From Octopus sinensis (taxonomy: Eukaryota): a DNA stretch of 64,000 nt. The position numbers and the translations under genes were made by a program. The notes below the pieces were generated by a model. That model did no database searches. It was not told the DNA's origin and saw only the letters and a program-made list of their open reading frames with translations. Shown here one piece after another: positions 1 to 64,000 of the stretch. Position 1 is the stretch's first letter. Every line of letters begins with the position of its first letter. The DNA is taken from NCBI RefSeq assembly GCF_006345805.1, contig NC_042997.1:159154001-159218000 (forward strand), read 5' to 3'.

Positions 1-150
1 AAAAATTATAATCGGAGACTTTTTTTTATTTAAATATGAATATTTTAAAACAGTGTGTTTGATGTTTTGTATCAGTAGTCATGGGTAAAGTGTTGCCCAC
101 AGGACTAATTGAGGGAAACACATTTCACAAGGAAAATAACATTCTTTTTT

Positions 151-524
151 CTTTTACTTGTTTCAGTCATTTGACTGAGGCCATGCTGGAGCAATGCCTT
201 TAGTCAAGCAATTCAACCCCAGGACTTTTTCTTTGTAAGCCTAGTACTTATTCTATCAGTCTCTTTCACTGAACTGATAGATTACAGGGACGTAAACACA
301 CCAGCATTGGTTGTCAGGCGATGTTGCGGGGACAAACACACACACACAAACATATATATATATATATTTACGACGGATTCAGTTTCTGTCCACCAAATCC
401 ACTTGCAAGTCGGCCCGAGGCTATAGTAAAAGACATTTGCCCAAGGTGCCATGCAGTGGGACTGAATCCAGGACCATGTGGTTGGTAAGCAAGCTACATA
501 CCACACAGCCACTCCGGCACCTAT
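151..524 (-). mobile_element. tRNA-derived CORE-type SINE (octopus OR-like family A)
   Basis: Minus strand reads AGTGGCTGTGTGGTATGTAGCTTGCTTACCAACCACATGGTCCTGGATTCAGTCCC (A/B-box-like head), then ACCTTGGGCAAATGTCTT (CORE-like) and the tail ...ATGACTGAAACAAGTAAAAG. Homologous copies recur in the window. Confidence 0.8.
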
Positions 525-920
525 GAGCATATGCATGATTTATTTAATAATGCAGACCATCTAATGATGAACCATGTCTCATGAGGCCTACTTCTTGTAA
601 AAGACTGCCTACGCTTGTCTTAGAATCAGGAGTAGTCTGAGGTAAATTAATAATCAAAAGGTTTTGAAAGATTACAAAGAAAGAAAATATACAAACGTCA
701 ACAACAATAATGAATTTGAATTTAAGGGAGAAAAAAAAGTCAACAACAACAAAATGCTTTATCTAATTTTTTACCAATTTATTTGGAATGTGGGTGATAA
801 TAAAGGACACTGAATCCAAACAGAATGTCTATATTTTAGTGAGCATTGGATATTTACTGTCAAGTGAACATTTGGTGATGTAAGAATTCAATTGACAGTT
901 TGACAAGTTTAGATTTATGA

Positions 921-946
921 AGAGAGAGAGAGAGAGAGAGAGAGAG
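921..946. repeat. (GA)n microsatellite
   Basis: Perfect dinucleotide run. Confidence 0.95.
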
Positions 947-1819
947 CAGATATAGTCTACATGCAAGAAATGAAGGGACATAGTCCAGGAGCCTTATCAA
1001 GGTTACTGGATTATTGAAACAAGAAAAAAAGAAAAGAGTAAAAGAAAATACCAGAAAAGTTTTCTCTAGATTTTCTCACATGAAGTTTTATTATCTTTCT
1101 TTCTCAATATATTAAACGAATTCTTTATAATAATCTAACGACTTCTGTCGTTTTGTTTTTTGGTTTTTTTTTAGAGTTATTTTGAATTTTTGATATTTTC
1201 ACTGCTTTATATTTTTAAATATTTTATTTTGATTTCATTTCAATTCATTTTGAATAAATACAATTCAGGAACATATAAATAACATATATGCTGAAATCTA
1301 GCTTATATTAAACATTTTGGGTGGGTATTTTTTTTGTTTGTTTCTTTTTCACAAAAGGTACAATAAATAAATAGGAAATAAATAAAAACAAATTTGTGTG
1401 TGAATCTGTGTGTTTATGTTTGTGTACGTGTGTACGTGTGTGTACTTCTCTATGCATCATCATCATAATCATCATCATCATCATGCATACAGAGAAATGA
1501 ACACATACACATGTGTATGTATATACATATATATATATATATATGGTAAATGAAATATACATATATATATATATATATATATGGTAAATGAAAGATGGAA
1601 GATGAAATATACAAAAATTTTTATTAATCACGACAATTGTTTCGACACATCTAGCATTGATCCCTCACAGGTGGGATACTTAACTACTGGTTCAGGAGCA
1701 TGCGGAGGTGCAGATGTGTCTCATCAGGTGCTAAATAGATACAACTCATTAAAATAACAGTTCTGAAATGTATCTTCTCATTTCATAGAAAGAAAAGCAG
1801 CAAAACAAAGGAAATATCT

Positions 1820-2147
1820 CGTTTTTGGATTTGGTTTGCAAGATTCTTTATATGAGTTCGTGTGTTGAAGCATATTCTGTTGTGTCTGGGGAGAGTCATT
1901 TTCTTTTTGTGCCTTATAATGTAACACCCTCACTGGTAAAATTTCCACTTATTTCTTATTTTCATTTTCCTAAAATTTTCATTGCGTCTTGCAACCTTTT
2001 CTAATAGTCTTGACTAAGACTATTGAAAAGGTTGCAAGACGCAACGAAAATTTTAGGAAAATAAAAATAAGAAATAAGTGGAAATTTTACCAGTGAGTGT
2101 GTTACATTATAAGGCACAAAAAGAAAATGACTCCACCCAAACACAAT
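1820..2147. mobile_element. Fold-back (palindromic) non-autonomous element with Penelope-like architecture
   Basis: Near-perfect inverted arms 1893-2011 and 2016-2133 with a 4-nt loop, weakly extending to 1880/2146. A one-sided unique extension lies at 1820-1879. Flanked by the 15-bp direct repeat ACAAAGGAAATATCT (1805-1819 and 2148-2162). Confidence 0.8.
2020..2056 (+). ncRNA. Minimal type I hammerhead ribozyme motif, U3-A8 core variant (candidate)
   Basis: CUA-UUGAAAA-G-GUUGC[AAGAC]GCAAC-GAAA-AUUU/UAG: stem I CUA/UAG, core U3...A8, 5-bp stem II, palindromic AAUU stem III, predicted cleavage after 2053. Assigned by manual motif parsing. Confidence 0.55.
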
Positions 2148-2661
2148 ACAAAGGAAATATCTTCATTCATATCTTCACACACATTATACATTTAAATACA
2201 TACGCATATCAACATGCATGCATATAAAGACACACACACATATATTTGCGTGTCTGTATGTATTAATGTGTGTATATGTGTGTGCATATGCATGTGTGTG
2301 CATACATGAGCATAAAAGATTTTCACAAGGTATTTCTTGTTAATATTTTTTAAACATGATACTTTTGACAAATTTTCTCAATTTCATGAGAAATTGGAGT
2401 AACTTCAATTTTTTTTTAACTGGAAACAAACTGAAGAATATGAATCAATAAATAAATAAGTATATAGAGAATCACCTATAAGGAAACTGAGAAATAGGAA
2501 GAATTCTTCTAATTTTATATTTACAACAGAGTGAACATTTTGGGCAGGGCTCTTTATTAAATCTACTGTAAAGTTTCAAAGCTTCCTTTTAGTCTATCAA
2601 ACCCTATAACAGACATACAGACACACACACACTAACAAACAGACACATGCAAACACACTAA

Positions 2662-2707
2662 CAAACACACACACACACACACACACATACACACACACAC
2701 ACACACA
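2662..2707. repeat. (CA)n microsatellite
   Basis: Near-perfect dinucleotide run. Confidence 0.9.
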
Positions 2708-2765
2708 AGTTTTTGAAACACTGATGTTTTAAAGTCTGCATCAAACTACCAATAGAGCGTAAAGA

Positions 2766-2807
<42 letters not shown>

Positions 2808-3250
2808 CCTTTCTACTGGAGGCACAAGGCTCAAATTTGGTGGGAGGGGACTAGTCGATTACATCGACCCCAGTGTTTTACTGGTACTTAATTCATCGAC
2901 CCCAAAAGGATGAAAGGCAAAGTTGACCTTGGTAGTATTTGAACTCAGAATTTAATGATGGGCAAAATATTGCTAATTATTTTGTCCAGCATGCTAATGA
3001 TTCTGCTACCTCACCACCTCATATAATTATAATGATTTCAAATTTTGGCACAAAATCAGCAATTTCAGGGGAACAAGTAAGTCAATTATATTGACTCCAG
3101 TGTACAACTGGTACTTATTTTATCGACCCCGAAAGGATGGAAGGCAAAGTCAACCTCAGTAGAATTTGAACTCAGAATGTAAAAGTAGACTAAATGCTAC
3201 TAGGCATTTTGTCCAGCATGTAAATGATTCTCCCAGCTCACTGCCTTGCA
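2808..3250 (-). mobile_element. Two tandem Meta-domain-type tRNA SINEs (family B) separated by AT-rich tracts
   Basis: Each contains CTGGTACTTA...ATCGACCCC(G/A)AAAGGATG(A/G)AAGGCAAAGT, the reverse complement of the TTTGCCTTTCATCC...GGGGTCGAT...TAAGTACCAG domain. Preceded by an (AAT)n run at 2771-2807. Confidence 0.75.
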
Positions 3251-4845
3251 TAATAATAATAATAATAATAATAATAATATTGGTAATAATAATAATCCTT
3301 TCTACTATAGGTGCAAGGCCTGAAATTTGGGGAGGGGGATAGTTGATCTTATCAACCCCAGTGAGCTACTGGTACATATCAACCCAGAAAGGCTGAAATG
3401 CATGCATATATATTAAATCTCTGAGCAAGGTATAAACAGTAGCTGCATGACATCGTGAAGTATATTTGCCACTTAAAAGTGGCTAACCCTTAAGGGTGGA
3501 TGCTACTGTAGCTTGTAGCCCCAGGAGGACACCTCCTCCAGCTGGCTATTGACACACATTCTGTGCCCTATCAGTATTTGCAAAGGGAAGCCATCCTTCC
3601 CATCTTCAACCTGTATGATACACACAGACTCAAGTTTCTGGATATTGACCCATCTATAGACACACACACACACACACGCATACATACAGATGCAGTGAGG
3701 CTTCCACTAAAGCGCATCCACAGAGTATTGATCAACATCATAGACTTTTGTACTATGCAGCAGAATTGAACTCAAAAGTATGCTGCAGCAAAACAAACTC
3801 CTTAACCGCCCCTGTAACTCAGTTATTCTACATGACTGAAGTCTTTCTAAATAATTTTACAAGAAAGAGGAATCAGCTCAGAATATAACACAGAAAGTTA
3901 GGTTTCTTACAAAAATTTGTTTGCTACAAGAGTAAGAAATAAGCATCACTGTATGATAATGGAAGTTAAGCATTGGGCATGGAGATGACTGCTTGTTTTT
4001 TTTTTGTTTTTTTTTTTTTTGCCTTAGATCAAGCCTCACATCAAACAGATCTATGATGAAAACCATTCCATATTATGTGATATTCCATCTTTTTTAAAAT
4101 GAGAGGGAGTGGTTCAAGGGATATTTCCAATATGTTGAAGAAAATTTAGAGGTTCAATAACTACTTTGTACTGGTTTGTATTAGATGAAACAGGAAAAAG
4201 AAGTTGGCAGAGATCATAAAATTCATTATTTAGGAGGAAGAGACATAGTCAAAGAACTAACTTGGTTAGTCTAAATACTCTAAGATATTTATCTGTGCCT
4301 TGCACACTCAAAAAGGTTCAAATATTATTTCATATTGGTAGTGATAAGATCATGTGATGTGCATAACTATCTCAAAGACATTAGAGATATAAGTAAAGTG
4401 AAACAATAGTTGAAATTAATTATGAAATAATTCAAACTATTTCTTTATTTTGTTTTAACTATCACATCACAGCTGCTAAGGAACTGGTGCAACAACAACT
4501 TCGAAGTTGATAACTTAGTCATGAAAAGGAGCTTTCTAATACTATATGGCATATATTTGTCCAACCCATGCCAGCATGAAAAATAGACATTAAATGGTAA
4601 TGACGATGATAACAATGATGATGATGATGATATTTGTTATTGTTTTGAAAACAGAGCAGAACTGATTTGGATTTAGGAGAACGAGATCTTCATACTGGAT
4701 AGTGTATATCATCTAACATTGGCTCCATCTTACTGCAAAAAATGAAAAGGAAAGAAAGAAAGAAAGAGAAAAAGAAAGAAAGAAAGAAATTTTAATTTTC
4801 CCTTATACATTTCAATGAAAATTTAAGAGTTTCAAATACATTTTA

Positions 4846-5072
4846 CAGGGTGACTATAAAATCTGAATAAATGGGAAATATCACAATCATATATGAATGC
4901 GCTCACACTGATGGAAATATGGAGTTGCGACATCAGATTCATGTGAATCTTACAAAGTGCATTGAACTTTGCACCTGTAGTGGTGGAAGCCCCAATGAAA
5001 ATGTTATTCATTAATGAAATTGAATAAAATTATTGAAAATATGCATTTTCACCAGACTTTACAGTTACCCTG
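4846..5072. mobile_element. Tc1/mariner-type MITE
   Basis: TIRs CAGGGTGACTATAAAATCTG (4846-4865) and CAGACTTTACAGTTACCCTG (5053-5072), 17/20 matching, with TA on both sides (4844-4845, 5073-5074). Confidence 0.75.
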
Positions 5073-5334
5073 TATATTACTGGTGGATAGTTTAGTAGAT
5101 ATTGCAACTCACCCACAAAACCAATTTTTTAAAGAGAAAAAATATGCAGTTAATTCCAGCAGGACTTGAACCCAGAACCCCCGAGTTCTATTCTAGTTAC
5201 TGTAAAGAATCCAAAATGAGCACTCTGTTGAAGTCAAACAGTAAAGGTTCATATTATAATATGACAAATCTTGATGCTCTACCAGGTCTGCCAAGTCACC
5301 TAATTATAAAAGTAATTTTTTTTTTTATCAACAG

Positions 5335-5697
5335 GAACAGCCATGGCTGTGAGGTTAAGAAGCTTTGTTTTGCAACCATATGCTTTGGGGTTCAATCCCA
5401 CTGCACAGTTCCCAAGAGAAGTGTCTTCTACTACAGCTTTCAGCCAACCAATACCTTGTGAGTGAACTTGGTAAAGCCTATCAAATACGTGTTTGTGAGT
5501 CCACTCAGCACTTGATAGCCAGTGTTGGTATATTTACAACCCTGTAACTTGGCAGTTTAGTAAAAGACACCAATAGAATAAATACAAAACTAAAATATAA
5601 ATAAATACTGGGGTAGATTTGTTCAACTAAACACTTTAAAGCATTGTCCCAGCACAGCCACAATGCAATAACTGAAACAACTAAAAAATAAAAGATT
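5335..5697 (+). mobile_element. Family A CORE-type SINE, diverged
   Basis: Head GGCTGTGAGGTTAAGAAGCTTTG...GGGGTTCAATCCCACTGC and tail ...ATAACTGAAACAACTAAAA match the other family A copies. Confidence 0.7.
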
Positions 5698-6593
5698 ATT
5701 TTCATATTTGGTATAGTGCTTGTAATTTAGATGTGAAAGGGAACAGGGGAAGATGTATTGTTCATGCGAGTCCCAAGACTTTAGGCAATGTAAGATCACA
5801 TATTTTATTTGCAGAGAGCTTATCATCACAGACTACAATAATGATAATAATGATGATGATAATGATGATAATAATAATAACAATAATAAAGTAATATTTT
5901 CATTATTATCATAAATCATTTTTATCTTTATCCTAGCCATTCTCTCATGAATAGAATCCACACCAAACAGAGAACCTATAATTTTTATTGGTCTCCAAGA
6001 GGGAACTAACTTGGATGGTACATTAGCACCTTAACATAAATGATGTAGCAATTTATACCTCACCGATACAGTTACTGCTACAAATATTATACAATTTTAT
6101 GTATTAGTAATATATATTATTATATATTATAAAATACTAATATTACATAATATTATATGTTATTGTATTATATAATACTAATATCATATAATATTATATA
6201 AGTCATGTACAGTAGTATAACTGTACTTGTCAGAGTGGTTTGCTTTGTTTTGTTTTGTTTTTGGAAATATTGGTGCTGAATGATATTAATAAAGTAAGCA
6301 AAAAGTTCTTTATATTACGAAAGGAGAGACAAAAAAATGTACTAAACAAAAAAAATAAATGAATATTTAAATTCTCATTACATTTTCTGGTACTCTGTTA
6401 TTAGTTCACAAGAAGACTATTATCATTATTATTATTATTATTATTAATATTAGTTGTTTCAAATGTTACAAATTCTGTTTATAAATTCAATAATGAATTA
6501 AAAGCAGCGCTAGTGTTGTAAACATTATCGACTGTACATATGCAATGTACATATTTTGCTTTTTTGCTGGTTTACTGTGATACAGTATTTCAG

Positions 6594-6683
6594 GGATGAC
6601 TCCATCATAATGCTGGGTGAGGGTGTCGACCCCCAAGTGCTATGCTGCAGCAAACCAGTGAACAAACAAAACACATACATCGA
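6594..6683 (+). CDS. Candidate 90-nt internal exon (DDSIIMLGEGVDPQVLCCSKPVNKQNTYI); strand ambiguous
   Basis: GC-richer island with a T-rich acceptor (...TATTTCAG) and donor CGA|GTATGT; phase 2 to phase 2, open frame. An alternative minus-strand acceptor (TTTGCTGCAG, 6648-6657) is also plausible. Confidence 0.3.
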
Positions 6684-7319
6684 GTATGTTTATATATATA
6701 TAATAAACAAAGCAAGAAATGTGTGTTATAAAGTTATGCACCTTTTCAAACTATTAACACTATCGTTAGAGATTAAACATTACTTTGTAAAACATTTAAT
6801 ATGTACTCTTTGTTTACATCAGTAATTTAAAAACATAAATAAATAAATAAATATTTGGAAAAGTAATAACCAGAGATCAAATTAATTAAAATCTAGAGTA
6901 CATATTAAATGTTATGAAATAAATCTCTCATAGCTTAATATGAGGTCAATAGATTAAAAAAATGTATAGCTTCTTTACAACAACCCATCTTGGATATTTA
7001 AATGTTTAATGAAGAAAAGCATGGATTAACTGTGGCAATTTATTTATTTTATTTGGTTTTGAGTCTAAGTTTATGTTTGTTGAAAATATGGTTCTTAATT
7101 GTAAGTATACTGTTTTTCTTAAATATATTCAACTGTTAAGCTTTTGTTTTTACTATATCATACTCTAATTACTAACTCATAATTTTGATATTTAATTGTT
7201 GATGGTTGTATTTTTAAAGATATTTGAATTTTTTCTGGTGTTGCAGCAGAGTAGATTTCAAAATTATTATATAAGAATTTTAATATAAATTAACAACTAT
7301 ATTACTTTAATATAACATT

Positions 7320-7785
7320 GCCACTCTGTCGGTTATGACAACGAGGGTTCCGTACGATCAAAGAAACAGCCTGCTTGTGAAATTAATGTGCAAGTGGTTG
7401 AGCATTCCACAGACACACATACCTATTTCTTTATTACTCACAAGGGGCTTAAACATAGAGGGAACAAACAAGGACAGACAAAGGTATTAAGTCGATTACA
7501 TCGACCACAGTGCGTAACTGGTACTTAATTTATCAACCCCGAAAGGATGAAAGGCAAAGTCAACCTTGGCAGAATTTGAACTCAGAACGTAACAGCAGAC
7601 GAAATACCGCTAAGCATTTCACCTGGCATACTAACGTTTCTGCCAGCTCGCCACCTTCCACAGACACACATACTTGGAATGTAGTTCTTAAGGAGACTGA
7701 ATGTGACACAGAGTGCGATAAGGCAAGCACTTTGAATTACAGGTACTGCTCAATTTTGCCAGTTGAGCGAAGAAGCCATTAACTG
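7320..7785 (+). mobile_element. Family C SINE interrupted by a family B SINE (7424-7655, minus strand)
   Basis: Host halves 7320-7422 and 7656-7785 join into the same sequence as 39600-39910. The insert is flanked by the 18-bp duplication TTCCACAGACACACATAC (7405-7422 and 7656-7673). Confidence 0.8.
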
Positions 7786-8074
7786 AAAACCTGAATTCGA
7801 GGAAACCAGCATTTGGAATATATTGGCCAAAAAATTACTAATTAAACATCTCGATTATGAATATCTTTGAATGCTTAAGGAAGAAACAATTTCTAATGCT
7901 CTGAAACATTAAAATTCACATCTCTGCTTCAACAGTATAAACTTATATTTACTAAACAATAAGGAACCAGATTGTAAACAATTATAGAAAAGATATTCAA
8001 ATTACTCAGTAACAAATATATGTAAATAAATGAGTAATTGCCAACAATTAATTATTTTGACTATATATATATAT

Positions 8075-8120
<46 letters not shown>

Positions 8121-9213
8121 TAGTTTTCTTTGTATTATTTTTCCCTTTTTTTGTTCTTGTTCTGCATGTTGAAATTTGAAGGGAGAGAAAAAATTCAGTA
8201 AAATTATAGGTCATTTCTTCATTTAGTTGCTGTTGTTGTTATATTTGTTGTATTTGTAGTTGTTGTTGTTGTTGTTGTTGAGTCTTGGTAAATTTGAACC
8301 AATCAGAGTATAGCAAATTAACCATTAGACATGACTGGTTCTGAAAACCACAAGCTCATCAACATCTGGTATTTTACCATTCTTTTCATTATTACATAAT
8401 AATAGGTTTAGTGTTTGGTTAGGAAACTAAGGACAGGTGTGAGACTGGGAAATGAAGAAGTATGTATTCACACACACATACATACACACACACACAAACA
8501 CAAATATATTCAAAGGAATTTAACTTGTTTTGAGTTTTAGTCGCAAAAATTGACTTACTCTTTTACTGATTTTAGTCATTGGACTGTGGCCATACTAGAG
8601 CATTACCTTCAAGGTTTTAATTGATCATTCAGAACCTAGTATTTACTTTATTGATGTTTACCTATGAAACCACTGAATTGCAAGATATAGAACCAACGCT
8701 CTCTCTTTCTCTCACACACACACACACTTACTCACATGTACATACATAAATGTGGGCTTCCATGTAGTTTCTATTGCCCAAATTTTAGTCACAAGGCAGT
8801 AGTCAATCTGCACATTGTATCACACAGTTGGGATTGAACCTGAGGCTAAATCTATGTTTGCTCCTTGTTCATTTGTCATAATAAATTGGACCTTAAGCTC
8901 ATACAGAATTTGAATTTGGCTTCTTGACCTATGGTTGAAAAGCTAATGAAATCATAGACAGACAATAAACATACATGAGAGAAAGGAGAAGTATAACCAA
9001 GCAGAATCTATCAGTCAGTGATTAATTCAATATAATCCACATAACACTGAATCTCAATGTTATGTACAGCTGGCTCAGTACTGCCTAGAAGATTGTAAGA
9101 TACCTTATTATCTTTAGAAGAATATTTCAAATCTTGAGCAGAACAGGTATGAAGGTGAGGAGAAGATAGATAGCTGATAATAGAATGATAATATCATCAG
9201 CAACAATCAATGG

Positions 9214-9423
9214 CTGTTTTCCATGCTGGCATGGGTTGGATGGCATGACAGGAACTGGCAAGGCCAGGGGCTGCTTAAGGTTTCAGAGTCTGTTTTGATT
9301 TGGTTTCTAAGGTTGGATACTCTTCCTAAGAAACCAAGCCAAAACAGAGTATCGAACCTAGTGCAGTCCATGGATTTGCCAGTTTTTGTCAAGCTGTTCA
9401 ACCCATGCCAGCATGGAAAACAG
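9214..9423. repeat. Fold-back of RTE-tailed SINE 3' fragments
   Basis: CTGTTTTCCATGCTGGCATGGGTTGGA... versus ...TTCAACCCATGCCAGCATGGAAAACAG, plus an inner pair CTGTTTTGATTTGGTTTCTAAGG / CCTAAGAAACCAAGCCAAAACAG. Confidence 0.75.
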
Positions 9424-9649
9424 AAATTAAATGTTGATGATGATAACACTTAGAGTTAAATATTCAGTGTGGAGCCAAGGTGAGAGATTCTATGCCAGTA
9501 GTTCTTAAGCTATTGTTGCACAAAGCCCTCTTTCAACAAATGGCATTTTACAAATGCCCCTTCAAAAGTTTCAGACATAAAAATACACAAAACAGCAGAT
9601 TATTTTAAACAAACAGAAACTAATTTTTCACAGTGATTTATTATCCATT

Positions 9650-9830
9650 ATCTGTTGTTGGTGCTATGTAAAAAGCGCTCAGTCTGTAAGGTGATTCGCA
9701 TTAGAAAGGGTATCCAGCCATAGAAACCGTGCCAAAGCTGACATTGGAGCTTGGTGCAGTCTTCTGACTTGCCAGCTCTAATCAAACTGTCCAACCCATG
9801 CCAGCATAGAAAATGGATGATGATGATGTC
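9650..9830 (+). mobile_element. RTE-tailed SINE (family D)
   Basis: TTAGAAAGGGTATCCAGCCATAGAAACC...CCAACCCATGCCAGCATAGAAAATGGATGATGATG with a (GAT)n tail. Confidence 0.75.
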
Positions 9831-10619
9831 AATGACCACAACAATGACTACGATGTCTTTTTTTTATAGTACTCCAAACAGCATTTTCCTCATTTTATAT
9901 ATTTATAGGCTAATGACCTGTTTATAGAACTTACTGAAGAAGGTAAGGACTTATACAGTAATATTATATTGGACCATGGGGCATCATCACTCATGCTTCA
10001 TGGTTACTAAAAACACAATAACCTATCCATATTTCAATCCTGACAAAAATGTTTTTATGAGAATGTATTTAAAATATAAGTATAGTGACTAGGTGAAATA
10101 CTTTATTTCTAAGGCAAATCAAAACCCTTCTAAACACACAGTGCCACCTGTAGTGCCCTCTTGTGAGCATACAATGCCACCGAGAGAACACTATCACCCA
10201 ACTTGAGAACCATAACTTTATGCAGTCTATGACTGTGACTTAAACCAATTTAAGGCAAATGTTTCAGTTTTTACATGTCAATACTTATATATATAAATAT
10301 TCTGTAGAGTAACTACTTATACATATAAATATTCTGTAGAGTAACTATTAGTTGAAGTTGAAAATAAAGTTAAAAAATTAATAAAGATGATAACAATAGA
10401 GAAAGTGATAAATATTTCCTATTATTGTAAACAATGAACAAAGATATTCCCATCTTATTGATTCTTCAGATGAATACAAATCTTGGCAGTAATCATAAGT
10501 TTTACTCATAAGGTTGGCAAGTTTCCTGTTTTCCTTTGTAGTTTGCTAAATATGGAAGCTAATATATCTATTGAACGACTTGAGATGTTGGTTGCCTTTG
10601 TTGTTGAAGTAGTAAGTAG

Positions 10620-10730
10620 ATATTATTGATGATGAGAGTACAAGACTTCGGAATGAAAGAAACAGAACTGTTCTAGCACTTGAGATTGCAAAGTTAAACA
10701 TTGCAGATATTATACCACTGACTTATCACA
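10620..10730 (+). mobile_element. Degenerate RTE-clade LINE endonuclease N-terminal fragment
   Basis: Translation RLRNERNRTVLALEIAKLNIADI resembles the RTE motif RPERRTALIARELARYNIDIAAL (recalled, not searched). Confidence 0.45.
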
Positions 10731-11451
10731 AATCCCTCAAGATCAATGTATGATATTCAATCAAAACAGATGCTTTGATATAAGTACTGCAACAGAGAAA
10801 CAGTAATAGATAAGAAGGAATGGGAGAGTAAATCCAGTTACAAGTTATCTCATTAATCAAGTTATGTTATTTTATGAAATAAGTTATCTTTATAAATCAA
10901 ATCATGCACCCCATGAAATAAGTTACAAAGATATTAACCGAAGTTATAAAGTAGAAAATTCACTGAGGAGGGAAAAGATGAAAAAACAAAACTAATATAA
11001 CTTTATCTAAGTGCAATAATATTTTATGCTGATTTGAGATCTAATTACTGCTAATTAACATGTTTCCTATTAAGCAGTTGCTCTAAATTAAACACATTTC
11101 AGAAATTACTTTACCTAATACTTTTCTGTTGTGAGTGTACATGCTCAAGAGGTTAGATGTTATCTGGATTTTCAAGGTGTTCAAGTACAAGAACTGCACT
11201 CTTGGAGAGGATGCCAGTCTATCAAAAAGTAAACCTCCAGATGCTAGTGTATTCATTTCCAGCTGAGTGTACTGAAGCAATGGGAAATAAAGTGATTTTC
11301 TTAAGGACACAACACCTTGCCTAGCCCAACACTTGCACTTGAACACACAACCTAAAGCTACAGAGTCCAACACATTAGCCACAAGATCATGATTGTTCAC
11401 CTGTCTATAGTAGGCATGTAGGAAAGCAGCAAGTTCAAGGAGAAAATACCT

Positions 11452-11682
11452 ATTTCTTTACTACCCACAAGGGGCTAAACAGAGAGGGGACAAACAAGAG
11501 CAGATAAACGGATTAAGTCGATTACATCAACCCCAGTGCGTAACTGGTACTTAATTTATTGACCCCAAAAGGATGAAAGGCAAAGTCGACCTCGGCGGAA
11601 TTTGAGCTCAGAACATAATGGCAGACGAAATACGGCTACACATTTCGCCTGGCGTGCTAACGATTCTGCCAGCTCACTGCCT
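11452..11682 (-). mobile_element. Family B (Meta-domain-type) SINE
   Basis: Near-complete copy, from the TATTTCTTTACTACCCACAAGGGG tail to the CTGCCAGCTCACTGCC head. Confidence 0.85.
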
Positions 11683-12499
11683 TATTTTAAAGAGCACGGG
11701 AGATTGCACCTATGGTCGCACAAGTTTGAAACACCTCCTTAGATATTTGATAAAATGAAGTAACCACATTGCTAAGCTCCCACGTTCAGTAAGTTCAATG
11801 AGAAAATACCACCACCACTCACATAATGTTACAGCAACATGTGATATATGAAGACTGCATGAAAAAATATGAAGAATGTGAGAAACAAGATCAACTGGTG
11901 ACGGTTGGTATATAATTAATCAAATGTCAAGAAAAGGATTTTAACATAGAGAAAGAAAATTGATAAAGCTGACCTCAAGAGGGTTTGAAATCAGAACAAA
12001 ATCATAAGAAATACTACTACGAAGAATTTTTCTGATGCTTTAATGAGTCTAATAATAGTTTCTAATTTAAGCAGAAGATCAGCAATTTTAAAGGGAAGGG
12101 TTAGCTAATTAAATTGACCTAATTCTTGGCTAGTACATTATTTTATTGACCTCAGAAGGATGGAAAGTAAAACTGGCCTTTGGTGGGATTTGAACTCATA
12201 ATATAAAGAAGAGAAATAAATAACACAAAGCACTTTCTCCAATGCTCCAACAATACTACCAATTCACAATGATGGTGACCTTTAAGATTTTAATCCATCA
12301 CCCAGTTTAACAGCCCACTTTCAACCCTCAGGTTCCTTTAGCAAAGTACACTGTTCCAAGCATTTAATATTGATACCATGGAAACTTAATATACTGAAAG
12401 ATGACTCCACCACGACATGAAATTGATATTCCCCAATTTTGAAAAGAAAGAAAATAAAACATTATTAGGGACCATTATTATTATTATTATTACCATTAT

Positions 12500-12920
12500 T
12501 ATTAAGGCAGTGAGCTGGCAGAATTTTTACCACATTGGCAAAATGCTTAGTGGCATTTCATCTGTCTTTTCATTCTGAATTCAAATTCCACCACTTTGCC
12601 TTTCATTTTGGGGCTGATAAAATAAGTACCATTTAAGTACTAGGATCAATGTAACCAACTAGCCCCAACCCCCAAAATTTTAGGCCTTGTGCCTATCATA
12701 GAAAGGATCATTTCTATTATTATTGTTAAAGTAGTAAGCAGGTAGAATCATTTGCAAATCAGTATTTGTTCTGGATATTTATGCTCCGAGTTCAAATCTT
12801 GCTGAGGTCAACTTTGCTTTTCATTTTCTTGGGGTTGGTAAAATAAGTACTAGTAAAGTACTGGGCTCAAAGTAACCAACTGGCCCCTCTCCTCAAAATT
12901 ACTGACCTTGAGCAACAAAT
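12500..12920 (+). mobile_element. Two diverged family B SINEs in tandem
   Basis: GGCAGTGAGCTGGCAGAA head, GAATTCAAATTCC / GAGTTCAAATCTT B-box, AAATAAGTAC domain; two copies. Confidence 0.65.
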
Positions 12921-14083
12921 AGAAAAAATTATTGTAAGCATTCTCACATCATCAAAGATTGCATTTTAGATTTACCTGTGTTGCATTCCTAGAAATAATA
13001 TCAGCTGATTTTCTTTCAAGTCTTTAATTAAGCTAAAAGGACTAAAAAAATTTTTCTCTGGGATTATGAAAAAAAAATCATTACAAGTGAGAAGTGGGAA
13101 AGTCCCAGCATTAATAAGCAAAATGTCTGTAAATTTAACCACTGTGCATGTGTGTATGTGTGGGCAGTCAATGTGTGTGTATGTGTGTAAGGAAAACAAT
13201 TCACAACCAAAAAGAAATTTTCAAAAACTACATTGACAGACACTGCTATTCTAAATTCAACATCACCTGAAGGTTAAACAATACATTTACATTCTTTAAC
13301 AAAGCAATCAGACTTCATTTGCTTCATATCTAATTAATTAAATGATTAATCAAAAACAAAGTTAATTGTGTGTTAATTGACAAGTTGTCATTCTACTGAA
13401 GACAAGTCTTAAAGGTAGTATAGAAAGAAATTTAGATACGAGATAATTTTTTTTTTTTTTTTGACTAATAATAAAGGTCCTTTATTTCAAGAATGAGGAG
13501 GAATAGGAAGAACACTTTGATGCTCAAACATTTCCTAAAGGAGTATTGAGGTATAAATAATACAATGTGGTTTCAATCAGCAGTAAAAACTGAGTCAAAG
13601 TTTAGACTCTCCTGAAAGTGATTCTCTTGCTTTGAAGACACTCACCAAATGTAAATACAATATAAAGACATACATGATTTTTAAAAGAAAATTTGATCTG
13701 TTTCTAAATAAACATTCAGATTGAAAATCATAAAACAAATCAAGGTGTGTAGATACAGATTAGAACTCAGTTCCATAGGTACTGTCAGAGGTCTTATTTT
13801 TCTCCTAATTCTCCTATATAATCTTAAACTAAAATTATCTCTACATAATGGTTTATCAATTCTAGGATTCATTTTGATTAACTTATGAAATAATAATATT
13901 AGATTATTCACTAATTGAAGTCATCTGATGTCTAAGGTAGAATAGTGATAAATCAGGTTTTACTTAATTACAAAATATTAATGCTAAAGCAACTAAAAAA
14001 ATGAAATATCTCAGTCATTTCCATTTATGGGATCATCTACAACCTACAGTTGGTCTACTATATATATATATATATATATATAA

Positions 14084-14334
14084 ATAGTTATCGCCAAGCT
14101 AACATGGCAGTCCAAGAAAATAGGACAAATGCTGCCGTTGATTAGCTCCAAGAGGACATCGCCTCTAGCTATCTATATGACACACAAACCTGTGTCCGTT
14201 ATAACCTTCAAACAGAGGGGGTCAGTAGCAGAAGGTTATAATGGACACAGGTTCATGTGTCACATGGCTAACTAGAGGCAATGGCTTCTTGGAGCTATTT
14301 TCCTAGACTGCCATGTTAGCTTGGTGATAACTAT
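14084..14334. mobile_element. Palindromic MITE (possible PIF/Harbinger type)
   Basis: The whole element is an inverted repeat: ATAGTTATCGCCAAGCTAACATGGCAGTC... / ...GACTGCCATGTTAGCTTGGTGATAACTAT. TAA on both flanks (14081-14083, 14335-14337). Confidence 0.8.
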
Positions 14335-14372
14335 TAATATCCAGTACCGCTGGATATAGAGAGACTTAGAAA

Positions 14373-14375
<3 letters not shown>

Positions 14376-14453
<78 letters not shown>
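14376..14453. repeat. Compound (TA)n(GA)n microsatellite
   Basis: Direct inspection. Confidence 0.95.
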
Positions 14454-14457
<4 letters not shown>

Positions 14458-14569
14458 ATATTATATTATGTGTATATATATATATATACATTCAGTATTC
14501 AATGGTCTGAAAAAAAGGCTACTCAGTACCATAGTGGTAATTAATAATATATTTTATTTTAGTTGAGTC

Positions 14570-14669
14570 AGTTTCTTACTACTCTGAGTTTCACCTGTAG
14601 GTGTACAGGATTTTCAGGCCAGTTAAGATCTCGTATACCAACAGGTGAAACTCAAAGTAACAAGAAACT
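14570..14669. other. 100-nt hairpin (pre-miRNA-like or tiny fold-back element)
   Basis: About 45-bp stem with few mismatches and G-U pairs, closing a 10-nt loop at 14615-14624. Confidence 0.6.
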
Positions 14670-15178
14670 AGCTGAATGAAAGTAAAATATATATAAAGAA
14701 ATTCACTTTAATCATCTGTTTTTCCACTTAATGCCATCGACTGTAAAATGAAAATCTTCATATTTTATTCATTAAGAAAAGATTAAATTCTGAGTTTTGT
14801 AATAGTTATGGACATTGATCTTCATTTGTAAATGAAGCCATAAATATTTAGTTAAAACCAAGATGGTTAAACAATTCACTTATCATTTAATGGTATGAAA
14901 TTTGTCTTTCTCTTCTGCATCTTTGAGGCTAGACTAGTCTTAGGGATAATTTTGCATTTTACATTGTATTTGAATTGATAATGTGATTAATATTACAAGA
15001 TTAATATTAATTTCATCAACACTAGGAGCCAGTTATTGGTTGAATTCAAACTTAGAAGCAAGGGTGTTGAAAATACTGTAACCAACACACTTAATTTCAC
15101 ACCAATGTTTAAATTGTTTATACCATACTTCATAATTTTATTACTGAAACTGCCCAAGAGAAATTTTGATATATATAA

Positions 15179-15392
15179 CCCTTTAACATTCAAATTTCTC
15201 TATCAAATGTAATACATATTTATTCACATTGTTTTGAATTAATCATGCATTACCTTGCTGCTCTGAGATTTTAATGATGTGATTGCTTACTTTTAGAATA
15301 ACATTGTAGTGTAGGTGTAAGAGACCAGAATCTAGAAAATTTGAACATAAAACATGTAGAATATTTTGGCCAGATATGGCCGGTTTAAAGGG
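15179..15392. mobile_element. piggyBac-type MITE
   Basis: Begins CCCTTT after ATAA and ends AAAGGG before TTAA. Confidence 0.5.
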
Positions 15393-17116
15393 TTAAAGAA
15401 TAATATACTTTGATATAGTTAAAAGAAGAAATGCTTGGGTTTTTTTAAAACCTTAATTGCAGTCAATTTAATTTAATGTTTATACTTCTGTTATCAACTC
15501 CACCATGTTAGTAGAGTTGCAGAATAAAGTTGGTAGTTGCTGTACTGGAAGGCGAAACTATTTACAGCTATGTATATTCAGTCTAACATTCTAAAGACTC
15601 AGTAAATAAATCTTAAATCTAAATCTGCACACTAATATTTTCCATCCTAATTACAAAGAATTTGGCAACAATAAAGAAAAAGTTGAAATAGATGTAAACT
15701 ATAACAATTTTTTAAATTGAAAGAAAAGAGAGAGATACAGAGTCACAGATAAACAGATAGAGAGTTTAAGAGAGACAAATATACAGACAAAGAGTTTAAG
15801 AGAAACAAATAGACAGACAGAGAAAGAAAACATTTACAAGAGAGAGAGAGATTTTCAGATTGATAACTATAGTGATGATGATTTAGAGAAAGAAAAATGA
15901 CTTTCAAATGAACACTGAGGAAATAAAAGAATAAACAGTTTGTTGAATGAAAAAATATCTTACAAATTTGGTTTATGAATTTTTATTCCAAGAGGTTACA
16001 CATTAATAAGATCATTAATTCTTCCAATAAATATAATTCTAGTGAAACTGAAGCAAAACTAAAACATATCACAAAGGTGTTAAATGGGTTGTCTTTTATA
16101 TCTGACTATTTTTGTATGTATGTGTGTGTATGTGTAAAAGAGAGAGAGAGAGACATGCAGATAGAATAAAGAGAAAAAGGTGAGTTTCCTTTTGTTATGT
16201 ACACTAAGTTGTAGTTCCCACCATCAAAGGTCCATCTGATTGTCCTGGCATAGAATCAGCTACAATTTTTTTTTCTTCATTCACCTTAACAAGATTCATA
16301 ATCAACCCACAAAATTGGTTTCAGGCATCCAAAAATGGTCAAAGTTATAGAAAAAAATAGATGCCATTTACATTGCAGATAATAGCTGAAACAATTTCAA
16401 AATATTGGATGCAAACACATAGCAGTGATGGAATTGATACAGATAATATTATCATGGTGTTAATGATAATAACAATGAGGATGATGATGTTGCTTTTGTC
16501 AAAGTATTGTCTTAATTTTAAATACCATTAATTACATCCTTTAATGAAACCATTACATTGATTGATTTTAAGCCAGGGTACAGAATGCATGTTCCAATAG
16601 CTTACTGGACTATGCTGTTACGGATAACATATCAGCTTCAATTATTTGTCAACAATCTTTTCAGTTTGCTTACCTATCTAGAAATTAATGAAAAATTATA
16701 CAAAGATGGAAATTTTGGATCTTTTAAAGCTTCCTGCATTAAGCGTGCTAACTTAACTATTATTCCCAATCAGCCAGCCAACTAGGTATATCAGCCAACA
16801 CTCCCTTCAACTGCAGATCACAGGTTTTTCAGACAGAGATTTCATGTCATATCTTGTAGTTTACTTAAAATATTGTTAGTGAAATATAAGCAGCAGAGAT
16901 GTGTGACAAAACATTCCACAATTCAGAATAGACATCTAAAAATAAATAAATAAATTTGTTGAATATTTTACAGTAAATGAAGCCCAGTCGAGAAAGGTGA
17001 TGTTTTTAAATTAATTTTTTTTTTTTTTTGCCTTTAAACATTTTTTTATGATCTGAAAATTAGAGCTGATTTAGGACAAATTATTGAATAAATATTTTTT
17101 CTCTTTAATTATAGCA

Positions 17117-17152
<36 letters not shown>

Positions 17153-17679
17153 CAAGACAGATTAGAGAGAAAGCAAGAGATAGGTATAGTGATTGTGTGC
17201 ATGTGTCTGTGTGTGAGAATGAACATCAAATCTGAAGAACTCATGGTTGTCCTTTTTAACACTACATTATTAAAGAATAATCGCTACCAAAATACACAGA
17301 TTATATAATACATATAGTTATCATAATGAGTGCTTTATGTATGATGTGTTTTATACATGACTATACAAACATATTGAAATACTATATATTAACTTCTGAA
17401 CAGGAATTCATATAAATATGTATTACACGTTTGTTTGGTAGTTTTTTTTTTTGTTTTTTTTTACCTTTACTGCAAAATATAACAGCATGAAACACTACAA
17501 GACAAAAAATTAAATAAGGAAAGTAAAATTAACCAACGTTATTTAGAAATGTAATTAACATTAGTGTGTATACTATAGTTTAGTTCTCAAGAAATTTAAC
17601 GACCGATTCTCAGATTCTTATAATATTCTAATACCATCTGACAATACACACAATTACATTCAAACACATTTATACAGAG

Positions 17680-17710
<31 letters not shown>

Positions 17711-18544
17711 TATTGTTTATCTTCTACTAGTTTAAATCATTAGACTGCAGCCATGAGTTTAGCCAAACAGTGACCCGTGTACTTATTTTGAAAGTCCTGG
17801 TTCTTATCCTGTTGGTCTCTTTTGCCAAAGTGCTACGTTACAAGGATATAAACAAACCAACATCAGTTGTCAAGTGGCAGTAAGACAAACACACAGACAC
17901 ACATATGAATGCATGTTTGTATATATATATATATGACAAGTTTCCACTTGGTTTCCATTTACCAAATTCTTTCACAAAGCATTGTTTAACCTGGGGCTAT
18001 AGTATAAGACACTTGCCTAAGTGCTATACAATGGAACTGAACCTAAGCAAGCTTCTTAACCACTCATCCATACTATACTATAAACATTATTTAACTACAA
18101 CCACTCAAATACTAGGTATCTTTTTAACAATATTACATCAAGTAAATGAAATATCGAAAATATTTAACAATCTTTGATAAAAAATTTATGATGCCTACTT
18201 CAAAGTGAAATAACACTTTGTAATAATATCTAACAAGTTTAAACAAATACATATATGTATATTACATTTTTAAAACAATCATATTTTCACATTTCATCAC
18301 TGGCATTACTGTCATTGCCATCATCATTACTACAGCATGGGCTGTCACTCTATAGCTTGATAAAATTTTATTTATTTTTATATAGTGTGTATCGAAGTTT
18401 TCGGAATAGGCACACTGTATGCTGGCATGTCATAAGAGGTAACTAAAAGGATTTCTAAGAGAAAAGGCTTTCTCAAAAAGTGCCAGCCAACCCATACCAG
18501 CATAGAAAAGGGAATCTAAAAATCACAATGGCAATATATATATA

Positions 18545-18576
<32 letters not shown>

Positions 18577-20261
18577 GATGTACTGTTCCATGATAGAAAG
18601 ATCAACAAAAAACGTACTCCATCTAGTGAGAGATAAATATTATTTATTTAAAAGAGATAATAAGTGCTACTAATAGTTTCATATGTTGAGAAATATCTTA
18701 AACATATTCATCAGGCACAAGCCACATATAATGAACTGATATATATATATATATATAATGATAGTCATATTTGTGGCCAATTTTAAAGAACTACTTTACA
18801 GAACCCTTTATTTCTAATTCTCAGAAATTCCTATATTCACATTCTGCTTAATTCAAATAGAGCAGTAGTATCTGGGTTTTTTTTTTATTTGTAAACTATG
18901 TTCTGCTGTATTATAGTTTCAGTCATGTCACACTAATATGCTATTACGATTGACATTTTTCTACTCGTAACAAATGTAGTACGTAGGTGGAGTATGACAA
19001 ATGCAATGTAAGAAACAAAAAGAAATATTAAAATAATTTAATCATTTAGTGCTAACTCTTACTTGAAATCAAAATTAGAAAATATAAAAAAATCACATCA
19101 CAATCGTTTTTGTCAAGAAAGTCTCTGCGTAACATTGATAACATTAATTTATTCAGATTTTCAAAATTGTTTCTAGGGTTCACAAACAACAATCCCAGAT
19201 TCCTAGTCTTAGTTGTTTAAATGAGTGGAGGAATGAAGGGAAGTTTGGTAAAGAAACAAAGTAATAATGATAGAGCATATTTAGAAAAAAATTTTTTAAA
19301 TATAACGATATTACATAGTCATTAGAACAGATACATAATTTGTAATACTCAAGTCTGATTTCAAAAGACAATGTAATATTTCTAAATAGGAATTAAAATC
19401 ATGTAGTTATTGTTGCTTAGTGTCACGTCAGACTTGATTGACCAAACTATAACCAAGAGTGTGTCTGCTATGACCAACTATCTTTGTTTTCAGTGCATGT
19501 AGGACTACATTATTCACTGCGTCCTTTTCTTGATGTAGGTGGAATGATTAGATTTGAGAAAGATTTGACTGCTTTTTCTAGCAAACTAAGAAACCAAGAA
19601 AGGGCTCCCTTTGGTGGCTCATAAAACCAAGTAGTAACTATGACCAATTACAGTGTGCGTAGCAAAAGTCATAATATTAAGTCAATGTTTCAAACACGCC
19701 AAATGCAGTAGCAATAAAATCAGAAAATAACATATTCGTTCTTGATATTTTAGGTTTACTTTGCAAGGGAGGTAACTATCAACAAATAACATGAAATCAG
19801 ATATTTTATTTTTTGCTTTTTATCTCTTTTTTCTTTTTAGTAGATTTTATCGTTTATACACAGGAATACATCAACATATTAATAACATCGGCGCAAAGCC
19901 ATACATTTAAGGAGAGAGAGAGAGGGAGAGAGAGAGAGAGAGAACATATACGGTCAATTGGCACTTTATTTTAATAGCCCCTTCCACTCCTCTGGAGAAG
20001 GGTGAAAGGCAAATGACCATGGCAGAAGTTGAACTCAGCATATAAATAGATGTTGCTAGCTAAAACTGTAAGGCATATTTTTGTCCAGCTCTCTACTAAT
20101 TCTGCGATATACCGTCCTTCAACGGTATATCGTTAACACAATATAAAACATCGAGAGTTTTATGAATGCCAAGATTTCAATAAGAAATAACCACATAACA
20201 AAAACATATTTAAACTACTTCCTTAATGTGTCTAAATCTAATATGTACAGTTAGTTAACTA

Positions 20262-21103
20262 CCGTAAATCCTTGAGTATAGTCCACCCTTGAGTATAATA
20301 CGCTGAGGATTTTTAGGGGGCTGTACCTCTGAAAAACCTAAACCTTGTGTATAATATGCACCCCTTCTCTAACTTGAGTCAAGGAGGTTTTTTTTCATGC
20401 TAAGAGTTGCTGAAGCATGGAACAAACTGCCGGCATCAGTTGTTAGTTGTCGGAGCACTGCATCCTTCAAAACTTCCAGGCTTCTTGAGATTCGCCAACT
20501 CTACACCTGATTTTCTCCCCTCCATACACACGCAAGCATATATCTAGCTCATACACTGTTCACTTTCCAGACATTTGTACATTACTGCATATACTTTATG
20601 TGCACTTTTGACAAGTTGTGGTGCACCTGAGCACTGTATACAATAATTTCATTATTATATAACGTCCTTGGTTTGAAAAAAATGTATACATCTATTATTA
20701 TACATTATAAAAATGTATATTATACATTACAAATTATATTATACATTATAAAAATGTATCCTTTATTATTATTGTATATATAATATAATGCAAACGTGTA
20801 GCTTTTTTGTGCATTTTGTTTGCAGAAAATAAAGAAATAACAGTAATAACATTTAATAATTGTTGCTTACTGCAAGTTATGGATGATTCTTTTATGACTT
20901 CATCGCTTTCAGGCTTAGCTTAAGGTATTTTCGTGCCTGACATCACAAAATGCAAATGAATAAACATTGCCGGACAGCAAATAGAGACTCGGACATTGCT
21001 TAGAAAATAGTTTTTCATTTTTAACCTTGTATATAGTATGCACTAGGGATTTTGACCTTTAAATTTTGGGAAAAAAATGCGGATTATACTCAAGGACTTA
21101 CGG
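20262..21103. mobile_element. Tc2/pogo-group non-autonomous DNA transposon
   Basis: TIRs CCGTAAATCCTTGAGTATA and TATACTCAAGGACTTACGG; TA at the left end. Confidence 0.75.
20396..20660 (+). mobile_element. CR1-clade LINE 3' fragment nested in the DNA transposon
   Basis: Translation RVAEAWNKLPASVVSCRSTASFKTSRLLEIRQLYT* matches the CR1 C-terminal WNxLP...SFK motif, followed by a 3' UTR and an ATT-rich tail. Confidence 0.7.
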
Positions 21104-21495
21104 CATTTAAACTACTCCCTTAATGTGGCTAAATCTAGTATGTACAGTTAGATGAATGACTACTTTTCTATGAGTCAGAGCTACACATTGATTATCATTA
21201 TCCAGTCAGCTTCCAGTACAATGGAACATTGTTATTAATTATGGTATACAGAGCATATGTAGTACAAAAACGAATATAAACACAATTATAAATGATGAGA
21301 TCCTACATACTTTTAACCCTTGCAGTTATTTGGATCTCAACACTGGATGTTCAAAGTGGGTTTGGATGCCTTACGAAGTGTTACCCTGATAACCCCCTGT
21401 GGTTAGGCATCCAAATGCACTTGGTACATCCAATACCCAAGTTCCAAATAACTCTAATAGTGAAACATACATAGGAACTAATCATTTAGAATTTA

Positions 21496-21818
21496 TCTTT
21501 TACGTGCTTGTCATGAGACTGTGGCCAAGCTGGGGCACTGCCTTGAAGTATTTTGGTCAAGCAAATTGACCCCAGTATTTAATTTTTTAAACCTGGAACA
21601 TATTCTATCCAAACCAGTTACAGGACAAACACACACACATACGTAGATATATAAGACAGGCTTCTTTCAATTTCCATCTACCAAATCCACTCACAAGGCT
21701 TTGGCTGGCCTGAGGCTATAGTAGTAGAAGACACTTGCCTAAGGTGCCACACAGTGGGGCTGAACCTGGAACCATGTAGTTGGGAAGCAAATGTCTTACC
21801 ACACAGCCACACCTGTGC
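21496..21818 (-). mobile_element. Family A CORE-type SINE
   Basis: AGACACTTGCCTAAGGTGCCACACAGTGGGGCTGAACCTGGAACCATG...CCACACAGCCAC. Confidence 0.8.
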
Positions 21819-24800
21819 ATAGTGTTTATATTAATTTTCCACTACATATGCTCTGTATCTAAATCTATTTAGATAAAACTAATAAAACAGTCTAGCAGAA
21901 CAAGGTCAATGCTGTTGTCTTGATTATTTGTATTTTTTGCTTTGTTTTTTCTTTTTTTTTTTACGGTTTAGAAAGAAATAGAGAGGATTTGAGAAATATA
22001 AGAAAAACTTTGAATGAGATAAAAGAAAAAAAAGCATCACCAAAGATCTATATTATATATTAGATTGTTATACATTACACTATATTTTATCGGATTATTA
22101 TACAGTATTATATTAGCTTACAGTTCTCCAATGTGTGACTAAAGGAACTTAGTGAATTTATCACAGATTTCAACTTGTAAAATATTAATAAATAAGTTAT
22201 AAATAACCTCAAAGAAATAATTATACTTTCTGACATAGACACAAAGCTTTAAAATCTTTTTTTTTTTTACTTTTCTTTTCTTTTTTACTTTTCTATCTTT
22301 CTTTTCTTTTGGTCTTTTGGAAAAGAAAACTGGGAAATTGTAATGTTCATGTGTTTTTTTTTGGTTTTCTGAGAGTATTAGTGTTAGTGACATATGTGAA
22401 GAGAAAAATTTGTTCTGACAGTCAGATGGTATCAGATCTCAGCCTTGGGTTAGCTGAGGGAGGAGCTTACCTCTTGCTAAACAGCACTCACTGCTCTATG
22501 AAAAAAGCAGCAGCAGCAGTAGTAGTAGTACTAGTAGTAGTAGTAGTTGTGAGATCAAGGTTTCATTTTCATTTTTCTTTTGTTTTTTTTTTTTGTTTTC
22601 TTTTTTCGAAAAATTATGTTACAAAGTTATAATCTCTTTGTGTAAAATGTTAAAATATTGTCTAAATATATGGTGTTGCAAAATAACAAGAGAGAAAAAT
22701 AAAAAAGAAAAAAACAACAAAAAAAAATCATTTGATGGAAAATATTTCCTCGATTACCACCATCATCATTATCAATATCATTCAATAAAAATCAGTTTTT
22801 ATTTATTTATTTTTTAATCTCTGCACATTGATACAAAGATGGAACGGCTTTCTATAGAAGAATCTATCCTTTCATCAAAATCAATGGCATTTCACATCAG
22901 CAGACTGAGTAAACTGACCACATCCGTAGTGATGATGATGATGATGGTATTAGTGGTGGTGGTGGTGATGAAGATGATGATGATGACGATGATGATTATG
23001 GCTCACAGAATGGAATTGTTTGACTTCCATATGAGTTAATGTTGTTTACATAGAAGTCAAGTTAGACAGACGCTTTATATACACAAGCTGAAGATTAGAA
23101 CGTAGCAGAAATATATCATTTTGTAGATCGATATTTTACATGGAAGAAATATGTGTACTTGTACATGATAGTATGTGTGTGTGTGTAAGACTATTGTAGT
23201 ATATGTGAGCACTTGTGTGTGAGTGTTTGTATTTGGACAAGCTGCGGATTAATGTCTCATGCTTGATGCACACCAAGTGTTGTTATGTGTATTTGTGAGT
23301 CTAATCTTGAGACTACTTGTATCAGTATCTATCTACCTACCTACCTACATATATACATACATATATATACATACATACATATATATGAACAAATATCCTT
23401 CATTACCCAGTTGTATATTATCAATGAGTTTCTCAGATATCAACAAGTCACTACGGCGTTCAATTGAACAAAATACTTTTGTAGATCATTGATCACACAA
23501 CTTCATTTCAGGACAAAATGTGCCACTTGAAGCCCGCTGCTACAGCTCAAAACACACAGCATTGCAAAAATATATTTGCCACCAAAAAAAGCTTGTATCT
23601 AGATTCTAATTTTAGCTGGAGTTTGTTTTTATTTTATTTTTTTTTATTTTAATTTATATACAGATGCTTCTATTGATATTTTAAAATAGATTGAGTTATA
23701 TGTAAATAACTATTTACAGAAAATACTGTTTTTTTTTTATAAATCAAGAACTGATAAGATGATATCACTGTCAGCCTTTTAGGAAGAAAACATTTTCAGT
23801 TTGTGTCCAAACTTATTATTATCATTATTATTATCATTATTAATTATTAATTATTATTATTATTATTTATAGATAGCTGCTCCATAAACAAATGTATATA
23901 TGTTTTAAAACTATAAAGTAGACCTATAGAACAACGCTATATGGGTTCAGTCAGGGTCAGCTTTAGGATGATTGGACAAATCAATGCCTATAAAGGCCTA
24001 CACTTACTAGGTTTTATGAAATGCACCTTTCAACGGATCATTCAACACAATTTCTCCTTCACTTCTATACAGTTTTGCATATGCAAAATAGGAATAAAAT
24101 TTAGCATGGATCCTCTTGGTAGCTTTCATATTAACCTAGATTTCCAATCTAAGAACCTCAATTGGGTTAGTGCTCTAAAGAAGAGCCAGCAAAATATTTT
24201 CCAATTAGATCCTACAGTTCTTTGAGCTGCCTCTGGCTTTAGACATTTAAATATAATATATATATATATACATATATATAATCACAAAGCAGAGAAACAT
24301 CTGATCTAAAAGTCATTACATCTTAAAACAATATTTTATATAATACGGTTAATTATTTTATTAAGTCGCAGAAAGTCATCTTTAAAAAATGACATAGCAT
24401 CAACAGCATTTTACCAAACATCTTTCATTTCATTTGCCTTGTTATTTGTGATTTTTTCTTCTTTTTTTTTGTTTTGTTTTGTTATTTTGCACAGCATGTG
24501 GTCATCATTGAAAGCAAGGCCACAAGGGCCGACAATCAGCACTTGGTTGAAAAAAAAAAAGAAAATGAAATAAAGTAGAAAGCAACATTTTTCTACCCTT
24601 CCACCCTTAAAAAAAAAAAGTGGGGACAGCAAGAGTAAAATTCTTACACCTCCTGAATAAATTAATCACTATAAAAACTAAAGAAACCGTTGCTTCTAGA
24701 TCAAGCATGGGCAACCTTTATTCAAGAAGCTGGCTGCAAGGCTCATCATCAAGAAGACTGCACTGCTACAATATTTGCAGTAATTTTTCATTTAGGTATG

Positions 24801-27800
24801 CCATTCAGAGAGACAGGCAGGCCAAGATTACATATGACTGTTCTAGATCGTGATACATTTGGTTAAGGTCAAGTTAATAAACATCAAGTTGAAGATAAAG
24901 CTTTCCAATTCAGTGACTGACTTACAAGACATAACAACATATTTAACTTCACCAATGTTTGATATGTCTACATATATATATATATATATATATAACAGAA
25001 CAGAATATTTTATACTTCACTTCCAAGAAGTATTTGATGGTATACTCTCCAAACAGCTAAAAACATGGGAGGCTAAAACAGGTATTCTTTCATATTCTGG
25101 AAAGCATGTCTTTTCTATGGGGGCAAAAAAATAAAAAAATAAAAAAGGAAATCAAAAAACAAAAAACAATTGTATAAAGGAACAATTGAAAGACAAATTT
25201 GGTTGTATATTCTTTTTAGTGTTGTTAATTTTCAATCCTCACAAATCTGAATGGAAATGTTTTTAGTTTTCATTTTGTTTTGTTTTCTGTGAATGTGTGT
25301 GTTGTCAACATATTGTACATTCCAGTAAATATGTTAAATCAATGCTAGATGTGTGTACGTGTGTGTGTGAGTGTTTGTGTATATGTACATGAAAAAAAGA
25401 ATTATGAAATATGGATGAATAATTTCCAGTGTTATATATATTTCTTTGCTAAAAGATAAAAAGAAGTTTGTGAGAAGGAAAAGAAGAACCATTAAAATCC
25501 CCAACTAACTGCAATATTTCATTGCCAGGAATAATATTTTCATTTTCTCAAAGATCACTGATGATTTAAAAAAGAAAAAGAATTATGTAGAATTTCCATT
25601 TTGGTAAACAAACTTTTCAGAATAATTTATAGAAAAGAAGAAAAAATAGCCTAAGAAGTTGTCTGGGATAGTTAAAATGACTAAAATATATTGCTTTAAT
25701 CCCCATAATTATAAATATTAAGACAATTATTTTTAGAGTTTTTCTGTAATTTTGTCAGAAATATTTGAATCAAAATAAAAATAACTCTTATTAATTAATG
25801 TGTTTCTGCAGATAGCATGGACATTTATGTTTTAGAAATGAATAACTTTTGATAAGGCACAAGGCCAATATTTCTGTAGAGAAGCACTGTACAGTCAACT
25901 ATTTCACTCAGTCTATCAGAATGTATTTAGTTGACCTCACAGAAGTAGCTATCAAAAGTAAATTCAAAGTTGGCAGAATTTGAACCCAGAACTGAGAGTG
26001 ACAAATATTAAATTAAACCATTCACATTGATGTGAAACAATTTCCAAGAATTCCCTTCTTTATTTTTAACTGAAATTTACCAAATCAAAATTTGATATGT
26101 ATGTATGTATTATTTTTCTACTTTGTTATTATTATCATTATTATATTTTTATCTGTTGAAGGAAATATGAAGAAAGAACAAGATATAATTCAAAGTAATT
26201 ATGTAGTTAATAGCTAAATACTAAATTAATAGATAAATAGAAAGAAGTATAAAAATAAAATTTAGCTAAATATTACCAAGAAAACACTTTTACTCTAAAA
26301 ATTAATTCCATTTTTTTCTTCTTTTTTTTTTGGTTTTGTTATATATTTTTTTTCAAATTGGTGAAATGAAGTTGAAAGTTATTTTACAATTGTTTTACTT
26401 CAAGAAAAAGTACTTCAAGAGAAAAAAGAGAGAAAAAAAAAGAAAACAGAACAGTGTGCAGAGATATATGTTTTACTTTGAATAAAGAGGAGATAGAACA
26501 GCCTAACTCTTCAGTTGAAAATTTTCTGCCAAACTTTATTACTCAACTATTTTAAACGTGTTTCAAGAACAATAATGCAATATCAACACTTTTGGATACA
26601 AAATTTCTGGGTTTTTTTCAATAAATAATGATAAAATCAGAATAAATAAGACAAACAGATATGACAATATGTAGTTATAACAACACAGAAATATGATGTA
26701 ATTTCAATGATTAACATACAAGTGTGTAACAAATACTGATTTGAAGAAAATACTGTCACCTACAGAATATGGTTAATAATTAATTAAGAAATAATTAAGA
26801 AGACTAAAAACAGATTTTGATTATAAATATGTTTCCTAAACCCAAACAGTGTTTTTTATGGGTTGGAAATTATCTCTAGTTTTATAGCATAAATCAGATG
26901 ACACACAAATCAATGCCTGGTTAGGGCATTAGTCTATTGGAGGTCAAATTCTGGCCCATATTCCTAGTTGCTAGGAGAAATGGGGCATTATAAAGTAAGT
27001 GTTCTATCCAGAAACACAACATAATGCCTGCTGTGGATTTTCGAGGTCACAACCGCCTACAAACAAGCAGTTGCAAAACTTTATCCTTATCCAACATGTA
27101 GGATAAAGCTTGGAATCTGAATGATCTGGATCTGTGATGGCAACGATAAACCAAAAAAGAGAGTTCATTGAATTTTAATAAAATTCAGCTGCTGTTAGTA
27201 TTTTGTCAGATGTTTCAGACTCTTGCTCTTCAGGAAAGAGTAGTAGAAGACATGAAAGGATAGGAACCCAAATTGTTAGTCTTTCCAATCCTCACAGCAA
27301 ATGGATTTATCAGATATTCCACAAACTCTCCTATTCATAACAACATATAGACATTTTTATTCTATAAATAAACAATAGGGGTGAAAAATAAATATATAAA
27401 AAAATAAAAATCAATTTTCTTTCATGAATACTTAGTGCCATCAGACTGAAACAAACGCTAAACATGTCAAACATTTATGTGTTACCTATTTCACTCTACA
27501 CTAGGATGATACAGGTTTTAAAGTAAGGATCTTTAACACCTAACACCCACCAATATGTGAAGAAGAAACATATAAAATACAAATTTGTTTAATAAGTGGG
27601 CATGAGAAGTTGTATTTTGAAATGAGAACACTTAACCCAATGTTTCATGTTTGGGAAAAGTAACATATACGTACATACATATACATATATCCATACATAC
27701 AAATACATCTGTACATCTATACATACATACATTAAAACTGACTAGAATAAATATCATTTGTTGTCAATGGTGTTATTTCTTTGTTATTAATGTTTTCATT

Positions 27801-29403
27801 CTTTCTCTTTAATTTTTCCTTATTGTTTTTTTTTCTTTCCATATACATATACACTCATACACTTTCCATATACATACACATACACTCATACAATTACAAA
27901 TAGTGAAAGACAGTTGCTAACAAACATAAAAATTTTTAAATGTAATAACAGCATATATTGATGCGATGGCTACCCTTGTACATACATACATACACACACA
28001 CACATACACACACACACAGTGTGATGGAGAAAAACAAAGATTTGGGTTTGGTAAAATATGTACATTATAGCAATGCCTTTGTTTAAAGCTATATATAACT
28101 ATCAAAACAAAACTTAACTATCACCAATTATTATCAAACAAAAACTGAAATTATATACAAAAAACCCAAAAACACAATAAAAATTCTGAGAGATACTGAT
28201 GACATTTTTATTTTACTCCCTTTGGTTTTTTTTATTTTCATATAGCAAAGAAGGTTTTCTATGTAGTTTTCTTTCATTCTATTTAATATTCATGTTTTCC
28301 TTTAACCCTTCAAGGAGGCAATAAAATATAGTAACTAGGTCACTATAACTGATTAGTCTATTCCCCAAAATTTGAGACCAGGTGTCTGTAGCATTCTTAT
28401 TATTATTATTATCACTATTAGTATTATTGTTATGGCTGTGACCTGGCAGAATCATTCGCATGTCATACAAAATGCCTAGAGGTATGCCTAGTCATATTTC
28501 TTCTGACTTGTTATGTTCTGAGTTCAAATTCTGCCAAGGTCAACTGTGCCTTTCACCCTTTTGGGCTCTATAAAAATAGACACCAGTAAAGTACTAGGGC
28601 TGCTGCAATCGACTAACCCCCACCCATTAATAGTGCTGGCCATGGGCCAAAATTTGAAACCATTATTATTATTATCATTATTATTATTATCATTATTACT
28701 ACTACTACTTGGTTTTTGATGTTGTTTCTTTACTGCCCACAGGAAAGACATGTTTTATACCAATCTCTTTTGTACGTTTTATGTAGGTCCTCATGATCCA
28801 TAAAGAAACACTTACTTTCCTTTTTATTTTATTTTCATTTACCTTGTTAGTTTTCTATGCATTTGAAATGCAATTTTTTTATTAACCATATCAAGGAAAT
28901 CTTTAAAAATCAGTTTGACAATTCAGATGATATTTAGATGTGTGTATTACTGAAGAAGTTTGTTTTAAAATGTTAAAGAAATTGCATTTCATGAAAATGG
29001 AAAAAAAATAAGTTAACAGGGGAGATAACTTATCAAAAGAATTATCTCCCTGTAAAAGTCTTTTTAAGTAATGAAAATTGCTTTTCTCTGATAGAGAAAA
29101 TTTTTTAATTAATTTTACCAAACTATTACAACAATTTAAATCAATAATAGTAGAAAATAATAAAAAAAAAGAGGAGGCTTAAAAGAAAACAGCAGTAGAA
29201 CAGTAAATAAAAAAATAATAATAGGCCTGCATGTTATTGTAATGTTTGTGTTTTTGGTTTCATTATTAAATAACCTAATTCTTAGTGTGGTGATAATTTC
29301 TTTTAGCAATGATTCTGATAGTTACTCACAACTTTAAATAAAAAGACCTGTAAATTATACAAGACTTATTTTAACAAACCTCTCCATCACTCCCTTTCTT
29401 CTG

Positions 29404-29435
<32 letters not shown>

Positions 29436-29669
29436 AGCAGTTTGATTCAGTTCTGTGTAACACAGATTTTCGTAGGCTCCTCACAAGAACCTAGTCCATT
29501 GGTCACCTAAGCCCAATAAGCTATGTTCCAGTAAGAAACCTACATATCTTTCTGTTGCATGGGGTTGAATCGAACTGTTTTCAATAATAATAAATGTAAT
29601 TTTTACTAAATACGTTGAGTGCCTCTTTCTTACATTTGTCCATTCATATATATATATAGTTAATCCAAA

Positions 29670-29876
29670 CATGAAAACACAAAGAGAAAACACAACAACG
29701 CGAAGGATGTGGAACAAATATAGTATTATTGGACGCTCAGGAAGGAAGGGAAGAAGGAGGGTTTTATGTTTCGAGCGGAGCTCTTCGTCAGAAACATAGG
29801 AAAAGGAAAGATCCAAAGAAGGGAAGACGGAGGAAAAAATAATCGCCAACGGTACACACACGGTCACATTTTGAGA
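29670..29876 (-). mobile_element. Penelope-terminus-like repeat (family P2) carrying a hammerhead motif
   Basis: Homologous to 36140-36325; contains the reverse complement of CTGACGAAGAGCTCCGCTCGAAAC. Confidence 0.7.
29761..29795 (-). ncRNA. Minimal type I hammerhead ribozyme motif (one stem III mismatch)
   Basis: GUUU-CUGACGA-A-GAGC[UCC]GCUC-GAAA-CAUA/AAAC: intact core, 4-bp stem I, 4-bp stem II; stem III is ACAU rather than ACGU. Confidence 0.7.
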
Positions 29877-32800
29877 TATATATATATATATATATGTATG
29901 TATATGTGGGCTGCCAAAACATACACATCTATACAAGCTGTAAACGCTTTGTAAAATTTTCTTATGGCTAGTCATCTGCCGGCACTTTTTGTACTAATGA
30001 GTGTGTGCTTTCATGATGGACAAGAAACAAACAACTACAAGAAAAAAAAAGAAGAGAAAGAACGACAACAATAATAACAAAGAAACAACACCACTGAAAA
30101 ACAAACAGTAGTTATTCAAGTCAATTTGTATCATCAGGCTACAAATTGCAGCCATTAACACAACACAGTAATGTTGGCCTTCCTTTTTTTTTTCTTTTTC
30201 CTTTTTTTTTTATCATTTTGAGAAAGGAAGGCTCTCTGTACAATTTCTAGCATTTCTAACAACACATGGATGAGATCTATTTTATTCATTCATTCAAATG
30301 TTTTGTTCTTTGATTTTGTTGTTGTTGTTGCTGCTGATGTCAAGTTGGGTCGGGTTCTTTGCATTTTTTGTTTTATTTTAAACGTAAGTTTTCACACTGT
30401 GCATGCACATGTGTGTGTATTTGTGTGAGGTTTTATATATTTACTAATGAGTATGTCAAAAAAAAAAACAAAAAAACATTTTGGTAAGTCTCAAAAATCC
30501 TGGATCATATGTGAGAGAAGGAAAAGTAAGAATATAAATATTTGAAAGAAGTCAATAGATAAAGGTAGTTAAGTTAAGTTAATAAATTGATTAATTAATT
30601 ATCAAGGAGTTGGGGGAAGGGCTAACTGATTACATTAGGCAGATTACAGGGGACAACATTGAAGGAGTTTTTTAAGAGAATACAGTACAAGAAGGAAGAC
30701 ATGAACAATTGATGAAATTCATACAAACTTAACTGCAGTTTTTACATGAACATGAAACCCCCTGCAGAGAAATACAGGGAGAAGTACCAATTATGTTGTG
30801 ATAACGCTGTATGTTTTCTGCTGGTCATAACTGACTTTGTATTCCCTTCACTGACTCGTCACTAAAGAGAAGAAAGCTGTAAGTGAAAAGAAAGGAATGC
30901 AGCATTAATTAGTTGTTTTATTTTTTAATTTACAAAAATATAAATGACACAAAATTAAGTTTAAATATTTTAAGTTCTATCTTTTTTACTTATCTCACTT
31001 ATCGGTCAACTAAATAAGGACAAGACTCAGGACAAACAACAACTATATTGATTTCTTTTAACTAGGTAAGAAAGCCAGTTTGCGTAGATGTATATGCATC
31101 AAATCTCATATAATTTTGGTTCAATATTTTTTCAGCAAATACGGAAAGACTTCATTTTTATATCCAATAGATCAAAATAAAATATTATAATAAATACAAA
31201 ATATTGTAATATAAATACAGTGACGTCTATTTTGCAGAGGATGCCTAATAGGATTGAAGCATATTCACAGTTGCCTCCCTTACTTACCATGATATTTAAA
31301 ATATTAGTCATTGAATTAATGTTGACTTTTTCTCACAGTATAAATATTTTTAATGACACTGTCGATGACTACTTCTTTAAATACATTTACAATAACTTAA
31401 CCATTGCTTTTTTACATGGATGACATCTCTTATTTATTAAACTCAGTAATAGTTTTTCTTTAATTAAATGCTAATTTTAATCACAGTATATGTTCACACT
31501 AACCTTACAATAATATATTAGTTCAAAATTTATTATACTAGCACTCACCAGCTCTTACAATTATATATGAAAAAAAATCAATTGTAACATATTCACACAT
31601 TTAATGTATTTCTTTGTAACACAATACAAAAGCTGTTGTGAAAACACATCATCAAATAATTGAACTACATTATTCAGACATGTGAACCCAACAGCATATA
31701 TGTTTTCTGTACCAGTAAAGTGATAAACTTACCCCATCTAACAATATCATTTACATTTTGCAAACTTCCTTTTATCTTTATGCAACAACAGTATGAGAAA
31801 ATGAATAGCTTACAACTTGTGGGCTTAATTCAGTTTCCTTCAGTGTTACTTTTTCTTTATTTTTTTCTATGCTATTACATTTGTCTTTGTGTGAGTAACT
31901 TTGCTTTCCATTCTCACCAAGGAACAAATATAGTCGGGTTAACATTTTGGACTACTGATTACATGGTGTCGTGTATTCTTAGGATGTTAACTTCAGATGT
32001 TGGGCTGTACCTCTAAAGAAGGTAAATTTACACTAGGTGACTAACACAGGTATTTCTTTTTCTCACTGTTGTTGCTACCTTGAGGCCAACCACTGAATGA
32101 GCAAGATTTTTTTTTTTTTTTGAAACATTATTTCATAAGGCATGGTACTATTGCAAGCAATTTAACTATTCATAGGGCATTGGATACTATTGCAAGCAAT
32201 TTAACTGAAAATTTAGAGGCTTGCTATCTGAATGGTTAGATTAAAAAAAGCACAAGGGGGGGGGGGGGCAGCAGAGATGGGAAGTAGGTATTAATAGGGT
32301 GAGTACAGAACTGGGATGTTGATAAGACACACTGTAATACTGATAAGGGAGTGAAAAAATCAGGGTATTGAGAGAGCAAGAGTGAGTCAGTGGATATTGG
32401 TTGAAAACAAGAGATCATTTAGCAGCAGGGATAGGATTATTGATAGAATAATGTCTATGGCGATGTAGATGAGTCTCAAGTAATAGAAAAGGTTCCTGGT
32501 TCAGTAAAATTTGAGATCTTTCACCACAGATTCCTATGTATATTTGTTGCTTCTGTAAGACAACTTACATAGTAAACAAAGTGTCATGGTGTGTTGTGCA
32601 GAAATTTATCACTGCAGTTTCAAAAATGTTCACCAGTTAAGGGACATGTTCATCTGTTAGTGGATTTCACACAGAAAATCACTACTTTGACTAAACTATT
32701 ATAGCCCAGTCATAATCTAGTTGATATTTTTAAGATTGCTTTTAAAAATATTTTCAATTTTGGACAAGGTATTGTGTTTTCTTTTCCTTTTATGCAAGCT

Positions 32801-34448
32801 ATCAAATTGAGTCTAAATACACTGTATATGCAAATCTTGTATACAAATCTATATTTTTGATATATAGCCATCGTCATTATTATCATTTTACATCAACTTT
32901 CTATGCTGGCATGGGTTGGATGAGTTGACATGGTCTGACTCCATTCTTATTAACAGTTACTGCCCTTCTGGATGGGTCAGACGACTATGTTTTGCTCACA
33001 CATTCCATTTTTTGACATGATTTCACGTGTTGGACACCCTACCTAACTCTAACCACTTTCCAAAATTGTATAGGGTGCATTTTATTGTAGCATGAGCATT
33101 TGAGATGTTGCCATGTGTTAAAGAAAACTAAAGACTCTGTTCAACCCCTCTGTTGTCCCTTCTCATTTATCAACCACTTACTTTGTAAAGAGTACTCAGT
33201 GCATTTAACATGGCACCAGCATTAATGAGGTTAGCTTTGTACTTTACAAAATGAAACCATAGTCACTCTTTTACACTGTCTCCTTTCATTCAAGGCAATA
33301 TCTTTGACTTCAAATTTATAAATAAACTGCAGTTTTAGAAGCAAGGGAAAGGTACTGGGAATATGAAAAAGGTGGTGAGAACATTCTTTGATGCACACCT
33401 TCATGATCAACTGGGCCAGGATAACAGTACTAAATCTCTTTCATATCACAATATACTGCCTAAAAAAACAGGATTGATATATTGGATAATGTGGCTTTAG
33501 ATACTCTGAGAAAAAAAAGATAGGATGGCCAAAAATGGAACATCTTTGATCATAGTTCTGCTTGATAAGGGTTGACTTAAGCTAAGCAATAATAAGAACC
33601 ACAATTGGTTCAGTGCTTATTTCCTGTATCTAAGAATTGATAGGATAAATATTATTTGTGATAAGGATACCAGTTACAACTGGTGCCTTCCCCAGTTGAA
33701 TCACAAATCACCTCTGAAAGATATTAAATCATTACAGCAGTGAGTTGTTCCAACCTTGTAGTTACTACAGAGATCTAGTTGGATTAGTCTATTATATAGA
33801 GTTTAGTTTCTCAAACCCAGAGATAATTCACTGGTGTTGAAGAGGAACAGTGAATTGCTTAGTTGACTGTTTTGCATCCCATCAACTAACTCTTCAATTC
33901 TTTGTGTCACAAATATAATAAACATTCGTGACAATTTAGCAGAAGTGACCGATTCAGCATACAAATCCACATACGTCTAGACATAGGGGTATTGGACAGT
34001 TTGATATCTCAACCAAACAATACTGTGAGTAGAATACTCAACTTTTAAATTGATTGTTTTGCAGCTAGCTAACTGAGCTTTTAACTAAATAAATAAACTT
34101 TAAGTAAATAAATTTTGAAAGATTAAAAATGTTAAGAAATTCTTGTGTATTTAAAAATTCTGCTGTTTGTATGGTTTAGCTACCCTATCTTTCGAACCTA
34201 CATTTGATTAGCCCTCTCACACACACCTATGATTAATGGGGTTCCAGCTATAATTGTCTTATCCTTTATATTTTTAGCCATTGTGTATCCAGGACTGCAA
34301 TAGTCTATGTCCATTTTTTTAACCTGGTAGCGTGTAACTGGAAGAAGACTTTGTTACTATTTTTAGTATCTTGAGCAACCAGAGAACAGATGATTCATCA
34401 GTTCATGTTAAAAATGTTAACTGAAAAGGTAAAGGTTTTCTACTATAC

Positions 34449-34850
34449 TCTTTTACTTGTTTCAGTCATTTGACTGTGGCCATGCTGGAGCACCGCCTTT
34501 TTAGTTGAGCAAATCAACCCCAGGACTTATTCTTTGTAAGCCTAGTACTTACTGTATTTGTCTCTTTTGCCGAACCGCTAAGTTACGGGGAGGTAAACAC
34601 ACCAGCATCGGTTGTCAAGCGATGCTGGGTGGGAACAAACACTGACACAAAAACACACACACACACACACACATATACATATATACAACGGGCTTCTTTC
34701 AGTTTCTGTCTACCAAATCCACTCACAAGGCTTTGGTCGGCCCGAGGTTATAGTAGAAGATGCTTGCCCAAGGTGCCACACAATGGGACTGAACCCAGAA
34801 CCATGTGGTTCGTAAGCAAGCTACTTACCACAGAGCCACTCCTACGCCTA
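34449..34850 (-). mobile_element. Family A CORE-type SINE, well preserved
   Basis: Full head-to-tail match to the 151-524 and 40226-40648 copies, with an internal (CA)/(TA) tract. Confidence 0.9.
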
Positions 34851-34987
34851 TGTTAAAATATTTTCTGGCTCATATATCAAAATCATCTAACAATAAATAT
34901 TAATGAAAGATTTTCACCTTTCATTGTTTCAAAAAAACATTACCAAAAAATGGACAGAATAGAAACAGAATCAAACCTTGATAGTGG

Positions 34988-35254
34988 TCATGTGTTGGTC
35001 GTTTTGGTTTCCTGACTTGAACTGGAAGCAGCGTGTAATGAATCTGCCACTGTTGTGCTTTCTGTCACTGTGTTGCTACTGATAGTGGTAGGAGAAAATT
35101 CTCCTGCTGGCGTTTCTGGTGGAGCTGGTTCTGGAATCTCTGTTGGGCAATCTTTGATGTGTGACATTTCTGGTGAGTAAGGGGCCATATCAAAGCTTGC
35201 AGTGGACAGACGCTCACTCGGAGGAGACACAGTAAGCAGTTGGTCGTCACTGTT
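34988..35254 (-). CDS. Terminal coding exon of an unidentified gene (88 aa, Ser/Thr/Pro-rich, probably disordered C-terminus)
   Basis: Acceptor ...ATTTCTTTGCAATTGCAG|AAC in phase 0, open frame NSDDQLLTVSPPSERLSTASFD...QETKTTNT to TGA, a GC-rich island unrelated to any repeat here. No upstream exon was confidently found in the window. Confidence 0.7.
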   Translation of the reverse strand, partial: NSDDQLLTVSPPSERLSTASFDMAPYSPEMSHIKDCPTEIPEPAPPETPAGEFSPTTISSNTVTESTTVADSLHAASSSSQETKTTNT

Positions 35255-36139
35255 CTGCAATTGCAAAGAAATTATAGAATTACAAATGGAATATTAGAAT
35301 TTAATGAAGAATTTTTTACATAGGTTAAAGGCCTCAACTTTATAGGTATTTCACTGGACATAAACAACCCTCAACCTCTTTTATCCATATCCTTCAAACT
35401 CTCTTGCCAATCACTAGACATATGTAAAAAGGAGGATATCAGCTAGACATGTACTCCGAACAATCTAACATTACCCTTCCTATACTTCCATATATCACTC
35501 CTTCACTCCCATCACATTATTGATAACCATCATTCACTCACTCTCACTATTCCACTACCTCTATTTACTATTCATTAATATCTCTCATCTCAATCACTCT
35601 GATTCTAGCATCACACACATGTTCACTTCACCTACCCATCCTAGTTCTTCTGTGATTGCGCTCTTTCTCTCTCTCCCTCCCTTCCTCTCTCTCTCTCTCA
35701 CACACTCTTCTATTCACCTGCTCAGCCATGTAGACCTGACTGAACAAACATATTATAATGAGTTTTTAATTGTAGAGTCTACAGGGCAACTCAACTAGTG
35801 TTGGTGCCACTATAAAATTCAAGACACTCAGTATGGTAGTTGGTGAATGATCAAAAACATTGGGTTGCAAGGTGATGATGACCTCTCTAGTGTTGGTACC
35901 ATAAAACAGTGCATGCACCTAATACACTCAAGGAAGTAGTTGGTGAAAGGAAGGGAAACCAGCCATATAAACCATACCGAACCATACAATGAGTTATACA
36001 AGGTTCTCTGGCCCACCAAGGAAGACTATAACTGTACATGGTTACAGCCAGAGAGAGAGAGAGAGAGAAAATGAGGACAGAAACGGGTGTGCTGCTAAAA
36101 CAGAAAAAAGGTTTGCTTACCCATCCTGAGGGAAGAAAG

Positions 36140-36325
36140 AGAAACATGAACAAAGAGAAAACACAACAACGCAAGGACGTGGAACAAGTATAGTGTTATT
36201 GGATGCTCAGGAAAGGAAAGAAAGAAGGAGGATTTAATGTTTCAAGCAGAGCACTTCGTCAGAAACATAGGAAAAGGAAAGGTCCAAGGAAGGGAAGACG
36301 GAGAAAGAAAATCGCCAATGATAAA
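36140..36325 (-). mobile_element. Second family P2 copy with a decayed hammerhead (36231-36266)
   Basis: GUUU-CUGACGA-A-GUGC[UCU]GCUU-GAAA-CAUU/AAAU; stem II has one mismatch. Confidence 0.6.
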
Positions 36326-36342
36326 CATGCGGTTATATATTG

Positions 36343-36373
<31 letters not shown>

Positions 36374-36419
36374 TAGATATATATGGCTTCCATGCTGGTG
36401 GCACATAAAGAGCCACATT

Positions 36420-37160
36420 TGAGCATGGTCTATGCCAGTTCCACCTGACTAGACCCCATACCAGTGGCACGTAAAAAGCACCCACAACACTCTCAGAGTG
36501 GTTGGTGTTAGGAAGGGCATCCAGCTGTAGAAACCTTGCTAGATCAGACTGGAGCCTGGCACAGCCTCCTGGTTTGCCAGTCCTCAGTCAAACCCTCCAC
36601 CCCATCCCAGCATGGAAAGTACATGTTAAATGAAGATGAGAGATAGTAAGAGACAGAAATCATCATCATCATCATTTAACGTCTGCTTTCCATGCTGGCA
36701 TTAGTTGGATGATTTGACTGAGGACTGCCAAACCAGAAGGCTGTACCAGGCTCCAATCTGATCTGGCAAGGTTTCTACAGCTAGATGCCCTTCCTAACAT
36801 CAACCACTCTGAGAGTGAAGTGGGTGCTTTTTACGTGCCACTGGCATGAGGGCCAGTCAGGCAGTACTGGCATCAACCACACTCAAATGTTGCTTTTTAT
36901 GAGCCACTCACATGAGAGCCAGTCAGGCAGAACTGGAAATGACTACGCTCAAATGGTGCTTTTTACATGCCATTGGCACAGTAGCCAGTCTAGCGACAGT
37001 GGGAATGATCACGCCTGAATGATGCTTTTTACATGCCAGGACCAGTAAAGCAGCACTGGCATCGACCATACTCGAATGGTGCTTTTACATGCTACTAGCA
37101 TGGGTGCCAGTCAAGTATTGGGATTGGCTATGACTATGACTGCACTTGCCTCAACAGTTT
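36420..37160. mobile_element. Tail-to-tail pair of RTE-tailed SINEs (plus 36420-36640, minus 36660-37160)
   Basis: ...CATCCCAGCATGGAAAGTACATGTTAAATGA faces TCATCATTTAACGTCTGCTTTCCATGCTGGC... Confidence 0.75.
36825..37110. repeat. Internal tandem array, about 60-bp unit, 5 copies
   Basis: Recurrent GGTGCTTTTTAC(G/A)TGCC...CCAGTCAGGCAG...TGGCATC(A/G)ACCAC units. Confidence 0.75.
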
Positions 37161-37174
37161 ATTGCCCAGTGATT

Positions 37175-37800
37175 GAAGGGTACTTTTAAATGGGCCGGTT
37201 ATGCTGCACTGGCACAGTCCACGGTTACGGTCTCACTTGGCTTGCCAGGTCTTTTCCAGCGTAGCATATCTCCAAAGGTCACAGTCACTCATCGTTTCCG
37301 TGAGACCCAACATTTGGAGGTTGTGCCGCACCACCTCATCCCAGGTTTTCCTGGGTCTACCTCTTTCACAGGTTCTCTCTACTGCTGGGATGTGACACTT
37401 TTCCACACAGCTGTCCTCATCTATACACAACACATGACCATACCAGCACAGTCATCTCTCTTGTGCACCACATCAGATGCTTCTTACGTCCAACTTTTCT
37501 CTCAGGGCACTTACACTCTGTCATGTATGCACACTGTTATTACACAACCACAAAGTATACTGGCTTCATTTCTTGCAAGCTTACATATGTCTTCAGCAGT
37601 CACAACCCATGTTTCACTGCCGTGTAGCATGGCTGTTCGCACACATGCATCATACAGTCTACCTTTTACTCTGAGCAAGAGGCCCTTTGTCACCAGCAGA
37701 GCTAGGTGCTCTATGAACTTTGGCAAGACAATTTTTATTCTAGCAGTTACACTCTCAGAGCATCCACCCCAGCTACTAAACTTGGTTACCCAGGTAACAG
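37175..37800 (-). mobile_element. RTE-clade LINE 3' fragment (RT thumb/C-terminus), pseudogenised
   Basis: LLVTKGLLLRVKGRLYDACVRTAMLHGSETW and ERGRPRKTWDEVVRHNLQMLGLTE in shifted frames. Confidence 0.85.
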
Positions 37801-37819
37801 AAACTATCAAGAATATATA

Positions 37820-38490
37820 TATCATCAAGAGAGATGATTGCACTGGTATGGTCATGTCATGCATATGGATGTGGACAGCTGTGTGAAGAAGTGCCAATCT
37901 CTACCAGTGGAAGGAAGCTGTGGAAGAAGGAGACCCAGGAAAACATGGGGTAAAGTGGTGAAGCATGATCTTCAACTGTTGGGCCTCACAGAGGCAATGA
38001 CTAATGACCAAGACCTTTGACGATATGCTGTGCTTGAGAAAACCCATCAAGCCAAGTAAAATCATAGTTATGGCCATTGTTGGTGTCACATAACTGGCAC
38101 ATAAAAAGTACCGTTTGAGTGTTGGGTTTCATGGAGGCAATGTGGCTGATGCCAGTGGTGTATAACTAGTAACCATGCTGGTGGAACATAAAAAAACACC
38201 TTTTGAGTGCTGGGCCTCACAGAGGCAATGACAAGTGACCAAAACCTTTGGCAATATGCTGTTCTTGAGAAAGAAGATCTATCAAGCCAAGTGAAATCAC
38301 CAGCAACTAGCACCTATGCCAGTGGTATGTAAAAGCACCCATTACAATCTTGGAGTGGTTGGCATTAGAAAAGGCATCCAGCCATAGAAGCCATACCAAA
38401 TTCGACTGGAGTGTGGTGCAGCCCCTCAGGATACCAACCTTTGTCGAACCATCCAACCCAAGCTAGCATGGACAAATGGACGCCAAAATA
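37820..38490 (+). mobile_element. RTE 3' fragment plus RTE-tailed SINE, inverted relative to 37175-37800
   Basis: HWYGHVMHMDVDSCVKKCQSLPVEGSCGRRRPRKTW followed by the family D tail. Confidence 0.8.
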
Positions 38491-39249
38491 TGTCATTATT
38501 TACATCCATATATGTTGCCTTTTTAAGATGGCATGGGTTAGACAGGTCATCACTGACATTGTTATTTCTCATGCAGAATTACTGGCTCCTGAGACAAGTT
38601 AAAGGATTACACCTTTCTTGTACATTCTACTTTTGGTTTGGTTTCTACTATTGGGTACCCTTATTAAAACCAGTCAAATAACATAGCATACAATGTGCAT
38701 TTTATTGTGGCACCAGCACTAGAAAAGTAGTCTTTGGCAAATCTAAAGGGTCCTCTCAAAGTTATGTTGTCTCTCCTCACTCAACAGCCACTTTACAAGA
38801 TGTACTGGGTTAGTTTAATCAAGGCATCAGCACCAGTGAGGTTGCCTTGTTTCCAATTAGACCAGTAAGTCACCAACATTTCCTTCAATCAAATCAACAT
38901 GACCTTAGTGGAGAATATGATGACAAAGAATAAATTAGAGTGAGAAGATGAAAAAGGATAAAAGATTTATCTGCTTAGAGAAGGGATATCATCAGCCTCA
39001 TCATCATTGTCTTCACAAATTTTCTATGGCTGAATACTCTTCCTGTTGCCAATCCTCTTCTGTTTCCAAGTAACATAATATTTACCTATGACCAACCAGG
39101 TTTTCATAGCAAATAAATAGGAAACAAAGGATTCCACTTGCATGACAGTGGCACTCATTTATAACTATCACATGAAGTCAAGGCAAGGCAACAGTAACAC
39201 ACACACACACACCACATATATATGGTGCACACATTGTATGTTCACAATT

Positions 39250-39479
39250 AGGCGGTGAGCTGGCAGAAACGTTAGCACGCTGGGTGAAATGCGTAGCCGT
39301 ATTTCGTCTGCCGTTACATTCTGAGTTCAAATTCCGCCGACGTCGACTTTGCCTTTCATCCTTTTGGGGTCGATAAATTAAGTACCAGTTATGCACTGGG
39401 GTCAATGTAATCGACTTAATTCATTTGTCTGTCCTTGTTTGTCCCCTCTATGTTTAGCCCCTCGTGGGTAATAAAGAAA
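39250..39479 (+). mobile_element. Young family B SINE with a 20-bp TSD
   Basis: CACATTGTATGTTCACAATT at 39230-39249 and 39480-39499. Confidence 0.9.
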
Positions 39480-39589
39480 CACATTGTATGTTCACAATTG
39501 CGAGATCTTGAGTTCAATCTCAGTGTATGGCATCTAGAACAAATTTTCTGTCACAGCTTCAACTGGACTCAAGCATTGTGAGTGGAACA

Positions 39590-39910
39590 GTGTTGATGGC
39601 TTGGGATTCTGTCAGTTACAATGTCAGTGTTCCAGTTGATCCAATCAATGGAACAGCCTGCTCATGAAATTAGCGTGCAAGTGACTGAGCACTCCACGGA
39701 CACGTGTACCCTTAATGTAGTTCTCAGGGAGATTCAGCATGACAAAGAGTGTGACAAGGCTGACCCTTTGAAATACAAGTATAACTCATTTTTGCCAGCT
39801 GAGTGGAGTGGGACAATGTGAAATAAAGTGTCTTCCTCAAGAACACAACATGCTACTGGGAATTGAACTCACAACTTTGCAATCATAAGCCAAATATCCT
39901 AACCACAAAA
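39590..39910 (+). mobile_element. Family C SINE
   Basis: GTTCCAGTTGATCCAATCAATGGAACAGCCTGCTC...TTTTTGCCAGCTGAGTGG...AAGTGTCTTCCTCAAGAACACAAC. Confidence 0.7.
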
Positions 39911-40225
39911 TCAAATGCAATTACCACATTGTTGATGGGAACCAGATAGAACCCCATTGAATGTACCTGTAATTCAAAGGTCCAACCTGGTTACACAGTG
40001 TCAAGTTAATTTTAGTTAAGGATTAGATTAAGGGTAAATATTGCAGTGGAATACTCAGAGTGTCTGCTCACAAACTTATTAAGTAGGAAATTGAGTTGAC
40101 TGAACCAGATGTGTTTACATGAGTCTTGACTGGAGAACTGATCATAGATTGAAATGTACACATACATAAACAGGCCTGTACACTCAGAACAAATGTTTGT
40201 GCATAAAAATGCATTTAATACCTTA

Positions 40226-40648
40226 TAGGCATAGGAGTTGCTGTGTGGTAAGTAGCTAGCTTACCAGCCACATGGCTCTGGGTTCAGTCTCACTGCATGG
40301 CACCTTGGGCAAGTGTTTTCTACTATAGCCTCGAGCCAACCAAAGCCTTGTGAGTGGATTTGGTAGACAGAAACTGAAAGAAGACCGTCGTATATATGTA
40401 TGTATATATATATATATGTGTGTGTGTGTATGTGTGTGTGTGTGTCTGTGTTTGTCCCCCCAAACATGGCTTAACAACCGATGGTGGTGTGTGTATGTCA
40501 CCATAACTTAGCAGTTTGGCAAAAGAGACTGATAAAATAAGTACTTGGGTTACAAAGAATAAGTCCTGTGGTCAATTTGCTCCACTAAAAGCGGTGCTCC
40601 AGCATGGCCACAGTTAAATGACTGAAACAAGTATAAGAGTATAAGAGA
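40226..40648 (+). mobile_element. Family A CORE-type SINE
   Basis: Head GAGTTGCTGTGTGGTAAGTAGC...GGGTTCAGTCTC, CORE ACCTTGGGCAAGTGTTTT, tail AAATGACTGAAACAAGT. Confidence 0.9.
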
Positions 40649-41250
40649 GTATTCCAGGTCAGATATTTTGATATGGTTACTGTTTTGCTATTGGAAAAAT
40701 AAACTCAGATATATAAATACTCTTCTCAAGGTCACAGCCATTGTAGTTGTTACTATACACAATTCAAGTGATTCTTCTGAGTGAAGAGGAATGACATTTT
40801 TTTTAGCAGGTCTTAAGGGTTATCTTCAAACTTGAGACCTAGTTAAAAATTTGAGTGAACTCCACTAATAGAACTGAAAAAGTGGATATATCTGATCAGT
40901 TTACATCAACTCAATTTTACTCACATGTATGTATGGCAGTATCTTACAGAACAACTTGCACAGATGATTTGTTTATAATGATCAAAAGTATGTGTTGCAT
41001 ATTAGCTCGCTCGCTCTCTCCATCAAATCGACATTGCTTGAACAAATGTATGGTGTACCACACATCAGGTGTTGAAGTGATTGCAGAGTAATGTGAGAGA
41101 TGAAGTGTTTTACTCACGAACACAACACACCACCTGGTATAGGAGTCAAGCCCATGATCTCACAACTGTGAGTGCAACTCTCTAACCACTGGGCCATGCA
41201 CATTCACTTACATGGTTTGAGTCATTTGAAGGTTACTGTATAAGACATTT

Positions 41251-41489
41251 ATAAGAAGGCAGCAAGCTGGCAGAAAACGTTAGCACACAGGGTGAAATGC
41301 TTAGCGGTATTTCGTCTGCCGTTATGTTCTGAGTTCAAATTCCGCCGAGGTCGACTTTGCCTTTCATCCTTTCTGGGTCGATAAATTAAGTACCAGTTAT
41401 GCACTGGGGTCAATATAATCGACTTAATCCATCTGTCTGTCCTTGTTTGTCTCCTCTGTGTTTAGCCCCTTGTGGATAGTAAAGAAATA
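41251..41489 (+). mobile_element. Young family B SINE with a 20-bp TSD
   Basis: GGTTACTGTATAAGACATTT at 41231-41250 and 41490-41509. Confidence 0.9.
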
Positions 41490-42914
41490 GGTTACTGTAT
41501 AAGACATTTGCTGAAGATGCTGAGAAGTGGAATAAAACCCAGAATAATTATGAAGAAAGTTTCTTAATAACACTGTGATGCCTATGGATATCCACAAATT
41601 ATTAGGTTAATGATGGACCTTTTTGACACGAAACAGATTGGAAATAAAAAATAGAAAAGGCCAACATTAGTGTCTCATGAGATAAAGTAGAGTTTTGGAG
41701 AGAGTTTTAGATATTTTGGACAGAGCCATTCACTGGATGAGAAAATCAATTTTCTTCCAAGAAAAGACTTATTCAAAATATTTTTCATTATATCAAGACT
41801 CATCCATTATATCAACATACACAACGCTTTTGTTTTGGGGATGGTTTTGGTTATTCTTTTCTTTTTCTAATGTTATAATGCTTGCAGAGTCAGCCTAGCT
41901 AAAAATAGCAACTGTAGCCATTTTCTTAATTTTACATAATTCTTAGGTAAAAAATCTAAATTTGTAAACACACTGTCTTCATTATGTTGGAATGTAAAGA
42001 ATTTAGTAGAAAAATGTTCTAAATTCATTAGATTACTGTACATTAGATTATAAAGACAAGAATTACTTCTGCATTGAATAATGGTTTGGTAAAAAGAACA
42101 ATAAGACATTTCTTTAAAAAGATTTTTTTTTCTTTCGAACAGCTATATTTTTCCCATGAAGATATAGAACAAAATCATTTTAAAAAATATTCCAAATATT
42201 CTTATTATAAAATTAATTTATATCAGAAGAAAGTAATAATTTTGAAAAGTTGACAGATTATATATATGAAAAATTTCCAACATTTAATGATGTTATACAA
42301 CTTGTATGAGGTATTTTTAAAACAGCTATATTATTTTTACACTGGATGTTAGATAATAGCATTAATACAAGAATCTTGACAAATTCTATAATCGATGAGG
42401 CACAAAGAAAAGTTTTTAAACTTCATCTGTTTGTGACACATGTATTAAGAAAGGAAAATAATAACATAACACACTAGCACACTTTTCACCATTTTCATTA
42501 TTATTATTATTATTATCATTATTATTATTATTACATTTTTAACATTTATTTTACAATCATCATTATCATCATCATCATTTAACATCTGTCCTCCAAGCTG
42601 GCAACTGTTGGATATTTTGACAGAAGCTGGCAAGCCAGAGGACTGTACCATGCTTCACTGCTTGTTTTGGAAAGGTTTTTACAACTGGATGCCCTTCCTG
42701 ATGCCAACCACTCTATAGAATGGGCTGAAGCTTTTCACATAACACAAGTCTGTTCTGGCAAGGTTTTTATAGCTGGATGCCCTTCTTAGTGTCAAACACT
42801 TTACAGAGTGAGCTGGGTGCTATATCATACAAAAGAATATTTCTGCCTCAGATCCAACAGGCTCTCATTTTTTTTTAATGTCCACTCACACTGAGTTGTT
42901 AGAATGTTAATCTC

Positions 42915-43080
42915 CAGGATGAAAGACCAACAATTTCCCATCATCAGCTACTCTTGTACAGTGAAAGGAATGGGAGAACAACTCATTGCTGTAAGCCACA
43001 ATGTGCAATATAATTGACAGTGATAGCTGAACAGGATAGGCACAAATCCTTGTTGTATAAGCTACTAAAGAAGCCGATAA
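42915..43080 (+). mobile_element. Old RTE C-terminal fragment
   Basis: RMKDQQFP / QLLLYSE across a frameshift resembles the RTE motif RMPDxRLPKQLLYGEL. Confidence 0.45.
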
Positions 43081-43179
43081 GAAAGCCTCTATAAAGTAGG
43101 TTAAGTTGCAAGTAACAGCAATCAAATCTTCAAATCATACAAATCTTAAAAAAGCAAAGAAAATATAGAATAATGTAGT

Positions 43180-44395
43180 TCTGATATAAGGCATAATGAG
43201 GTCTTAGCTACACACAATAGGTATGCTACCTAAAGTCTGTAAGTCACACAAACTATAATAAGGCTCTTTGTTTCATCTATGGTGGTGTCCAGAAAAGTAT
43301 CCTAATACAACAATGAAACCATATCTGGACACTTCTACATTTTCAAGAAAAATAATTGGGAGAAGTTTTATGCATTAGATCAGGGGTCACCAAACTTTTT
43401 TTCACAGCGGGCCAGATAACTGAGATAATGATGAACGTGGGCTGCATAACCATTTTGTTTAATGCAATACAGTGGCTACCATAAAAAATAAAGACAACCA
43501 ACATATTGATTTACCAAAAAGTTATCAAAGAAGGCAATGTTAGCAATAAGATAGTTGTATCACACCCAGTGCGTACATATCCAAATCTCACAAACTAAGC
43601 AGCAAAAAGAGGTTAGAGAGATTTGTGAAACTGATGTTTAGCTTTTAAGATATCACCAATATTTGCTTTGGAATTGCTGCATCCAACCAAGAGAATTGCT
43701 TTCAAATGTTCATCAGTCAACCTCGTTCGATGTGCTGACTTCACAAACTTCATTTTTGAAAATGTTTACTCACAGACATAAGTTGTTTCAAACACTGATG
43801 CCATACTGGAGGCAAATTTCTTCAACATGCTTCTCTTTCAACAAGTCATTTGCTTGCAAATCAATGAGATGCTTACAGCTTGTGAGTTCCTTCAACACTC
43901 AACTATGCAAAATATATGACACAATTCACTGAACTCAATCCCTTTTATACATGGCACTCTTCAGACCAGTTTAAACACAGCAATGCAAGTTAAAACACAA
44001 TTGCGGCAGGAATGAACTCTATTTGCAGGTACTTACACAAAAGGTACAATGCAGTGGCAGACTAGATGAACTAACTTTGCAGGCCATAGTTTGGTGACCC
44101 CCTGCATTAGATGATAGTTCACATAAGACATGGGAGTCTAAGTGAGGTCATCACTCATCTATATCGATGAGTTGCTTATTTGAAACAGGTGGAGATGGTT
44201 TGAGCATATTTTACAAATCCTGCCAGACAGAGCATTATGAGAGAAAGTATATTGAAGATCAGTGAAGAATATCAAGATTTTCATAACAGAGAACAAAATA
44301 GAAAGAGACTAAAATGACATGAAAGTGGCCAAAGACAAGATTCAGGATAGAAACAGTTGGCATAGATATATAGAAGCATTATGTTGCATTATGTT
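43180..44395 (+). mobile_element. Old RTE fragment split by the hAT element
   Basis: IRLFVSS...YNNET before the insertion; NRWRWFEHIL and QDRNSWHRYIEALC after it. Confidence 0.55.
43381..44104 (-). mobile_element. Non-autonomous hAT (Charlie-like) transposon with a dimerisation-domain remnant
   Basis: TIRs CAGGGGTCACCAAACT / AGTTTGGTGACCCCCTG; perfect 8-bp TSD CATTAGAT (43373-43380, 44105-44112); minus frame KKFASSMASVFETTYVCE*TFSKMKFVKSAHRTRLTDEHLKAIL. Confidence 0.92.
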
Positions 44396-44549
44396 GTTGG
44401 TGGTAGAAATAGTAGTATGCATGCTATTCCTGAAAACATGATAGAATAGTCACAACTGAAAGGACTCTGATCATGTGTCTTCACAATCTGGGCAGACCTA
44501 GACTAAACAAAAACTAGAGAAGACACCGTATTATTATTAGTATTATTAT

Positions 44550-44885
44550 TGAATGAGAGAGCAGTGCATGCCATCAAAGTGACACTGGGGTAAAATATAC
44601 GAAGCCCAGTATATCCATCATGACTACACATCTGATAAGGGTACACAAGACACATGCATCACAACCATATGTGCATGACATGGTGATCTCATATCAAGGT
44701 AAACCGCACATGACCTTGCAGGTGAGGCCCAGTTAGAATTTTCTTCTGGTCGAGTAGCCCATCCCGCTCAAAAGGTCCCTGAATAAGGGTTGTTTAAAGA
44801 TGTTGAACGAAACACCCATGTTTCCAAAGGTGAATTATCCAAACCTCCAAGAATTCCTTTCAACACACGGTTATGATGATACCCC
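44550..44885 (+). mobile_element. Interspersed repeat family E (SINE-like)
   Basis: Homologous to an inverted copy at about 57600-57930 (CATGACCTTGCAGGTG...GGTCCCTGAATAAGGGTTGTTTAAAGA). Confidence 0.65.
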
Positions 44886-44890
44886 ACTTA

Positions 44891-44924
<34 letters not shown>

Positions 44925-44927
44925 TTT

Positions 44928-45370
44928 TAAGGTGGCAAGCTGGTAGAATCACTTGCACACTGGGCAAAATGCTCAGTGGCATTTTGTCTGTCTATACATT
45001 CTGAGTGCAAATTCTGCCAAGGTTGACTTTGCTCTTCATCCTTTCAGGGTCGATAAAATAAGTACCAGTTGAACACTGGGATTGATGTAATTGACTAGTT
45101 TCCTCCCACCAAATTTCAGGCCTTGTGTCTAGAGTAGAAAGGATTATCATTATTATTAAGGTGGCAAGCTAGCAGAATTGTTAGCATGCTGGGCAAAATG
45201 CTTAGCAGAATTTCACTCATCTTTACATTCTGAGTTCAAATTCCGCTGAGGTCAACTTTGTCTTCCATCCTTTCGGGGTCAATAAAATAAGTACCAGTTG
45301 AACACTTGGGTCAATGAGATCAACTTATACCCTTCCCTGAACTTGCTGACTTCATGCCAAAATTTGAAAT
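44928..45370 (+). mobile_element. Two tandem family B SINEs after an (ATT)n tract
   Basis: AAGGTGGCAAGCT head twice, each with the CATCCTTTC.GGGTC.ATAAAATAAGTACCAG domain. Confidence 0.8.
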
Positions 45371-45699
45371 TATTATCATCATTATTTTTAAATTCTTATT
45401 TATTTACATATCAGTTTCTGTAATTCCTCAAGTATTGTTCACTGAACATCAAGCCCATTATTCGTGTCAGCAGATAATTAGCACATGTCTTAAAAGTTCC
45501 AGCTGAAAAGACATGCTTTCTTTAATATCAAAATATTTGAATCCTATTAAAACAAGAATTTTAGGTCCCACTTTATGTCCTAGTATTTATCTATTTTTCC
45601 ATTTTCTTTTTCTCTCACTCAAATGTTGAATGAGGTCACATCTCTTACCATACAATTTGTAAAATTTTTCTTTAGTACAAACAATATCTAGTCTTAAAT

Positions 45700-46100
45700 G
45701 CTCCTGTTCCATGTCTGTCTGAATTTTCATGTCTCCTAATAATCAACTTTTGCTGATCTATATTCATATTTCCTGGGTGCTCTCTGGCAATTGTGTAAAA
45801 CACAATGCTTTACATAATTGTAAAGTGCATAACTGATATAGTTCTGTCATGTCTTCAGCCTTTGTATTCTCTTTCTGCTAGGTGCTTACACTCTGAAACT
45901 AAGTAGACTATAGTCTCTTCTCTTTCACCACATAATTGACATTATGGTAATACATCCACCTCCAACTGACTTGAAGAAAAATTCCATGCAGTCCATTGTC
46001 ATTCATTTTACTTCCTGTTTTCGATATCTTCTTTCTTTTTCCCAGCATTTTTTTAATAACCCTTTCTTTATTTTTCTCTTTACTTCCTGACACATACCTA
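45700..46100 (-). mobile_element. Degenerate RTE endonuclease fragment
   Basis: NDNGLHGIFL...STYFQSVST*QKENTK resembles the RTE motifs NGVGIIV...ISAYAPQ; heavily decayed. Confidence 0.35.
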
Positions 46101-46164
46101 TACAACATTCCTCCAATAAAACATAATCTTCTAAACAAATCTCTTCCACCACTGCTTCATCATC

Positions 46165-46620
46165 ATCATCATTTAACATCTGTTGTCCATGCTGGCATGG
46201 TTTGACTGAGCTGGCATGCTGGAAGGCTGTACCAGGCTCCAGTCTGATTTGGCATAGTTGTCTATGGCTGGATGCCCTTATGCCAACCACTCCAAGAGTA
46301 TAATGGGTGCTTTTATGTGCCACCGACACAGGTGCCATTTGCGTGACACCATTATCTGCTACAACTATGATTTTGCTCAGCTTGATGGGTCTTTGTCTCA
46401 AGCACAACATAATGTCAAAGGTTTTGGTCATTGCCTCTGTGTGGCCCAGCACTCGAAAGGAACTCAGCCACTTTATCTCCATGAGGCCTAGCGCTTGAAA
46501 AGAAATCAGCCACCTTGCCTCCGTGAGGCCCAACACTCAAAAGGAACTCAGCTACTTTGCCTCCTTGGGGTCCAATGCTTGCAAGGAACTCAGTCACTCT
46601 GCCTTCATGAGGCCCAACAT
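46165..46620 (-). mobile_element. RTE-tailed SINE with an internal tandem array of about 43-bp units (46410-46620, 5 copies)
   Basis: Unit approximately GAGGCCCAGCACTCGAAAGGAACTCAGCCACTTTGCCTCCGT. Confidence 0.75.
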
Positions 46621-47238
46621 TCAAAGGTTAGTCTATCAATGTTACTTTATCTTTTTAGTGAAACATATTTTATACTGTCAGCAACTTTCTAATTTTTCTA
46701 TCAATATCCTGTAGTTCTTCAGTGTTTCAATTGATCATGCCTATGCTGCACTGGATGACTGAGATAGCACATGAATTGATAGCTGTGATACTATACCTAC
46801 TGTTTAAGAGAGATTCAAATATTTACTAGGCCTTTCTTTTTATAATTCATTTTACACATTTTGTCTTTTATGATATCAGTTTCCCAAAACTCCTAAATAC
46901 CGGCACCTAGTTTCTTTATAAATTGTATTTTATATTCTCAACTGTACAAAGCCCAATTCCTCCTATTTCAGACCATTTGCTCCTCTTCATAGTAAGGCTG
47001 CCACACTTGTGTCAAATTCCATTCTTATTTCCTCACTGAATATTCATATACAGTTTGCAAAAATATCAAATTGGTTTTTATATTCTAGCTAATTAATTTC
47101 AAGGTATACATAAATAATAAGTGGTCAATGGCTTGTTCATCTTTTCTTAATTAATATCTTGCTTTAACTTTCTGAAGATATAGGTCATAGGGATAAAGCT
47201 GATGACAAATAGTAAAGGTGATAGACTACCTCCTTCAA

Positions 47239-47759
47239 GTACATTATTTACATTTGACAGATATTTGTCCTCATCTTGTTTGTTGTTAAAACAATGTTTC
47301 AGCTGATATATCCTCTAGCCTTCATCAGGTGTCTTGGGGAAATTTCGAACCAGGGTTCTCATTCCTAAGGTATTTTTCAATGTTGTAGTTGTTGTTGTTC
47401 TTATTATTATTATTAATATTCAGGTCACTGCCTGGAATTGAACTCGGAGTCTTGGGGTTAGTAGCCCACGCTCTTGACCACTATGCCATATGCTTGTGGG
47501 TATATGGCGTAGTGGTTAAGAGCACAAGCTACTAACACCAAGATTCCAAGTTCAATTCCAGGCAGTGACCTGAATAATAATAATAATAATGATAATAATA
47601 ATAATAATATCAAAAAATACCTTAGGAATGAGAAACCAGGTTCGAAATTTCCCCAAGACACCTGATGAAGGCTAGAGGGTATATCAGCAAGATGAGGACA
47701 AATATCTGTCAAATGTAAATAATGTACATAATTCCTCATCTCTAAAATATAGAACTGTA
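47239..47759. mobile_element. Head-to-head palindromic tRNA-headed, hammerhead-bearing element (family P1)
   Basis: Inverted arms 47239-47493 and 47499-47727; unique tail 47728-47759; TSD-like TACCTCCTTCAAGT / TACTGCCTTCAAGT (47227-47240, 47761-47774). Each arm has an A box (TGGCGTAGTGG), a B box (GTTCAATTCC), an (AAT)n spacer, then CCTGATGAAGGCT. Confidence 0.88.
47288..47333 (-). ncRNA. Minimal hammerhead motif, partly decayed
   Basis: GACAC-CUGAUGA-A-GGCU[AGAGGAUAUAUC]AGCU-GAAA-CAUU/GUUUU. Confidence 0.55.
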
Positions 47760-48384
47760 TTACTGCCTTCAAGTATTCCTTTCTTTATCTCTAATTCCTT
47801 CAACAAATAGTATTTTAGTTCTTTTATCAATGGAGTTTCCTGCTCATTTAATTTTAGTTTACAAGGCTGTCTACTCCACAGACACTTTTACTATTACTAT
47901 AATAATAAAATATTACACAGTATTTAACAAAGACTCTTTGAATTATAAGTAGAATCCAGCTACAGATTTCCACACAGTTTCTGCCAACACAATTTCACAC
48001 ATGAGGCTTAAGTTAACCCAAGGCTTATGATAGAAAACACTTGCTCAGTATTGCATGCAGTGAGATCAAAGTCAGGTTCTCATGATTGCAAAGCAAAATT
48101 TGTTAGTTATGCTCACACCTGCTGGCATTAAGATGACATTAAGTGGCACTAAGGGAAAGTGTCTTCTACTATAGCCCCTGGTAAAACCAAAGCTTTGTAG
48201 TGGATTTTGTAGGCAGAAACTGAAAGAGACCCATTGCATGCACATGTGTGTACATGTGTGTTCCTCTCTTGGCATCATTTGATAGTTACAAAAGGGAGTC
48301 ATCATCATCATCATGCAAGTATTGTCCTTCATTTCCAAACTTTCAGGAAAGAACATGTCTGGTCATAAGGAAATATTAAAATAA

Positions 48385-48640
48385 TAAATAAATGTGCCCT
48401 TTTAAAGCCTAGCCAGGCTCATGGGCCCAGTTTCCCAGTTTCAATGGCGTATGTGTTCCCCAGCTGGATGGAACGCTAGTCCATTGAAGTGTTACTCATT
48501 TTTGCCAGCTGAGTGAACTGGAGCAACATAAAATGAAGTGTTTTGCTCAAGAACAAAACGCATCACCCGGTTCAAGGAATTGAAACCACAATCTTACGAT
48601 CATGATGCTGATGCCCTAACCACTAAGCCATGCACCTCCA
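48385..48640 (+). mobile_element. Family C SINE 3' portion
   Basis: TTTTGCCAGCTGAGTGAACTGGAGCAAC...GAAGTGTTTTGCTCAAGAAC...CCCTAACCACTAAGCCA. Confidence 0.65.
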
Positions 48641-49061
48641 CAAGGAAATATTACTTTACTTGAAAACAGATGAGAGTTCACGACAAGAAGGGCATTAGGA
48701 AATCTGCTTCAACAAATTTTGTCCAAAGTATGGAGCATGGAAAGGTGGATGTTAAAACAATAATGATGAAGTACCAATGAAGAACAAGGGTTAATATAAA
48801 TCAGTTATTGCTTTCCCCAAATTTCAGGCCTTGTGTATATGTATATAAGAAGCAGAATCTTTAGCATGCTGGAGAAAATGCTCAGCAGTACTTCACTCAT
48901 CTTCATATTCTAAGTTCAAATTCCGTCATGGTCAGCTTTATCTTTTGTCCTTTTGGGGATTGATGAAATAAGTATCAGTCAAGTACTGAGGTTGATATGT
49001 AATCAATTATCCCTCTCCCCAAAATTTTCATGCCTTGTGTCTATACTAGAAAGAATCATCA

Positions 49062-49331
49062 TTATTATGATTATTATTATTATTTTTATTTTTATTTTTA
49101 TGATTATTATAATTTTTATGATTATTATCATTTTTATTTTAATGATTATTATTATTATCATTATTTTTATGATTATTATTATTATTATTTTTATGATTAT
49201 TATTATTATTATTTTTATGATTATTATTATTATTATAATTTTTATGATTATTATCATTATTTTTATTTTAATGATTATTATTATTATTATCATTATTTTT
49301 ATTTTTATGATTATTATTATTATTATTATTA
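49062..49331. repeat. (ATT)n-derived minisatellite with a higher-order unit of about 24 bp (TTTTTATG(ATT)n) between two family B SINEs
   Basis: Periodic TTTATG/TTTAATG interruptions. This explains the poly-Ile and DYYYY ORFs in the track. Confidence 0.9.
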
Positions 49332-49696
49332 TGGCCAGCTGGTGGAATTGTTAGCACATGCTTAGCTGCATTTCTTCTGGCTCTTTACATTTTGATTTCA
49401 AATTCTACCGAGATTGACTTTGCCATTCATCCTTTTGAGGGTCAATAAAATAAGTACCAATTCAGCACAGGGGTCAATGTAAATGACTAGACTCCTCTCC
49501 TAAAATTTCAGGCCTTATATCTATAGAAGAAATTATTAATATTAACTCTTTTAGTGCCTAAGCATGTTTCTTCTCTCTCTAAGCCTGATTTTAATTTAAT
49601 CATTACCAAGTAAAAATTTCTCTTGAATAGTTGCCAAAAACGATTTTAGTTACTTGAGGTCAGTCTGCCTTGATACTTGAAAGTAGACAAAAAAAG

Positions 49697-49724
49697 TATT
49701 TGTTTACATAAAAATTTATTTATT
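49697..49724 (-). terminator. Candidate polyadenylation site
   Basis: Minus strand reads AATAAATAAA (49715-49724), with upstream UGUA motifs and a downstream ACTTTTTTTGTCT U/GU-rich element about 20 nt later. Confidence 0.4.
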
Positions 49725-50424
49725 TACTTATACACTTTCACCATATTTCATGTTCAACATGTCTACTAAACACACCCAAAGTACAAAGTAAAATATTACA
49801 ACAAACAAGACTCAAATGACAGCACAAAAATAAACTGTACCATAGAATAAGTAAAAAGAAGGAATTAATGAACAATAGAACAAAAAAAATATTCTGAGCA
49901 GTCTCACAAATAATTTTTAAGTCAACAATAACAACAACAACAATATGTTTACAGAAGGAAATGTGTTAAATTATTGTTATAGTAGTCATATGAAATAGGC
50001 TAGTTTTGCAAAGAAAATAATACATAAGAGTTTTAAAAAGGATGGCAGAGGTATCAAATTACTAGAAAAGAAACAGAACAGGCACTGAATGAAATTTGGG
50101 GAGAAATTTTCTAAAATGCAGCAACAGAAGCAAAGCATTACTGAAGAAGGTTTCTTCAGTTTATTTGTAGCCCATATTCCTTACAAGAACAGCTGTTAAT
50201 TTCTTCCAGAATTTATGTTTAGTTAGTTTTTATTTTTCTTTCTTTTTTTTTTTGTTTGGTCAGTTTTTAGAAATTTTCTGCTGGAATATGACATATTTTA
50301 AGAAGTATCAGCTGTCTTAAGCAATCAATTTCATGATGAGACAAGTATAATTTTGCATTGTTATTACCAGTTCCAATATGCCATGACAAAACACAATGAA
50401 TGGCTTGTTTATGCGTTCAAACAT

Positions 50425-50610
50425 CATGCCAGTGGCATGTAAAAGCACCCACTACACTCTTGGAGTAGTTGGCATTAGGAAGGGCATCCAGCTGTAGAAA
50501 CTTTGCCAGATCAGATTGGAGCCTGGTGCAGCCATCTGGTTCGCCAGTCCTCAGTCAAATCGTTCAACCCATGCCAGCATGGAAAGCGGACATGAAACAA
50601 TGATGATGAT
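50425..50610 (+). mobile_element. RTE-tailed SINE (family D)
   Basis: TGCCAGTGGCATGTAAAAGCACCC...AACCCATGCCAGCATGGAAAGCGGAC...(GAT)n. Confidence 0.85.
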
Positions 50611-52430
50611 GTAATAATATAATATTTACATACATCACTGCTTAACACTCCCACCCCATAATTTGTTTACAGCAAGCTGCCAATTAGTGTTACCAACCGA
50701 TGTACAATTACTGGAATAACATAAAAGAGATTGTCACTCTTAGCTCACGGCACCACCATCCGGTTTCTGTGACTGGAGAGGAGATAACCATTCCAAAATG
50801 CTTGCATCTCACAGTCTTGATAGGTGGTGCTGTGAGCTGATTTAGGTGTTCTTACACCGTTTGTCAACAGCAAGAAATTTTCTCCATGACAAAACATAAT
50901 GAATGGCTTGTTTACAAGTCTGAACGTGCCACCGGCATATTCAAACTAATAATAACATTGCATTTATATACATCACTCCTTAGTGCTCCCACTCTATAAA
51001 GTATAATTTCTACTTCATACATAATCAATAATTAGTCAACAATTAAAAATTGACAAATTATCAAGTATGTATTGTGAAGATATTTTACAAATAAAATATA
51101 TGGCAGACAATGTATATTAAATGTGAAAATAAAGAAAAATCTTTTGAATTGATAAAAGAGAGATGCAGAGTGATGCTGAAGTTGAAAATGATTGCAATAA
51201 TTGGTATGTGAGAAAAAAGTGAATCTATTGTTGTACTACTATTTTCTGTTACCAAGGTGAGCTAATTAGCACTGAATCAATTGATTCTGATAAGCCAAGT
51301 AAAAGGTCTCTACAAGGCTGCTCAACCTATGGTAAATAGTAGACAAATCGCTCTCAGAAAATATACATCTTTAAAAAAGTAGAAAAAAAAAGAACAGAAT
51401 TACAAATTGTATAATATATTCATCGATAAATAAGAATGGAAGGTCATGGGTCAAAGTAAGTTTGCTCACAGATAACCTCAATCAGACATGAACTGTTATT
51501 AAACAGAAGCAAAAATCAATGCTAGAGGTGGTTGCAAAAGAATGATAACAATAATTGTTGTTGCTGTTGTTCTTTAACACCAACATCGTGTCTCCTGATC
51601 AAGTAGACACATGGCCCATAAACAGTTTGGTTCACTGGCTAGGTGTAATCCACAAATTCCTTCATGATATTACATATAATAATAATACTGTGCACTTATA
51701 CATACAGTCTACAGTGATAGTATGTCACTGCTGTTTTTGTTGTTTAGCCCCTGGATAGCTCTGATCAAGCAAACCTATGATCAATGACATTTCAGCTGTG
51801 ACTATCCAACCTTTTTTTGTTCTCAAGCATACTTGATGTAAGACTACATTATCCATTGTACAGAAGAAAAGCCAATAGGAAGGTGTTAATTAGAGTAGAT
51901 CCCAACTTGCCAGGAAGTTCAACTGGTACTTATTGTTGTGGAAGGATGGCAATGGAAAAGAATAGCAGAGGATACTGAGTTATGAAGAATAATGGAGGAG
52001 ACATGGAGGGGACAGAGGAAGGGGGAAAAAATCTCAAAGATTAGTGTAAAAGAGAAGTAGCAGGTTAAGTGTAAAGGATAATGGGGTGGGTTAAAACTAC
52101 TTAAGTAGTAATTCTTTGTTTTGTATTTCTGGTCATTCAAACTATTCCCAATGTACTGTTTCCTAATTATATTTCGATGTGTTTGTGAATATTTTTTCTT
52201 TATATATATAGTAAATCAGTACTTATGCCTTCGTCCTTAGATGATGTTTCAGTGTTTATGCCTGCAAGATGGTTTCAGAGCTTAGCACCTCATTCTTTTG
52301 ATGAGGCCATAAAAACTGAAACAATCTTTCAAATAATAAGATATAAATAAATAAGCATAACATATTCTATCTTTCACTGCACTGGATCTGTTATTTAGAT
52401 CTTTCATTCAATTTTCTTTATTAACACATC

Positions 52431-52464
<34 letters not shown>

Positions 52465-52465
<1 letters not shown>

Positions 52466-52870
52466 GGTAGTGGGTAGCGATTTTCTTCACTACTTCAGGG
52501 AGTGACGACCCTGCCTGACACGAGTCCTGGGCTCAGCTGGCTCTGGCTGACAGTATGTGATACAGGCCTCTATCCAGGGCTACGGAAAGGAGACAACCTT
52601 CAAAGAAATCCGGAGTGGAGCCCTGTATGCGGTTTAGTGTTCGACTCGACACTCTTCTGGCAGCTCCTGCAATCAAGCTTGTGCCAAACGTAATGCTCTG
52701 CACTCCTTTAGACTATGTCAGCAAGGTCAAGAGAGAAATCCAGACAATTGGGCTACCCAGGATTTTCTTACATCTAGCCCAGGCCTGCGCAAGACTGGAG
52801 AGGAAACTGGAGAGAACATGAAATGTAAAAATCGGACTAGATTAGTTTATGTGCAACTCCATTGTCTCCC
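52465..52870 (+). mobile_element. Probable RTE LINE 5' UTR fragment
   Basis: GC-rich block with AAATCCGGAGTGGAGCCC and GGCAGCTCCTGC motifs recalled from RTE 5' ends; not verified by search. Confidence 0.4.
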
Positions 52871-53699
52871 GAGACAAAAGGATGCCAACAATATGTATGT
52901 ATTTGAATTATATATATTTATGCATCTGTGTGTGTGTAGTGTGTATTTGTGCACACAGGCATATAAACACCAACACTAGAGGTAGTTAATATCACATTTC
53001 CTAAGTGACCTAATTAGCTTTAAAGGAGGGTGTTTCAAAAAGATTTGCCAGTGTAAGGAAGATGCAAAAATATTCAGAAACAATTACTTCTGATGGTCAC
53101 AAAGGAATTCTTTCTCTAAGTGTGGGATAGATTGTGTGATGTACGCGTGTATAAAGTCTGATATTGCATGGTAGCAAAAGACTGGAATTGAATGCAAAGG
53201 AAGTGCAAATGCTGGAAGGAAATTGGGCAAGTATGCTATACTGGATGCATAATGGTAGGGTATGTGGACAATGAAGCACAATGAGCCAAGAGAAAAGCTG
53301 AGTATATGAGAAATCAGATGTAATGTGCAAGAAAGGAGACTCTGGTGTGATGCACATGGAGAATGATAGTTGGATAAAGTGGAAGGAAGTTGCAGACAAA
53401 GAGGAGTGAGGAAGACATGAGAATAAGTGATAAAAGCTGATCTCAGGAGGCTGAACCTTATGAAGGCGTTGATAAAGGATTGCAACAAACAAATGTTGAG
53501 ATGCAATACTGATAAGACCTGTTCCACCCATGTAAGCATAGAAAGTTAAATGCAAAATGGCAGTGACAAGGATGATGATGTGGTGATAGCATGTATGTGT
53601 GTGCATGTGCATGTGTATCTTTGCATGTGGAAAAATGGGCATTAAAAGGATGATGATGATGATGATATATATATATATAGATATATAACCATCATCATC

Positions 53700-53960
53700 A
53701 TCGTTTAACGTCCGTTTTCCATGCTGGCATGGGTTGGACGGTTCAACCAGGGTCTGGGAAGCCAGGAGGCAACACCAGGCTCCAGTCTGATCTGGCAGTG
53801 TTTCTACAGTTGGATGCCTTTCCTAATGCCAACCACTCCGTGAGTGTAGTGGGTGTTTTTTACGTGCCAGGGGAGGCTGGCAACGGCCACAATCGGTTGG
53901 TGCTTTTTACGTGCCACTGACACGGAAGCCAGTCAAGGTGGCACTGGCATCGGCCACATA
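53700..53960 (-). mobile_element. Young RTE-tailed SINE (family D)
   Basis: ATCATCGTTTAACGTCCGTTTTCCATGCTGGCATGGGTTGGACGG... Confidence 0.85.
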
Positions 53961-54981
53961 CGGATGGTATAACCATCACTTGCAATTGTGTATGACTTAC
54001 TGGTACAAATAGATTTAGGTGTCCATGTAGTCATGAGCAAACAGACATTCTCTCAACTCTCTGACCTTTGATCTAGCTGTTATATCATGGAACATCCCTA
54101 ATGTAACAACTAGAGAGAATGGGAGTTGCACCAGCCCGGAGCTAGTATTTTCTTTATCAACTCAGAAAGATAGAAAAACAAAGATGATCCAAGGAGAATT
54201 TAAACTCAGAATGTCATCCAATTTACAGAGTGTACTGGGTTCTTTTTTTTATTTTTGTGTTTGTATGTTGCCATGTAAAAAGCACCCAGCACACTCTATA
54301 AAGTGAATGATGTCATGAAGGGCATTCTGCCATAGAATCCTTGCTAAAGTTGACAGTTGAGCTTTGCACAACCTTCTGACTAGCCAACCCCAGTCAAATA
54401 TTCAGACCACATGGCTACCAATGAACTGCCTAATATTTGTGTGCAGGTGTGTGTTTGTGCCTATGCTTGATGGCAGTCTGTCAAACAACTAGCTGCAATA
54501 AACAGTAACAATGTTTCAGATATATTATTCTCTGCCTAACTGAATTCCATACTGTTTACTCAAAAACAGAACAATTAATCACATAGACTGAAGTATTACA
54601 GTCCAGATACTGAACTTCCTATGCATTCAGGTTCCGTACACTTGCTGTTGTTTTTATTATTCCCCCCAAAGCATTTATGATCTGAGTGGTATTTAGTTGC
54701 TATTTCTAACCAGTCAAATGGTTGTGTAGAAGATCCTAATCCAGTCAGATTTGAAGTCAGAGTGCAACGGGACAAAGGTAAACCTTGCAAAGATTTTAGT
54801 TCACAATCAGCCAGTGTCTTCAGAACCAGATTCATGCTTCATTTTATTAACCCTGATGAAATTAAATTTAAACTAAATTCTAACATTATTGAGACAGTAA
54901 CTAGACTTAATCTGCTTCACAGTTTAACACCATTACCTGGTCCTTGGGTGTCTTTAACAGTGTTCACTCTGTTTCAAATAT

Positions 54982-55041
54982 TCAGACCAGGTTTCTAGTT
55001 TGAGGATAAGTTCCTCCCCTTTCTTTAACAGTGTTAGAGGC
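54982..55041 (-). CDS. Candidate short terminal exon (ASNTVKERGGTYPQTRNLV*)
   Basis: Strong acceptor TTTTTCTTTTTCTTTACAAG|G with a phase 0 frame ending in TGA. A frame this short can arise by chance. Confidence 0.25.
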   Translation of the reverse strand, partial: ASNTVKERGGTYPQTRNLV

Positions 55042-55139
55042 CTTGTAAAGAAAAAGAAAAAACCATGGGGTCAAGATTACTGCACTTCCTTCCCTCATTA
55101 AGCAATGAAATGATGATGATGACGATGACGACGACCATC

Positions 55140-55400
55140 AGATCAGACATCAGAAACCGGAAATTGTTGTGGTGAACAAAAAAGCAAAAAAATTGCATGA
55201 TAATAGACATAGCATGTCCCAATGACAACAAGATCAAAGAGAAAGAAGAAAAACTGAACAACTATGACCATTTGAAGTGGGAAATATAAAGGTTGTGGGC
55301 AATGAAGTGAATGGACATGATACCAGTAGTAATTGATATGCTTGGAAGTATCAGTGCTCAACTACCAACACAACTCAGAAAGATTGGTATGACAGAAGAA
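55140..55400 (+). mobile_element. Dong/R4-clade LINE restriction-like endonuclease fragment, copy 1
   Basis: HQKPEIVVVNKKQKNCMIIDIACPNDNKIKEKEEKLNNYDHLKWEI*RLW...IPVVIDMLG matches the PD...D...K pattern. Confidence 0.8.
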
Positions 55401-55503
55401 CAAGCCTTAAGGATGGACTATGTGAAATGCAGAATTGACAACACAACTGAGAGCAACAAACCCAGAATGTGTGGTGAGAGGGGTGAAACAGTATAGCATA
55501 TGC

Positions 55504-55854
55504 ATTATGTACATTATTTACATTCGATGGATATTTGTCCTCATCTTGTTTGTTATTGACACAACATTTCGGCTGATATACCTTCCAGCCTTCTTCAGGT
55601 GTTTTGAGGAAATTTCAAACCTGGGTTCTCATTCCTAAGGTATTTTTCAATGTTGTTGTTATTATTATTATTATTATTGTTTAGGTCACTGCTTGGAATC
55701 AAACTTGGAATCATGGGCTTAGCAGCCTGCGCTCTTAACCACTACACCATATGCCCATTGTGTTAACAACAAACAAGATGAAGACAAATATCCATCGAAT
55801 GTAATTAATGTAAATAATGTACATAATTCCTCATCTCTTAAATATAGAACTGTA
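55504..55854. mobile_element. Second family P1 element: full inverted arm plus a forward fragment starting at the ribozyme cleavage site
   Basis: Minus arm 55504-55756 (tRNA head to tail); forward piece 55759-55854 begins TGTGTTAACAAC and ends with the same tail as 47728-47759; TSD GTATAGCATAT (55491-55501, 55855-55865). Confidence 0.88.
55558..55603 (-). ncRNA. Minimal type I hammerhead ribozyme motif, near intact
   Basis: AACAC-CUGAAGA-A-GGCUG[GAAGGUAUAU]CAGCC-GAAA-UGUU/GUGUC. Confidence 0.7.
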
Positions 55855-56719
55855 GTATAGCATATTGTTAGTGAATGCCCGAAATTGGCACAGCTTGAAT
55901 AGAAAAGATGACATGACAATGTGGCAAGAATGATCCGTTGGGAAAATCAAGGCCTACAAAAAGCATAAATGATATGACCAAACCCCAGAAGGAGTTACTG
56001 AGAATGAAGATTGCAAAATACTGTGGGATGTAATGATTTGGTGTTACCATCAGATGAGACATCATAAAACTTATATTGTTGTGGTGAACAAGAAAGAAAT
56101 CTTGCATGGTAACCAACATAGCATGTCCCAATGACAACACGATCGAAGAAAAATAAGAAAAATTGAGCATCAGTGAATAACTATGATGATTTGAAGTGAA
56201 ACAAATGCAGGTTGTGAGAAATGAAGAGTGGAGATGATACCAATAGTAATTGGAATGCTTGGAAGAATTAAAGCTCAACTATCAACATAGCTGAAAAAGA
56301 TTGGTACAGAAGTAAACATAGAACACCTACAAAAGTCATTGTTGCTTAGAACTGCAAGAGTTGTCTGCAGGGTTCTTGAAGCATGATCAGTAATCAAGTG
56401 TCACCTTAGTCAGCTGGCTGTAGACAGCTGACACTTTCCATCATACCAGCAAAATAAGCTGAAAGTTTTCATCAAATAATAATAATAACTGAAAAGGAAT
56501 TGGAATTGACATGAGGGCAGAACAAACGGAGCCCCACACACATTTACCTTCTAGAAATTGTTACAGGTGGCACAACCTGAGTGTGTGTCTGCACATCAAA
56601 AGTCATGACATACCTAAGTCACTGCAAAGAGGAGGCTGATAGTAGATTCACTGCTTGACCATTGGAATACATCCCTTCCACAATAAAATAAATAAAAGAT
56701 GCTCCAACTTAATCAAGCA

Positions 56720-57290
56720 GTAACTGGGGCAAGGCATTATGGCCAGGCAATAAATGATGACAGAGGCAATGTAGGCATTTGCCACCTCTGCCTGACCTTT
56801 CAGGGACAACTTCCTCTCAGCCCATTTCTAGGAAAGACTGCCTAACCTGTTTGTTACCTTGCCCCAATTTTTATCCACCTGGTGGTCAACACCTAACCAG
56901 ACCTGAAGCAGTTTAACTGGTTTGTCAGTCCAGTGTCTGATGACATCATCCAACAGCATCGATCTCCCTCTCCAGGTGCCCAGTCACAATCCCACTGACT
57001 TGTTGGCATTGATTTTGGCCCCTGCAACTGACTCATATTCTTTTACAAAGGAACTGACCATCTCTGCTTTGAAGGCATCCAACACCATGACAGTGAAGTC
57101 ATGCGTATATACTGACACTGCTCTCCCGAGTCCAATTTTGAAAAGGATGCCTCTTAACTGTTCCAACTTTTGCAACAGTGGCTCAAGAGCCAGCACATAT
57201 AGAAGAGATGACAGTGGACAGTCCTGATGGACCAAACATGTAATGTTCCAATAGGTGGCCATTTACTTTGACCATCTGCTTTAAGGACAG
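56720..57290 (-). mobile_element. Tx1/L1-clade LINE reverse transcriptase fragment
   Basis: VHQDCPLSSLLYVLALEPLL...VSVYTHDFTV...GAKINANKSVGL, continuing WTDKPVKLL...WAERKLSLKGQAEVANAYIASVI. Confidence 0.85.
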
Positions 57291-58692
57291 CTTCCAAGTA
57301 GTGATGATCAACCCCTATCAAAAGCTTTCAACTGATCTATATGAAAATAATAATAGTAGTAGTAGTAGTAGTAGTAGTAATATGCCTTGATGCAATACTA
57401 GGCACTGGTTATCAAGGCTTCTGATCTTAACTGATTGGAAGTGTATCTTGTACATTCTTTGTCTTGGTGTAAAAAGATGGGCTAAAGCAAATATTCTGCT
57501 CAAAACCACAAATTTGCTTGTCAGTTGTTTGACTTTAACCAGTTGAGTAAGTCCCTTGGTGGCTGATGATATGTGCATCTCTGACCACAAACAATAGTTG
57601 GGGAGCACCATAACCATGTGCTGAGAGAAATTCTTTGGGATTTAAATAATTCACTCCTGGAAACATGGGTATTTCATTCATCCTCTTTAAACAACCCTAA
57701 TTCAGGGACCTTTTGAGCAGGATGGGTTACTTGACTTGAAGAAAGTTCTAACTGGACCCCACCTGCAAGGTCAGGCACTATTTATCTTGATATGAAATCA
57801 TAATAACATGCACATCTGGTTGTGATGCATGTACCTGGTATACCTTTATTAGACAGGTAATCATGATGGCCATATTGGGCTTCATGTATTTGTACCCAAG
57901 AGTCAGTTTGATGGTATGCGCTGCTCTCTCACTCAATAATATCTATGACTGTGTTTTCCATTATAGGCACAGGGTCACATTTTTTCAGAGATGGGTGAAG
58001 TCAATTTGTAATTGCCTCCAGTGCTTAACTTCTACATTATTTTATCAGTCATGAAAGAATGAAAACTTTTTATCTGCTGCTTTATAGATTCTGCCATGAT
58101 TAAAAAAAAAAAAATAACCAACACACTAACACATATGCCCATTTTTCCCTTTGTCTTTGTCCAGTGTGTTTATAACAATTTTGGTAATGGGCCCTGTGTC
58201 CAATACTGGGTGTAGAATCCAAAGCAGGCACCTTATACACGCTAGTAAAGACATGCAAAATCCAAATTACATTACGTATGTTTAAGCATGACAGTCATTC
58301 TGTGAGGGGAATTTTGTTGTTGCTATTGTTTGTTTCTTGCTTTTGAATGCATTCTTTAGATCCTGTATAGTCTGGGGCTAAACAACAGAATGAGCCAGTT
58401 TTGTATTGGCATTGATCATTTGTAATCTAAAATTTTAGAACAAAGCTGTCTACTCCAAATGAGTGACTTCCACCACTTCCCCACCACACGTCATTGAAAA
58501 AGCTTCTATATGGTTGCTTGATCAGTCAGAAAGAGCAGGCAGATTTATTTTCAAACCTATTCTCCATAGCAAGTGAGACTAAAGCATAGAAAATTTCATA
58601 TTAAATAAACTGCTAGTAAGAGATTTGAACATGACAGCCCAATGCCATAATCACTAGTCTTGATTGCTTCTATGCAAATATATGCACGCACG

Positions 58693-58723
<31 letters not shown>

Positions 58724-59589
58724 ACACACATACACATGCGTGCACTTTTATTTACTAAAACACAGACATATATATCCCACAAATTCAGAGATTTTTGAAA
58801 TCTTTAAAAACAGAAAATAAAGAGTCTAACAAATAAACATTTCTCTTTTTTTGTCACATTTACAAATTTTTCTTCTGCATATTTCAGACACATCCTTCCT
58901 TCAAACTATACACGTATACAACACACACACACACACACAAGATTTTTTAAAACACTCCATCCATTAAGTAACAGACAGACAAGAAAGACAGTCAGTCCAT
59001 CTGATAAGGTTGGCAAACAATAATAGTAACATGCAATAAAAATAGCTTAATAATACGTTAGTTCAGGCAAATGGTAAATTGAAGAAAAGTGACTAAGTCT
59101 GATGGAAATAAAACTGCAAAATTGATTGATTGTAAAATAAGGAAAACAAATAGAAACAAAGCAACTATGAAGTCAGTAAAATTCTTAATTTGGATGTCTG
59201 GGACAAGAGAGAACGATATATTGATTTTTTTTCTCTTTTTCTTGCTTTTTCTTTAATTTGCTTTTTTGCAAGAGTTAAATCTGGAATGGTGCCTCAAGGT
59301 GAAGAAGAGTAAATATCTTTTAGCTTTGGTTTGTTTGTTTTCCATTATTTGATTTATAATTTTTTTATATAGTTTTTTTTTTTCTGGTAAAATTAATGGT
59401 TAAAACAGAGGAATGGATTTCTTTAATATTTATTCATTTGTTCATTCAACATAATATACATCTACTTTTTTCAATACTAACTATAATTGATTTTCTTTTA
59501 ATTTAGGCCAGTTTCATATTTGTTGTCAATTGTTTTATGGGGTATTTTTTTTTCCTAACTAGAAATCTTTCTTGTTGCTAACCATTCAA

Positions 59590-59907
59590 GCTTCAAATAG
59601 TAACGGAATTTCATTCTCAGTCAAGCAGACTGTGGAAAGTAGAATTATAAACCTTGCCCTGGAGTAGAATATGATGAATGTAGCAAGATCTGATTGAGTT
59701 GTTGACTGATCTATAATGGTCCAGTAACTTAAACTGCAAAAGTAATTCATACTTATTGACATTTTTATCAAATTTTGTGAACAAAACATCATTGGTTATG
59801 TGTTTCCAATACACTAGTAACTGGTTCTCAGCATTTACAGTGGTGAAAGTGAGAAGGAAGTGTCTGCGAAACTTGGACTGGAAGATGTGAAAGTTTGCCA
59901 CATCCAT
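59590..59907 (-). mobile_element. Degenerate mariner transposase N-terminal (HTH) remnant
   Basis: KFRRHFLLTF...VYWKHITNDVLFTKF resembles the mariner HFRHxLLF...VYG...WFxKF pattern; frameshifted. Confidence 0.4.
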
Positions 59908-59931
59908 AGTTTACTTGCTTCGCAGTATATA

Positions 59932-60128
59932 CGAGAGTACTGATAAGTTCCTCGCTTAAGGGTATCGCAAAAGGTCTGGTTGGAGACATAACCTTATGAA
60001 TTCTTTTACAGGGCTTAGAAAAACTGAAGGATCACTGCAATAAGTGTGTGAATCTGAGAATGGAATATGTTGAATAAAATCATAATTAATTGATCCTCCT
60101 GTATTTTCTGTTACCCAAAGCCAGGAAC
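59932..60128 (+). mobile_element. Mariner-derived MITE
   Basis: TA-CGAGAGTACTGATAAGTTCCT left TIR, internal GLEKLKDHCNKCVNLRMEYVE* (mariner C-terminus), partial right TIR AAAGCCAGGAAC. Confidence 0.7.
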
Positions 60129-60879
60129 AGAAAAGTCTTTGGCTTGGGGTAAAATAATGACTCTCCTCATAGGTCACTATTCTCCAATCATTTAAATGAT
60201 TGTCCTTCAATGAAGAGCCCTTATACTATGAAATGGACTATGGTCATCTTGTCACACAGTTGTATGTATCCATCACCATTAGAATCCAATGATGAAAAAG
60301 CAATGCAGCGGTAATTTTAGTGGAAAAAGTCATACCCAATAACAAATTGACAGCTGTAACATTATGGAGTCCCATTCAGTTTTAACCAAATTTACTCACA
60401 AGACATTGATCCGTATGAGGCTGTGGTAGAAGACACTTGCCCAAGATGTTTTGCAGAGGGATCAGAGCTAAATCCATGTAGTTGCAAAACAAATGGCACC
60501 ATGTTTGCACCCATCAATTTAAATGCAAAAATTATTGCTTGGATATCATTGCCATGCTTCAGGATATACTTTTCAAATGATGTATACTTATTTTCCAAGC
60601 CATACTTTTACTCAACCACTTTTTCTCTCCTCAGCTTCAAATTCCTATTTACTTTGTTAAATTCTTCACCCTTAAAGATGGATATATTTCTAGTTGAGCC
60701 TAATATATTCAAATATATTTCATTCATATCTCTCATCCTTTATTTCTAATTCATCCCTGCAATTCTGGGCCATAATATTCTAAGTTTGATCCTGAAAGTG
60801 ATGGTTGTATATGCATAAAATCTATTCTCCCTTCAACCCCATTCTCTTTTCTTATCTGGATCCCAGCCATAAAGGCTTC

Positions 60880-61080
60880 CAGTTTTAAGCTCACAGTTCC
60901 TTTAAATCCATCAACTTCTTAAACTCATCTGATCTCCCATCAGCTATATGACTATCTCACCAACAGTATTAAAAACCAATCTCACAACCTGTCTCTCTAG
61001 AGTCATTATCCTTGGCTACTTCAATGTAGACAACTTTGCCTGACTCTAACACTCTCCCACTAACAACAATGTAAAGAGTG
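60880..61080 (+). mobile_element. CR1-like endonuclease fragment
   Basis: LYDYLT...RVIILGYFNVDN resembles the ILGDFNVH motif. Confidence 0.45.
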
Positions 61081-61889
61081 ACACAGAAATATTAGTTTCA
61101 TGGACTCACCATCAATGCTGGAACTCCAGACAAACTGCCTCTTTCATATGAATAATTTGTATCCATTGTCTGTAAAATAATATTTAAGGTAAGAAATAAA
61201 AATAAATTGTCAATAAAAGGAATGTATTTCAACATAAAAATTCAAATGATAATCTTAAAGAGAGAAAAATAAAACATTTTTTATGTGACAAATCTTATAG
61301 AATAAATAAATAAATAAACAAAACATTCATATTTAACAAAAGAATACATTATTGAAAGATTATTCCAATAAAAAGTAAAGATTATTATTTCTATTTATAT
61401 TTTTATTCAAATAGAATATTACATAATAACACCTAGCAATCATCAGATCAAAATATTAAGGTACCAATTCAAAAATTTAAGCTTTATCTTCAAAATGTTT
61501 AAATTATTAAATGTAAAGTGCTTTGAACAAAATTTCTAATTTATTTAAAGAGGGTCTGTAATGACATCTGACATATTAATGGAGTAAAGCAGAATTTACC
61601 CAAGTAAGCATTTTCATCCAGTATTATAAATATTACTCAACAAGTGTCTTTACAAACATAAATATACCTCAATGAGCAGTGGCTAAGGATACCAAGCTTA
61701 AATATTAAGAAATTTCAGTCAATGTAGTCAAAAACTTTTAAATGTTTGCACTGCTCATCTGAATAATTAACCCTGTAAAAGTAAGAATATGAAATGCTAA
61801 CATGAAATTAAGAACATTTAAATTTAATCAAAATGAACCATCAATTTTTTTTTTTTTTTACATATCTTAAAAAACAATCTGTCCATGAA

Positions 61890-63200
61890 AAATCACATTT
61901 GCAATCCAACTCTTTCAAAATATAATTATATGATGTACAAAAGGTTCTTGAAAAAGACCAGATTAGTAAAATGCTGAAAAGGGAAAATATCTGGAATTTG
62001 AATCTTGAGGATGCATTTCTCCGAGCAGATAATGTACTTTTGAGAATGATTCTAGTTGGATAGGAACATGAACAAACCTCCTTTTTCATCAAAACAAAAT
62101 TTCTTTGTAAATATGTAATTGAAACTGAAAACTCAAAGCAAATTAATTTGTTTTCTTTTTTCTTTAAATACAGAAAATGATAACTAAAAATTATTATTTA
62201 TGGAAAAAAAAAAATTATTATTTATGGAAAAAAAAATTTCTACGCATTGAAATAAGTCCAAGATTGGGTGTTAGATGTCTTCATCTAAAACTCATATAAA
62301 TGAATGACTACTTTCCCTAATTAAACTTCCATTATTTTATGCCAATATGGTTGAAATTATAATAATTATTTCAAAATCCCAAAGTTAATTTTATCTCAAA
62401 ATATCAGAGAAATGGCTCTTAATTTCATAAACAAAAACTTCTTAGCCGATAATTTGTATGAAGCAAATGAAGATGGAACAACAGTATTTGAATATTTTGC
62501 AAAGTTTCTAGTATTTGACTGGCCCAAGTTAAAATGCTGCTGAGATAGATTTTGCTTTTATTTCCCTTGAGGTTAATAAATACGAAATATAAAATGAAGA
62601 CCAAAATCAATTTAGAATGCCTCATCCTCTTCAAAGGGGCTTTGTGCCAAGAGAACAAGAAATCAATATCTGTAAGATGCCATCAGTTATTCTATATATT
62701 CATCTACCAAATTAGAAATTTGTTAAATTTAACAGAAGACAAGCAGAGAAACCCACAGAGAATTGCTGTCATTTTAGGAGCCGTTCAAGAGAAGATGGAC
62801 ATGTTTACATCATCTTGCAGTAGAACTCATATCCTCCCATGAGTCAAGAACTGACAATGGAAAATCTCCTTTACTGCATCTTTCCATGAACCACTACCTA
62901 AAAATGAAGTCTTCAATATACCCTCAATGTTGTAAGATGTTGTAGGACGATTGATAAATGACAAGCAACAGATTATATTGATTATTTGTGTGGAAAGCAC
63001 ATAGAATCAGGAAGATAAAAGACATTGCAATTATCAAATAAAGAAACTTAGGAAATATTTTAACACAAGCTTTTGAAAGATTTCCATTTACGTTTGGAAA
63101 AGCCAAACTGGCTTAACAGTATTTTATCATTTGAGAATTCAGATGGTTGCTCCTTATAGGGCCTTATGATGAAGGTATCTGAGGACTATCCCCATGACCT
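61890..63200 (+). pseudogene. Ancient pogo/Tigger-like transposase remnant
   Basis: Colinear weak motifs across frames: ISKMLKRENIW, REMALNF, I*NEDQNQFRMP (cf. IYNADETGLFWRM), FKGALCQENKKS (cf. FKGEKCxGGKKS), IQMVAPYRAL. Many stops. Confidence 0.4.
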
Positions 63201-64000
63201 TCTCAGGAATAGAGGATATTGAAAATGGATGGATGAATAGATAGATAGAAAGATGGAAGCATTTAGAATCTGACTATTAGAAATATTCTCTTTCCATAAT
63301 AGATAAAATGATGTAATAAAGTTATATATTTTGGTAGAAATTCAAATATTTCAATACTTAATTTTAAAATTTTAATTTCCACTGTTGATAACAGACACAG
63401 CTATAATTATTCTAACACAGGGATGAAGTCTGAAAGTTACAAGAAGGGAGTTAATCAATAACATCCACCCCAATACTTAACTGGTACTTTGGTTTATCAA
63501 CCATAAATGAATAAAAGGGAAAAAGAGCCCTTAGAAGGGCTCTTTGAACTCAGAAAGTAAAGAGCTGAAACAAATACTTAATGACTCAAACATCCACTGC
63601 TCTTTAGAGTGCCAGATTTGTGGTATTTAGTTTCAGCCTTTTAGGTTCCTTGTTCAAATTCTACCTAGGTCAAATTTACCTTTTCTTCTTACAAACTCAA
63701 TAAAATGAGGTACAGGGTTCAATATAAGCGACTGTTCTATTGAACAAAATTTTTTGCGTTGACCACCAGATAAGGGATCGTGGGACCCTATCAAAGGCTT
63801 TCTCCAAGTCAACAAAAGCCAAGACAGAGGTTTATCTTTGGCGAGATTATTTTCCTGTAGTTACCTTACCAGAAATATAGCATCAGTGGTGCTTCTGCCT
63901 GGCACAAAACCAAACTGCATCTCTTCTAGGCTAACTCTCTCCCTAATTAGTTGGGCTATGACCTTCTCTGTAACTTTCATCACTTGATACAATAATTTGA

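Follow-up and report, generated by a model that had tools for sequence, protein, structure and literature searches.

Short repeats with Penelope-type minimal hammerhead motifs and insertion scars in a segment of the Octopus sinensis genome

The 64,000-nucleotide stretch of Octopus sinensis DNA analysed here (the window) contains three families of short repeats, each of which includes a motif that parses as a minimal type I hammerhead. The copies are probably dead remains of short non-coding retroelements, inserted by the reverse transcriptase (RT) and GIY-YIG endonuclease of a Penelope-like element (PLE) encoded elsewhere. Judged by their sequences, the three families are unrelated new examples of the known class of PLE hammerheads. 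The coordinates and anatomy given for them in a first-pass annotation hold, and its interpretation is partly supported.

Hammerhead motifs of three dissimilar families

The family 1 motif (2020–2056, plus strand) parses as CUA-UUGAAAA-g-GUUGC[5]GCAAC-GAA-AAUU-U-UAG, with the 5-nt loop aagac and a U3-A8 core. The family 2 motif (29761–29795, minus strand) parses as GUUU-CUGACGA-a-GAGC[3]GCUC-GAA-ACAU-A-AAAC, with the 3-nt loop ucc, and that of family 3 (55558–55603, minus strand) as (A)ACAC-CUGAAGA-a-GGCUGG[8]UCAGCC-GAA-AUGU-U-GUGU(C). Stems I and II correspond exactly to the lowest-energy fold of the motif in families 1 and 3. The lowest-energy fold in family 2 is a competing hairpin, UAUGUUUC/GAAACAUA, which sequesters the hammerhead core. 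The families are as dissimilar to each other as first described: BLAST detects no similarity among them, and their 3' modules compare with z < 1.1.

A strict-core descriptor, composed post hoc when the motifs were already known, has two matches in the whole window, the motifs of families 2 and 3. It has none in 200 dinucleotide shuffles and none in the reversed window, a control that keeps hairpins and low complexity. Relaxing the core to Y-U-G-A-N-R-A and stem I to 3 bp adds the motif of family 1, giving three matches against a shuffle mean of 0.035. The type I parse proposed for each family is thereby recovered.

Minimal hammerheads of metazoan PLEs have an extra nucleotide past A9, a G10.1-C11.1 pair, and a loop-less palindromic helix III; the U3-A8 core is known from Schistosoma PLEs (Cervera & de la Peña 2014, PMC4209133). 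We compared the motifs in features that the descriptor does not demand. The extra nucleotide between A9 and position 10.1, noted earlier as a purine preceding stem II, is present in all three families (g in family 1, a in families 2 and 3), as is the G10.1-C11.1 pair. Helix I is short, as had been observed, and its 3–5 bp match the PLE consensus. The palindromic stem III that had been ascribed to all families is supported in two: positions 15.2-16.2 are palindromic in family 1 (AU, within AAUU) and, by reconstruction, in family 3 (CG). The two loci of family 3 have ACAU and AUGU, which can be read as CpG decay in two directions, so that the ancestral helix was probably the palindrome ACGU. Helix III of family 2 is ACAU in both copies and is not palindromic.

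The motifs thus share with PLE minimal hammerheads the CUGANGA...GAAA...UH core or, in family 1, its U3-A8 covariant, the unpaired nucleotide between A9 and 10.1, G10.1-C11.1, the short helix I, and a helix III cut down to A-NN-U with a palindromic centre. They also resemble them in arrangement, as the copies are mostly solitary or form pairs of motifs on opposite strands, 100–700 bp apart. Unlike in the published class, helix II has 4–6 bp, compared with 6–8 bp in Schistosoma and Drosophila, no copy adjoins a PLE ORF, and catalysis is only predicted. The quirks singled out in the first-pass annotation therefore belong to an already published consensus, U3-A8 core included, and their novelty was overstated. 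Minimal type I hammerheads of metazoan PLEs are reportedly also treated by Lünse, Weinberg and Breaker (2017). Cephalopod hosts are not covered in the published descriptions that we compared.

It is improbable that the hammerheads are chance matches in LINE-mobilised SINEs or hairpin-rich repeats, with inversions resulting from twin priming or nested insertions. A relaxed descriptor is expected to match 0.54 times per window by chance, a simple 8-bp hairpin overlaps the family 2 motif, and inverted pairs also occur in hammerhead-free repeats (9192–9445; 36384–36921; 37176–37463 with 37826–38115). Rfam hammerhead models have no match, not even when short slices (a few hundred bases) were searched at E ≤ 10; this is weak counter-evidence because these models expect a helix III hairpin. 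Differences between copies are as frequent in the stems as elsewhere and, with one to three copies compared per family, the stems display neither covariation nor a sign of constraint. Against a chance origin stand the empty controls of the strict descriptor and the undemanded hallmarks: the extra nucleotide and G10.1-C11.1 occur in all three motifs, and families 1 and 3 also have the palindrome. Moreover, the motifs are in sense orientation, 53–98 nt upstream of the element 3' end. Twin priming inverts part of a copy, but accounts neither for a 3' region shared by both arms nor for the one-sided tail.

Anatomy of the insertions

Family 1 is present in the window at a single locus (1805–2162), and its stem I of 3 bp is a weak point. 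The insertion is flanked by a 15-bp target-site duplication (TSD), ACAAAGGAAATATCT, with identical copies at 1805–1819 and 2148–2162. The right, sense arm (2014–2147, plus strand) contains the motif and stops at the proximal 3' end, 94 nt from the predicted cleavage site. The left arm (approximately 1876–2013, minus strand) is an inverted copy with 93% identity to the right one. The hammerhead of this inverted arm (1970–2007, minus strand) is decayed: one extra nucleotide interrupts the core (UUAGAAAA), and C11.1 has become U. Arm alignment shows that a 56-nt tail (1820–1875, minus strand) extends the 3' end of the left arm, and that the right arm has no tail.

Family 3 has two palindromic loci. 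The first, F3a (47239–47759), consists of two near-full arms with 79% identity. The left arm (47239–47497, minus strand) is a full-length copy without a tail and contains a slightly decayed hammerhead (47288–47333, minus strand). The right arm (47498–47729, plus strand), also full-length by arm alignment, has a hammerhead (47657–47688, plus strand) shortened by a 22-nt deletion that removed GAAA, helix III, and the 3' strand of stem I. A 30-nt tail, AATTCCTCATCTCTAAAATATAGAACTGTA, follows at 47730–47759 on the plus strand. The flanking TSD, ACTACCTCCTTCAAGTA, is 17 bp long, and its copies at 47225–47241 and 47759–47775 match at 14 of 17 positions. The second locus, F3b, is formed of a full-length main copy (55502–55757, minus strand) and a 5'-truncated inverted copy (55758–55824, plus strand), which comprises the 3'-terminal ~67 nt only, with 90–92% identity to the main copy. 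Its 30-nt tail (55825–55854, plus strand) has the sequence of the F3a tail with one difference, and its 12-bp TSD, AGTATAGCATAT, is identical at 55490–55501 and 55854–55865. The inverted arms of 67 nt in F3b and ~259 nt in F3a indicate independent 5' truncation. In family 3, 53–59 nt separate the predicted cleavage site from the proximal end, and ~88 nt separate it from the distal one.

All three palindromic insertions thus have a head-to-head inverted copy and a tail of 30–56 nt confined to one arm, as previously reported; the TSDs span 12–17 bp rather than the 11–15 bp given before. PLE insertions have an inverted 5'-truncated copy, a tail of 30–40 bp at one end only, and a bias towards (TA)n targets (Craig et al. 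2021, PMC8557442). The PLE cuts and extends both strands, and the tail corresponds to the interval separating two internal sites at which RT starts, ~90 nt downstream of the cut made by the hammerhead (Frangieh et al. 2024, PMC11167929). The octopus insertions resemble these in the inverted 5'-truncated copy, the tail at one end, the AT-rich or (TA)n targets, and the hammerhead ~90 nt upstream of the putative RT start site. They differ in that the units are non-coding and 134–260 nt long, no pseudo-LTR tandem was seen, and the family 1 tail has 56 nt. On sequence grounds, the combination of inverted copy, one-sided tail, and target duplication represents a PLE insertion signature.

Direct duplications flanking long inverted arms would also be expected of MITEs or foldback DNA transposons with long terminal inverted repeats, and Rfam microRNA models score the palindromic regions as long hairpins. 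Nevertheless, we consider such an origin extremely unlikely. The TSDs vary in length (12, 15, and 17 bp), and the ends are asymmetric, with the tail on a single arm. TSDs of DNA transposons are 2–10 bp long and fixed per superfamily; those found here are longer. The structure of a MITE is constant across copies, whereas in family 3 one inverted arm measures 67 nt and the other is full-length, and the family begins at a Pol III-type 5' end.

The PLE-type signature is not evident in family 2, which consists of two direct copies with 86% identity. F2a (29667–29875, minus strand; possible 8-nt extension 29659–29666) sits inside a (TA)n microsatellite, in keeping with the PLE target bias, whereas (TA)n flanks F2b (36142–36342, minus strand) on the right side only. 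The hammerhead of F2b (36232–36266, minus strand) is decayed, with GUGC/GCUU as stem II. Neither F2a nor F2b has an inverted counterpart, a tail, or a clear TSD, and this, together with the non-palindromic helix III and the core-sequestering fold, weakens the Penelope-passenger claim for this family. The minus strand is tentatively the sense strand, based on the hammerhead and its distance to the 3' end (98 nt from the predicted cleavage site); the orientation is tentative because (TA)n adjoins the same side of both copies.

It is possible, although we consider it the less likely case, that families 1 and 2 are 5'-truncated ends of full-length autonomous PLEs and that only family 3 is truly non-autonomous. 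Autonomous PLEs bear a hammerhead near the pLTR/ORF junction, strong 5' truncation is typical of their insertions, and genomic minimal hammerheads are mostly solitary and "probably related to truncated PLEs". Family 1 has one locus only, and the family 2 copies share one end while the other ends are 8 nt apart. However, the two arms of family 1 share a start that precedes the hammerhead by 6 nt, and the family 2 copies begin at the same nucleotide beside (TA)n. Random truncation is not expected to repeat its start points, although a snap-back origin could account for the arm symmetry of family 1. Separate non-autonomous status, part of the earlier claim, stands for family 3; on the evidence of this one window, families 1 and 2 are not distinguishable from truncated autonomous PLEs.

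Proposed origin and host context

The motifs, their enrichment over chance, the anatomy of the insertions, and the promoter boxes of family 3 with its constant 5' end are observed; the PLE partner is inferred, as are its priming sites and catalysis, if any. The proposed mechanism is modelled on an Anolis PLE studied in vitro. Each unit would contain a PLE-derived 3' module, in which a minimal type I hammerhead is followed by 53–98 nt of family-specific sequence, a proximal RT start, a 30–56-nt stretch, and a distal start. The PLE protein would bind the module, cut an AT-rich or (TA)n target on both strands at positions 12–17 bp apart, and prime cDNA synthesis on both strands from sites internal to the RNA. 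Synthesis of one strand would start distally and that of the other proximally, and head-to-head joining of the cDNAs would result in a full or 5'-truncated inverted copy, a single-arm tail, and a TSD. The hammerhead is most likely a passenger within the protein-recognised module. The predicted cleavage site is flanked on both sides in all retained copies, which suggests that the templates were uncleaved RNA. Because helix III is loop-less and palindromic, cleavage would require the pairing of two ribozymes.

No RT or GIY-YIG domain was detected in stop-free stretches of at least 60 aa throughout the window, in a scan of low sensitivity, as it also missed visible LINE RT fragments. The cephalopod-like host and Penelope-type machinery proposed earlier agree with the hammerhead hallmarks, the insertion scar, and a LINE fragment in the window whose nearest named relative is from Octopus bimaculoides. 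It also fits that many recently active Penelope families are present in octopus genomes, with 30 such families in O. vulgaris.

Animal non-LTR retrozymes are proposed passengers of PLE machinery (Cervera & de la Peña 2020, PMC7229834; Li, Clavereau & Pollet 2026 preprint), and like the octopus families they are non-coding and hammerhead-bearing. They have AT-rich units of 170–400 nt, and an origin from PLE pLTRs is now argued for them. Nevertheless, it is very unlikely that the three families are retrozymes, that is, tandem hammerhead repeats transcribed, self-cleaved, circularised, and spread as circular RNA. The copies are solitary or inverted, with no direct tandem at any locus in the window, and invertebrate retrozymes have canonical hammerheads with loop-loop contacts rather than minimal ones. 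The copies end away from the predicted cleavage site, which every copy spans; the element ends are therefore not set by self-cleavage.

The tRNA-type head of family 3

The full-length copies of family 3 begin with a tRNA-like head, located at approximately 47420–47497 in the left arm of F3a, where the Rfam tRNA model scores 14.1 bits at 47431–47488. The head has an A box, TGGCGTAGTGG, at nt ~10–20 and a B box, GTTCAATTC, at nt ~55–63, and the 5' end is identical in three copies. In the F3b main copy (55502–55757, minus strand), the A box reads TGGTGTAGTGG, and the head is followed in order by (AAT)n, a spacer, the hammerhead, and the 3' end. With its A and B boxes and its constant 5' end, family 3 is a putative Pol III SINE that ends in a PLE-type 3' module. 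Among the families here, it alone can be shown, by its tRNA-type head, to be a separate non-autonomous element. With a promoter head for Pol III, derived from a tRNA, in front of the module, it would be a SINE partnered by a PLE, not a LINE.

The Sm-alpha and Sj-alpha elements of Schistosoma, as summarised in a secondary source, are SINE-like elements (Ferbeyre 1998; Laha 2000; via PMC6765202) that likewise combine a Pol III promoter head with a type I hammerhead in a short non-autonomous retroelement. According to that summary, Sm-alpha has a canonical fast-cleaving hammerhead and is largely tandem, whereas family 3 is dispersed, has a motif of the minimal PLE type, and differs in its inverted-copy-plus-tail scar and the (AAT)n stretch between head and module. 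Octopus tRNA-derived SINEs named OK, OR1, and OR2 have been reported (Ohshima & Okada 1994). Compared by description only, family 3 is, like them, an octopus tRNA-derived SINE and may be identical to one of them; the texts searched make no mention of a hammerhead or PLE link for OK, OR1, or OR2. A tRNA-type promoter head on a PLE-type element is less usual, and is the only feature described here that is possibly new.

Minimal hammerhead motifs in three repeat families

Each of the three repeat families contains a motif that can be parsed as a type I hammerhead, as the first-pass annotation had claimed. Family F1 is represented by a single locus at 1805-2162, family F2 by the direct copies F2a (29667-29875) and F2b (36142-36342), whose sense strand is taken as minus, and family F3 by the loci F3a (47239-47759) and F3b (55502-55854). 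The core and helices I and II were parsed in F1, F2a, and F3b, and the open end of the motif is in helix I in all three families. The core, C3-U-G-A-N-G8-A9 ... G12-A-A14 ... U16.1-H17, is canonical in F2a and F3b and carries U3/A8 in F1. The motif of F3b consists of helix I AACAC/GUGUC, core CUGAAGA, an extra a, helix II GGCUGG[8]UCAGCC, GAA, helix III AUGU, and U at H17. The left arm of F3a has helix I GACAC/GUUUU, core CUGAUGA, an extra a, helix II GGCUAG[8]UCAGCU, GAA, helix III ACAU, and U at H17; in the right arm of the same insertion, a 22-nt deletion took the motif from GAAA onward. Both F2 copies share the core CUGACGA, followed by an extra a, GAA, and helix III ACAU, and they differ in helix I (GUUU/AAAC in F2a, GUUU/AAAU in F2b), helix II (GAGC[3]GCUC and GUGC[3]GCUU), and H17 (A and U). 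The two arms of F1 have helix I CUA/UAG, an extra g, GAA, helix III AAUU, and U at H17; their cores are UUGAAAA in the right arm and UUAGAAAA in the left, and their helices II are GUUGC[5]GCAAC and GUUGC[5]GCAAU.

The families share several features. An unpaired nucleotide between A9 and position 10.1, which had been noted before, is present in three of three (a, a, g), and is followed in each by a G10.1-C11.1 pair. Helix I has 3-5 bp, in agreement with the claimed short stem I, and helix II has 4-6 bp. The claim that stem III is or reverts to the palindrome AAUU or ACGU holds for F1, which has AAUU, and is supported for F3, in which ACGU is the probable ancestral form; F2 has the non-palindromic ACAU in both copies. 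The F3 helices ACAU and AUGU differ at both bases of one CpG, and represent the two directions of CpG decay, which makes ACGU the parsimonious F3 ancestor. The lowest-energy folds of F1 and F3b calculated by ViennaRNA consist exactly of stems I and II. The lowest-energy fold of F2a is an 8-bp hairpin UAUGUUUC/GAAACAUA that sequesters the core. No compensatory stem pairs were seen among the two to three copies per family, in which the changes are one-sided or pair-breaking. F2 is the weakest member of the three families, and both F1 and F2 may be truncated ends of Penelope-like elements (PLEs) instead of families in their own right.

The probability of chance occurrence was estimated with a strict descriptor (helix I of at least 4 bp, CUGANGA, 0-1 extra nucleotides, helix II of 3-7 bp, GAA, A-NN-U, H, and the 3' strand of helix I), which was composed post hoc, after the motifs had been seen. 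It identified two sites, F2a and F3b, in the 128 kb of both strands, and had no matches in 200 dinucleotide-preserving shuffles. A relaxed descriptor allowing Y3/R8 and a 3-bp helix I added F1, against an average of 0.035 in the shuffles. Reversal of the window, which keeps hairpins and low-complexity runs, gave zero matches with the strict and with a much looser descriptor. The extra nucleotide (3/3), the G-C first pair of helix II (3/3), and the palindromic center of helix III (2/3) lie outside the demands of the descriptor. The Rfam hammerhead models did not match the whole window or the three focal slices, either at the gathering threshold or at E <= 10. We attribute this to the models, which are based on ribozymes with a helix III hairpin that the minimal variants lack; it counts as a failed test all the same. 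The only Rfam matches at E <= 10 were spurious and microRNA-like, on inverted repeats and microsatellites. These matches, at 1887-2140, 36584-36722, 47421-47570, and elsewhere, have small E-values and scores well below threshold (for MIR2646, 117 bits where the gathering score is 245); they are artefacts caused by microsatellites and by long inverted repeats of transposon origin.

All the peculiarities of the three families are already published for PLE minimal hammerheads. In metazoan PLEs, the G10.1-C11.1 pair is conserved, positions 15.2-16.2 are palindromic, and helix I has 4-5 bp, or 2 bp in Drosophila virilis; the U3-A8 covariant core has about 1,300 hits in Schistosoma mansoni, and the minimal motifs are mostly solitary or form opposite-strand pairs 100-700 bp apart (Cervera & de la Peña 2014, PMC4209133).

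Insertion structure and its interpretation

Three of the insertions, F1, F3a, and F3b, contain an adjacent inverted copy. The arms of F1 are about 134 nt each, 93% identical, and meet head to head near position 2013; a 56-nt tail (1820-1875) is attached to one arm only, and the insertion is flanked by a perfect 15-bp target-site duplication (TSD; 1805-1819 and 2148-2162). F3a consists of two near-full-length copies of 79% identity with their 5' ends joined head to head, a 30-nt tail confined to the right arm, and a TSD in which 14 of 17 positions match. F3b combines a full copy on the minus strand with an inverted 67-nt copy of its 3' end, and has a perfect 12-bp TSD; the same 30-nt tail as in F3a is present on the short inverted arm only. 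The inverted copy and one-sided tail proposed for the palindromic insertions were thus found in three of three (tails of 56, 30, and 30 nt). The TSDs are present as claimed, whereas their lengths of 12, 15, and 17 bp depart from the 11-15 bp given earlier. F2 has no inverted copy at either locus; its two direct copies, 6.4 kb apart, are 86% identical, with F2a inside a (TA)n tract and F2b bordered by (TA)n on one side only. The families lack detectable similarity to one another by BLAST, in keeping with the first description, and local alignment of their 3' modules, which extend from the hammerhead to the end of the tail, identified no common sequence (z < 1.1).

The insertions resemble the published scars of PLEs, in which an inverted 5'-truncated copy is positioned at the 5' end and a tail of 30-40 bp is often present at one end only; Naiad PLEs prefer (TA)n, and a similar microsatellite bias has been hypothesised for Neptune (Craig et al. 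2021, PMC8557442). The PLE protein of Anolis cuts and extends both DNA strands; its reverse transcription begins at two internal positions of the RNA, which lie 85-92 nt downstream of the hammerhead cut, and the tail corresponds to the sequence between them (Frangieh et al. 2024, PMC11167929). The cut predicted after H17 is 94 nt from the 3' end in F1 and 98 nt in F2; in F3 the distances are 53-59 nt to the proximal and about 88 nt to the distal end. The reverse transcription starts of F3 are predicted at ...AATGTAC(AT) and ...GAACTGTA, on both DNA strands. The one-armed tail in all three palindromic insertions independently fits two-strand cutting and extension from two internal RNA sites. 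We propose that a PLE reverse transcriptase and endonuclease would mobilise the units in trans, priming on both target strands.

Other origins of the inverted structures were considered. A MITE or foldback DNA transposon was rejected because of the one-sided tails, the variable TSD length (12, 15, and 17 bp), and the unequal arm lengths of F3; symmetric terminal inverted repeats with a fixed short TSD, a pattern that had been named as a possible refutation, were not present. The inverted arm of F3 is full-length in F3a and 67 nt long in F3b, which fits independent 5' truncation of cDNA and not a MITE. A non-LTR retrozyme was rejected, since direct tandem hammerhead units were not found and self-BLAST identified solitary or inverted copies only. 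Twin priming was also considered as the origin and rejected.

The search for the enzymes covered all 189 stop-free stretches of at least 60 aa in the window with Pfam, a scan of poor sensitivity that missed the LINE fragments at 37176-37463, 37826-38115, and 56987-57262. The window contained no Pfam-detectable reverse transcriptase or GIY-YIG domain, no family at E <= 0.01 in the 37-64 kb part or at E <= 0.1 in the first 37 kb, and, at this low sensitivity, no PLE open reading frame. A 99-aa stop-free antisense translation of F3 had no match in a protein search, and a search for contigs encoding an open reading frame of the window or the Octopus bimaculoides LINE protein described below also gave none. 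Precedents for non-autonomous elements of this kind exist, and the enzymes plausibly come from the host: short non-autonomous Penelope elements occur in butterflies, recent work argues that animal retrozymes are passengers of PLEs, and 30 Penelope families of O. vulgaris have been active recently, next to 893 unclassified SINE families in that species. The invariant 3'-end pattern of F3, scanned against metagenomes, returned 59 loci; these are chance matches of 19-25 nt, except for one 35-nt match at 89% identity, which was judged to be chance too.

Repeat content of the window

The window has an AT content of 66%, many microsatellites, and a dense population of short interspersed repeats. The earlier impression of a cephalopod-like genome looks right: for the C-terminal part of a LINE at about 37.2-38.1 kb, the best named relative is a protein from Octopus bimaculoides, at 78% identity across the matched portion. 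The fragments 37176-37463 and 37826-38115 are inverted copies of the C-terminal region with 73% identity, and a separate fragment with LINE reverse transcriptase motifs is positioned at 56987-57262 on the minus strand. An abundant SINE-like family (...CCCATGCCAGCATGGAAA...GTTAAATGATGATGAT) without a hammerhead forms inverted pairs, head to head at 9192-9445 and tail to tail at 36384-36921, and has more copies near 38.3, 42.6, 46.2, 50.5, 53.7, and 54.3 kb. A second SINE-like family, which is about 400 nt long and not related to F3, has copies at 150-525, 34444-34852, 40225-40643, and 21625-21839 (77-85% identity), and looked tRNA-derived when judged by six-frame translation. Other structures are a 346-nt inverted duplicate at 44544-44888 and 57596-57941, 13 kb apart and 82% identical, and a 146-nt hairpin-like palindrome at 14547-14692, whose 68-nt arms are 79% complementary and which adjoins (GA)n and (TA)n.

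A segment of about 150 nt at 18577-18727 on the minus strand, with (TA)n on both sides, contains a fourth hammerhead-like motif (18664-18718), GUGC-CUGAUGA-AUAUGUU[13]AACAUAU-GAA-ACUAUUAGU-A-GCAC. Its core is canonical, helix III is quasi-palindromic, and the predicted cut is 91 nt from the 3' end; the extra nucleotide is absent, and A-U replaces the G10.1-C11.1 pair. The motif comes from a loose descriptor with 0.54 chance matches expected per window, and is suggestive only as a fourth hammerhead. An inverted repeat at 14083-14377, with arms at about 14083-14210 and 14230-14335, lies in (TA)n and has a tail of about 40 nt on one side (14336-14377). This architecture is PLE-like, and a hammerhead motif sought in the insertion was not found. 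Naiad-type PLEs lack canonical hammerheads, and the insertion may be derived from such an element. The presence of both segments in the window suggests that PLE-type insertion is common in the genome and that the hammerhead-bearing families are a subset.

The tRNA-type head of F3 and the role of the ribozyme

The three copies of F3 begin within 3 nt of one another, and their 5' ends contain an A box, TGGCGTAGTGG, at nt ~10-20 and a B box, GTTCAATTC, at nt ~55-63, with the spacing of a tRNA. The match of the head to the Rfam tRNA model is weak (14.1 bits, E = 6.8). ARAGORN found nothing in the window at default settings, and one tRNA among the F3 arms at the 80% threshold only. The head is followed by an (AAT)n stretch, a spacer, the hammerhead, and a PLE-type 3' end. 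This 3' end is not LINE-derived and has no poly(A) or simple-repeat tail; F3 differs from canonical SINEs in that its 3' end is a unique sequence bearing a hammerhead and a PLE-type tail. Judged by this organization, F3 is a putative Pol III SINE with a PLE-type partner module, by which we mean a minimal hammerhead, two reverse transcription start sites, and a tail. The nearest precedent is Sm-alpha of Schistosoma, which differs in its canonical hammerhead and tandem organisation. No description of a tRNA-headed SINE with a PLE module was found in the searchable literature, which omits most subscription journals. It is conceivable, if rather unlikely, that F3 is the first described SINE to join a tRNA-type Pol III promoter to a PLE 3' module instead of a LINE-derived one.

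What the ribozyme contributes is the least certain point of the mechanism. Every copy includes sequence on either side of the predicted cut, indicating that the template was uncleaved RNA, and cleavage in F3 would leave the promoter head detached from the module. These two points agree with the finding that hammerhead cleavage of the Anolis PLE is dispensable for insertion in vitro (Frangieh et al. 2024, PMC11167929), and both would also fit a motif that cleaves only when two copies pair. The copies spanning the predicted cut argue against a need for the ribozyme in making the transposition template.

These observations put predicted PLE-type minimal hammerheads, and the PLE insertion scar with them, into an octopus-like genome. 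In octopus, Penelope elements are abundant and recently active, but ribozymes are unmentioned in the openly accessible octopus repeat annotation; for the giant squid, 235 hits to Rfam hammerheads are annotated. Head-to-head copies are readily confused with MITEs or microRNA hairpins, which is a hazard for annotation. If the interpretation of F3 is true, PLEs mobilise Pol III SINEs in octopus, and PLE-partnered SINEs could make up part of the very large octopus "unclassified SINE" fraction. Many of the long head-to-head inverted repeats of octopus, which would fold into dsRNA upon transcription, could then be explained in the same way. The tRNA-type head of F3 suggests that SINE partners are possible for PLEs, as they are for LINEs.
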